DNA of 64,000 nt, taken from Phoronis australis. Lineage: Eukaryota > Animalia > Phoronida. Each line of letters begins with the position of its first letter. Position 1 is the first letter of the stretch. Position numbers and translations under genes: made by a program. The stretch lies in assembly GCA_002633005.1 (NCBI GenBank), contig NMRA01000003.1, positions 2,504,916 through 2,568,915 on the forward strand, written 5' to 3'. The notes beneath the pieces were generated by a model. The model searched no databases. It saw only the letters and a program-made list of their open reading frames with translations, and had not been told where the DNA came from. Positions 1-64,000 of the stretch are shown here, piece by piece.

Positions 1-286
1 AATTGTTCTTGGTTCAGTGAGACATGATCTAGTCATTACTTTATGGGATGAATAGAGGGGCAAGATATCCAATCCTCCGCACTGGATTAAAGGTCCTATT
101 GTTTCATTGAGAAATAGTCTAGTAATTACTAGAGAACCATGGTGTTCATTTGCCTACCACACTGGGTTAAGTGTCCATGTTGTAGTGAGAAATCATCTAA
201 TCATTACTTTACAGGATGAATAGAGGGTCGTGGTTAAAAGTCTATGTTGTCTATGTTTGAGTGAGACATGATCCAATTTGTTACAG

Positions 287-1286
287 GTGCAAAAGTTGTT
301 CCTAGGTGAGAATGATAAAGTCAAGCTGTGGACTTTGTTCTGTGCTGATGAGGACTATAACACAGCACGTGCTGCTGCAGGAGGGCTAGCGATGTTGTCG
401 CAAGAACAGAAAGTGTGCGAGAAAGTAACTAAGGTAAAACTTTTTGGGAATTGCTAGTTCATTGTCTTGCTGGACATTTCACTCAGCGCTTCCCATTTAA
501 AAAGGGACTTTCCCACTTTGTCCCAAACTGAAGTGTAATATTATTTTGTCTTTAAATTTGGTGTGTAATCGATCATTACCCCCTCTCGATTACAAACCAA
601 ATTTAAAGACAAAGTACTATTACATTTTTAGTTTGGGACAAAGTGGGAAAGTACATTTTTAAATGCAAAATGCTTTCATGCAAATGGACTTCTCTTGTTT
701 GTGTTCGTTTCATTGAATTTTTGTGCTTCATTCGTGACATGCACTTGAATGCGTCTTCACTGCCCATTGAAAATTAAAAGAATAATCAAGTCTATGGCCG
801 ACATTATGCAAGAGCTGGTTGTAGAATACCGTAAGGTTCCCCCCATGGATATATTTTAACACTAACATGCTGGTTACTAGATGGTAAGACTTGTTGTATT
901 CGGACTATATGCAAGTGTGTGCTTTAAGCTGTCGCCACATGTTAGTTTTATGGCCTTTAAATCATTGTGTCATGTCAGTGTTGTGAGATGTAATTGACAT
1001 GTAAATGTTGCCTCCCTATTCACAGGTGAAGGACTTCCACGAGGTACTGATGGGTATCATGGCCAGTGATCAGCCAGAGATGCAGCACCGGGCCTCGTGT
1101 ATAGTTCTTAACATGATGTGTGCCAGCAAGACTGTGGCCGAGACGATCTGTGACACCAAGCTGTTGGAGGTTCTGTTGGCAGTGTCCAGACCAGAGTCTG
1201 GAAGTATGGAGCAGGCTAGGGAGAATGCTAAGAAGGCCCTACAAGTTGCAGCTGACCACGGCTTGATACAATCTACTGGACAGTAG
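287..1286 (+). CDS. UNC45: UNC-45 myosin chaperone, last two coding exons (UCS domain C-terminus); gene begins upstream of the window
   Basis: Exon 287-433 (ttacag|GTG...AAG|gtaaaa, 147 nt) = VQKLFLGENDKVKLWTLFCADEDYNTARAAAGGLAMLSQEQKVCEKVTK; exon 1026-1286 (cacag|GTG, phase 0) = VKDFHEVLMGIMASDQPEMQHRASCIVLNMM...ALQVAADHGLIQSTGQ*. Matches the recognisable UNC-45 C-terminal motifs (NDRVKL..., RAAAGxLAML, QHR, GLI). Confidence 0.88.
496..664. repeat. Foldback/palindromic element (MITE-like hairpin) in the last UNC-45 intron
   Basis: Arms of ~75 bp: tttcccactttgtcccaaact...tttgtctttaaatttgg..tgtaatcga and tcgattacaaaccaaatttaaagacaaa...agtttgggacaaagtgggaaa are reverse complements around a short loop. 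Confidence 0.8.
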
Positions 1287-1919
1287 CTACCATTCTCATA
1301 AGACTAACCAGGACTTTTTAAACTAGCCAATGAACTATATTTACCATCCTGTTAACTGATGATTGTGGCTTCGTAAAAACCACTGCCATTACCATTCTAG
1401 TGGTAAGTGCTGGCCATGGGATGATACAAGTCCCTGGCTACTTATTACCTTATTACCGGTAGCAACTGATAATTGCTTCATACAGTCCTCTGCATAGCAT
1501 CCTGCTCTTCCAGTATGTGTTGACGGCCATTGTGGCACGCAAGCTCAATGCCTTCATGTTTCTGTTATGAAAATGTTAAACCTATACTGACTGAGGGTAT
1601 AGATTTACTTGACGATCTTGACTGTTTGTAAAGGGGCAGCACAATATTAGCTTCATTTAACTTTTCGTAGATTGTGCATTAAAGAAGTATGAATTGTACA
1701 AACTCACATTGGACCTCTGAGATGAGTAGAGCTTACTGTTAATTATTGGTGTGTGTTAATTATTTATGGTGTGGTTTAGAAATTAGTAATGTATAGTTTT
1801 GTTTCACAGAAACATATTTGGCACTTTTTTACTTTTTGTGCAGTTTTGCTTATTTGTGTGGTATAGAATATCATGTGCAGTTAATATTAGTGATGAAGTT
1901 ATGTTGACTACCTGTCGGA

Positions 1920-2848
1920 TTTTTAGGCGCCCACGAAAAATTTTGTGGTCGCATTTAGTCAGCAGTCTGTCCATCCGTCTGTCATTACCTCTGCTTGTTG
2001 GTGGAATATCTCAAAAAAAAATAAGACAGGTCACAAAATCTGGCACGGCATTATATGGCACAGACATGCTGGCACCAGTCAAATTTCAGACAAATCTGAC
2101 TAACCTCACTCCTATTCCCCACCCCACCCCACCCCACCCCACCCCACCCCACCCCATGCCTGTTATCCTGATTTTCTAGCTTTTTCGATTCAGTTAATGT
2201 CATATCGGCTTGACAGATTTTGTTGAAACTTTCCACAAGGACTATGGCTGGGGTGCACCGGCACCTATCGATTTTTGTTCGTATTTGACTTCTGTGGCAC
2301 CCCCTGATGGTTCCTATATGAAAGCTGAAAGTCAACTATTGCTGGTACATCCCAGCCATTCACCTAAGGTACACCAAAAGATCTCTCTAGCCATTGTGAT
2401 TATAATAGACAGACAACATTTTGTTGCTCCGAAATGTCTGACAAGGAGTGCTATTAGTAGTTGAATCTGACACATAATTGTCTGGTGCCTATATAAACCC
2501 GTCTTATATATTTGCATTAGGTTCCATCAAAATTTGGCAAGTTGTTTTACAATAATCGACAGATATAAAATCTTACCATGAACCAAAGTGGTTGACGGGG
2601 TGCTATTGCAGTCAATTCTGTGTGAGAGTGGATTATTGTAAATCCATCCCAGTTTGATATTTCTGTGTCAAATTTCGTCAAAATCTGTCAAGCTGTTTTG
2701 ACAACGATTGATGGACAAGCAATATATTGTCGAAATCTAAAATGACCAAATTAGTTTTAATTACAAGAGACTAGACGTATACAGTCTTAGAAGCATGCTG
2801 TTTGCAGTGCAGCTGTGGGTACATTCAGCGCTTTGTATTGCTCTTGTT
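1920..2848 (+). mobile_element. Non-autonomous Helentron/DINE-1-like element (short, degenerate copy) containing a (CCCCA)n microsatellite at ~2117-2155
   Basis: Starts ttttaggcgcccacg..stem-loop..gtctgtccatccgtctgtc and ends ttagaagcatgctgtttgcagtgca...tgtgggtac...attgctcttgtt; the same termini as the 35830-37613 copy. Confidence 0.6.
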
Positions 2849-5290
2849 GGCTTCTCATGCCCCTTTATTAATCATGGATGAATATTTCAGAGTGAAGCAA
2901 ATGTGTTACTGAATCTCAGCTTTAGTGAACAAAAACGAAGTTAGAGTAGTGAAATTTTGTTGGTGATTCAAAGATTTGTAGGGAGAGCAGTAATTGTTTT
3001 GCAATTAGATTTAGATATTTGCATGACATGAGTAAAGATGTTACGTACATGGTGCTAACAATTTTGGAATGTTACATTACAGTTTTCTAAAAAATAAACA
3101 ATCCTAGAAACGTTTTTTCTGTTTTGCATCAAATGACAGTTAGGTATGTCGTGGTGACCCTTCACATTGTCACATGTTCCACTGTGTCTCGTTCAAAGAA
3201 GCGTTGCAGTACCGCCGAAAACTTGCCTTTTGGCAGCTTAGATTTTTTTAGAATTTTTACTATAGCAATGCGGCACTCAGTCCTATTTTAATGCTGTACC
3301 TTATTACACCATGGATTGAATGGAGTATACTTCTTCTGAAGGTAGATTCACCAAAGGAAATTTGATTTTTTTAAGTTGGTGAAGTTGAGTGGACCAGTTG
3401 CTGCATGTGGTTATTACCACAAAATAGTGCACAACAAATATTGTTTGGTTGTTTATTATGAATATTACAAGTACAACAAGCAGCACCACAAACAACTAAC
3501 CAAGTGATTGACAGATCTTTTAAAGCACCACACAATGCAGATCTCTTTGATTAACTAAATACAAAGCCACGCTTATCAATTATACTATAACTTAATAATT
3601 GCAAGCCTTATACACCATAAACCGCTTACATTCCACATTGAGCTTTTACAAGTTTGAACTAAGGACATTTATCCATATAAACTCAAACTTTTGCCAAGCC
3701 GTGACTTCATCAGAGCACTATTTTGAAAATAATATTCAGAATCCATTTGCAAAAATAAACACTTTAAAACAGCAGTAAAATCTGGTCAGTTGCATATCTC
3801 GAGAAGGAAGTGATCGAGAAGTCCATTTTTGCTGTGGTGCAAGTGACCTGGATAGAGTTCAGTGACACTAGGACCTCACTAAAATCTAGCTAAAATTACG
3901 TATTTTCTTTCAAAATACATGGTGACATCTTGCGAAGTCTTACTTTTTATTGAGGTCCTAACCTTACTGAACGACTGGCTAGCTTACGGAGGACATATTT
4001 TTACGGAATGGCGCTCGTTGACAAGATGAAGCCACTGCACTCGTATGCTACATAATTCAGTGGAGTACTTTACACTCTTAATCTACGCTGATTTATAATG
4101 TTTGCAAGGTGTTATTGTTGGGTAATGTTCCACTGTTTACAAAATGAATAATAATCCCACAACATTCATAAATTAGTCAGATAGAGTGAAAGCTAAATAT
4201 TATAAAAAGCAATTAGCTGACCGTACAACGTGTCACCACAGTATCACAATATTAACACCAGGCTTGACCTATAAGCTTAAAAGCACTTCATGTGACAGTG
4301 TAACCTGTTGCAGAAGCGTAATTATTATGCTACAATAAAATGGTCACTCGGGTACCAAGTTGGTTTAAAGCCAGCAACCCGTACTAAAAGTTAAAAGATG
4401 ATCATTTTGTCCAAGCATATGTATTCAGCAAGGATAACACAGCACACACAAGTTAATTTTGTACAGTTACTGGAAGAGCCTAGGATTTTACCACTACAGT
4501 ATTGTCTATTGTGTTGGTTAGAGTACCAACCAATGGTGTACCTAGGATTGCTGCCATATAGGGCACAAGATAAAGGTGCCCCTGGCTGCACACCAGCTAC
4601 TAGTTCCCTAAATTTTAATACCTGGCTCCGTCATCACCATCAAAAAATGATGTTACCATTATGATAGTTTGTTGGTTCTGCATGACTGCTAGGTTAGTCA
4701 GTGGAATTTAAATGTGCCCTAGCATCATAGTTTTACGTTCAAAAAGTGAACGCGACTAGTAACAAGTCCTGCATACCCAGAGACATGACTACTCTCTTGG
4801 GACATTGCGGACAAGTGGAATGCAAAAACATTACAAAAAATATAACTAATACACACATAATAAAAGCCGTAAAATCGTTGAGCAATCTGCAGGTTATAAG
4901 ATCTGTAAAATGAGGTGAATTGGTTTATGATCACATTATCACATCAAAAAACCAAATATATGCTTGCCAAACATACTCACTGTCCATTTAACAATATTCT
5001 AACACAATTACTATTTGTCTACTGTTTAAACATTGATTGTTAATCCGTGAAACTACATTCAACAATCACCAGGGTAAAACGGAAATTTTACTTTGGGTGC
5101 ATTACAGACTTAAAACATCTTCTGTGCAAAACAGCACTGAATTTCATGCTTAACAACTCCATAACACAGTGAAATCTCATTAATTAAGGGTACAAAATAG
5201 CAGACAATGGAAACGTCATTTTACGTTTCTTTCAAAAAAGTTTTTGAACATTTTAAGGTTTTATACAGATGTCTACTTGATCAAGACAAA

Positions 5291-5436
5291 ATATATATCT
5301 GTGACAACTGCAACAGAATATGCCACTCCAGAATCGGACTTTTCAGCAACAGACGGCGCTGCAATCCAACCACTGACAGACAGTGGGTGCACATCCATTG
5401 TCTCTTGAGACAGATGGCTGTCGACTACCATTACTA
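5291..5436 (+). mobile_element. 3' terminal fragment of an RTE-like LINE (C-terminal zinc-finger remnant plus 3' UTR)
   Basis: Translation YICDNCNRICHSRIGLFSNRRRC resembles the CxxC..SRIGL.SH C-terminus of RTE ORF2; followed by ccattgtctcttgagacaga and a short (ACT)-like tail. Confidence 0.65.
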
Positions 5437-6602
5437 TCACCAAACAATGTTTTGAAAAATAGTGGGCATTCAAAACAATGTTCGAAGCTTTTGAAAAATA
5501 AAGAAGACCAATTCTGTCAATTAGTTTTGTCTAAATTTGGAGAGATTTTATCAGATTCTCTACGCTATCAGGATACTAACAGAATGTGCATTTTAATGCA
5601 TTTTCATTCTAGGCATCTTGAGTTTCCTGAGATTAACATAGCAGAAGTCGGAGCGTTCACACTTACATTGAACTTCAGCATTTTCGATTAACTTGGTAAT
5701 TCGTTTGGACAAGATAGACGATGGGACATTGGTTGCACCCAAAAAAGATGCAACTGCAATTTAAATGTCTACACCCAGTGTCCACATGAGCTCTTGGAAA
5801 CCAACAAAAAGGTGGACATCTGAGCCTATCAACATTTGTAGAGTGAATCACGCCTCTTAAGAAACAACACAATGATCTAAATAAGAAAAACTTGAAAATA
5901 ACACAATTCCTGATGATAGACATATCACAAAGAGATTAAATTTTGCAAATAATTCAAATAAAAATATATTGTATATAAATTATGAACTTGGACAAAAACA
6001 GTGCATACAGATTCACCCCCAATCGGACTGATGACATGCATATTTTTAGCTAGCATAGAAAGAAACTGAAAATTATCCTTCAACAATCCTTGAAAGTAAA
6101 GGTAACTCTTCAAAATAGCACTCATGGTGCTGAACACAAAACAATGAGTTGTGTTGTTAAAACTGATTCTTGAACTTAACACGATAATTCTTAACCGCAA
6201 AGATTTTTTCAGAATGAATATTACCGTACTATAAGTGGTAAAATATGTCAAGTTGAAATACTAATTTTACTTCACATCTGACCCTACATTATACATTTCA
6301 TAGACCATAAACTCTATATATAATGCTAAAACACATGTTCTGTGCAGTGAAACATTGCTTGACACTCAACTCAGCAGCACTACCATCATGACATCTCGCA
6401 AGTGACACCTAGTGAGTGCTGCAGTATAACTTCCCACATGTTCATATTTCTACTGAAACGCGTAACAAAAAAGGTGATTACTGAAAAGACACTACTCAGG
6501 CATAGCTGGCTTCTCCACTAAAATCTGTTGGCTGTCATCAACAATAACACAAGACCACCTTAACTGTTGCAAGATAAGCTGCGTGCACCAGTTGCTCCTC
6601 TG

Positions 6603-9600
6603 TTAGAAGTCTGAGTACTCGGAATCAGTATACACTTGCTGAAATCCTTCTATACCTTCCGAGCCTAAACACTTGAGCAAGTTGTCACGGATACCAGCTG
6701 TCAATACTTTCTTGAAAAACTGTAAAATGCAAATACTTCGATAAAAAATGTAACAGTAATTGATTAACAATTATTCTATTTTTAACTGAGGTGTATTACA
6801 CTGTTTCCATCACAGCTCTGAAACACTGCTAGTAATAAAAATGGTGTGCAAAGTTAAACCAGCCTTCTGTGCTTACACGAACTGTGACGTCTGCCACATA
6901 TACCATCACATCCGCAGATGAAACAACAAAACTCAACATTCATTTGACTCCTGATATTTGACAGCTGAGCTCTAGGGCTAAAGGGCCTCAAAATAAAATT
7001 CCAGATAGAATTACACTTTTGCAGTTGATAGAGTATGAAAAACTTTCATGTGGAAAATTCTTTGATCTCCAAGAGAAAACCCAGTCTTCAAGAAAACGTT
7101 AGTGGAATTTTGATAAGATTCTGCGATCATCAAGTATTTTGAATACAGCTTTATAACTCTGCTACTAATAGTTTAAGAAATTCCATCCTTCATGAAGAAA
7201 TCTTATTACCTTAAATCACTTAATCAACACTCCAAGTAAAGTGCCAACAATTTATAATTAACTAAACAACGAACTTAATAATAAGTGTTTAAAATCAAAG
7301 ACTTTATAAACTCGCCTTGCCTTATGTCACAAAAGCAATTTTTGATTTAGATCATTTATCATTATGTAGTCAGTCTCAAGTTCTTCCTCAGTCAAAAAAA
7401 AGTGATTTCCAGACTTCAGAGACTGCTTGTTATTGTTTGAGTGACACCAGTCTCTACATGTTGACTTGCCACTGCTGGTCACCCTAGTCACCGAGCATGG
7501 TCTCTAGCAATAACAAGCGTGTCATTTATCTGTGCGATCAAAAATCACTTCTCATCTGACTACAGCTACAAGACGGATTCATAGCCACTTAAAGTTGCTA
7601 AGTACGAGCACAAGCAGTAAGTCTAAGTGAAGTGTATTATTCGAGCCTGTACACCACTTGTAAGATTTTCATCACAACTGATGAGCCAAACAGCTGAGAA
7701 CATTTAAAAGATAAAGTGGGGTGTGTCGGGATTGGGATTATCATCATCACTTTCAAGCAGGATTTTACTCAAATGGTTCATGCGCCTAATTCCTGATATA
7801 CACCTACATAATTATTTATAGAGTAAGAAGGCAAGACATTTGGAAAGTCATGTTAAAATTAAATTTTATGTTGTTTACCTGTCAAACACTTACGTCATTT
7901 CCTGGACTAATGCTTTCAATTTCTTTCAAACATTGCTTTTCTGAGGCAAGTTTTAGCTTGACGATGTTATTAAGGACCGTATTTTGACCATGGTCCATGC
8001 TGTAAAACCAAAAAAGGTCTCAATACAGTCAGTTGTAATTCAGTAATTATTAAAAGCTGCATTTTTCACTGTTTAGCTAAATCCAAACAAAAATCGAATT
8101 GGTTCCATAAATTTACTTAGGGCTGTTCCAGTAAAATCCATGTGGGAGGGGGGACGGCAGTAGAAATAAAAATTCATGGGTGGTGGTCTTCAGAAAAAAA
8201 CACAAATTATGGGTGGTCGTTCCTGTAAGAAGTGACACATTAAAAATGGGTGGTATTTTTTGTCCTGTTAATGTTGACAGGTTGGTTACTTCAGCCCTCA
8301 AAACTCGAAACAAGCCAATACAAAAAAGCCCATATTGCTAGTGAACAAACAGAGTGCAATATGTTCACTAAGCCATTAATCAAGTCATGGGCAACTTGAT
8401 TTGAGCCAACTGTTTGTCTGCAGTCCTATTGAATTGAAAAGTTATGCAACAATAAACTGGTGTTAACACATATAAGAAAATTGATGATTTTTAAATAAAA
8501 ATTATGAGGAGTAAGATAAACAAGTTCCAATATTCACTCAACAAAGAAGTATAAAAGATATCGTGGAGACAGTTTGAGTTTCATAGATCCTTATAATTGA
8601 AAAAAATGTTTATTAAAATTATAGACACATGGTGAACAGAGACACCTGGTGGCTGCCAAAAGTATTGCTCACAGGCTACTTTAGTTTTTGACAATATTGG
8701 ACAAGACAACTAGTTCTTGTCTGTCAATCATCTAAGTTTTTAACAGGTCCTCCTGGAGGCAGTTTGTTTGCAAATGTTGGATTTTATGTTTTAACCTATT
8801 AAAAATAATTAAAAACTTATGGGTCATGGGTTGGAGAAATAAATGAAAAATATGGGCGGTGGGTACGAAATAAAAGTGCCTTCCCCTCCCTCCCATACAG
8901 ATTTTGCTGGAACAGCCCTTACTATAATACGATTCTACATCACTCACTAACAAGAACAAAACCATCAGCAACCCAAGAAAATGATTTGAAGATCATCACA
9001 CCCTAAAATAATGCATGTTCTCATTGCCCGTGAGTTGAGTGGCCAGCTCACTCAGCAACAATTCAAACGTAGAGTGAGCATGATAATGCTTTACACCCCA
9101 AATTGCTTCAGTTAAGAATTCGACACTGACAACTAAACAGCAGCAAAATGCCCCTTGAAGAGTTTCACTGCAAAATGAGATGCCAGTCGAAATTGAAATG
9201 TTACCATGATGCCAACTATCAACAGTGTCAAATTTTCAGGAAAAAATGAATCATCCCACAGTGTCACATGATCCCACAAGCACGTATTTGTTCCAAAATA
9301 CGATATACGCCTGACAAGTTCAGATTTCAATTTTGGCAGATATCCCGTTTTACAACTCAAAAACGATGCCTAGTATTCAGGGACAAGAATGGTTCTGGTA
9401 TGAAATTTCACCATATTAACTGGTTGTGCATTTCACACTGCAATATAAGAACTGAAACCGTCAAATGTTACCTTTTAGATCTCACAATATTTATGATGTC
9501 AATGCATGCAAAGTTGAGTGCCAAGATCTCGTGGTCCCAGACAGGATCAGGCAGTAACTTCATATCCATCTGACGATCAGCGTCTAAACCCGCACCTTTC

Positions 9601-12600
9601 ATCAGCTCTTTGACGGCTTTAACGCAGCATGACTCTCTCCACATCTGATCTTCCCAGTTCACCATGCAAGGAACTAACTGATAAAACAGTGGCTTGAAAG
9701 GCAGAGTTCCCATGTGAATGGGATACAAAACAGGTCCGTTTTTTGATGAGCGATGGCGACCTAACGCATGATGAAATTCATCAGTCGTCTTCCTAGTGAT
9801 CGTGTAGACCGAGGTCACTAGAGCTACAACCAGGTCACACTTTTCTAGAGCCGACACCATGTCAGTGTCGCTAGAAATAGTAAACGTAGTCTGTATCTCA
9901 GGCGCCATGCAAGCCAGCAATCTGTTCAGATAAGCAGCATACTTTTCAGTCAAGTTGGTGTAACTTATTCCAATATGGCAATGACGAGTTTCAACAGAAT
10001 TCACGCCACCATCAATGTTCAAAACGTTCACTCTATTCTCGAACAATTGTTGTCTGTGTTGCTCACAAACTTCACTCAGATTCAGTGGAACCTGAAATTG
10101 AAATAGAAAAATATTATTAATAAAAACTTATCAGTAACACAGCAACTGTTCACTGGATTGAACACAGAACTGATATAAACTTCACATAAGGATCTATTTT
10201 TACAGCTCAGCACATACAAAATTGCCTTGTTAAAGTGTCCAATCACATGTAAACTTTACTAAATACTTAGCAACATTGAAATATGGTGTCTTCAACTTCC
10301 CAAAATGAAAAAGCAGACGATAACTAACTTTAATCAAAACCCACACAGTGTCATTATGACAAGTGAAAGGCATACACCGTCTGGTACTTCAACTCAGATT
10401 GAGTTTGAAATGGTTCCTAATCATGTCGATTGCTCGGATCCAAACAAAGGGGACTCAGAACAGTCTTCCTGATATATCAGGCAGTTAGTGTGTCGAAGTT
10501 CATGAACATCTATTGGCAAAGTATAAGATGCCATAGAACAGGACAGCTGGGGTGTAATCTCGGCTCTCAAAACTCGCAGGAAACACGTCAATCTTGGATG
10601 GTGTGGCTCAGGTCACATAGTTAAACAAGTCAATTTACAACATGGTTTACTTTGACTGAAACATGGTGTTCACCCGCCCAGCACAAGAGTAATTCGTTTC
10701 CAAAAAAAGAAGTATACCATACATATATACAGTTGCAAAAGGTTTTACTTTAACAATCATAAAATTAAATAAAATTTCAACTGGTACTGCAATGTATCAG
10801 CCCTCTAGTGTATGACATTTAGTGCAATGGACTAAATATAGATTAATTACTAGCTTGTTAACAATTCTTGCCTCAACAGTACTGAAGACATGGTCATCAA
10901 CAACATCTCTCATCAGCCAGTTCTCAACAGCTGCCAACACTTCATGGATAACTTGAGTGTAATGCTCCCTGCCATCCAAGATGGGAACTTGGGAGGACGC
11001 AAAAGGAATTTCTCCAATCGTTTCTATGGCAATGGGTACCAAGAAAAACTGAGAGTCACCTCCTTTTTCCTGCAATAACTTTAGATTATTAACATTCAAC
11101 ACAACTTGGTAAATAAAATTTTCATTAATTTTGCACATGTCAGGTGTAATTGACAAAAAGTCATGTTTTATTATTCAAAGCCAGATAAACTTGTTGCAAA
11201 TAATGGAAATGTTATCAAATACTGTATTGAGACATCCACTCTGTACAGACTGAGATAGTGATAGACTTAATCTTTATTTTTGTTAGAGAAATTTGACAAA
11301 GTGACATTTCATTTTTTGCCTAGAGCTAAATTAGAGAAGAATTATCATGTATGAAGAAGATGATAAATTAATGCTATGCCTAATATAGTTTACAAGGTTA
11401 AAATTAAGAAAATGACAATGCCAAACCGCAGAAGATAACAAATTAAAACTAAACATTACTAAAAAGTTTTCTGCAGGGGAAACTTACTATGTGTTGTTAT
11501 GTGACAGAGAATTTATTTTGCTGAACTCACCCAACACATGTGTTTTGCCAAGGCGAGATTATACTCCTCAGTACACACCAAAGACTTGATATACTCATTG
11601 GATATGAGGGCCAGCATACACCTGGCGCCATCTACAGCATAGTACAGAGACTGCTGCCATGTGGAACCTGAAGCAAAAGTAAGGTAACCTAGTAAGTTTT
11701 TCCCTGAAACACCAGAATTATAAAGTTTGTATAAAACAAAGGCAACGGAACTATGAACTTGGTTAAACTAATAAAGAAACAGTTTTGAGTCTCAGATATT
11801 GTGTCTTTTTCAGACGCTTGTTAAGAACTGATGAGTTTGAGGAAATGTGTGCAGAACTTTATGCAATACATTACCCTGTGTCTTAAAGCAGTTATCACGA
11901 AGAAAGATGAACCAACTTTTTTTTTCATCAGCGGTGGACAAAGCAGACAAGTGCAAGACATAAATGGGTCACGTAAATGGGTCGTGTAAGACTTATGGAT
12001 GTCATGGTAACAGTAGTTAAGATTATGTAGGACCTTACAAAAATGTCTAATTTTTGCCAACTTCAGAACATCATAAGTCTCCAAAATGGCTCCATGGGTT
12101 TCACATGAAACTTTAACATACTAGGCTACATACACTGTTCTACAAAACAATGAGAGGAATTGTTTTTGAAATATTCTACTTTTGCAGCAAAAGCTATCAA
12201 AAATAGGACTTACATGAATTTTAAGAAAAAAATAAAGTTGCATAAAACGAGAACGAAACAATAATTTAGAAAACTGTAAGATTATATCTTGAACATTTAT
12301 ACTAAGTGAAATTAGGTCATGACATTGATCTGTTGTTTTGTTAAGAATGTACCTTTCGTTTTAGCTAAATTTTCTTAAAAAAGGCACGATCACGTGACCT
12401 AATTAATGGCAAATCCAATTCTGACAAATTTCTACTCTTAGAAAATATAATTTTTCTCTGTGTCAAGTTCTATAGTTTTGTAGATGAGTTGCCAAATGTA
12501 GACTTGTCGATAACGTCCTACATAACATTAAAGTGAAATGACTAATGAAAGACCTGAACGGTAGCTGAGAAGCAAAGTTTTAAAATGTGCTATGACTTGC

Positions 12601-15600
12601 AGGTAATAACTGATTGCAGTTGGGAACCTGAAGACTTTCAGATTCAAGTCATAAACAACAAACCTAGGGTCAGTTCGTTCCTGTCAAAGAAGATCCTCAG
12701 TTCTGGGTTATGTCTTTGAAGGATGGCAAATAACTCAGTTGCATGCTCAGTATTACGATGACTGTAGGAAATGAAGACATCATACTTCATCTGTGAAACG
12801 TTGATTTCTTTGCAAGACTGGTCAGGACAGTGATCATCCATTAGACTGTTCAACATCTCTACAAATATCTTACATCCCGTTGATAGAGGTTCAAAGGAAT
12901 TGTTCAGAATCCTGCAAAATTATTTCACCATTGTAAAAATACAAGTGGTAAATCAAAAATCAAACGTACAATTTTTAACATAAATTCATTTTTTCAGTTG
13001 ATTTGATGAAGACATGCTGATTCAAGGCATGTGTTGTTCAGTAGACAGTCTGCAGTCTGCGCTGTACAGTAAATCTTTTAGCAATTTTAAATAATTTTAC
13101 TGATGTTTCTCAGTTACCAATGGATCTCACTTCAAAAAAAATGTTACATCATCCCCACATTTTTGCTAAATTATTACTTTTTCAAAATCTAAAATTAAAG
13201 AATTAGTACAAGTTACAGTCAATTAAACATAATACCAGTAGACTGAAGCGAATAGATCTTATCAGAGAAAACAGAAAACCATGAAGCAGTATTGACATTT
13301 ACCTGACATCAATGTACTGCACCATGCACATGTAGGTCAGTAGGACAGGGATGGTGTTAATAGGTCAACACATACCTGACATCAATGTACTGCACCATAC
13401 ACATGTAGGTCAGTAGGACAGGGATGGTGTTAATAGGTCAACACATACCTGACATCAATGTACTGCACCATACACATGTAGGTCGGTAGGGCAGGGATAG
13501 TATCCGTGTAGAAAGGTGCCAACATCTCACGCTTGGTTTTACGATCACAGCAGAGGGCAATATTAAACTGTTCCAGACATTCACTAGATTGCAGATAGGA
13601 TGGACTGAGAATAACCACGATCCTACAAGCAAATGAACTCCGACATTAGTTGATCAGATTTTCATATTAACAGTGGTGGTAAAGATAACCAGACAGGTTT
13701 ACAGTGGCGGCAAAGTTAATCAGAGAAAAAGCAGACGTGTAAATTATTAGTTGGAAGTTCTCTGGTTATAAAATGCTAAACTGCCAATGTCACGTATTTT
13801 GCGGACCAATCATTCTGTGCAGAAGACTGCATAAGGAACAAAGTTAACATACATGATAAAGACTCACAACGTCTAACAAGTGAAATTTCATTTTCCATTC
13901 AAATTTCACTGCATTCCTTGGGGGTATTGAGATTACTCTGATAACTGGGGGTGTACACATGTCAAATTGGCCCATTGTGTTGCTGAGGCAGGTTATGACA
14001 CAATTGAGGTTGGTACATATCAAAAAAAAACGAACAGAAGTTGCAATGCACATTTAAATTTCTCTTTTCTTCTCCAGTAGTTATCTGATTTTTGCCATTC
14101 AAATAATGAAAACTTAGGTCAATTTTTAATGACATATTAATTTGGTTTTTATAGTTTGAAGTGTCTGAAATGGCTGGTAAAGAAAGTCGCTACCAACAGG
14201 CACCATGCAGTTATTACCAACACCAATCCCTGTTCCCTAATCCTCAAACAAAAGAACAGGTCATCTAAGTCCTGACACTGTAGTAAGTGCCTGTTGTAAT
14301 CACAACTGGTAAAAAGCATTCATAGTTGCCTACAAGGTCACTAGAAAGTATATAAAAATAATTGCAGGCACTCTGATACACGTTGTACCAGATGTGCACA
14401 GGCCGCTCATGTGGGCCCATTGTACTGATCACCTGAAACCTCTTTAATGCTTTATTAAAATATCGATAAAACCGAGCTGAGATGCTACAGGCCTGACTCA
14501 AGGGTATAGCACTGTGCCCCAGTGGGACTTGAACCCACGACCTTGAGAAAAGGAAGTGGACACTTATCCCACTAGGCGGCACTGCCTCTTTATTACAATG
14601 TACTGCCAGGTAGGCTTTTATCGTTTTTAGGTTCTAGCTAAGATTAGTTTTAAAACAAATTAATATTAAGTTTTAAACATTTCTTCACAGATGTCTCATG
14701 ACGGCGTTCTGTCATTCAGCAACTTTTCCAGACATGAGGGGTTCTGAATGTGCGATAACAACTGGCTCCTTTGTTAAGTGCCCAGCTCAGTCTTTTGCCA
14801 AGTATGACAACAAGCAGGCCAATTATCTCCCAGGCTTCAAAGGGTTACTGAAACCTGGCAGAATGGATTGTCTTAACTTCTATTGCAGCTGGGCGATTTT
14901 GGCGATTCAAAAACTAAACATGGTCAGCATTTGACAAGGAATTCTGAAATGCTATTGGTTTATGTTCAATTACGTTATAACTTAACTTTCATTTTTAGCA
15001 GCATAGCCCAGTCACGCTAGATACGATATGATCGGAAATTAGAGCAATTATTGAACAAAAGAGAGCCGGCCCTCCAACAATAAATGCCAGAATGGAGTTA
15101 ATCAGTCGTGTAAGATACTGGCTACAGGGGTGATCTTCCCAACTTGTTGGGCAATAGGATCGAACAAGTTGGGAGCAATGGGAAAACGCCGTAATGTGAT
15201 CAGACCACACTAACAAGCATTTTGACGTGCCTTTACTTTTAAAACGAAGAGCAGGTTTGAACGCATGTAGTCTAGACTTTACAGTAAAAAAATAAGAAGT
15301 TCCAAGTTATTTAGACAAAGTTCATTACAACACGTCTTACTTAGCACATGAAATCATGACGTTGTAAATCATTTCCTGAAAAGTGTCTTCTTCTTTGACA
15401 GGTAAATGATCTGAGAAGATCTTGATGTCCTGCTTCTCTTGTCTCAACATCTCCATCACCTCAGTGGCCTTGACCTCATCCTGTGGACAGTAGGACAGGT
15501 ATACATCATGGACAATGGGAGGGTCCTGTAAACAGAAAAATATGTGTACATTGTGGACAATGGCAGGGTCTTGAAAACAGACAAGTAAGCATACACCATG

Positions 15601-18600
15601 GACAATGGGAGGGTCCTGTAAACAGACAAACATGTGTACACCGTGGACAATGGAGGAGGTCCTGTAAACAGACAGATAAGTGTACATCATGGACGATGAC
15701 AGGGTCTTACAAACAGACAAACATGTGTACACCAAGGACAATTAGAGGGTCCTGTAAACAGACAAACATGTGTACATCGTGTACATTTGACAGGGTCTTG
15801 TAAACAAGGACGGCTACATCATGGACAATGGCAAGGTCCTGTAAACAAGGATGTTTGTATCATAGACAGTGAAAGGTTGACGTAAATAAGATCACTCATT
15901 GCAATCATTCAAATTGCTCTCAGTAATGCCAATTTCGTAAACGACTATTGAAGAGACAAAAATCTTCAACGGCAAACAATTTGATATTAAATGAAATAAG
16001 TGGCGTGTATATTGCATAAATTATAGTTACAAAACATTTTGATGATATGACAGCTTACCTTGAAATCACTTTTTAGAGATTCCCATTTTGTCTTGAGATC
16101 ACTGAATAATTTGATGAGTCTGATATTCTCTTCATAAATAACTATCTTCAGACATGTGAGAGGTAGACCATGTCTGATCCAATTGGCAGCAGCATTTACC
16201 ATGCCAGACAACATGACATCTGGTGAGAAACGCTGAAAGAGTAATAATTAGCTGCAGTCATCCTGTAGGCGATAAACTTGAAAATGGATTTCATTATTAA
16301 GGTTATGTGCAATCTCATTGACAAGTCTGGGCAGTTCACCAAATATTTACAAAACGATAGAATTATAGCATTTAACTCAACAAAAATATGTTTTCTGAAA
16401 GTAGAAAGCCGACAGGGTTTTATTTTTGGCTTTTAACTATACCAGTTTACAGAATTGGTCATGTTTTAAACAACACTTAGCAAAAACAAGGTGTATTCAT
16501 ACCAAAACATCGATATTAATAGCACGACCAAAGTTGCCACTGACGTAAATGTTCAAAATGAAATCTAACCAATCTCTTAGTTTTCTTATTACAATGATCC
16601 TTTTATTTAACACAACTTTTGAGATTTTCATAATAATCCTAAAAGTCCCAATTTAAAACCAATTCCTTACAGAGTTTTGGAGAACGGCCACCTCTGAGAT
16701 ATGACATTCCAAAATCAGCTAAATCTGGACATTTTTCTACGGTTCCACATTTACCTCAAACTAAAAACAAACGTAATTGCCAAAGACTTAAAACTTAATA
16801 TCTGGACCTATGCCACACAAATATTTGCTTTATTAAATTAATGAAGTCAGACTTCTTCATTATGATCAATGGAGGTCCTCAATCCAACTATTTTATAAAA
16901 GGGTTGAGATTTGAATGATTGTCTACCTGTTGTGACAAGATTAATTGACCAAACACTACTACCAAGTACTTTGCTCATCAGGGTTTGTTCTTGACAACTT
17001 TTTGTAAGCACTAAAAGCTTGAGAATTGCATTAAGTTTTTTGGAGTAAGATGTACCTTAGTTTACACAGGATTACTTAGCGACCATGTACGCAAACATGG
17101 ATTTTTCACTCAAAAAATTTCACAGTCCATCGGCCCACTTCCATTTACCCAATAAGTGGGAGTACCTAATAGCTCACAATAGAAGCTAGATTTAATAGAA
17201 ACTAACATCATACCATGCTAAACAATTGCAAAATGTCATTCTTTAAATAAAAATAATATGTTACCTGTTCTCCTGCAGCTAACAGAGGTGTTATGACTGT
17301 GCTTTCTTGGTTGTTAAAGGCAGGAAACATTGCTCTGAACACCTCACTCACTAGACGAGATGGGTGACCCACCTCACTGGACGGCCTCTCAAAACACAGC
17401 AATCGCCTGTTAAACGGTATGTGCAATGGTCTTAACAAACATCAAAGTTAAGCGTATTCCAGACATCAATTCTCACATTCCGGATTCAACGCTCCTCTTT
17501 TGTGGAGGTACAAAAATGCATTACATGATTAACATAGTTTTCAAAATGCAGGGCCGTTAACACTACTTCTTAACCTAGATGGACACGTGAAGAACATTTT
17601 ATCATACCTCACCTCGCTTTTCACTGTTTTTTATATCTGCATTGCAACTCAGTATGCAATTTGTAAAAACTTTATTGCGATCAGAATGACAATGACTAAC
17701 TAATCTCAATGCAAAACAGTTATTAGTACGGCAGCATTCTACAACTGGGAGAATGCGCACTACGGATGCACAGCATTGTGGGTAAATATCACAGAATCAG
17801 AGAGGACACAGTGGTAATCCAGGAAGTGACCATTACAATTCTACAGATATATCCATTTTGCAAATAGTCATCAAAAGCAAGATTGTGTCATGCATTAAAT
17901 TGTTCATGGTTGTAGCCAACCAATATTTCATTAACCTCGACAGTACTTATAATAATTATGGATCATGATTGGGAGCAATCTTCAGAAAAATAATGACTGT
18001 CAAGACTCATGTACACGTATCTAAAAAAACTAGTTATTTTTCAAAGTTCCTATAGATGAAATTCATCATCATATTTTTGTTAATGCAGATTGAGAAGGAA
18101 CTGAAAAATGTACATGTCAACATTTGAGACAAGATGCTGAATTGCAATTAAACAATTATTTGAAACTACTCCATTGAGTTTTAATCACTCTGGGCTTGGC
18201 AATTCAAAATCCATATGGGGTAACAAACAATCATTTTTTCCAGCCAGGACCAAAAATCATCTATTAAGCTATGTTTACTTACAAAGGCCAACTAGGACAG
18301 TTGTATATAACAAAGAGCAAGGAACACAAAGAACCACTTTCACTGACCCTGTAAGTCAATTTCAAAAAACCTATTGTGTGGGAACACCACCTATGATTTT
18401 CAAGCCATCCACAAAATTCTAAGCCACTGTGTAGACCAGTTTCCCTCTCCAAACCCAAAATTATTTGCACTGAATAAGAATTACATTGACTACCTGAAGG
18501 GCACATTATTAGGCAGTGGTTTGGACCACCAACAACAGAAGTTCTTGACTAAATCCTCCTCTTTATGGCGGGAGAGTTCTTTAACACTGATGTTGAGCTT

Positions 18601-21600
18601 GTGTTTAAGAGCACCAATGACGGAGGTTGGCGAAGGAGCATAGTCACCTGGGAAAGAAATCATTGACAGGATTCTTAAGAAAAAGAAATAAATACGTTTG
18701 CAAGTTTAAAAATGTGTTCAAGTTAAGTTGGGTGTTTCAGTGCACCTTGCACCACCTATACTGGTCACATGTTCAAGTTAAACTGGAGGTCTCAGTGCAC
18801 CTTATACTATCATGACTGGTCAAATGTTCAAGTTAAACTTGCTTTCAGTGTACCTTATACCACTTTTATTGCTCACATGTTCAAGTTAAACTTGATGTTT
18901 CAGACGAGTGCACCTTATACCATTTTTATTGGTCACATATTTAAGTTAAGCTTGGTGTTTCAATGAATCTTACACCACCTTTACTGGTCACATGTTCAAG
19001 ACATTAGTTTGGTGCTTCAGTGCACCTCATACCACTGCTCACATGTTACACTAAGCTTGGTGTTTCAATGAATCTTACACACCACCTTTACTGGTCACAT
19101 GTTCAAGACATTAGTTTGGTGCTTCAGTGCACCTCATACCACTGCTCACATGTTACACTAAGCTTGGTGTTTCAATGAATCTTACACACCACCTTTACTG
19201 GTGTCATGTTCAAGACATTAGTTTGGTGCTTCAGTGTACCTTATACCACTGGTCCCATGTTACACTTAAGCTTGGTGTTTCAGTGAATCTTATACCACCT
19301 TTGTTGGTCACATGTTCAAGCTCTCAGCAGCATAGATTTCGCAATACAATCTCGAGAATACACTAAAGTACAGATTTAGGGTTGGGGGTCAGTTGCTCGG
19401 TTGCATGCAACAGTCCTAAATAGGACTCAACTGTGTTCCCAACTTGTCACATTTCAGAAAATTGTAAAATCACTGGTTGTTCTTTCTAATGCTGTTTTAT
19501 CTTGGTTTCCAAGTCACTTATTAGCTTAAATACACGTCAAGAATAAACTCTGTTCAACTCTCAATGGGGCTTTTTCATGCAATGCCCTAATTTAAGGACT
19601 AAATTCCTATTTATTTTTATTGAAATAAGGGCTCATTTTTCAGATATATCTCTGACTGTAGGAAACGTCTTTAATCAAAGATTAGCTTTCCTAAATTTTC
19701 TTCACGTTTGTGCCTTTTTTAATTAAAAATTCATGTTTTTCTATTAATATAAAAATTTGTTACTATGAGATCCTCGGCACAAACACAGAAAAAAATTAGG
19801 GAACTCACTCAGTCTTAAACTCAAATTCTCCAAATAGTACAGACAAATTTTTTAATCAGACTTCTATATGCATTAAACACATGATTGACAGTACTTGTCT
19901 ACATCGCTAGTCATGTGAGGGACAAGTATCAATCATGACTTTTAAATTTTAGTTCGTGGAAGAATACAGTACGCAATAGTCCTGTCTGTTTAATTAAATG
20001 GTAGGGTAATCTCTGTCTTGTTCACATGACAACTGCTCAGACAAAAGTCTGTAAGACTGTGCTCACTAATCACCTTAGTTGGAAGCATACCCTAATGATG
20101 ACAACAAATAATTGGGGAATTAGACAAGAACATGTCAGATTTATGAAGAGCATGCGTCCATCAGAAGCACGAACACAAATGCCTTAGGTTTAAACGTAGG
20201 ACCTTATTGGCAAGTCTGTGAATTAAAAATTAATACTGAAACAGCACACATTCTCTGAAAGTACAAAGCTTGTAGACTTTTCATCTCTAACTTTACGCAA
20301 ATCTATTATTAATTAGGACACATAACCACATCTTTCAGTAAAATTTTGCAAAAAAAGGAAGGCAAATTCAAAGCAAAGCAACGGTATCAATGACATAGCC
20401 AAAATTCATTTGTTAAAAATATTCTAAAAATGAAATATCAAAACCACTGTTACAGATTTCTAAAATGTTTTGTTTTAGTTATATGCAATTTTTTTCCAAA
20501 AAAATCATGAGTCTCATTTTGATTACCCCTTGTGCAATAGCAGTAAATGCCGTATTGGGGAACAGTGTATAAATCCTAGTATCCGAAAGCTTTGTACAAA
20601 TCCAATCAGTCATTTCTAAGATACGAGGTTCCAACGTTAGCCTAATTTGGGCATTTTATAGGGTCCCACATAACCTTAAGCACACAGCAGTGGCAATATG
20701 CCAGATAATGGTAACAATGGTGGCCATTTTGTAAAATAGCACAGAGCCAATGTTGTTCCAATTCATGACCTCGGTGATTACAAAAGAAAATGATGTATTA
20801 AAACAACAAAAATATGATATCTCTCCTATTTAGTGCGAGAGAGAGTGTGGTGGTCAAACCAAAAGGTTCAAAAAACCTTCCGAGTCTTGATAGCTTGGGC
20901 ATAAGACAGACTGGCAAACTTGAAAACTTCCTTCACGAAGATCCATAACGGGGGCTCTCGTGCTTTTAACTCAGGTGCTTGGTGCAGTGGGCCCAATCAT
21001 AAGGCCTGCACACGTCTGATGCACCGCAAATGAGATCAGGCCACCTGATCAGCACTCAATGAGGTGGCCAAACTTATCACCAAACGTAAACTTTAAGAAA
21101 ATTCTGTATAGTTTGAATTGCAAAGCGATCATCAACTGAAAACATATAGCAATTTATATTGAGTCCTTGCAAAATGGAAAGTGGCAACTTCCACTATTCT
21201 TCTTTAGTGAAAGAACTTAAAAATGACCACCAGAGGTCGGCTGTAGTGTACCTGCTCTGAATGATTAACACCATAGCAAAATCCGTTGATCCACGAGAAT
21301 CCCACAGCTACGAAATAATTTGTGATAGTTTGTTGAAAGACTAGTGATTAGCCCTACACTTGTAACTGGTTGTGGAAGTTTGTTGAAAGACTAGTGATTA
21401 GCCCTACACTTGTAACTGGTTGTGGTAGTTTGTTGAAAGACTAGTGATTAGCCCTACACTTGTAACTGGTTGTGGTAGTTTGTTGAAAGACTAGTGATTA
21501 GCCCTACACTTGTAACTGGTTGTGGTAGTTTGTTGAAAGACTAGTGATTAGCCCTACACTTGTAACTGGTTGTGGTAGTTTGTTGAAAGACTAGTGATTA

Positions 21601-24600
21601 GCCCTACACTTGTAACTGGTTGTGGTAGTTTGTTGAAAGACTAGTGATTAGCCCTACACTTGTAACTGGTTGTGGTAGTTTGTTGAAAGACTAGTGATTA
21701 GCCCTACACTTGTAACTGGTTGTGGTAGTTTGTTGAAAGACTAGTGATTAGCCCTACACTTGTAACTGGTTGTGGTAGTTTGTTGAAAGACTAGTGATTA
21801 GCCCTACACTTGTAACTGGTTGTGGTAGTTTGTTGAAAGACTAGTGATTAGCCCTACACTTGTAACTGGTTGNNNNNNNNNNNNNNNNNNNNNNNNNNNN
21901 NNNNNNNNNNNNNNNNNNNNNNNNNNNNNNNNNNNNNNNNNNNNNNNNNNNNNNNNNNNNNNNNNNNNNNNNNNNNNNNNNNNNNNNNNNNNNNNNNNNN
22001 NNNNNNNNNNNNNNNNNNNNNNNNNNNNNNNNNNNNNNNNNNNNNNNNNNNNNNNNNNNNNNNNCGAGAATACACTTAGTACAGATTTAGGGGTGCGGGT
22101 CAGTTGCTCGGTTGCATGCAACAGTCCTAAATAGGGCTCAACTGTGTTCCCAACTTGTCACATTTCAGAAAATTGTAAAATCACAGGTTGTTCTTTCTAA
22201 TGCTGTTTTATCTTGGTTTCCAAGTCACTTATTAGCTTAAATACACATCAAGAATAAACTCTGTTAAACTCTCAATATTATTGAAAATAAAGAGGGGATT
22301 TTTCATGCAATGCCCTAATTTAAGGACTAAATTCACATTTATTTTCATTGAAATAAGGGCTCATTTCTCAGATATATCTCTGACTGTAGGAAACGTCTTT
22401 AATCAAAGATTAGCTTGCTTAATTTTCTTTACGTTGTCTTTTTTAATTAAAAATTCATGTTTTTCTATTAATATAAAAATTTGTTACTATGAGATCCTCA
22501 GCACAAACACGGAAAAAAATTAGGGAACTCACTCAGTCTTAAACTCATATTCTCCAAATAGTACAGACAATTTTTTTAATCAGACAGACTTCTACATGCA
22601 TTAAACACATGATTGACAGTACTTGTCTACATCGCTAGTCATACGAGGGACAAGAATCAAACATGACTTTTAAATTTTAGTTAGTGGAAGAATACAGTAT
22701 GCAATACTCCTGTCTGTTTAATTAAATGGTAGGGTAATCTCTGTCTTGTTCACATGACAACTGCCCAGACGATAGTCTGTAAGACTGTGCTCACTAATCA
22801 CCTTAGTTGGAAGCATACCCTAATGATGACAACAAATAATTGGGGAATTAGACAAGAACATGTCAGATTTATGAAGAGGATGCGTCCATCAGAAGAATGA
22901 ACACAAATGTCTTAGGTTTAAACGTAGGACCTTATTGGGAAGTCTGTGAATCAAAAATTAATACTGAAACAGCACACATTCTCTGAAAGTACAAAGCTTG
23001 TAGACTTTTCATCTCAAACTTTACGCAAATCTATTATTAATTGGGTCACATAACCACATCTTTTAGTAAAATTTTGCAAAAAAGGAAGGCAAATTCAAAG
23101 GAAAGCAACGGTATCAATAAAATAACCAAAATTCATTTGTTAAAATGTTCTAAAAATGAAATATCAAAACCACTGTTACAGATTTCTAAAATGTTTTGTT
23201 TTGGTAAAATGCAATTTTTTTCCAAAAAAAATCATGTCTCATTTTGATTACCCCTTGTGCAATAGAGGAAAATGCCAACGTTTTAGAGAACAGTGTATAA
23301 ATCCTAGTATCCGAAAGCTTTGTACAAATCCAATCAGTCATTTCTAAGATATGAGGTTCCAACGTTAGCCTAATTTGAGCATTTTCTAGGGTCCCACATA
23401 ACCTTAAGCACACAGCAGTGGCAATATTCCAGATAATGGTAACAATGGTGGCCATTTTGTAAAATGACACAGAGCCAATGTTGTTCCAATTCATGACCTC
23501 GGTGATTACAAAAGAAAATGATGTATTAAAACAACAAAAATATGATATCTCTCCTATTTAGTGCGAGAGAGAGTGAGGTGGTCAAACCAAAAGGTTCAAA
23601 AAACCTTCTGAGTCTTGATAGCTTGGGCATAAGACAGACTGGCAAACTTGAAAACTTCCTTCACGAAGATCCATAACGGGGCTCTCGTGCTTTTAACTCA
23701 GGTGCTTGGTGCAGTGGGCCTAATCATAAGGCCTGCACACGTCTGATGCACCGCAAATGAGATCAGGCCACCTGCACTGTTTTTTTAATCAGCACTCAAT
23801 GAGGTGGCCAAACTTATCACCAAACGTAAACTTTAAGAAAATTCTGTATAGTTCGAATTGCAAAGCGATCATCAACTGAAAACATATAGCAATTTATATT
23901 GAGTCCCTGCAGAATTGAAAGTGGCAACTTTCACTATTCTTCTTTAGTGAAAGAACTTAAAAATGACCACCAGAGGTCGGCTGTAGTGTACCTGCTCTGA
24001 ATGATTAACACCATAACAAAATCCGTTGATCCACGAGAATCCCACAGCTACGAAATAATTTGTGATAGTTTGTTGAAAGACTAGTGATTAGCCCTACACT
24101 TGTAACTGGTTGTGGTAGTTTGTTGAAAGACTAGTGATTAGCCCTACACTTGTAACTGGTTGTGGTAGTTTGTTGAAAGACTAGTGATTAGCCCTACACT
24201 TGTAACTGGTTGCCTGACAATAAAATACAATCAATCGAAGTGACTAAAAACCTCACCACTTATCAAGTACATAGTGCATTTTGAATAAGATAAATGCCAA
24301 TGGACAGAAAACTTTGTGATTGCTGGTTATATAGCATAAGCTTGCATTCAGATTATGTAGGGCCTATATTGACAACTCTGTACTCACCCAAATATCTACA
24401 AAACTATAGATGTTAACTCTGTCAGTAAAAATATCTGAATTTAGAAAGTTTGCAGAATTTGATTTTTATCTTAATACCAATAAGTCATTAATGGGGTCAC
24501 AGGACTATACACTTTTTAGTGAAATTAAGAAAAAATAAAGTTAACTCATAGCAAAACAACAGTGACAATATCACGTCCAAATTTAATTTGATATGAACAT

Positions 24601-27600
24601 TCAAAATGAATCTCAAAAACCCTGTTACCATTGTCTGAATTATCTTTTAGTTCTCGTTTTATACATAACTTTATTATTGAGTTTTTCAAGAAGACTTATT
24701 TTTTGATAGCCCCTCATTTAAACGTGGAACATTTTGGAAACAATCCCTGACAACATATTAGAGAACAGTGCACAAGGCAAACAATCTGAGAGCTTTGTAT
24801 GAATCCAATCAGCCATTATGAGAAAACAATGAAGTTCGAGAGTTCCCCAAGGGTTTAGTACTTAAGTGATCATTTTTTCATTCTCCCATAACATCTAAAT
24901 TTGTATCTCTCATGAGAAATCCTGATACCTCACTTAAAATTCACCTACCAAGCTCTCAAGCATCACAATTAACTATCCAGTCTTTAATGCACCTGACAAT
25001 GCACTATCTAGTATGTGTTATACTTTGAGCCAATGGCCATATGTAAATATATCAATAAAGAATGCTCGAATTTGGACGTTTTTTAAGGTCCTACTAGTAC
25101 ATACATAACCTTTGTAGATTCAGGCACACAATGAATGCAATTACACGGTAATACAAACTGAAATTTAGAAATACACCTGACATTAAAAACATTACCTACA
25201 TGTTCAATAGAATAAAAACAAAATCAGCACTGAACAATAACGGCATTAAACTAAACAAAAATATTGGCCAACACGGCACATTAATCTTTAAGTCAGGCAA
25301 GACGGTTACCCGGTAAGACAATTTTTTTCTGATTTAGTACGCTAGACTACACTAGTATAAAATTTACAACCCTCAAGACCACCACTGAATGTAAAAATCT
25401 GATCTGTTATAGCATCATGTGTTGACAAGATAGCAGTCTCATCATTTGGTTCCATCCTATCACAGCCAAGATATGGCACAATGCGTTTTATTGATTTCCA
25501 AGTCCACAGCAGCATGAAATGGAACACTAATGCGGCCAATTCACAGAATCTACTACCACTAAGAACAATAGGTTAACAGTCCAATAAATAATTCTCAGTT
25601 TCCAGCCTTAAATTAGTTCAAAACCCTTTACAAACTATAACAGTTCTTTGTAGTTGCAATAATCTTTCATTGAGGAATTACAAAATAAGGATTTTCTTCT
25701 TTTATTAGTATGGCAAATAAGTTGAAGAAAGAACATCAATTGAAAGCAGCTTTCATACAGACTATAATGTTGATAAAGACAAGCTTTTAGCCAAAGTTGT
25801 AAAATGTAGAAACGCTGTTTCATCTTAGGAACAGTAGTAGTGGGGTCCATTGTATCTAAGATTCATAACGATAAGTAGATAGAATCAAAAGTTTTTTGTG
25901 AAGGAAGACAGGTTTGTTGATGCTTTAACGGATAACTGCAGTAAAGCTTACTACTGATATTATAACAAAAAGTATTACCAGAAATGGAGTGAATAAAATA
26001 TTATACAAGACAAAAGACAGTGTGTGATTTAGCACATTTCAACATATAAAAACAAAACTTTTAAGGCCCTCTGGGTTGGGTAAATACTTGTTGAATCAAC
26101 AGTTCTGTAAATAGCACTGATACACTATAAGTGTAACAATTTCCTAAAATGTAACAACTGTTACATTTTACATTGCTAAGAATCTCCTGAAATGTAACAA
26201 GTTGATATATTTTCTGTAATTGCTACATTTTACTGGAATGCACATGTCAGGAATGTACTATTGTTACATTTTACCAAACCAATGCCATATCACAAAGTAA
26301 ATGATCAAAATTACAAGCAAGTGGTATCTCAGATACGTCCGAATGTACTCGAGTAGTTTCGGATAAGTACTGCCGCCCAAAATTTGGATATCTACCCATT
26401 TACAGAGTGAGCTCGGACAAAAAGTGACCCATTTAGGGCATAACGTTAAATCGTCGTGAGAGACCATCTGGAGTTGGTATATGGTGCAACTCCGGACGGT
26501 CTGGGATCAACAGAAAACCACAGTTCAGCTATGAGTCTACACCAATGTGACAAAACGAGAGTAATTCTACTTGCTGCGTACAGCTGCAGGTATGCTTATC
26601 TCTTTTATCACACAATGTGTGACTGGACAAAGCGTTTTTAAAATAATGTGGATAAATCAGTGGAGTGTGAGACCCCTGAGGTCCCAGTCAATTCCTCACG
26701 ACAATTCTACATAATGGAGTAATTTTGTGTAAAAATTTGCATTTTCGCGTAGTTTTGTTCCAGAAATTCAGAAAAGGCACCCTTTCAGATAGTATTTTGT
26801 TGAAAATGGCACCATAATGCATCATGGTCCTCAAAAAATCTTAAACTCATCTTATTTATGGATCAACGTTTTCACCGGGCTTCCCATAATGGACAGAGAG
26901 TGTTGTTTCGTAAGGATTTTAAAGGGGTTCCTTGGTTCCACCTTAACGATATTGTGAGATTCGTCTTGACAGCTGTGGATGCAGAGTAGACCTACTTTTT
27001 GGAAACGAGGAGGTTGAGATTTTAAAACTTGTTTAGACATGCACCAACTTCAAAAATTGATTGTTTCTGACCTATGGGCAAGCACATTGTTTGTGATACA
27101 AATACATCCTTCCATAGTTTCCCACGAAAGACTGAATTCAGAGTAATCTTCTACTAGCGACAAACATGTCAAAGTGATAAACTCACTGTGTTATCATCTT
27201 TGTCTCTTGTTGAAAACATTCCTTTTAACTTCAAAAACTGGGGCTCGTTCCACTATGAATAGTTCCGGGAGTGCAATTTACAGAAAACAATATCACATAG
27301 TCGTATTGCACTCAAATTATTCAACGCGTATGGGATAATGAACAATCCCCTCGGTTTACGTCCGATTCTTTGTGCGTAACGCAATGGAGAACTTCACTTG
27401 TGGAACTCTTTTTTGACAGAATCCCTTCATCCATAGTTTTACAAAACTGGTTAAAAATACGACACTGTTGATGGTTAAGTAGCTTGAATATGAGCAAGTC
27501 TGCATCAAGCTAAAGTAGTCAAACGTCCACACTCGTGTTTTAACTAATCTACAGAAATCAAGATGTCCAATGTTACAATGAAATCGCGCCAGGTTCTTTG

Positions 27601-30600
27601 ACCCAACTACTTGAATCCTAAAAAAGTGTAAAAGTTTATTGGTTCATTAGTTTGTGGCAGTGTGAAAAGTGAAAACCAGGCCAGTATACTTGCCGAAGTT
27701 CGAACACCGTGCGACACTGAAATTAGATAAAACTGACCCTGAATGCAACATGTCACCTCAACCCCAGTAGCGTTCAAAAGGAATGAGAAACTTGTGTGGA
27801 AACCACTCACAGACAAGCATTGAGAATTCCTGCGTCATTTTAGGTAAATCTCGGACGCATGTGAACTACATGATTGCGCTTAGTTGTGACTTTTTTTAAC
27901 AGAACCAACCTAAATGTAAGTGCTTGAACTGCAGTTTGTGTTCTGAATCGTGAATCATAAGCAGCAAATTACTGAAAAGCGAAAAGTTGCCCGAGAGATC
28001 ATCCAAAACAACAAATGTTGTAACTAGATCAGGTGCTTAATAATTTTGCAATCAGTTTTGATTAGGAAGACTAGCTTCCTCAAGTTGCCGCATCACATGA
28101 TAATTGGGTTTCTAGATCACAGTAACTATGCTTGCATTGCCTGTGATACGCAAATCTGTTTCTACCTTCAACAAGAATGACTTCGAAGTGAACCATGGAT
28201 TTTAAAGGTCTCAAATTTTCAAGACGTGACAGAAGAAATGTTGGTAAATTGAACTTCTGTGCAGTTTGGATGTACGTCCTTAACATAAAAACATAATTTT
28301 AAAATCTACTGAATGACCTCCAATTGTACCGATTGACCCAAAAATTAAAATGGTCCTATAGAAATTTCAGTACCAAAACTTACAATGTATCTTCACAACA
28401 ATGCAATTTTACCAAATGATGACTGCTTTTTCTGTAAGAATGAGTCAAAGGTTTTTTTCCATCTGTACTGGTTTTGCAATATTGTAGTCTTTTAATTGGA
28501 TGACGATAAGTGAATGGATATGTCAAAAACAGATCAGTCATTTGAGGTAACACCCAAAGATATATTTTGAGCAATCTGAAATATGTAATTTAACACTTTG
28601 TCTTTGGAAACTACACATATATAAAAGAAGGCTAAAAAATCAACCAAATTTAGAAGTTGCCAAAACGGAAATCATCTACTATAATGGTGTGGAAAACTGA
28701 ATATTGTAATCACAAGAAATTCTTGGACAGGTGCACCCTTATAGCATATTTATTTTTTTGATGTAATTTGCTGTTTCCCCATGTGCATGTAGGCGTGTGT
28801 GCACGTGAATGGTGCGAGTCATAAGAAAGTTGGCTGTACATCGGTGAAATGTACTTCAATAGATTTTTACAACTATGGTGGTGGACAGAGAACCCGTCGG
28901 TATCAGAAATTTTTAGCTCTCTCTTTTTTGTGGAGTAGGGCAATTACCGCATTAGCAATTACTTCAAGGCAATAAAATTGTGTTTGGCAAGGGAAGTGTG
29001 TTTGAAGTGATGCCGGACACACATTTGGTTTATAACCTGTGAGCGCCAACAAAAGATTGCAAGAATGCTTTAACAATAACAAACTTGTTACCTGATCCCT
29101 CTGGAAGCTCATTTCGTCTGGAGTCAAAACTGTTCAGGGGACATTTTTGAATATACCAAGATACTATTCATGTTAAAAAACCTATGGAAAACCCATAGGG
29201 CCACATCTATAAATTCAAGCTGGCACATTTTACAGAATTTCATTCAGACAATCTGAGGAAGAAGCCGTTAGAGTGTGAACCTTTTTCTCTGTGTGACAAA
29301 TACCATACAAACTCATGCAATTGGAGGTGCTTTCATAAAATATAACAATAGTACATTTCTTGGATGTGCATTCCATGTAAATTGTAACAACTATAAAAAA
29401 TGTAATAACTTGTTAGTACATTTTAGGAGAGGTCTAGCAAAGGAAAACCTAAAAATATCATAAAATGTAACAGTTGGTACATTTTAGAAAACTGTTACAT
29501 TTTATGGCTATCATAGCACCCCTTCACTAAAATTGTGTCATAGTAGCATCACCAAAATAGAAAAAACATATTTTCTTCATAAAATCTTGTTTGATTATTT
29601 CAGGATGCTATGGGTGTTTCTAACATCTGTAGCCAGAAGGCACGTCTGTTGAGCAGAAGGGGACGGGGTGTTGTATCATGTGACTTCTGGGGGTGACGCA
29701 GAGTAGAATAAAGCCTCTTTAAATTACTTGCCAACAAACAATTACCTATTGGCTAAACAGTTTAACACTAAACTCACACTTACGAGGCCAGTACCCAATT
29801 TGCATTTTGCTACCGGTGGATTTTTCTATACATGCTAGCTGCACCACATTGTATCGCATGACTTCCGAGTGCGATGTATTAGAATGTTCGTTCTCCCATT
29901 CAGTGACTTTACCAGACTTAGAGCAGTTGTGAGGGTGTGATAACATCTAGCTTCTCTGTTAACTGCCCAGCACAGTCTGCTCTCTGATATGACAACATGC
30001 AGGCCAATTACCTACCAGGCTTATTACCAACTACTTGTGAACACATTCAAACGCAGTGCCTTGGTATATTCGGACATAATAGATTGTCTTAACTTCAGTT
30101 GTAGTTGGGCGATCTTGGTGATTCAAAAACAAAACATGATCAACATTTGATGATGAATTCAGAAATGTTATTGGTTTATTTTCAAACACTTTATAACTTA
30201 ACAACATAACCCTGTCAGGCTAAAAACCAGATTAGAGCAATTATCGAACAAAAGAGAGCTGACCGTCCAACCACAAATGCCAGAATGGACCTAATCAGCC
30301 TATTGGCTACAGTCGTCATCTGCCCAACTTGTTGTTGTGCTATACAATCGAACAAGTTGGACTCAACCAGAGAATGTCATAATGGTATAATCAGATGAAG
30401 CCTTGCCAGCAGGAAATTGCCTCTTGACCAAATAGTTTGGATGCTTTGCTCGCTCAATGGAGATTGTGGCAAACACGTGGCATGCAGATCAGACTTAAAA
30501 ATATTTGTGATCTACATTTCCACGCCGGTCCAAGATTTACAATGGAGATTCCAATCTCGGTATGGTGGAATTTTTTAACAACCTCTAACTAAGGGGAGAC

Positions 30601-31484
30601 CCACTAAACCTCGGGATGCTTCCATGAGGCCGATGTAGAGGGTGGCGGCCTTAGGTGGTGGTAGATCCAAGACCTCAGGAAGCATCACAGAGTTTCCCCT
30701 CGATCTTTGATTCTATAACCCAAAACAAGTTGGGAAGATGACCCTTGTAGCCAATGTCTTACACAACTGATTTACATGTTGAAATAAGTTTCATGGTAAG
30801 GTGACGAGCAACCCGGCAGAGTGAAGTCTATTTGATGTTAATCCACAACGGTTCTTAGTTTTATGATATCAGTCTTCATACAAGTAGCTGACTAGCTGTT
30901 TGCCAAGTGGCAGTTGTCGCTTGGCAAGCAATTTAGAGAGGCTCTATATGACACCATGTCACACCCCGGAACCGAAAATTCACACAAGTGTTATTCATGA
31001 AGTTATGCTTTGAAATGACAAAGAGTCATATGTGCATCGTAAATAAGCACCACCTAATGATCAACTTCACTATCATCTTCAACAAGCCGGTGTGACATAC
31101 AATCAGCGACACAGAAAATAGTAACACAACTTTTGTGCCTGTCAGTGATTTTATGTCAAAAGTTATACTAGATAATTTTGATAGTGTTCAATAAACTGGT
31201 CTTGTTCGATGAACTGGTCTTCTAATTACCAGTCCGAATCTTGGTATAGGTAGACTTTTCAACATCTACACAACTAGATAATCTAAAACATCAACACTAG
31301 TAACAACAAAATCAAATCATGAACAAGGACTAAAAAGCCATGTACCTGGACCAGCAGAAACCATGACCACATCAACTTTTTCTTCTGCAGACAGTGTCGT
31401 GATATCGCCAAAGAAAAGTTGTATTTCTCGTCTCCCCTCCGCTGTGTTGAGCGTCATGGATGAGACTCGTTTAAGATTCCCCAT
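6603..31484 (-). CDS. Gene A: macro-like domain + three tandem TIR (TIR_2-type) domains, cytosolic, ~797 aa, 12 coding exons
   Basis: Exons 5'->3': 31484-31346, 18647-18494, 17406-17265, 16232-16059, 15525-15341, 13622-13449, 12911-12664, 11667-11531, 11069-10872 (GC donor; alternative GT at 10851), 10091-9472, 7999-7894, 6719-6603 (TAA). All phases are compatible and seven exon lengths equal those of gene B (139,154,142,185,174,137,106). Motifs: EIQLFFGDIT, TPLLAAGEQ (macro); HDVYLSY..SPSYLQSSECLEQ (TIR1); YDVFISYSH..RIFFDR..SNEYIKSLVCTEE (TIR2); IGISY..TSVYTITRKTTDE..VLYPI (TIR3). Confidence 0.85.
8120..8918. mobile_element. PIF/Harbinger (Tourist-like) MITE in intron 10 of gene A
   Basis: Terminal inverted repeats GGGCTGTTCCAGTAAAATC / GATTTTGCTGGAACAGCCC, flanked on both sides by a TTA target-site duplication; no ORF. 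Confidence 0.8.
13297..13500 (-). repeat. 73-bp tandem triplication of the exon 6 3' end plus donor site of gene A
   Basis: Donors GTCAG|gt follow 13449, 13376 and 13303, exactly 73 bp apart. Confidence 0.9.
14300..14588 (-). mobile_element. tRNA-derived SINE (3' boundary approximate)
   Basis: Minus strand begins gaggcagtgccgcctagtgggataagtg (A-box-like) ...ggtcgtgggttcaagtccc (B-box); no complete cloverleaf. Confidence 0.6.
14697..15196. mobile_element. MITE family 1, copy 1
   Basis: TIRs CATGACGGCGTT / AACGCCGTAATG; internally homologous (inverted) to 53538-54092 and (direct) to ~29885-30383. Confidence 0.75.
15500..15870 (-). repeat. ~45-bp minisatellite (~8 copies) made of the intron 4/exon 5 acceptor junction of gene A
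   Basis: Unit tgtctgtttacag|gaccctcccattgtccatgrtgtacac repeats upstream of the true acceptor at 15525. Confidence 0.85.
18700..19320. repeat. ~48-bp minisatellite next to exon 2 of gene A
   Basis: Unit ~ggtcacatgttcaagttaaacttggtgtttcagtgcaccttataccac, about 12-13 copies, with a two-unit higher-order pattern at ~18950-19320. Confidence 0.85.
21321..21872. repeat. 50-bp minisatellite, ~11 near-perfect copies, running into the gap; ~3 more copies at 24061-24212
   Basis: Unit ctagtgattagccctacacttgtaactggttgtggtagtttgttgaaaga, with no spacers. Confidence 0.95.
21873..22064. other. Assembly gap (192 N)
   Basis: Run of N. Confidence 0.99.
26448..26706. mobile_element. MITE family 2, copy 1
   Basis: TIRs AATCGTCGTGAG / CTCACGACAATT; inverted homologous copy at 38306-38568. 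Confidence 0.7.
29885..30383. mobile_element. MITE family 1, degenerate copy
   Basis: Shares gattgtcttaacttc..ttgggcgatcttggtgattcaaaa..attagagcaattatcgaacaaaagag with 14697-15196. Confidence 0.65.
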
Positions 31485-31995
31485 AGTGTCTGAGTCTTGG
31501 CTTCTCAATGCCACAAAATGTGCGATTTCGCAACAGTCACATATCAACAAGTGTAAGTCGACTGTTTACATTTCCGCGTCCAAACGTATTCTCCTCCTTT
31601 CACAAAGAACAGAGATATGCTGACACCTGTTGTTGAAAATGCAAAAGCAGAGATCATTGAAACTGCTGAGATGAAGCTCGAATGAAACCTCTTTAATTTT
31701 ACCATTGCATCGAGAGGCCTTCTCATAATTTAAGCAAATTAAACAGACTATTATACCTACTATCCGTTAATCTTCTCCTCCCTCACTGCACCTATAGTGC
31801 TGGTTCCCAGGGCTCACCTCTGACGTCACGCATACCGTGCGAAGCCAACCAATCTAAGTGGAGGAGTAAGCGGTTTCTTCCTGCGGAGATAGAAAAGTGC
31901 TGTCAACAAATCATGTTGATTGATTGGGAAACAGGAGTGGTTGTCATGCTTCATGAACGAATTTTTCCGATGTCTTGTTACCAACAAAATTAACC
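31485..31995. promoter_or_regulatory. Putative bidirectional promoter/5' UTRs shared by genes A and B
   Basis: 511 bp between divergent ATGs; palindromic CRE TGACGTCA at 31821-31828, CCAAT at 31849-31853, inverted CCAAT (ATTGG) at 31923-31927, ETS-like CAGGAAG on minus at 31877-31883. Confidence 0.6.
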
Positions 31996-34900
31996 ATGGC
32001 CAAGTTAGAAGTCGTTGACACCATTAAGGTGTACACAACTGAAGGGGAGCGCGAGATTCAACTCTTGTTTGGCGATATAACTAAGCTCCCCGTGGAAGAC
32101 AAGGTGGATGTCATCATGGTGTCGGCTTTTCCTGGTAAATTCTATTTCTCGTCTTCGCATTCAGTGTTGAACAACATTAACAAATTCGAAATGGTAATTG
32201 TTTACAATATGACGACATTGACTTACAGTATGATTTTGGTATCATTCGATTCCTTGCAACGTTATCTTTCCAAAAATAATCAGAATTTTTTCCTACCCCT
32301 TTCCCTTAGTAATATGAAATTTCTGCTCCCACTATTTCCCAGTACGCGGTAGTAATACCGCCATGTTGAGTGGAAGGAGTCACCTGGCGGTCAAAACTTG
32401 AACTAATCTACCGACTTCTGCAGATCGTCGCTTTTCATAAGGTCAAATTGATCGAGACCCGTCGATCCCCTGCCCGAGTTACGAGGGTTAGAATTCGATC
32501 CATGGTGACCCTGGTATGCATCTGGTAGCAAGAATCCGCGAAAAAAGCGGAGGTAATTTTGAAGTCTAAATTGGTGAAAAGGGTATCACTTCAGACAACT
32601 TCGTGGAAAAATGGTCAAATGGTCAGTCAAATTATAAAAAAATTGGAAAAGGTGAAAGAATAAACCAAGTGGTATTGTTAACTATGATCAGCGTTTGTAA
32701 TTCCTCCGAGTATATCAATACGTATAGTTGTTTATTTTCAATCCGTAACCAATGTTTGTAGTTTTTAGCTTATTTAAGTTCATCAATATTTAAAAATCGA
32801 AAACTAGACTATGTTATTTTTTTCCAGCAGAATACCACCGTAATAATCATTTTAAACAAAAATCATTGTTTTTTGCATTTTGAAAGTTTGCTAGTATGTA
32901 TGGGCAGAGAGATTTACTACAGTTATGGCCGGGTAATTATACTTAGTTGGGTCTTGCTTTCACTGGACATTGCAGTCATCACAACTGTGTCTCGCTTAAT
33001 GACGCCGCGCTCGCTTTGATCCTGGTACATACAAGCCGCTTCAAACAAGGCTGAAGGAGCAGAGCGGTTTACATTGTACACTGAAAATAGCGATTTTTAA
33101 CTGGCAATGACTTGAAATTGAATTCCATGTGAAAAGCTGGCTTAGGATTAATTTTTTTCTTACAAAAATTATGGATTAGCCAAAAACAATGTTATTTGAT
33201 TCCATTTGTTGACAACTAGTGTACTTCATTTAAGACATACCATTGTAATGGTGCGTAAGCATGGCACAAAACAAGATGTTATGCAAACATACCATTGTAA
33301 TGGTGCGTAAGCATGGCACAAATCAAGATGCTATGCAAACATACCATTGTAATGGTGCGTAAGCATGGCACAAATCAAGATGCTATGCAAACATACCATT
33401 GTAATGGTGCGTAAGCATGGCACAAATCAAGATGCTATGCAAACATACCATTGTAATGGTGCGTAAGCATGGCACAAATCGAGATGCTATGAAGTATTTT
33501 TGGTTGGCATGTGAAGATTAAGGATGCTGGTATAATTTTTTATGACAAGTTTGGTGTTTGTTGCTCCAGGACTGGGCTTTAGGGAATTGTAGCTTTTATG
33601 TAGTGTCGCAGCTATGGAAGCGTTTCCACCCTCTGAAATCTAGAGAAGCAGGCTTTTCAAAAACTTTTGTTGCAAATGACGTTCTCTTGTATTCCAGCCT
33701 TTAGAATTAATTCCGGTGTCTAGGAATCACTGTGAAATAGTTTTTTTTTCAGTTGCATCTGCCGTCAAAGATCTAGCTGACTACCCCTTTCAAAACGTGA
33801 CTTGCAGTCAGCAAACCTCAAGCTAATGACTTAGTGCTCACTTTGTGGAGGCAACGATTGATGTGAGATAAATTTCTATGAGGCACAAAGCTACAATTTG
33901 TGGCTCTCTATCTGTGGACTGGCCTTTTGTAAAATTGTTTGTAATCATCTACCATATTATACTGACAGGCGACTACTCTGCCACGCCTACCTCTGTGATT
34001 GGTGCACTGAAAAGAAATTTGAATCTGAGTGTTAGAGATCTTGCCAAAGACAAACAGGAAGACCTAAGGAGACACTTCTGTTGCTGGTGGTCTAAGCCTC
34101 TGCCTGAGAGTATCCCATACAGGTAACTTACCTTTAGTCTGAAGGGATTTGTGTCGCACATTGTAATCTGTTTGATGTAAAGGTGAACAAACGGAATCTG
34201 TTAGCTAATTTAATTTGAAGACTAGTTTGTTGCTGGAAGATTGTGGATTTTTACCAGTCTAGGAGGCTTAAGACAAATAATCGTTTGCACAGTTTAGATA
34301 ATGTTTAATCTCAACTAGATACAATGAATTGCTGAGTGTATAAGTGCAACAACTTGCTATAGTTACAATAATTGGTGGTGTCTTTAATTGAGCTTTGCTA
34401 TGTGCAAGTTTTTCAGGTGGTTATGTGTATTATTGTCTTTGCTTCAGACGTTTACTGTGTTTTGAGCGAATAGGACATGGAGGAAGGCATCCATCGCAGC
34501 TGGTAGGTGAAGTGTTCAGAGCCATGTTTCCTGTTTTCAATAACCAGGAGAGCACTGTCATCACGCCTCTCTTGGCAGCAGGAGATCAGGTAGGCAGTAG
34601 TGCAGGGCAATGGTCTGATATAACGTGCCCGTATTTTGAGAACCGGTTTGATGTCCGTTATTCAGTGGAGAAAACTGGTTCTCAAAATTCGGGCACATTA
34701 TATCTGACCATTTCCTTAGTGCAGGTGTGTATGCATAGTTGGGTCTTGGTATTGTATTCTCTAATAACTGTTGTCTGTGAAACAGTAATGGATTTTCAAT
34801 TTAATGTTGTGCAATTAATGTAGGGTAATACTTTATATGACCGCCTTTTCTTCCATGCAGTTCATGTATAGATGCATTATTTTGTTGCGTCCTTGGTGGT

Positions 34901-37900
34901 TGGTGCATTCATATGTGTTTTACCACCACTAACATGTTTGTATTGATTCTGTTAATTTGATAACTCAAGGATAATCGTTTAACCACCTGATGCCTGTTGT
35001 ATCGCATAGCGCACTTTGCTTGATGTTGAATACCTCTTAATGTTATCAAAAAAATGTTTTGCCTTCAAAATTCTTTTTTGGAAATAGCATTGGAATCTCT
35101 AGAAAACCCAACACATTTTTTGCATGTATAGAAATTCATTTTGTTTGTTGTTTCATTTGATAGTAACCCCTTGGTTTCCATATTTTCAAGTAATGCTTCT
35201 TTTCAAAACATTTAGTTGTGTAAGCTACATTTTGCATGTTCAATACAGTTTCCTAAAGGAACAAAGCTTTTTTAAATACCAATTTAATTTTTTAAAAATA
35301 TTTTAGAATATGGTTACACCCATATTATTTCTGTGAATTAGAACCAAATTTTCCGGGTAAATAAAAAATCCTGAATTATTTTTTAACGGAATGAACTGGA
35401 ATGATCACTGATTTATGTTCACTTTCTGGTTTTCCTCATGTTTCCATTCTTTTCCTGAACAAATATGTGTTCATTACATTTTGGCAACTTTCAGTCTCTT
35501 TTTTATTACAAACCAAGTGTAAGAAAATGCAATAAAGGTGTTGAGAATTAGCCCTGAAAGCAAATTGTTACGTCTAGACTTGTCTCTAAAATCATCCTTG
35601 CATGTCGGTCAGTACAAGACAACTGTGAAACAGGAGTGGTTTCCGCTATTTACAAATTATACTTCTGCTTGCAACATGTCTCTGCCTTCCATCATATTAA
35701 ATCCTTTAAAGGTTAACTTCTGTTTTGAACTACCCAAGAAAGAGTGCTTGTTTGGGTGTCTTGATTGGTGTATTTGAGGAGCACTTAATATGTAGTTTTC
35801 CCAGTCTTTTTGTCCAGCTATAGACTTCATTTTTATGCGTCCACATATTTATATGTGAACACATTATGCCATCATCTTTGTCCGTCCATCCATCCGTCCG
35901 TCCGGCGTCAGTCCGTCCGGCATCCATTCGGCATCCGCTGCTCTATCTCCAAAACCCTTTGACATACATTCATGAGATTTTGCACATGGGTTTCTTTCAT
36001 GAATGGGACAGAATAAGTGAACTTTCGGACGGATCCGACTATCGGTGTGCCCCTTAGTGGCAATTTAAGTTTTTTACGCTTACCTCTATATCTTCAAAGG
36101 TCCTCAACGAATTTCATAAATTTTGGCATATAGACATCTATTTGTGAGATGACGCTACCCTCTCGTTTACGGATGGATTCGAGGTAGTTTGCACCACCTA
36201 GTGGCCATTTTTCCTGTTTTTGAGTCTGTTTTTTGGCGTCCACCCGTCTATCAACCAAACTGCTCGAAGGATGACTGTTAAAATTGGCATGTATGTTCTT
36301 ACTATGAAGGGACGGCTGGCGATGATTTTCCGACAATTTTAACTACTGTGACGCCTCCTGGTGGCAGTTTTGTTTTTTGGTGCCCATGACTATTTCCTAA
36401 ACCGTTGGCAGGATCTTTACTAAATTTAGCTGGTATATTTATATGATGTTGGCAATGGATGGTGACGACTTTCGAACGGATCTGATTACCGGTGTGCCCC
36501 CTAGTGGCAATTATAGTTTTTACGTTTACCTCTGTATCTTCAAAGGTCCTCAACGTATTTTCATAAAATTTGGCATATAGGCCTCTATTTGTGAGATAAT
36601 GCTATCCTCTCGTTTTCTTGTGGATTTGACATATTTTGCACCACCTAGTGGCCATTTTTACTGTTTTTACTCTGCTTTTTGGCGTCCACCCCTCTATCAA
36701 CCAAATGGCTCTCAGGATGATTGTGAAAATTAGCATGTATGTTCTTACTACAAAGCTGATGATTTTCAGATGACTGACTACTGTGGCGCCTCCTAGTGGC
36801 AGTTTTATTTTTTGCCCCCATTGGTGTATCTCCTAAACCGTTTGCAGGGTTTTTGCTAAATTTAGCAAGTGTATTTATATGATGTTGACAATGGATGACA
36901 ACAACTTTTGGATGGATCTGACTACCAGTGTGCACCCTAGTGGCAATTTTAGTTTTCTGGGTTTACCTCTGTATCTTCAAAGGTCCTTCGACGGATTTTC
37001 AGAAAATTTGGAGTATAGGCATCTATTGGTGAGATGCTATCCACCCGTTTTCGGATGGAATCGAGGTACTTTGCGCCACCTAGTGGCCATTTTTCCTGTT
37101 TTCAAGTACGTTTTTTGGCGTCCACCCCTCCATAAACCAAATCATTCTAAAGATTTTGAAAATTGGCTTGCATGTTCTCAGTGTGAATGAAGAGGACAGT
37201 TCTCGATAACGAATTCGACTACTGTGGCGCCTGCTTGGCGTACTTTTGCTTGGTTTTGCGCTCATAGCTTCATCTCCTAAACACACTGCAGGATCATTAT
37301 TAAATTTAGTAATTGTATTTATATGAAGCTATCAACAGATGATGACGTCTTACAGGCAGATCCAATGAACGCTGTGCCCCATAGTGACAATTTCATTTTT
37401 TTCTGTTTTCCTACGGTTTCTCTGAAGTTCCTTGACAGATTTTTATGAAATAGCTTTCTATTAAAGAAGCCATGGCATGTTACAGTTTTCAGATGGATTG
37501 GACGTTTTTGCGCCATCTAGTGGCTATTTTTATGAAACACATAAACAACCTTAGAAGCACACCGTTTGCGGTGCATTTGTGGGCATTTTTCAATGCTCCG
37601 CATTGCTCTTGTTTCATCTTTTGGCATAAAACCAAAGACTCTTTGTTGTAATATCCTATGTACACAGGATTTTTAGCTCAAGTAATGACTCTTTGTTTTA
37701 ATATCCTATGTTCACAGGGTTTTTCAGCACAAGTAATGATGACTTCTATGGTAAATGCTGCAGCCAGGTGGATGAGACATGGTCTCCCTCTTACCAGTCT
37801 GAAGGTGGTGGTCTACAGAGGGGACAGGACTCTTGCCCAGGCATTTGATGGCTTGAAGAAAAAGTGGGAGGCTATGAAAGAAGTGCTTGATGTTGTGAGT

Positions 37901-40900
37901 AGTTGGGCTTATTTACAGTGGGATGTCTTGGGTCTAGTAATTAATTAATTATTCAACACATGATAATGTTTGTGTGTGCTGTTGTTGCCTAATTCAATAT
38001 ATTGCTAAAAGGCAGTCTCGTATTTGTAGCCCATGTTAAAACATCTTCAGATTGTGTCAAAACTAATTGCTGAATTTGATCTGTTTGCATTCTAAAGCTA
38101 AACAATTGAGTTAGAACTGGAGCAATTATGGAATATGTTTTTCATTGATCAGTTGTTGCTCGTTTCAATAGACATCAAGCATTAACTGTGAAAATGAGGT
38201 GACAGGGCAATAGCCTGATATTTGAGAACCAGTTTGATGCCCGTTATTCAATAGAGAGATCTGGTTCTCAAAGTGCAGGCACGTTGTATCAGACTCATAT
38301 CGTGGAATTGTCATGAGAACTTGACTGGGACCACAGGGGTCTCACGCTCCACTGGCTTATCTACACTAATTTGAAAAGGCTTTGTCCAGTCACGCCTTGT
38401 GGGTCATCAATCGAGATAATGCAAGTTATGTTTCTTCAGGCAGCTCTTATCACCAAACTATGGGTTTCACGGGCAATCAAATGTAATTGGTCAACGCATA
38501 GATCTGTGACCCCAGACCATCCAGAGTTGCCCCATTGACAACTCATGACGGTCTCTCACGACGATTTAACGTTACCGATAATTTGAATTAAAATTCTAGA
38601 GTGTATTATTTAGTTATTAAAATTATTATGATTACTATAAATATTTAAAAGTTTACTGTGCCACTCAACTAAAAGTTATCAGTGACACTTATAAAACAAA
38701 AGAAGAAGCTAAAACTACAGGCTGCAATACAAATAATGAACCATAAAAATAATAAAAAATAAATAATGGAATTAACGTTAAGATCTGCACATACAAATAA
38801 TCTAAACAAGCACACTCCATTCGATTTCGAAGTAAGGACCAAAATTATTAAAAAGCCCCCTCACCTGACTCTTGTTCATACTCGTGGTTAACAACAAATG
38901 TATTGGTGTAAGATGACCTTGTTTTAGATGTTTTGTAACCTGGTCATATTTTCGTCAAAGACAGAATATTACTCTAGCAACTTTGAAGTTTCTGTAATCT
39001 AGATAATATAATGTGAGGTATTCTAAAAAGTAAGTTGTTGCCATAATTCAAATGTGAGGTGATAAATGCCATTACTAAAGACTGATGTTTTACCTAGGGA
39101 TGGGCACTTTACATCATGTTCCTAGTCAAGGAGGGTGTGAGGGATTTGCAAACATCTCACACTGACCGCTGAGGTCAGTTCAGGTCCATCTCAGCTGGAA
39201 AAGTATGTTTTAACTGATTCTGAAAGAATCTATGAGGTAAACAGCTGATGGCCCGGAAAGTGGAAAATTGGAGGTTACAGGAGGATAGACAAAATTAAGG
39301 CAACAAGTTGACCAACCACACAGTTTGGCACATCGCTAAGTGTAATACCTGGCTTTGGGCATGTGCAACGTTATAGCCTAGATAAAGTTTCATGTCATTA
39401 AAATTGGTTGGCTAAAGCCTTAACAGTGTATGTAAATAAGGGATGATCACGGTTCACCTACAATGACATACAGTTTATTACCACTAAAGGGTATGATTAA
39501 TGGACTTGACAGTACAGGTGAATCACTTATTGTTCAATAGGATGTTTGCATTAGACAGCTGTCAGAGCCAACACAGCCAGTATAAATATGTACTGTTGTA
39601 CGTGTTCTTCATGTAAAATGACTTTGATTTTCAGTTTTGTGTGATAAATGTTTACTTAATTCTGAGACAAATAATTGTAGCCGAAATTATCATTTTTCAA
39701 AGCTGATTACCCTGCTGCAAATATTGGAAAGGTTACATTACCAAATGTTTTTAAAATTTATTGTTCACTGTTGCATGTTAGTATCCAGGACTACGTCTGT
39801 TTGCGTCTCACAATGCCGTTGGCTCAATTTCTCAAGACAGAAGCTTTAGATTTTGCTCATATTTTAAACTGAGCATCAACTCCAAGCGCAAGTTAGTTTT
39901 TGTAGGACAGATCAATCTATGTCATGGACTAAAACTTTTATTATTTTTACTTTCGTTGAGAAATTTGACAAAATAAATTTTCAATTGTCTGCCACATTAC
40001 ATTGGTGAAAAATTGCCGTAAGTATCCCCATTTTGAGTTAATTCCGATAATTTCTACATAATATTATTGCTACGTAAGTACTGGACTGCTTTTAAACTTT
40101 TTTATTCTTTTTTATTGCTACAAAGAACATATTAAATACACAGACATGAAAGACAAAATATGCAAGCAGTTCTCACTCTTAACACACCCACACGCACGCA
40201 CGAACCCACACACGCACACGCCCCCTCAACATACCCACCCACTTTAGGACTGCTTTTAAACTTATGGTGTTTTCGCTAATGTAGAGTTACTGATTGAAAT
40301 TGAATCCGATATTTTGCCATCGAAATGCAGGAACCATCGATCAAGTATGATGTTTATCTGTCGTACTGTAAAGAAGACCAGTCAAGGGTGGATGAAATTA
40401 AAAGTTTTCTAGAAAGTGAGAAGAAAGATCTGAAGGTGTTTGCCCAGCATCAAGTCCTTGATGAACAGTCAGAATTCCAAGAGGAGATATTCAATGTTAT
40501 GATCACTTGTGTCAAGTGAGTAATTGTAAAATATAAATTTCTGTTATTTATCTTTACCAAGTGAATTGTGTGTTTTCTATTTGACATTAAAAAAATGTGA
40601 GCGCAGTCCTAGAAATCGCTGTCACATGATCCATGTTCTCATTCACCCCAGTGCATACAGTCACTAGTAAGACCGAGCTTAGAGGAGTAGGAGACATCTT
40701 TGTGCTATGCTCGATTGTCAGCCAGTAAAGCTAGTATTCAAACCCGAGTCTCCCAAATGGGAGTCTGGAGCTCAGACCACTCAGCCACACTGTATCCTCA
40801 CTATTTGACATTGAGACGGGTATCTGTCCTAAAGCGGTCTGACGGTAGCAGTCGAAATAACAAGTCATGTTTTAATTAAAAATTGAACATTGAATTTCCA

Positions 40901-43900
40901 TTATGTATAATATGTGCACACAACATTTTCAAGATCCGAGGCAATGTGTGATCTGGCTCAAAGTGTACTGCAGTACGTCTCGAGTCTGCTCATAACATGA
41001 CAACATAGCAGTGTTGTTACTCTGTCTTCCTTTACCGTGTTCACTAGACAGTGTTCATAAGGAGTGAAATTACCATGTACATGCAGTTAGCAGTAAGACA
41101 GACTGAAGTACATTTACTTGAATTTTCACTTATTGTGATATAAAGGTATGTGATAGTGCATCACACACTTCAGTCTTTGAATTTTCAGTCCCTTCTATTG
41201 TTCAGTTTGCGATTCATTTACTTCAGTCTCCGAAAGACTCCAGCTTAGCTTGTGAAGCAGCATCAAGACAATCCTTTCTACTTGTTTCTGTTGGCAATCT
41301 CATTTCCTTTTTTACGGTAATATTGAGATGACAAGCCCAGAATGATAGCCATAATCTTCACACGGTGACTATTGAATGAAGGGTGACATGCCCTGTAAAG
41401 CCCGTGAGGTGGAACTCAACCAACTGTTCTATGATTTCAGGGTTGTTGCAGTCCTAAGTCCTGCCTATCTGCAGTCTGCTGAATGTCTTGAACAGTTCAA
41501 CATTGCCCTGTGTTGCGATCGGAAGACAAGACGTGAAATGTTGGCCCCATTTTATATAGAGACGATACCAGCTTTACCAACCTACATGTGTATGGTGCAG
41601 TACATTGATGTCAGGTATGTGTTGACCTATTAACACCATCCCTGTCCTACCGACCTACTTGTGTATGGTGCAGTACATTGATGTCAGGTAAATCTTAACT
41701 TCATCGAGAGAGAGTGTGTCTTAATCTTCATCAACCACTTCCTTGTAATGATATCTTATCCAAACAGCTGACATTGCCTACAAATTAAATTAATAAATAA
41801 AAATTTTTATCAAAAGAAGTTGTGTTATTTTTTACTAAAGTTTGTAAATAAGTTAAATAATATGTTTATCGCTGCATCTTGGCTGTTTTTTTTCAGGATC
41901 GGCGAGACATCAGAACCACTTTATGTGGGTTGTAAAATCTTCATTGAACAAGTGGTGAACGTAGCTGAAGAATCCAACAAGAATACTGCAGCCAACACTA
42001 ATAATATCCAGTATGATGTATTCATATCATACTGTCACAGAAACACGGAGTATGCTAACCAGCTGGTCACAATGCTACAGCGTCTCAATCCTGAATTAAG
42101 GATTTTCTTTGACAGAAATGAGCTTGCTTTAGGTAAAACATTTTGATGTTGAGTGGTTTTTTATGTTTCACTTCTTTTTTCTGTCTCAGAAAGTGAGCAA
42201 TTTTGATGAAATCTGAACTTTGGTTTAAATATGATAATACAGTGGAGCCCACTTTATGTCATACCTGATTATTGAATATCCCAGTTGTTGTCAGGAAATG
42301 TCAAAAAACAAATCATTTCTCATTAAATCCATGTACGATATCCTGCATAATCTCATGAATTATTGTCATATTCCCAGATATTGTTAAAAAATCAGCAAAA
42401 CTGATTCTCACTGGTGAACCTAATTTATCTTCTTGTGGGAATTTGGTGCCAAAGAAATTTTGCTTCCTGTTTAGCTCTCTTGCACTCGGACTGTCAACAT
42501 TGCATGATCAGCGTTTAAGAATGGTTACAATCACCGCCAAGTCGGAACCTGCTTAATGCAGTATCCTACGTATCATATTTTGCATTGAAACGGAGGATAT
42601 GACATGAACGGGGGTCAACTGTACTTACAACCCACCATCTTCAACATACGCCCTCTCCTGCTCCTGTCGAGATCAACAAATTTCACACCAGAGGCTGTTG
42701 CAGTTGTCAAATTCATAAAAACGTACAACACCCAACTGGGGCTTCTTAGTAGTGGAACTAGGGAAGCAATCATTAACAACCTACCATGTGTTCTTCCAGT
42801 GAATGCAGTCTGTGTCTTCATTTGGTAGTGTAGTTACTCTTACTGTTGTTTAACCATTGTTCAGATTATTTTGTATCTTAGTTAAACAAACCCGTCTTCT
42901 GTTCTTCCAGTCAATGGTAATGTATGTCTTTATGTGCCTTGTGGTATTATTGCTGTCCTTGATGAACCATTGTTCAGATTATTTTGTGTTTAGTTAAACA
43001 ACCTACCATGTGTTCTTGCAGTGAAGGGTGTTGTTTGTCGTTATGTGCCTTGGACTTGTTACTGTCACTATTGTTTAACCATTGTTCAGATTATTTTGTA
43101 TCTTGTTTAACAAACCTACCTTGTGTTTTTGGTGGAAAGTGCAGATTCTATTCTTGTTTCTTTCTCATTCAATGTTAGTTACAATAATGGTCATTATAAA
43201 TGCCAATATCTTTCCAGCCAGCAGCTGTCAGTGAAGTACTTATATTTAGAAACTAGGCCTATTTCACAACACTTTAAAAGAACCGCCACTGCGTCACCAA
43301 CTCTCCAACACTGATCTAAGCTCCTTTTGTGTAGAAGAGAGCAATTACTGCATGTAAAGAATTGTACGATGACACTTGGCTTACCTCAAAATCCAACTGC
43401 TGCCTGGTGGTTTGCCCAGTTATGTTGCACACGCAGCAGAATTAATGAGGAGTAACTTTTAACAAACGTTCAAGGTTGTGAAAGTCACATTTCTTGTCCA
43501 ATTTCCAAAATTCAAAAACCTTATCATGTGTGCTTTTCACCAACTATTCAAATATGTTATTTACAAACTTTCAAAATGAAAATTCAAAAATACTGTTGTC
43601 GCCCCCAATGTGTTTGTGTCTCATTTTCTAGAGAACAATAACATCAGCAGCCTGAGGCGATTTAATTAAGCACAACAAGATGGTGTCTTTGATCTAAACT
43701 GGCACATTCTGAGGTGCGCAAACTGGCCGAGTTGCCTAATCTCGATCGGTTAGGGTGTTGACATAGGATTCTTTTCATTCATGTCCACTACTAATGACTT
43801 CACTGCTATAAAACACTGGTTGAAATAAACTGCAATATTGTGGACTGGCACTGATGAGTTTTTCAAACTGTTTGGCCTTTGAAATTGAATTATTAAAAGT

Positions 43901-46900
43901 TAAGTTAAAGGATCATTCAAGTTGTTCCCTGAAGAAACACATTGGAAATTACCCAAAACGATGTTATTGATTTTGGCTTGTTAACAAGACTTATTGTGTT
44001 TTCAGTCATACATTTAATAACTCTTTCAGGCCTGGTAGATAATTAGCGGGTGAGTCATTATCATGATGTCAGACAAAAGACTTTGGAAATGGACTATATT
44101 GAAAACTGCTGTCTTCTGGAATTGACCTCAAATGATAGTTCTACGGTCCGTAATAAGTAATTACAGGACACAAAGTACCATTTGCACTTGATCTCATTTT
44201 CATCTATTCACTAGGCAACACTTGGCAGAAGGCTCTGTACTCGGCTGTGGGGGGTGCGCGCTGTATGTTAGCACTCCTCTCTCAGGATTACCTGAAGTCT
44301 CAAGTCTGTGCTGAGGAATACAACCTTGCCTTGGCCAAATACATCTGTTGGGTATGTCTTCCTAACTTTTTGTTTTCAATGGGAATACTGACAGTAACAT
44401 ACAACTGTCTGAATATTTCCAAGTAGAAAGATTGCAGTGCAGGGTTAGGAAGATTGGAGGGAATTCTAGCTCAGGCAACTTTTAAAAGTAGGCTGAGATC
44501 TTAGTGAACAGATTTCCAAATACCGGATCACAGTCTAGTCATTAATATGTTGATATTATAAGTTCTCTATTGAAGGTCATATTTTTGTGGGCGATAACTT
44601 ATGAACTACATAGAGTGGTGCATGTATCCAAAATTTAGATTGCCTAGTTTCTGTGATTCCAAAGGATTTCATCTAATCCTGTATTTCTTTGATATTTAAA
44701 TTGTTAGCACACATTCCTGTAGCACATTGGGCTTTTTGCACTGTCATGATTTTAGTTTTGTCCAGCAGAATGAACAAAAGGTTCGTTCGAAGATCCAGAA
44801 TTATCGTAATCACTCAAGTTACTGTCCATGCTCTCCATACAGCTCTCCAAATTTCCACTTTTAAAATTGGGCTATAGTTCGACCTTCCATCACAAAAGCT
44901 AATTATGATTTACAACATTTATCATAGTTATGAAATTGGTCTCAAGTTGTTCCACAGTTAGTTGAATGTAAAGTCTCTGATATCAGGGCTTTGAATATAC
45001 TGACAGTTCATGCCTGTGCAAAAATGGTGAAAATCTTTCACGCGAGCGGCTCATTCTGTACATAATGTTTGCATTAGAAAATGTTACTAATATATGCTAC
45101 GTAATATGACTGAACTACTGTGCTCAATCACTCCATTCTCTTAAACGAAGCCATTTGCTACACTGTCTACAATCTTCTGGTGTTTTATTTGACCCGTGCG
45201 CATGAAATCTGACGGAGATGTAGCTCCCTTGGTATTGACCGTATCAACATTTTGGGTAACTACCCCTGACTTCTTAAAATAATGTTTTGTTTCGATTAAG
45301 CACCCATGCGAGGTTAATGCCTACCCTCTGATTTTTTAATTCCCTGATTTAAGCGCATTGGGCAGTAAGTTGGATTTGTACAGTCTGTAATACATGTATG
45401 TCAGTTTCATATGTTTTTATGTTTACCGTGTCCGATGTCTAGTGTTGGACATTTGCTCTGTGGATTTAACTCAAATCACATGGTTTATGGTTTATTCCAT
45501 GAGTTGAAGTGCTATAAACTCAAGACTATGAGGCAACTCCAACGCTAACATTTGGGGTATAGTTACCCCAACACCTAAGCTAGCATAAGCCAGACTGTGA
45601 CTAAGTTGCAGTGATCGATACCTAAATTAATAAGCGTGGCATTAGCCATGCAACTGAAAAAATTCTATTCACTAATTTTTCTTATAATACCTCGATTTAA
45701 AAAATTCGATGACGACTAACACATTTTACTTTTTAATTTTGAAAGCAGTCATGTTGGTCGTTTACCTGACATACTGTTTGTTGTTTTTTTTACCTTGAAA
45801 TTAGTATGCTAAACTGGTGCGTTGGTTAAGACCGGAATTATCTCAATCGCTACACATGCAGCCAAGCCCATGAATAGCAACTAGCTTACTTCAACAATCC
45901 GTGACGGCACCATCAAGCCTTTGAGGGTATGAGTAATTCGCTGGCAACTCTGAGGTGAACAGTGCAAACTGGTCCACTTGCGTGTAAATCCTGTTAGCGT
46001 AACATGAGATTTACTTAATGCAACTCGTTAAATTTTCTACAAAACATGATTGAATGAAGCAGTATTACCAAAGTAATTGTTGTGTTTTACTCAGACTGCT
46101 TTTCTGTAGTTGGCACATCATGATCTTTCCAAAATTAATTAACAAATTTCTTGTTTCAGGAGAAGAGCGGAGATGATGGTGAATTTTATTTGATTCCAAT
46201 AGCTATTGAAAGTTTGGCTGAAGTTCCCTACACACTGTTACAAGCATATGTAATAGATGGGAGGCAAGATTTCACAAGAGTTATCACCAGAGTGGCAGCT
46301 GCTGTGAATGGATACGTGACTCATGACAGACTGTCGGATATCGTACTAGTTGACCCTAAAGTAAGGACTAGACGTGTTACCTTGAACAACAGGTCTTGGA
46401 ATTTTTTAAGTCTTCTGTTCATGAGGTAACAGAAGTGTGCAATGGATTTTTTGTGTTTTTTGTCAAATGTATACATTTTAAACATTCCTGCTTCAGTAGC
46501 TATAAAACACAATGTAAATCATGTATCAAACACAATGTAAATCATGTATCAAACACAATGTAAATCATGTATCAAACACAATGTAAATCATGTATCAAAC
46601 ACAATGTAAATCATGTATCAAACACAATGTAAATCATGTATCAAACACAATGTAAATCATGTATCAAACACAATGTGTATCATGGATCAAACAAGACAAT
46701 TGTCAGGGGGTACTAACAGTGCTTTGTCTTGTGCTTGTTTCAGACTCCACTTTGTCTATCGCATGTCATGGAAGAACACAGGAAAAAGTTGTTCTTGGCA
46801 AAGTTGAATGAAATGAATGTTCCAACACCTACATTCCTGGGAGAGCAGTCATATACAGTGGGCCTCAGTTATCATGCTGCCTTGAATCAGTTACATGCGG

Positions 46901-49135
46901 AATATTTGGACAGACTTCTAGTTGCCATGGCACCAACCGTTCGCACTACATTTAACATCAAGAATGAACACGAGTTAGTGACTGCCCTGGAGAAATGTGA
47001 CCTGACTGTCACGCTCCTTTCTCATCCATTTACAATCACCAGGAAGACAACGGATGAGTTCCATCATGCCGTCGGTCGTCATCGCAGTTCACAAACCGGG
47101 CCCGTTCTCTACCCCATCATCATGGATACTCATCTTCTGTTCAATCCGTTGTTCTTTCACCTTGTTCCTTGTGCAGTGTGCTGCGCTGACCAATTATGGA
47201 AAAATGGCGACTGTGTAAAGCATTGGAAAGCCCAACTCAAAAGGCTTTGTTTGGAGCCTGAGTGTAAGACAATGCTGGCTAACATCGCGAATAGACTTCA
47301 GCCCCATGAAGTGCTGGCTCTGAACTTTGCATGCTGGGATATTATAAACATTCTGAAAGAGAAAAGGTATGATTATTTTAGTCATTTCAAGTAATTTAAA
47401 AGTCAACCATCTGTCAAAAAATTGATCTTGTACATGTGTTGTGAATTTGTGATTAGAAAAGCAACGATACGTCTCCTGAAGTGGTTCAGTAGCTGGTTAT
47501 GTAGGACTTTATTGGCATGTCAGGGTATTTAGCCAAATATATACAAAGTTATAGATTTTAAATTAGAAAAAATATATTTTCTGAAAGTAGGAAGCCTGTA
47601 GAATTTTGTTTTTAACATTTGACCGTGGCATGTCTTTTTAGTAAACTTTTAATTAGCAAAAAAGACTGGTACACGGATAGCAACACAGTGATATCAATAA
47701 CATGATTAAATTCTATTTGATACAACTCTTCAAGGTGAGATCATAAAAACACTGTAACAGTTACAATTTTCTATAATATCATTTCGTTTTCGTATTTCCA
47801 ACTTTATTTTTTTCGTGAAAATCATAAAAGTCCCATTTTTGATAGCGCCGTGTGCAAAAGGGGAACATTTTAAGAACAAATTCTTGCAGCGTTTCAGAGA
47901 ACAGCGCATCAAAACATCTGAAAGTTTCATATGATTCCAGTTAGTTGCTTCTGAGATATGATGTTGTGAAGTTAGCCAAATTTTGCCATTTATCCAGGGT
48001 CCTATGCAACCTTACAACAAATTGATTTTTGATTGTCAGTTTGCAAGTTATCTTGACGCGAGAATGTTACACAACACTATCTCTAACTTGGTCTTTGTTC
48101 TTTTGTTGTTGCCTGTATTTATCAGTCCCTTTTGTTTTTTCATGTGTCACATGTACCTGTGAGAACATTTCAAAATTTCCAGTTTGATTTCTGTTTTGTT
48201 ACCTGATTTCATTCTTGATTTATGCACTTCCAGTGAGAAAAGTGAGCAGAGGCAAAACATCGTGCTTCAAGACATCCTGAGAATTAATCTGGAAAACAAT
48301 GATTGCGAAAGTCCCCAGTATGTACTGCCAGATGACAAGGTCAGTTGAATAACCAGCATTCACCACTACTCTGTGGTTTCCGATTTACTAAGACTGGTGT
48401 GGGCATACGCGTACACGTGTGCGGGTGTGTGCGCGCCTGTGGAAGCATTTAATTCATGGAACATTTTGAACAATGTTCATTAAGAAGGTCGTAATTGAAT
48501 TTGAAAATTGTATGTGAAAATCCCTTTTGGAACCAAAGAACCGTACCTTGATGTCGTAAGGGTGCAGCCATTTCGATTCACCACCGGGTGCGCCCTCTGT
48601 CGTAGAGTAAAACCATGAAAACAGAGCTGGGGATTCCCTTATGTCTGGGGGAATCCCGTAACATATCCGTGAATACATCGTAGTAGGTAGATCAAGTCCA
48701 GGATCTGTTTTATGACAGTATTTTCATCTCCTAAATGGAACCCAGTGATTTACATAGTGTCATAATTGAATTTATTTGTGATAAGGTCTTATTTTGAGAG
48801 TTCTTTAGTTTGTGACAAATCTAATTTTCCCTGTCAGTGAGTTTGTTAGGCAGCTTCAAGTATTTGTCAAGGAATCTTAAGGTTCCTTTACTTTTCAGTT
48901 CTACAAGAAACTTGTGTTTAGTGAAGGTGACATTTTGGAACAAATGGAGTCTTTGGAAGTTGTAAGTTCAGAACCAGGACAAGATGAGAGTCAGGGAGGA
49001 GGGTCAGAAGTTCCATGTGAGAAGACAGCAGCGGAATCTGATGCTAAAGCGACGGAAGCACAGCAAAGTGAGAGAAGAAATGGATGGGAAGTGTTGAAAA
49101 AGCGTAAGAAGTCACAGGCATGTCTCATTATATAA
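31996..49135 (+). CDS. Gene B: macro-like domain + three tandem TIR (TIR_2-type) domains + polybasic-CaaX tail, ~836 aa, 12 coding exons
   Basis: Exons: 31996-32134, 33969-34122, 34448-34589, 37718-37894, 40331-40515, 41441-41614, 41897-42132, 44215-44351, 46160-46360, 46744-47366, 48234-48339, 48899-49135; all GT-AG, phases consistent, 2511 nt. Motifs: EIQLLFGDITKL..VDVIMVSAFPGDY..TPLLAAGDQGF (macro); YDVYLSY..SPAYLQSAECLEQ; YDVFISYCH..SQDYLKSQVCAEE; VGLSY..SHPFTITRKTTDE; C-terminus KKRKKSQACLII*. Confidence 0.88.
33236..33492. repeat. 52-bp minisatellite, 5 copies, intron 1 of gene B
   Basis: Unit acataccattgtaatggtgcgtaagcatggcacaaatcaagatgctatgcaa. Confidence 0.92.
34614..34708. repeat. 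Small palindromic element (~95 bp); partial second copy at ~38215-38295
   Basis: tctgatataacgtgcccgtattttgagaaccggttt ... aaactggttctcaaaattcgggcacattatatctga are imperfect reverse complements. Confidence 0.7.
35830..37613 (+). mobile_element. Non-autonomous Helentron/DINE-1-like (HINE) element with internal ~440-bp tandem repeats, in intron 3 of gene B
   Basis: T-rich 5' end with stem-loop (cacatat..atatgtg), (GTCC)n microsatellite, ~4 internal repeats (ggatc..gtgtgcccc.tagtggcaatt at ~36030, 36478, 36914, 37359), subterminal tgtgggca, 3' end gcattgctcttgtt; inverted full-length relative at 59596-61190. Confidence 0.75.
38306..38568. mobile_element. MITE family 2, copy 2 (inverted relative to 26448-26706)
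   Basis: aattgtcatgag...ttgactgggacc.caggggtctcac.ctccactg...ctctcacgacgatt. Confidence 0.7.
40630..40795 (-). mobile_element. Degenerate tRNA-derived SINE
   Basis: Minus strand gtggctgagtggtctgag (A-box) ...cgggtttgaatac (B-box-like). Confidence 0.5.
41580..41693 (+). repeat. 73-bp duplication of the exon 6 end plus donor in gene B, near-identical to gene A 13297-13410
   Basis: Donors at 41615 and 41688; 3 mismatches in 114 nt versus gene A by manual comparison. Confidence 0.9.
42770..43135. repeat. ~113-bp degenerate tandem repeat, 3 copies
   Basis: aaccattgttcagattattttgt at 42852, 42965 and 43078. Confidence 0.75.
46505..46690. repeat. 23-bp minisatellite, ~8 copies, just upstream of exon 10 of gene B
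   Basis: Unit aaacacaatgtaaatcatgtatc. Confidence 0.92.
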
Positions 49136-51722
49136 AGCCATGATAGTTCCTGTATCATTCCTTCTTTGTATAACCAATGCACTGCAGACATATTCACTTC
49201 ATTATACGGGTTTGTAAATATCCATGTGTGTATCAGTGACACGTCCACAAATGTGTAATTTAAACAAGAAGCACAAATGTGTTGTTTAAACTCTACTGCA
49301 ATGTTTAAGTGTTCAACTGCTTTGTCCTAAAGGTGGAGACACCTGTACAAGCGTGGTATATTTCTTTCTATTCTTTGTACAGTTGGAGATTTTGTAAACA
49401 CAAAAGAATCGTAAAAGTGATTTATAGTGATTTATTGAAAGATCGGCTATTAAAGTCTAAGTCATGATAAATGTCAAAATTCCTGTGTCAGCAAATTTGT
49501 TTTGCAAACATGTTTTATGCTGAATGTTGTATACTTATTGTATGACTTATTTAAAATGGTGTTTTTCATTTGTGTTGTGCGCGTTGTTTGTAACTATATT
49601 TCCTTTGTATTGCTAGGGGAGCCTAATGTGGTAAGATTTGACCAGATGTGGTTTTATGTTACTGGCATATTTTAACTTGGTGCACAACTACGTGAAACGT
49701 AGGTTTAATCTCATTTGCTTGTAATGATTTGGTATTTACTGTAGTCATAAAATTCTTATTATATTGTACTGAAATTATATATTGTAACATATCATTCATA
49801 GTATACAAGCAGGTTTTTTCGAATGACATTCTTGTGTCTGTGTCTAAGTGCGGAATACCGATGAGCAACATGATCAAAGCCAAAGTTGCGAAGTATTTGA
49901 ATGTTATTGAACAAGTTGAGTGATTAAATATTGCGGAATTTATTACTAAATATACATTAAACAAGAGGGGCATTTAGTTTTAATTTTGACATGATTATAA
50001 AGACAATCACGATACTCATAAAAAGTTGTGACAAGTACAAACTACTGACTGCAATGACCCAGTGATATGTTGATAAGAGGCTCCGATGGGGGGTTAGTAA
50101 GCTGTTCAAATCATCTGGTGCCCAGGATTAGACAAATATTTTCCACACTTGGGAGCAGAACTCTACAGAGTACATACACCAGTACGAAATGTCAAGGATA
50201 CCAGACCAGTGTTTGTCTTGGCAAAATAGGAAATTTTACCTGTGAAAAATCACAATTGAGGTGAAGCCCTGAAGCCTAAAACAAAACCAAGAAAGAGCTC
50301 TTCAGATTATCAGTCATTATAATACAATTATTCAGTTAATGTATTGATTTGGGTAAATACCGAAGGACTAAATGCCAAGATACAATGGTTCACTTCATAT
50401 CTGGAGACCATGTGTTCGCAGTAGGAAGCATAAAAGACCCTGCTCAATTTAACCTACATTCTTAACACACTTCCACTTCTAAGGCCAGGAGTGAATATTT
50501 CGATGGACTTAAAAATGCACATGTTAAATACTGCTATACACTATGTTCTGGTGTAAATACATCAATTTTCTTCACAGCCGTATTTGCTATTCCAATAAGG
50601 TTCTTATCCTTAGTTTGATTGAAATTGATAACACTAAATCGCATTTAATTCCTGACGGACATACCACCTTGGTACCCAAAACCACCCTGCTGCGACGATA
50701 ACTAAATGAGCCTGATTTGATGCAAATGACTAAGTACTTCGTAAGTACAGAACTTACTTCTCATAAGGAATAAAATTAGCAATGTATTAATTTGATTTGA
50801 GCTTCCTCTCGTCATCACAGTTCTTCAACCCTGATCTGGAGGAAAAAGCCCAAAAGCATCTTTCCCGTATTCTAATCTGAGAGTTCAACATGCTAGTCTA
50901 ACCTGCATCCTTTTATTTGGTCTTTTATGACTAGAAAATGCAATGAAGCAGGTCATTGTAGTTTTGCCTATGCTGGCACAATGTAATAAGTAAGACCAAA
51001 GTTAATTAGATTTTTGCATAGAGACTTCCTAGTATCTCATGATTTCTGGAGAAAGATTTCCATTAATCTCACCCCAACATAGTGAGGGGTGCAAAATAAT
51101 GCAAAAAACACCCTAGAGTATACAAAACATGAGTATTTACACGACAAATACAGGGGAAATCTTGGACAAAAACTGGACATTGAAATTCTTCCCGCATTAA
51201 ATTTATTTTGATTAGCATTTGGCTTTCCCCTAACCAATAATTAGTACAGTCAGGTGATTAGTGATATCAAAAGCAACAACGAAATGATCACAGAGAAACA
51301 CCTATAACCTACACTGAAAAAACACACAATTACAAAACATTTGAAATTTTAAGCCTATAAACTGAAGCTACTAGAGAGTAAATTGTTGCTTTCTGTATAA
51401 CAGATTGATTACAGAATGTTATTTTCTTGATTTTGACAACATCAACAAAATGGAAACTGCAGCAAATTTGTCAACTATTCACAACCATTACACAGGCAGA
51501 CATTGACAAACAAATGGATTACACAACAATTTCAAACATAGATACTGACCCTGTTAATATCACCATGTAATTTATTCCTATTTGTTGTTCATATGGCCAC
51601 ATCGTGTCCTACCATGTACACAGTTATAGCATAAAAGTATGTCTAGTACATTACTCCTCATTAGATTTATTCTCAAGAGATAGCAAGCCCAAACACTGCA
51701 AGTAGCAAACACCCAGTCAACT

Positions 51723-54700
51723 CTATTCAGCTTTGCTCTCAGCTTGAAGTTGATCCATTGGTAAATTGAGCTGCAGAGGGTCTCTTAGACGTTTGAGATC
51801 CAGCTCAGCCTGGTGATATTCACTTTTCAGTTCATTATATTTGTCAACATTCAGGTTTTGTCGCCTCGCTCCTCTGTGGAATATCTGTAGCCACATGCGA
51901 TCTCTCACATCAGGGAACACATAGTCCTGTGAAATATATACAAACGTTAGACAAAATAAAGACATACTTGATCATTTTTGTTACACAACAAGCATGCAGA
52001 AAGACGTTAATGAAATAAGCTTGAAAATAGCAAGGTATTAACAGCTTATTCAGCTTCAGCCAAGAGGAGAATCTAACCAATGCATAGCAATTCTACTGAA
52101 ACATGATATTATCTCAAATCAGAATTTGGTGATAGGTTTTTACCATTCCTCAAACAACTACATTTCATTTTGGCTTCACATACTTTTCATAAACTAAGTC
52201 AGTGCATATGGGGTGTGCATAATAACTCGTCTAATTCTCTTGCATAAATACTACTTCAAACTAGAACCTAGTCACTAGTCTTAAATAATGACCAATTTCA
52301 AGGCCACAAAACTGACCTGTTTTGTAAGTACGTAGTAGGCAAACATGGCCATAGAGGTGCCGTATGTAACAAAATATGTGACGGGTTCCATGATATCCCA
52401 GGAGTATTCCCACCACACCAGGCGAGCTAGGAAGCCAAACTGAACCCCCATCAAGCCTAAGCCAAGCCACGTTAACTGATTTGCACGTTTGTGCGACTTC
52501 AGTGCAATCTGTTGTTTAACCTGAAATGAATAATTTGTTGGTGAGATTCAACTCAAAGTAAACATATTCCATTCATCAGAATGTGTAAATAAAAATGTTT
52601 CATCAGTGATGACATATCCTTTTCTTAAACATCACAAATATTTTAAGTCTGGTAGGCACACTACATTAGTATAACTTGTTACTATCATTGTAACACCATA
52701 TTACTATTGTAATAGCTGTACATTAAAATGAGAATGACATTTTATAGCAACTGTAACCCGCAGAACATATCTAACATGAAAATAATTACAATCTAGCCAT
52801 TCTTCATCACAAGAAAGACTTCACAGTGATGTAGCCAACAGATGGCGTGCAGACCAGACTTAAAATGGTTTGTGATTAACAATTCCATGCTGGTTCAAGA
52901 TTTACACATTACATATGTATGGGAAAGACTCATTTCACAAAATCCTTGTCAAACTCAGTCAGTGACCTCAGAAGAATCATATATTTCTATTTTAAAAGAT
53001 TTAAGGAACAGAAGCAAACCTTTGTTCTCCCAACTTGTATAAAATACATAAAAAATTTCGATAATACCAGTCGTCCGAGTTAACATCCAAGTTCAGTTTA
53101 ATGGCCTCCAAGAATTATCAACAATTTCACCTTTGAACATCCAATGTTGTGTTGTTTTTGACATTAAAATTAGCATTAATTGGGATGAGCTAAGTTACAA
53201 ATCAGATAAGAGAAGCGTTTCCAAACAGAACATAATGAGAATGACCTGTTCAAAGGGTTCCAGTTCAACCCTGATCTCCTCCAGTCTGTGTTGTAGTTGT
53301 CTCTCCTTCATCAGATGATATTCCTCAATGTTCAATGTATTGTTCAGCTGTGATATCAGAGCTTTAGCTTGGTTCAGCCTCGTCAGGTCATCCTGGCTCA
53401 AAGATTCTGCGGGGGATGGAACGTTTTTATTGTCCAGAGCAAAACATAGTAACTGAAAGCCAAGTCGTCTACACTTGTCTAATTTATGTTCCAAAGATAC
53501 GGATACAAGAACATTAAGCTTTATGGTTAGATGTTGGCATTATGGCGACATCCCGTTGCTCCCAACTTCTTCGATTCTATAGCCCAACAACAAGTTGGGA
53601 AGTTTACCCCCCGTAGCCAATATGTTACACGACTGATTAACTCCATTCTGGCATGTATGGTTGGAGGGTCTGCGCTCTTTTGTTCGATAATTGCTCTAAT
53701 CTTCGATCAGATCGTACCTAGAGTGACTGGGCTGGGCTGATAAAAATGAAAGTTAAGTTATAACATATTTGAGCTTAAACCAATAGCATTTCTGAATTCC
53801 TCGTCAAATGCTGATCATGTTCCGTTTTTGAATCACCAAAATCGCCCAACTACAACAGAAGTTAAGACAATCTATTCTGTCCAAACGGACGCACTGGGTT
53901 TGACAGTGTTCATACGCAGGGTAATAGCGTGCAACCACCATACGTTTCCTTTGAAGCCTGGGAGATAATTCGCCTGCTTATCATACGAGACAAAAGACTG
54001 AGCTGGGCAGTTAACGAAAGAAGCCAGATTTTATCACACGTTCAGAACCCCTCATGTCTGGAAAAGTTACTGAATGACAGAACGCTGTAATGAACATAAC
54101 CATCCATTCAGGTGAGGTACTTGATGCAAAAATATAAAACACTAAGAATTTTCTAGACATTGCAGAACTGCCTGGCTCCTTCTACTCGAGAATAGTGACT
54201 GACTGATACCAACAAAAATTGTCACCCTTTCCTGTTGTCCAAGTACATCGACAGGGGACCACTTGAATTTTGTGGGAATATGACAGTCAGTATTCTCCAG
54301 TAGGAGGAGACAGACAGCCCAGTATCACCAGCAGAAAATTTCAAGTGAATTTTCTCGAAGTTTTGAATTTCTGCAGCTTGCTTTAAGATTCACATATTAA
54401 TTCAACACTCTAGTCTGCTAGTGAACAGAATTAAGTTATCACATAGCCTTTTTTATTACTGAAAAAGGTTAGAATCAAAGATAAGTGGTAATCAACCTTC
54501 ATTTTTCTAAGAAAGGTGAACACCATAAGTGACATCTCTATTACCTAATATACACAAAGGCATTGTGCTTCAACCAATGAATTTTATGTGAAAAACAACC
54601 ACCTTGAAGTCTACTTGACACACATGCATATTGTAAGCTATAGGGCCTCACCAACAGTGGGGGGTTGTATTTGGAATGACTTGTCATTGATTGTCAAGGT

Positions 54701-55928
54701 GAACTCAGATCTCAGCAGGATCTCTATGGCTGTTGACTTGGCTAACCTGACACCATCTGAAATGACCAAAAAATGTTGACTGTTGAAAAGATAAACATAG
54801 AGGTGTATAAATTCAATCTTATACCTCAAAGATTCACTCAACAACTATTCCTAAAAATGTGCCTCAGACATAACACAACTGGACATTTTCTCTGTTGTGT
54901 TACTCTATTCGTCCTTCCATTGCCAACGATGTATTAGTGCTGTGCTGTGGGCTCCAACTCAGACGTGAGAAAGTTTGATAAACTAGACATTCAAATACCC
55001 ATAGATGCATGATCTGAAATTCTTCGTCTTCCGAAATCAATGAGAGACTGGAAAATATGCCTAATTTCCAAAAACGAGGTCACATGCCCTTCTTATCTCT
55101 GGGACAAAGAAGAGTTCTACCGCCATGTAATCTGGGACAGCCCTGTTATGTTCTCTGATAGAGGAAAACACAGTATGGTGACTTCCCTTAAGAGGAGATG
55201 TTATCACTCCTATTCACATTGCCCAGACGGCAGGTGTTGGTATTCCTTAATAAATGACCGTGTAAGTAAAGCAGACGATTTCAGTACATCAAAGCAGGTA
55301 AAAAGCTGCCAGTCGAACAAGAAATCCCAAGAAGGAAGCATCAGTGGTCATATAATAACAATATGATCAGTCTATATTTGTTTCATTACATGACGACTAG
55401 CGTGCCTTTCCTCTGATTTTTGTCTCTTAATTGATTCGCTTGTTTTAATCTACCTTTGATGTACTGACATCGTCTGCTAGCTTCATTGTCCAGGTTTATA
55501 GTTTCCAACTGCATCTGATTGGCATGAACGAAGTGACATTCCACACTAACATGGTCAGAGTTTAGCGCTAAATCTGAAGTTGTTGTATGGTGTTTCAGTG
55601 GTCATGCAATAATAAAAATCATGCCACATTACATCACTCTGTAATGCAAAGCATAACATAGTTATAAATTAATACCTCAAAAACTGATAGCTTACAAAAA
55701 ACAGACACACAGTTTGTATTATTTTATACATGATCATGTATTAAGGCAATAACAAACCAGTAGTGTAGATTTCTGCCCTGTCAATCCCACGATCCTCTGC
55801 TTTCAGTTGATCAATGAATGTACCAATTGTGTGCGAGATAGGCTTGAGAGTGAACTGACATTTCTCACCACGAGAGGGCAGCACTACTGACACCACTGGC
55901 AGGCCATTTCTGTAGAACACGTCAACAT
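51723..55928 (-). CDS. MCU: Mitochondrial calcium uniporter, five 3' exons; 5' exons (targeting peptide) not confidently located
   Basis: Exons 55928-55758 ([37 protein letters not shown]), 54756-54652, 53406-53246 (coiled coil), 52520-52317 (TM1[17 protein letters not shown]2), 51926-51723 (stop). The DIME selectivity filter is intact and phases are consistent. Confidence 0.95.
53538..54092. mobile_element. MITE family 1, copy in an MCU intron (inverted)
   Basis: TIRs CATTATGGCG / AACGCTGTAATG; reverse-complement homolog of 14697-15196. Confidence 0.75.
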
Positions 55929-57733
55929 CTGAAAACAGAGGGCAGCGTAGGAGAAAAATTAAATTCTTTTTAAACAAAACGCTTGCTCAGTGGCATAAAA
56001 CAGCATCTTAAAAGAAATCATAGTAAAGACTAGCAATTACAATGTGCATTGTGTAGACTATTATTGAAACTGAATGCACTAACATTTTGAAAAATACAAG
56101 GAATATGCAAATAGCTTCTCATTACTGATTATTGAATAGGATTCGCATGAAATTTAATCTGTTACCATGTAACACATGTGACCTCAGTCACTTGATCACA
56201 TTAGGACTGGTAAATGGTGGGGGTAGAAAGCCCTGTTATCTGTTGCTGTCTTTGCCATTATCTGTACCATAAATCAAGCCCAATATGACATCACTAATGC
56301 TTCAGAATGCCTTCCCAGGAGTAACAGACCAGAGTCCCATGACCATACACTTCACAAGTGTCATGTGACATACTCCTACACAAGAATGTGTGCGAGCACA
56401 CAACACGTGATCTGCTTCTCAATGTTCAGCGTAGTCTGCATCATTATACTTCACGTCTTTCCAATTAAACATTAGAAAGTCACGATAATGATTAAATGAA
56501 ATATAATATTAAAGGCCATGTATCTGCACTTTTGAACAATGTTTGTCCTTGTTGATGAATCATAACAAATTAACAGTGATCGTGACTGATCCCTGTGTTC
56601 TGAAACTCATCATAATCTGTCACAACAAGCTGGACGCCCAGACAAAGACGTGAACACATAAAAAGTCATCACACAACTCCTTTTGTCAAATTAAAATTAA
56701 ACAATCCAAACATATTCTTTAGGTTATGTAGGATCTCATAAAAATGACCAAATTTGGCTGCCTTTGCAACATCATATCTCAGAAATGGATGGCGTGAATT
56801 TTACAGCCAGAGTGCTTACCTGACTTATTCTTATAAATGGCTACACTCATTTGTTTCTGAATTCTGTTACAGTGAAGCCTTACTTGACCTTTGTCATGTT
56901 TGCGAAACCTTCACAAAAACTGAAGCTCACTTTAGAGCTGGGAGTAATATACATATTGGTCCTAGCTTTAGAGCCAACGTATTTTTTAAGTTGGTTTTAA
57001 ACTTATGGAATGGAACTTTATAAGCGATCATTCGTTATAAAGCCAGTGCATTGTAAAGTGGTGCCACTGCAATTCATGGCTTGAACCTTCAGTACCTAAT
57101 GATTTTCATACTCAATGAAAAGTATTAGAAGTGATAGTCAATAACATTGTTAAACACTTTGTGTATTTCACAAGACCACTCATACTTAACAGAATACATG
57201 AATCTATTTGTATTGATGTTGGTTATTCTTGGTTGTTGCCATTGGCAAAAAAGTGAACATCATGATGAAAGGAAAGGCAATGAGATCCTCTGTAGCTCTG
57301 ATCATGTGAAGGATGAACAATGAAGTCACTTATCTAATAGTTTTGACTCTCTTTGACTCATTTAGAAAGTGATGTCACACGAGCAATATGAACCGTCAAC
57401 AAACTGCCATTCCTATTGGTATTGAATATTAATATGTGGTTATATCACTTTACTTAAAAATATTTATTTGGTCAAGGTGCTGTTACATGGCATACTGTGG
57501 ATAAGCATTCCACAGGTATAGCAGCATGTGTGGGAAAGGCCTCGGTGCGAATTTGTAAAAATATACAGATATGCATCATTACGGGTAAACAACTTACCAA
57601 ATAATACCTGACACAAAATTAGTATCTATTAATAACTACTCAAAATTCAATAACCTAAATTACTAACCAGTGCTAAAAAGTGTCAGCTGCTAAATTGGTA
57701 AAGCGAATTTATGCATCAGCTTTCAATGGCAAG

Positions 57734-58674
57734 AAATAGAGCATCACCTAATTGTGAACTATGTGTCAAACTTCATGCAAATCCATCAAGGAACTCCTAA
57801 AATACAAAAGCACACATGAAAAAACAAACTGCCTTCAGGAGACAAAGCGGTAGTCGGATCAATCCACCTGTTGTCAAGTTAATAGGAACACACTTGCCAC
57901 AGTTACGCCGTAATAGTTGGACCTTTATGAAAATCCTGAAAATCCACGTCAGTCGTTCTCTTATCAATAGAAACACATCTGTCAATTTTCATAATTATCC
58001 TTGTAATAGTTTGGCAGACGGCAGACCACAAAAAATGGACTCGAAAATTATAAAAATAGCCACTAAGACACATAATACATCAAATCCATCACAAAATGGA
58101 AAGGTGTTCTCTTCATAACAGAATTTCATGATAAACCCTCAAGGAACTCTGGAGATAGAGAGGCAAAAGTAAAAACTAAAATTGCCATTAGGGCACATGA
58201 CCGGTAGCCAGAGCCAGTTGTGAGAGCCATTCTCAGATTGAGGAAAACATTTCCAAATTTCACAAAAATTCTACAAATGACAAAGGAGACGTAGCCATGG
58301 AAGCAAAACACAAAATCACGACTAGGGTGAAACACAGTTGTCAGTCCTATCCGAAAATCAACGTCAACCATGTCTTCTCATCTTTCAAGAAAATGTACCA
58401 GCTAAGGAACTCCAAAGATACAGAGGCAAACATAAACAACTAAAATTGCCACTAGGCAGCACAGCAATACTTGAATCGGTCCAAAACTCCTGGTCACCTG
58501 TTGTCAGCTTCATACGAATACATCTACCTGATATTGTTAAAATTAAGATCTTGCAAAGGAAGGAGTGAATAGATACAGCAGCAATGCCCACCCAGGAAGC
58601 CAGACATCCAAGTCATCCAGACAGAGATGATGATGGCAATATGAACTCACACATGCAAATGTGGGACATTAAAA
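57734..58674 (-). mobile_element. Degenerate HINE-family copy
   Basis: Minus-strand start ttttaatgtcccacatttgcatgtgtgag..atattgccatcatcatctctgtc matches the 5' end of the 35830 element; contains aaattgccactagg units. Confidence 0.55.
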
Positions 58675-59089
58675 CAAACCTTTGATTTATACCACCTACC
58701 ATCATCAAACTAGTTTGAAATTGCTCATTTGTAAAACTGGAAGTGACTTCAGAACAACTACAGAACGTGCCAGTTTGCCATTGTTTTCATGACAGTGACT
58801 TAAGATTTGGTCTTACACTCCTCCTTCACAAGAAAAGAACAATATATAGCACCCCACACACTCTTAGAAATACCGGGCCCGTTTATAGAAAAGCGGTTGT
58901 AACTTTTAAAACTGATTTAAAGGTTATACCTCGTTGTTTGAACATTTCAAAACTAGTTTTGAAAGTTGTAACTGTAGCGAGATTATAACACTCTACGAGG
59001 TTGACAAAAATTACTCAGTAGGTGACAATGCTGTCAAATCACCTTGGAAACAATGCTGCACCAAGGTACTAACTAAGAAAACCCCATAC

Positions 59090-59141
59090 CACTGACCACT
59101 AGATACCACTGACCACTAGATACCAGTGACCACTAGCCACT
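59090..59141. repeat. 17-bp tandem repeat, 3 copies
   Basis: Unit accactgaccactagat. Confidence 0.75.
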
Positions 59142-59595
59142 AATATCACACACACTATGGGTAAAAACAGGTAAAACTGTAGAAAGAGTAATACCTGGGT
59201 TTAGTTGGTCTAAACACAGCTTCAGTATCAGCAAATTGCAACTCACCGAGTCACGTAAAAATTCTTACCAATTTAGGACACAATATGGCAGACTGGTGAA
59301 ATTTTATTATTCTGATTTTTCTTAAATGATATACACTACCGACAAGAATGACACTTTGCCATATCTAAGATTTGTGCCACAGCAACCGAAAAAAATATGG
59401 AAATTTGTAGGCAACCACAACAATGTTAGAAGTCCATAAATATGTAAATCTTAAAGTTGTTTGGAAATGTAAATCGCAAACAATTATAAGTATGTCGGCA
59501 TATCACCTGTTGGGCAACACGCGATGTGTCCAACAGGTGGTGTGCTGACCAGACTTATAAATGTTTGCAAGTGTTAGAAGCCCTTGAAAAATATG

Positions 59596-61190
59596 AACAA
59601 GAGCATCCCTCCACGCCCACGAATGCATCGCAAATGGTATGCTTTTAGGGTTACTTATTTGTGTCATAAAATGGCAATAGATGGCGCAAAAACATACAAT
59701 TCGTCCGAAAATGGGAACATGTCATTGCTTCTTTAATAGAAAGCTATACACCAAATTTCATAGAAATCCGTCACGGAACTTTTGAGGAAATAAAGGAAAA
59801 CAGAATAAAATGAAATTGCCACCAGGGGGCACAGTGTTCATTGGATCCGCCTGAAAGTCACCATTATCTGTTGTTTAAACTTAATATAAATACACCTACT
59901 AAATTTAATAAAGATCCTGCTGTGGGTTTAGAAGATACAGCTGTAGGTGCAAAACAAAACAAAACTACCACTAGGAGGCGCCAGAGTAGTCAAAGTCATC
60001 ATCAACATCAACCGTCCGCTTCACACTGAGAACATATACGTCAATTTTCAAAACCATCCTTAGAATGATTTGGTTGATAGAGTGGTAGACGACAAAAACA
60101 TACTCGAAAACAGTGAAAATGGCCACTAGGTGGCGCAAAATACCTTGATTCCATCCGAAAATCGAAGGATAGTGTCATCTCACCAACAGATGCTCGTATT
60201 CAAAATTTTATGAAAACCTGTTGAGTTCCTTTGAAGCTACAGAGAAAAACGTAAAACTAAAATTGCCACCAGGGGGCATACCAGTAGGCAGATCCATCCC
60301 AAAATCATCGTCGTCCGTTGTAAACATCACATAAACACAATTCTCAAATTTAGTATACTGCAAACTGTTTAGGAGACAGTTATGGGCACAAAAAAAAAAC
60401 TACCACTAGGAGGTGCCACAATGGTCGAAGACATCAGAAAATCATTGTCAGCCATCCACTTCATAATAAAAATATACATGTCAATTTTCGTAATTATCCT
60501 GAAAGCCGTTTGGTTGATAGAGGGGTGGACGTCAAAAAACGTACTCGAAGACAGTAAAAATGGCTACTAGGTGGCGCAAACTAGGTTGAAAGATAGCTTC
60601 ATTTCACGAACAGAAGCCTGTACGCCAAATTTTATGAAATTACGTTGAGGACCTTTGAAGAAACAGAGGTAAATGAAAAAAATAAAATTGCACACCAGTT
60701 CGCAGATCTGTTCGAAAGTTGTCGTCGTCCATTGTCAACATCATATAAATGCACTTACTAAATTTAGTAAAGATGCTGCAAACGATTTAGGAGATATAGC
60801 CATAGGCACAAAAAAAAAACATAACTGCCACTAGGAGGTGCCACAGTAGTCATCAGAAAATCGTGAACCGTCCTCTTCACAGTAAGAACATACATGACAA
60901 TTTTCACAGTCGATACCGTCGTCTCACCAATAGATGCCTATATACCAAATTTTATGAAAATACGTTGAGGACCTTTGAAGTTACAGAGGTAAACGTAAAA
61001 AACTAAAATTGTCACTAGGGGCCACACCGATAGTCGGATCCATCCGAAAGTTAGCTCATGACGTCCCATCTATGAAAGGAACACATAAGCAAAATTTCAT
61101 GAACATACGTCAATCGGTTTTGGAGATAGAGCATCAGACGCCAGACAGACGCCGGACAGCCGGCCGGACGCAAATGTGGGCGCATAAAAA
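59596..61190 (-). mobile_element. Helentron/DINE-like element, inverted relative of 35830-37613
   Basis: Ends aacaagagcat.. and ..aaatgtgggcgcataaaaa are reverse complements of the family termini; same internal ~440-bp repeats. Confidence 0.75.
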
Positions 61191-64000
61191 GTGGCAATTA
61201 TTTTTGTCAAAAATTGGCGAGATTTTCCCATAACAGTAATAGTTAACACAACTACCCTAGTATTATCAGACAACTGTTAAATAATCCTGCAGTATCATGG
61301 TAATCAGCATAGTAACACTGTACAACTGTGAATATTGAGCCCAGGATTGTGGGTAAAATACCACAGATTAAGAGATGGCAGTGTGGTATTTTGGAATGTG
61401 GCTATTAAATCTGTGGCAATCAATTTTCTTGCAATAAGAAGTTGTTGCCCTTCGATAAGAACTATGTCAACTCTAAAGTTGCAAACATATACTGAAAATT
61501 AACTCAACTTCCTTACAGGAGTTTACCAAGTAAATGCCAACTTCCTATCTCCAGACAATTATCTATGGCTACAGTGTTTATGTAAGCTTGGATAAGGAAT
61601 AGGGGAGAGAGGATAATGACTGTAAATAAGCACTGCCATATTTACACTCTGTGTGTGTGCCATGACTGTGTTTGAGTGGAGAAGTATCCCAGTAATTAGT
61701 GCCAGCTCACTCAAATGTTGATTACATGGTCTGGGCTCAGGGAAGCTATTAAATATTCAGCTCATGATTCTCTACTTCTGGGATTATCTCTCCACATCAA
61801 TAGACTGTTTAAAATTTCATGACCTTGACAAAACTTGCACAGTGTTTCTGTAGAATAATATTACAGAACTAACCAAAATTTGGTATTTTTTCACAAATCA
61901 CACTTTCAACAGCAAAGACCAAACCATATCAACCATTTGCACTGACAGACAACCCACTCGAAATGACATGAAGATATTAATATCATAATCGTATGAGGGC
62001 AGACAAACAACTCCCTTTACAATCATCTATGCCTGTAACACAGATACTGAGTCTTAGTGCTTTTTGTGATTCAGACCTGTGATATAAATTGTGTGTATGA
62101 TGCAAATTTGACAAACTTTACTGTTCAGGATCTTGGTATTCAACATCCTACAAAAGCCACCAGCAGGGTTAGAGGCTTGTATGCTATCAGGGAAGCAGAG
62201 TTTATCTGTAGTGTGTGTATTGACTTTCATACTATCCTTGTTGAAATTTGATCAGTAATTCCAACCTCAATCACTCCGATTCAAGAGCTATAAAACATGA
62301 GCAAGCTCTTATAGCAACAATTCAAATTTAAGGACAAGTGCTTATAAAAATTTTAATAGCTTTTCAAGGCTTCTTTAACTATGAAAAACATCAAATATAG
62401 TTTGTAACATTTGTTTATCATATGGCTCCAACTAACGACAAACGTAAACAGAAAAACTGAATACAAATGTGTACTGAGAATAGTAAGCCATACGACAAGC
62501 TTATATTCAGAAAATTGAGCATATTTTTACCTTATAAGCAAAGGCCTATAAATAGAAAGATACAACAGCAAAGAAGACCACTGTGCACAGTTTAGAGAGT
62601 TTATGGTAACAATAGTGCCATTATTTCAGAAAATTTAAGAGTCCAAGAAGATAAATCAAAAACTGTTTTAATGTATGACTGATTTTGTTTGGCACTTTCC
62701 CACGCTATTCATTTCCAGCAACCAAACAAACAGGAATTTTTCAATGTGGCTCCAAAAGTGGCCCCAGAAATTTTCCAAACATAGACGCATGAGCCAATAT
62801 TTGAGGGCAGGTTGAATTACTATTTTTCCATCATTAAACTACAAGTATGGAAACTGAAAGAAACTGCCCAGCGGTACAACCCAGGCATATTCTAACTTCT
62901 CTCAATTTACAGTAATTGTCCACAAATCAAATTTAACATATTTTCTTGCTAGTTGAGGTGTGCCAAGTTGATAAGCTAATACACAAAGCGCTTGTGTTTA
63001 TCCAAACTTCGCTGAAACTTCACTTATTCTTCCGACTAGACAGCGATATCGAAGTTATCGCTAAGATACTGGACGACGCAGTTCATTCGTACTCTCAAAT
63101 GAATATTGAGTAGTGGGTTCAAGGCTAACTGATAATTGTTCTCCTGCTATTTACAGTGTTTATGAAAATGATCAGTGTCATTCTTCATCAAACATGTTTT
63201 CTTTTAATTATTTATGTCCGTTTATAAAGAGCCCGTCGGCTATGCTACAATAGCAAAGAACACATTTTGCGAGTTTCGCGTGATAGTACTGATATTGTTG
63301 CCGCAACCTCTACTGATAACTTGGGTAAAAGTTTCGGTCAGTACCGAAGCTTCGCTTTTAAATCCTACTATTTTCAGCGAAGTTTGGCAGATTAACTACT
63401 GGAGCTGGCCTTTCCAACTAATACCGAAACTTTGGTAAAAGCAAAGTTTCGCTTCTAATGGGAAACCAAGTACAAATATTGTAGTTGACGAATGGGCCAA
63501 GTTAACTGAGTAACCAGGCGTCGCCAACTACTCATGTGTGAATATTACAAAATGTGAACTACAGGTTGCGTTATCCAATTAACAGTAATTAAGTTGCATT
63601 ATCTTACTCCCATGTAAACGTACTTCACCCAAATTTTGTCAGGGCCCTCACTCACCTGAGGGGAAAGGTGCCTGTACCTTCTAAAAGAGAGCGTTCTGCA
63701 TTTTGTGCCTGAACCTGCTATCCCGGTATCTTACGGATGTTGCGGGATGAGTATACGCAACTGGGTACATACCCAGTCAGCAGCCCAGTGGGCATCACTT
63801 AACTCCTGCAGAGAGACCAAGGAGAATTTTCCCAACGTGATCGAACTAAAAGGTTCAAAAAGCCTTCTGAGTCTAGATAGATTGGGTATAAGACACGTCA
63901 TTCAAATTTTGACGGGCCACTGCAACCTAGCCCGACACAGACACATTACTGGGCATATGGGGAGCCCTGTGTGTCCCGAGTGTGGTACTGACGTAGAATC

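Follow-up and report, generated by a model that had tools for sequence, protein, structure and literature searches.

SARM1 is a TIR NADase gated by a fused nucleotide-sensing domain, and MacroD-type hydrolases carry a catalytic Asn and Asp in loop 1 (NAAN...GGGVD) and an aromatic residue in loop 2. Immune modules shared between prokaryotes and animals include cGAS-STING, SIR2/SIRal, TIR-STING and TirBCD of Dictyostelium, and numbered ecTIR-DC families of invertebrate TIR proteins have reportedly been defined by Gerdol et al. in 2017. According to two reports (10.1101/2024.01.03.573942; PMC11204291), type II Thoeris consists of the TIR protein ThsB and the transmembrane (TM)-macrodomain protein ThsA, with His-ADPR as the signal. 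Non-TLR animal TIRs are described as making cADPR in a Glu-dependent manner in another study (10.64898/2026.04.20.719644), and PMC13142454 deals with domain units common to prokaryotic conflict genes and candidates for eukaryotic immunity.

The window, a stretch of 64,000 nucleotides from Phoronis australis, contains two head-to-head paralogues, genes A and B, at the coordinates first given for them. Both are open across 12 coding exons whose intron phases coincide, and their products (797 and 836 aa) share 55% identity. All introns are of the GT-AG type, except for one GC-AG intron in gene A. The 12-exon models, the TIR profile and the macrodomain fold agree with the earlier note, which had described two intron-containing genes coding for a macrodomain and three TIRs. 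The features are as follows.

6603..31484, minus strand: coding region of gene A in 12 exons (797 aa), ordered macro, pseudo-TIR1, TIR2, TIR3 and helical tail, without CaaX (gene model, RNA joints)
31346..31484, minus: exon 1, beginning of macro, Asp27 of GDIT at 31406 (two of three raw-read runs give stranded coverage)
18494..18647, minus: exon 2, macro with loop 1 and the DL..C.WS insert (RNA joint to exon 3)
17265..17406, minus: exon 3, macro, TPLLAAGEQ loop 2 (gene model, RNA joint)
16059..16232, minus: exon 4, macro end (RNA joint to TIR1 exon 5)
15341..15525, minus: exon 5, first half of TIR1 (gene model, RNA joint)
13449..13622, minus: exon 6, second half of TIR1, catalytic position Gln283 at 13570 (domain match, RNA joint)
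12664..12911, minus: exon 7, linker and TIR2 start (domain match, gene model, RNA)
11531..11667, minus: exon 8, TIR2 catalytic-position Glu440 at 11566 (domain match, RNA)
10872..11069, minus: exon 9, TIR2 end, GC donor (29 reads span the 780-nt intron)
9472..10091, minus: exon 10, degenerate TIR3, Glu622 (domain match, RNA)
7894..7999, minus: exon 11 (RNA)
6603..6719, minus: exon 12, coding part; the 3' UTR runs on to at least 4800 (RNA)
31485..31995, no strand: 511-nt spacer between the start codons of genes A and B (gene model)
31996..49135, plus strand: coding region of gene B in 12 exons (836 aa); gene A architecture plus polybasic CaaX tail (gene model, stranded coverage only)
31996..32134, plus: exon 1, macro, GDIT Asp27 at 32074 (gene model)
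33969..34122, plus: exon 2, macro (gene model)
34448..34589, plus: exon 3, macro (gene model)
37718..37894, plus: exon 4, macro end (gene model)
40331..40515, plus: exon 5, TIR1 (domain match, gene model)
41441..41614, plus: exon 6, TIR1, catalytic position Gln284 at 41493 (domain match)
41897..42132, plus: exon 7, TIR2 start (domain match, gene model)
44215..44351, plus: exon 8, TIR2 Glu437 at 44316 (domain match)
46160..46360, plus: exon 9 (gene model)
46744..47366, plus: exon 10, degenerate TIR3, Glu620 (domain match)
48234..48339, plus: exon 11 (gene model)
48899..49135, plus: exon 12, lysine-rich run and terminal CaaX motif, a predicted prenyl anchor (gene model)

The ATG-to-ATG distance of 511 nt probably accommodates a bidirectional promoter and the 5' UTRs. 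Both genes are transcribed at a low level in three raw-read runs. Of the 10 gene A introns tested, 9 are spanned by stranded RNA reads among the joints listed, which do not include the exon 7-8 joint, and intron 1 lay outside the tested stretch; 29 reads cross the GC-AG intron after exon 9. The splice from macro exon 4 to TIR1 exon 5 is covered by 10 reads over three runs, so that for gene A the joining of macro and TIR exons in one transcript, a check set beforehand, was confirmed. Gene B shows low stranded exon coverage, and none of its exon joints occurs among the 15 joints listed, which are repeat-derived.

The N-terminal ~197 residues are modelled as a macrodomain. In Foldseek the best matches of the models are macroH2A1.1, PARP14, YmdB and Af1521, with a TM score of about 0.7 for the animal model and the bacterial domain alike, and in the VIA comparison the best match is MacroD from O. 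iheyensis (Z 17.6, rmsd 2.6 Å, 172 aligned residues), within a group of MacroD, PARP9/14, Af1521 and macroH2A structures at Z 16-17.6. On these predicted models the macro-like fold assigned earlier to the N-terminus holds. At the sequence level, a profile search with the family macrodomain matches PARP14 at E 5.7e-6, Pfam Macro is matched in 3 of 10 members (best E 4.6e-5), and InterPro-type scans miss the domain. The hydrolases MacroD, Af1521 and YmdB and the readers macroH2A, PARP9 and PARP14 share with it the fold and the GD(I/L)T adenine motif, but only 13-20% identity. Unlike these proteins, which have NAAN...GGGVDGAI in loop 1, the family has SAFPxDYxPTxxS(V/L)IGAL, together with an extra DLR..CW.S insert, and its macrodomain is almost always tied to a TIR.

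Genes A and B both have the adenine-binding Asp27 of GD(I/L)T, as do 30 of 33 animal and 211 of 222 prokaryote-side domains; three cnidarian members lack it. Ser43 and Ser/Thr55 are found in all 255 macrodomains, animal and prokaryote-side, and Tyr49 and Gly143 are nearly invariant. The positions of the MacroD Asn, Asp and Tyr are occupied by Pro46, Ile57 and Gln145, as judged from a single canonical template (L117) with a loop 1 alignment of HH probability 13% and E 5e-4. On this one-template comparison the family does not have the loops of a MacroD-type hydrolase: the GGG loop, both catalytic residues (Asn and Asp) and the aromatic residue of loop 2 have all been replaced. The invariant polar residues Ser43, Asp78, Arg80 and Glu104 might make up a catalytic site of a new kind, which would count against a reader function.

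TIR_2 is matched three times in each of 3 of 4 full-length database orthologues, and the family TIR profile recovers three TIRs in genes A and B, TIR3 weakly at about 20 bits. Among the 28 three-TIR animal members, TIR3 scores a mean of 30 bits versus about 100 for TIR1 and TIR2. The three domains differ at the catalytic Glu (helix αC, C+3; alignment checked against TLR2), which is found in 2/28 TIR1, 27/28 TIR2 and 23/28 TIR3 domains, TIR3 thus keeping it in most members although the domain is degenerate. At this position 23/28 TIR1 domains, including those of genes A and B, have Gln, while a Glu is still carried one residue ahead of it; in TIR2 the residue is Glu440 in gene A and Glu437 in gene B. 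From these patterns TIR1 is predicted to be inactive, and TIR2 appears to be a catalytic-type TIR and a candidate NADase. Each of the motifs cited in the earlier note, the macro ones included, is found a single time per protein, and YDVFISY, IFFDR and S..Y..S..C..E therefore describe TIR2 alone; the count of three TIRs stands, the attribution of these motifs to all three does not. Similarly, the proposal of Glu-bearing, NADase-type writers fits TIR2 but not the Glu-less TIR1, and is weakened for TIR3 by the degeneracy of that domain.

Domain searches of the family proteins found no LRR, death, ARM or SAM domains. The N-termini of A and B are not hydrophobic (hydropathy about 0), the macrodomain begins at residue 1, and the most hydrophobic 19-residue segment (hydropathy 1.57 in A and 1.73 in B) lies near aa 255-257, within TIR1. 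Domain scans and hydropathy thus support the earlier statement that signal peptide, LRR, TM and death domain are missing, and an identity as TLR (LRR plus TM) or MyD88 (death domain) was rejected. A C-terminal CaaX motif is present in 18/28 three-TIR members, gene B included and gene A not, and Cys at position -4 in 18/28 exceeds the chance expectation from a tail Cys frequency of 1%. By predicted prenylation, gene B is probably lipid-anchored rather than free in the cytosol; the cytosolic location proposed before would fit gene A, which has neither CaaX nor TM, but probably not gene B. The family resembles SARM1/TIR-1 as an animal protein with an NADase-type TIR whose control would fall to a nucleotide-sensing domain in the same chain, but differs in lacking ARM and SAM, in its macro sensor, its three unequal TIRs and its CaaX tail, and in the family TIR profile, which scores best against the TIRs of TLR2, MAL and MyD88 and weakly against SARM1 (E 3.5e-4).

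The animal members form one clade from cnidarians to echinoderms (SH-aLRT 100). Their macro and TIR1 domains are collinear with a single-chain macro-TIR protein of ~340 aa in bacteria and archaea, patchily distributed over 13 phyla and with 41-46% macrodomain identity to the animal proteins. The TIR follows the macrodomain in 200 of 222 prokaryote-side proteins and keeps the catalytic Glu in 186 of the 206 aligned. Fusion partners include pYEATS, TPR-S-patatin, GT4-conflict, CHAT/NB-ARC, kinase, Hsp70, OGFr-N and T6SS sheath domains, as well as Nudix, which precedes the cassette in 5 scanned proteins. No fixed partner gene recurs across 79 prokaryotic loci, the largest neighbour cluster covering 8 loci at scattered positions. 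Specific PADLOC matches account for 20/279 neighbours versus 2/127 control genes (p 0.019), the loci not being mutually independent; counted by locus the values are 13/75 versus 2/34 (p 0.14), leaving 62/75 without such a neighbour, and with generic matches included 26/279 versus 6/127 (p 0.16). Some of the genes sit inside BREX, DISARM or Dpd-like islands. The comparison with bacterial homologs and their defence context, which had been suggested as a check, yielded prokaryotic macro-TIR homologues and an apparent, modest enrichment of defence genes that holds by gene but not by locus. Since the tree is midpoint-rooted only, and animals are nested or sister depending on the method, it does not give the direction of transfer; the animal unit probably derives from a prokaryotic conflict cassette. 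No description of the macro and three-TIR family was found in a literature search that was incomplete for some key papers, in line with the earlier view that the architecture is not a characterised animal family. It may be one of the numbered ecTIR-DC families, with which it shares the character of cytosolic TIR proteins conserved across invertebrates; the placozoan architectures given in the supplement of PMC6321704 include none with a macro domain.

Type II Thoeris is comparable in that a TIR with a catalytic Glu and a macrodomain form one functional unit for which an ADPR-type ligand would be expected; it has, however, two genes and a TM effector, in place of a single chain with another macro family and no transmembrane effector. 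EcThsA ranks 33 in the VIA listing (Z 11.1, rmsd 3.5, 173 aligned, versus a best Z of 17.6), and is no closer than leucine aminopeptidase N-domains, which reach Z 11-13. PF20016 (ThsA_Macro) has no match in 10/10 members, the model has no TM helices fused to the macrodomain, and the family TIRs and their prokaryotic relatives stay below the cut-offs of the ThsB/Thoeris models; an Atlas ThsA cluster (rank 23 at 0.85) is a lead only. Membership of type II Thoeris was rejected given the non-ThsA macrodomain, the missing TM helices and the lack of a two-gene operon, and the likeness to the ThsA reader suggested earlier is weakened. Its strict form, a one-chain circuit in which the TIRs write a His-ADPR-type signal that their own macrodomain reads, is accordingly very unlikely: the fusion of writer- and reader-type domains, with no conserved partner gene, is what it expects, and the family-specific distal-ribose loop could fit a conjugate, but nothing points to His-ADPR. 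The bacterial link is better read as direct homology to an undescribed single-chain macro-TIR protein than as an analogy with Thoeris.

With a confidence just short of even, we favour the view that genes A and B belong to an ancient invertebrate family, homologous in macro and TIR1 to prokaryotic macro-TIR, of predicted ADP-ribose-gated, NAD-cleaving immune or cell-death switches. Its observed basis is the architecture, gene A splicing and expression, the macro fold, the prokaryotic homology, the single clade and the TIR Glu pattern. The macrodomain, with the GD motif kept and the MacroD hydrolase residues gone, would read a free, cyclic-derived or protein-linked ADP-ribose species; binding would drive TIR assembly with the Glu-less TIR1 as scaffold; and TIR2, perhaps helped by TIR3, would cut NAD+, with ADPR or a cADPR-type molecule as the product, so that either a signal arises or NAD+ is depleted; the product might also feed back on the macrodomain. 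CaaX members such as gene B would act at the membrane, and gene A would be soluble or recruited by its paralogue. Animals probably acquired the unit a single time, before cnidarians and bilaterians parted, and its TIRs then duplicated and took on separate tasks. The pocket residues, the macro-TIR coupling, the conflict-type fusions, the specific PADLOC matches, the CaaX tails and the Glu-dependent cADPR production by non-TLR animal TIRs also speak for this view; against it count the modest defence enrichment, the single template behind the loop 1 alignment, the invariant polar residues, the cnidarian members without Asp27, the limits of the tree and the Glu that TIR1 keeps next to the catalytic position. 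The macrodomain may serve as a brake just as well as an amplifier, and the rival reading of it as a brake or eraser, which destroys or sequesters the ADPR-type product, or strips protein ADP-ribose, to set a threshold or end the signal, is unlikely yet has several points in its favour: the nearest fold is a MacroD hydrolase, many polar residues including Glu104 are invariant, Nudix precedes some cassettes, and PMC9503650 predicts that macro domains regulate TIR anti-phage systems by targeting cADPR. Against it stand the replaced hydrolase residues (one template) and a loop 2 G-D/N-Q-G that looks like the PARP14 reader loop.

The Glu loss in TIR1, the degenerate TIR3, a CaaX anchor that fits a sorting adaptor and the profile scores to TLR2, MAL and MyD88 would also suit an adaptor or inhibitor within Toll/MyD88 signalling that has no enzyme activity, is tethered to membranes, carries several TIRs and recruits ADP-ribosylated partners through its macrodomain; amphioxus TIR-only adaptors inhibit MyD88 signalling, according to PMC6043800. 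This is quite unlikely, since TIR2 retains Glu from cnidarians to echinoderms and the hosts of the prokaryotic homologues have no Toll pathway. Highly improbable is a non-immune NAD/ADPR stress or degeneration sensor with SARM1-like output, unrelated to infection: it accords with the low-level transcription and with the majority of prokaryotic loci lying away from known defence genes, but not with the patchy prokaryotic spread, the conflict-type fusions and the island insertions. The favoured switch may be taken further, to a more doubtful proposal in which the single-chain macro-TIR protein is a hitherto undescribed immune module of prokaryotes that both writes and reads an ADPR-type signal by itself. 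Early animals would have acquired it once, expanded it to a pseudo-TIR, an active and a degenerate TIR, anchored it to membranes by prenylation, and retained it, from corals to sea urchins, as a branch of innate immunity under nucleotide control.

New beyond the earlier note are the prokaryotic macro-TIR homology, the loss of Glu in TIR1 versus its retention in TIR2, and the CaaX tails. The family defines a macrodomain group overlooked by Pfam in the animal proteins scanned. The family bears on what switches on the non-TLR animal TIRs reported to make cADPR and on what reads their products, since it offers a conserved animal chain in which a candidate reader of ADPR is joined to a TIR that is a candidate for NAD cleavage, and of which the compact 340-aa prokaryotic counterpart is a directly testable form. 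Like cGAS-STING and the other shared modules, it is a domain unit common to prokaryotes and eukaryotes, here a two-domain macro-TIR unit of which neither the animal nor the prokaryotic side is characterised, and it would enlarge by one such module the small set of immune parts that prokaryotes and animals have in common.

The window contains two motif clusters on opposite strands, which cross-comparison and a splice-site search resolve into a pair of paralogues, gene A and gene B, each encoding a macrodomain followed by three TIR domains (TIR1, TIR2 and TIR3).

Features of the window (coordinates, strand, description)
1005-1286, plus strand: flanking exon, no library match
31484-6603, minus strand: gene A, 12 exons, 797 aa
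10871-10872, minus strand: GC-AG intron 9 of gene A, 29 reads
31996-49135, plus strand: gene B, 12 exons, 836 aa
13297-13498 (gene A) and 41580-41693 (gene B): exon 6/intron 6 duplication
51723-55986, minus strand: exons of MCU (mitochondrial calcium uniporter), from Pfam, adjoining gene B
63660-63998, plus strand: ORF, no Pfam match

The two genes point away from each other, with 511 nt between their start codons, and share 55% identity and identical intron phases. A gene model with 11 exons was rejected because the reading frame is lost after exon 10; an exon 11 of 106 nt is located in both genes and is confirmed by reads in gene A. Independently annotated proteins of Owenia, Tubulanus and Lytechinus align with both genes at 37–41% identity over 700–840 residues, and the exon chain is therefore not a product of chance. 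The 3′ UTR of gene A extends to at least position 4800, towards the flanking exon at 1005-1286, which we take to resemble UNC-45; the ORF at the other end of the window presumably resembles the RNase H end of a non-LTR retrotransposon.

Expression was followed in approximately 18–19% of each of three stranded raw-read runs, chosen by species label. For gene A, reads were placed at 97% likeness on the stretch 4800-18800, which lies beyond intron 1. Coverage of the exon bins lies on the expected strand, and nine of the ten introns in this stretch are present among the joints listed, where the exon 7-8 joint is absent. The joint between macrodomain exon 4 and TIR1 exon 5 is found in 2, 1 and 7 reads of the three runs, and that of the GC-donor intron in 2, 7 and 20. 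In gene B exon coverage at 88% likeness is low but strand-consistent, and its joint table is filled by intronic repeats. The two macrodomain-triple-TIR genes described in the earlier note are thus confirmed by the gene models, the ortholog alignment and the gene A reads, and for gene A the macrodomain and TIR exons are joined in one transcript, as the RNA-seq check of that note required.

Both paralogues carry a tandem duplication into intron 6 of a 73-nt unit comprising the end of exon 6 and its donor, which yields spare donor sites. In the exon 6 region 114 nt are 97% identical between the genes, compared with 33–74% in the other exons, so that the inverted copies have likely undergone gene conversion recently. 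A 45-nt tandem array at 15495-15847 consists of copies of the acceptor and start of gene A exon 5, and the reads take the predicted acceptor; similar boundary duplications occur at 37637-37739 and 18715-19000. Further intronic repeats, a 436-nt tandem unit at 36020-37142 and a short dispersed repeat at 34600-34712, draw large numbers of RNA reads that stem from other loci. In intron 1 of gene A, 12.7 kb long, a 50-nt minisatellite (21320-22064 and 24060-24212) flanks an assembly gap of 192 N.

A Pfam scan of four animal orthologues gives no Macro match, and three of ten mixed family members do match. The AlphaFold2 model of the Owenia orthologue (mean pLDDT 77.5) has macroH2A1.1, PARP14, YmdB and Af1521 as its top Foldseek matches, and the modelled macrodomain of a bacterial member (pLDDT 89.6) superimposes on the MacroD protein of O. 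iheyensis with a VIA Z-score of 17.6 (rmsd 2.6, 172 aligned residues) and on PARP9, PARP14, Af1521 and macroH2A with Z-scores of 16–17. The proposal that the N-terminal domain has a macro fold is borne out by these comparisons. A ThsA-type kinship is not: EcThsA ranks 33rd, with a Z-score of only 11.1 (rmsd 3.5, 173 aligned). According to PMC11204291, the nearest neighbours of EcThsA are the same central macrodomains, with Z-scores of 14–15, and the family macrodomain, as modelled, therefore has no special tie to ThsA. ESM Atlas matches all lie below 0.9 and serve as leads.

MacroD hydrolases use an Asn, an Asp and a loop 2 Tyr. In an alignment of low HH probability with a single canonical MacroD-type sequence, the adenine-binding Asp is retained, and the three hydrolase positions are occupied by Pro, Ile and Gln. 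Across 255 domains Ser43 and Ser/Thr55 are invariant, and Tyr49, Asp78, Trp86, Glu104 and Gly143 are conserved at or near 100%, on the animal and prokaryotic sides alike. Since these residues are kept and the MacroD hydrolase residues are replaced, the alignments indicate a conserved, family-specific pocket, probably that of a reader and possibly that of a new enzyme. A complex prediction of the macrodomain with TIR1, run without an alignment, scores 0.19.

Each motif quoted in the earlier note occurs once per protein. The catalytic residue, located at position C+3 as checked against TLR2, was compared in 28 three-TIR animal proteins. It is Gln in 23 and Glu in two of the TIR1 domains, Glu in 27 of the TIR2 domains (with one gap) and Glu in 23 of the TIR3 domains, which are degenerate; genes A and B both show this pattern. 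In a TIR-only tree TIR1, TIR2 and TIR3 form three clades whose branching order is not settled. A CaaX-type end is present in 18 of the 28 proteins, against a background of 1% Cys, some of the other ten being partial records. Gene B has this end together with a lysine-rich run; gene A lacks it, and a search downstream revealed no alternative last exon with a CaaX end. Three annotated sea-urchin isoforms X2 (P0021, P0022 and P0023) retain the first half of TIR1 and the second half of TIR2 without the halves in between, leaving a chimeric TIR1/TIR2 domain that carries the Glu and could represent an activating splice form.

The prokaryotic relative is a protein of about 340 aa, with a macrodomain followed by one TIR_2 domain, that is collinear with the macrodomain and TIR1 of the animal genes, including the LPTYM..QY.DCR tail; the macrodomains share at best 41–46% identity with those of genes A and B. 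In a search of 185,579 GTDB genomes a relative is encoded in 153 of 202 pattern-matched stretches, and the 79 GTDB loci examined span 13 named phyla, archaea included. Of 40 genomes searched, 39 carry one copy. A profile search yields 347 clusters at E<=1e-30; relaxing the threshold to 1e-10 raises this to 882, a set that probably takes in other macrodomains as well. A TIR follows the macrodomain in 200 of 222 prokaryote-side domains, and Glu is retained in 186 of 206 aligned TIRs, many of these records being metagenomic proteins assigned by tree position. In a scan of 60 longer proteins, the cassette lies C-terminal to Nudix, Hsp70, kinase, FHA, pYEATS, GT4, TPR-S-patatin, extra TIR or T6SS sheath domains, or N-terminal to CHAT/NB-ARC or OGFr-N. 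With such varied fusion partners, it looks more like a mobile output unit than a fixed sensor.

In four such proteins (P0106, P0111, P0145 and P0077) VipA/VipB type VI secretion sheath domains share one chain with macro-TIR, some of this group adding a kinase, FHA and a second TIR; the fusion is possibly a sheath decoy or an assembly-triggered TIR switch. In Ca. Uabimicrobium the macro-TIR genes form a tandem pair (L051:7947-10428 and L073:8001-10421), which parallels the pairing of the animal genes on the prokaryotic side. Myxobacteria-related members (P0027, P0028, P0029, P0030 and L058) have a TIR whose start is degenerate, and a helical domain at the C-terminus without Pfam match, which we take to resemble an effector-associated domain.

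Named animal matches comprise the cnidarians Rhopilema, Hydractinia and Porites, and an annelid, nemerteans, a brachiopod, a flatworm, bivalves, a gastropod, Octopus, echinoderms and hemichordates; chordates, ecdysozoans, sponges and protists are missing from those named in word-limited searches or the best 150 of 1323 matches. All 33 animal macrodomains group in a single clade (FastTree support 0.993 on 255 rows; SH-aLRT 100 in a quick IQ-TREE tree of 70 of these rows), with a branching that approximates animal phylogeny and genes A and B as sisters among spiralian sequences. Because prokaryotic diversity is wider, we infer a transfer from prokaryotes to animals, a direction that the trees, which lack an outgroup root, do not establish.

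No recurrent partner gene was found around the prokaryotic loci, and neither PADLOC at 1e-20 nor NCBIfam at its cut-offs places the macro-TIR proteins in a known system. Neighbours were scanned at the 75 loci where a macro ORF was called (up to two ORFs per side, <=520 aa, two fragments of the focal gene excluded). PADLOC at 1e-20 gives specific matches in 20 of 279 neighbours (BrxE, BrxH, DrmD, DpdE, DruE, ZacAB, AbiU, LmuA, MTase II and PDC), after six generic matches (methyltransferase, regulator, kinase) were excluded by judgement, against two specific and four generic matches in 127 control ORFs, taken from 34 stretches chosen arbitrarily in these genomes. For this excess the Fisher p is 0.019 counted by gene and 0.14 counted by locus (13 of 75 versus 2 of 34); with generic matches included it is 0.16. 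SIR2, nSTAND1, SLATT and Schlafen are further Pfam neighbours, counted without a matched control. A defence context is thus suggested, though not decisively. In two Chloroflexota loci (L020:1876-10707 and L038:2262-10587) a macro-TIR gene with an N-terminal extension (Nudix-macro-TIR in L020) lies between DruE-like and DpdE-like helicase genes on the same strand, an arrangement resembling a defence operon of several genes.

The results bear on gene anatomy, expression, fold, homology and patterns of residues. For the mechanism the likeliest reading, at slightly less than even chances, is an ADPR-gated TIR NADase. The macrodomain would bind an ADP-ribose species, the TIRs would assemble with TIR1 as scaffold, TIR2 would cleave NAD+, and CaaX-bearing members would work at membranes. 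The macrodomain might instead act as a brake or eraser, which is rather unlikely, and the protein as a whole might be a non-enzymatic adaptor, which is a little more doubtful still. The strict His-ADPR loop of a Thoeris-like system appears improbable, and a non-immune sensor very improbable. The earlier Thoeris-like interpretation thus stands as regards the macro fold and the macro-TIR transcript of gene A, but not as regards the tie to ThsA.

No description of the family was found in the literature searched; Burroughs and Aravind 2020, Burroughs 2015 and Gerdol 2017 may mention it. It is absent from the available parts of 10.1101/2024.01.03.573942, PMC11204291, PMC9503650, PMC8195603, PMC7159879, PMC13142454, PMC5549309, PMC6043800 and PMC6321704 (supplement 1 included), and from that of 10.64898/2026.04.20.719644, whose main text does not contain 'macro'; in the available part of 10.64898/2025.12.03.692087 macro is mentioned solely for type II Thoeris. 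The supplementary tables of the last two may list a member. Judged from its sequences, the family is a candidate variant of TIR-nucleotide immunity that has gone undescribed, and its prokaryotic counterpart can be tested directly.
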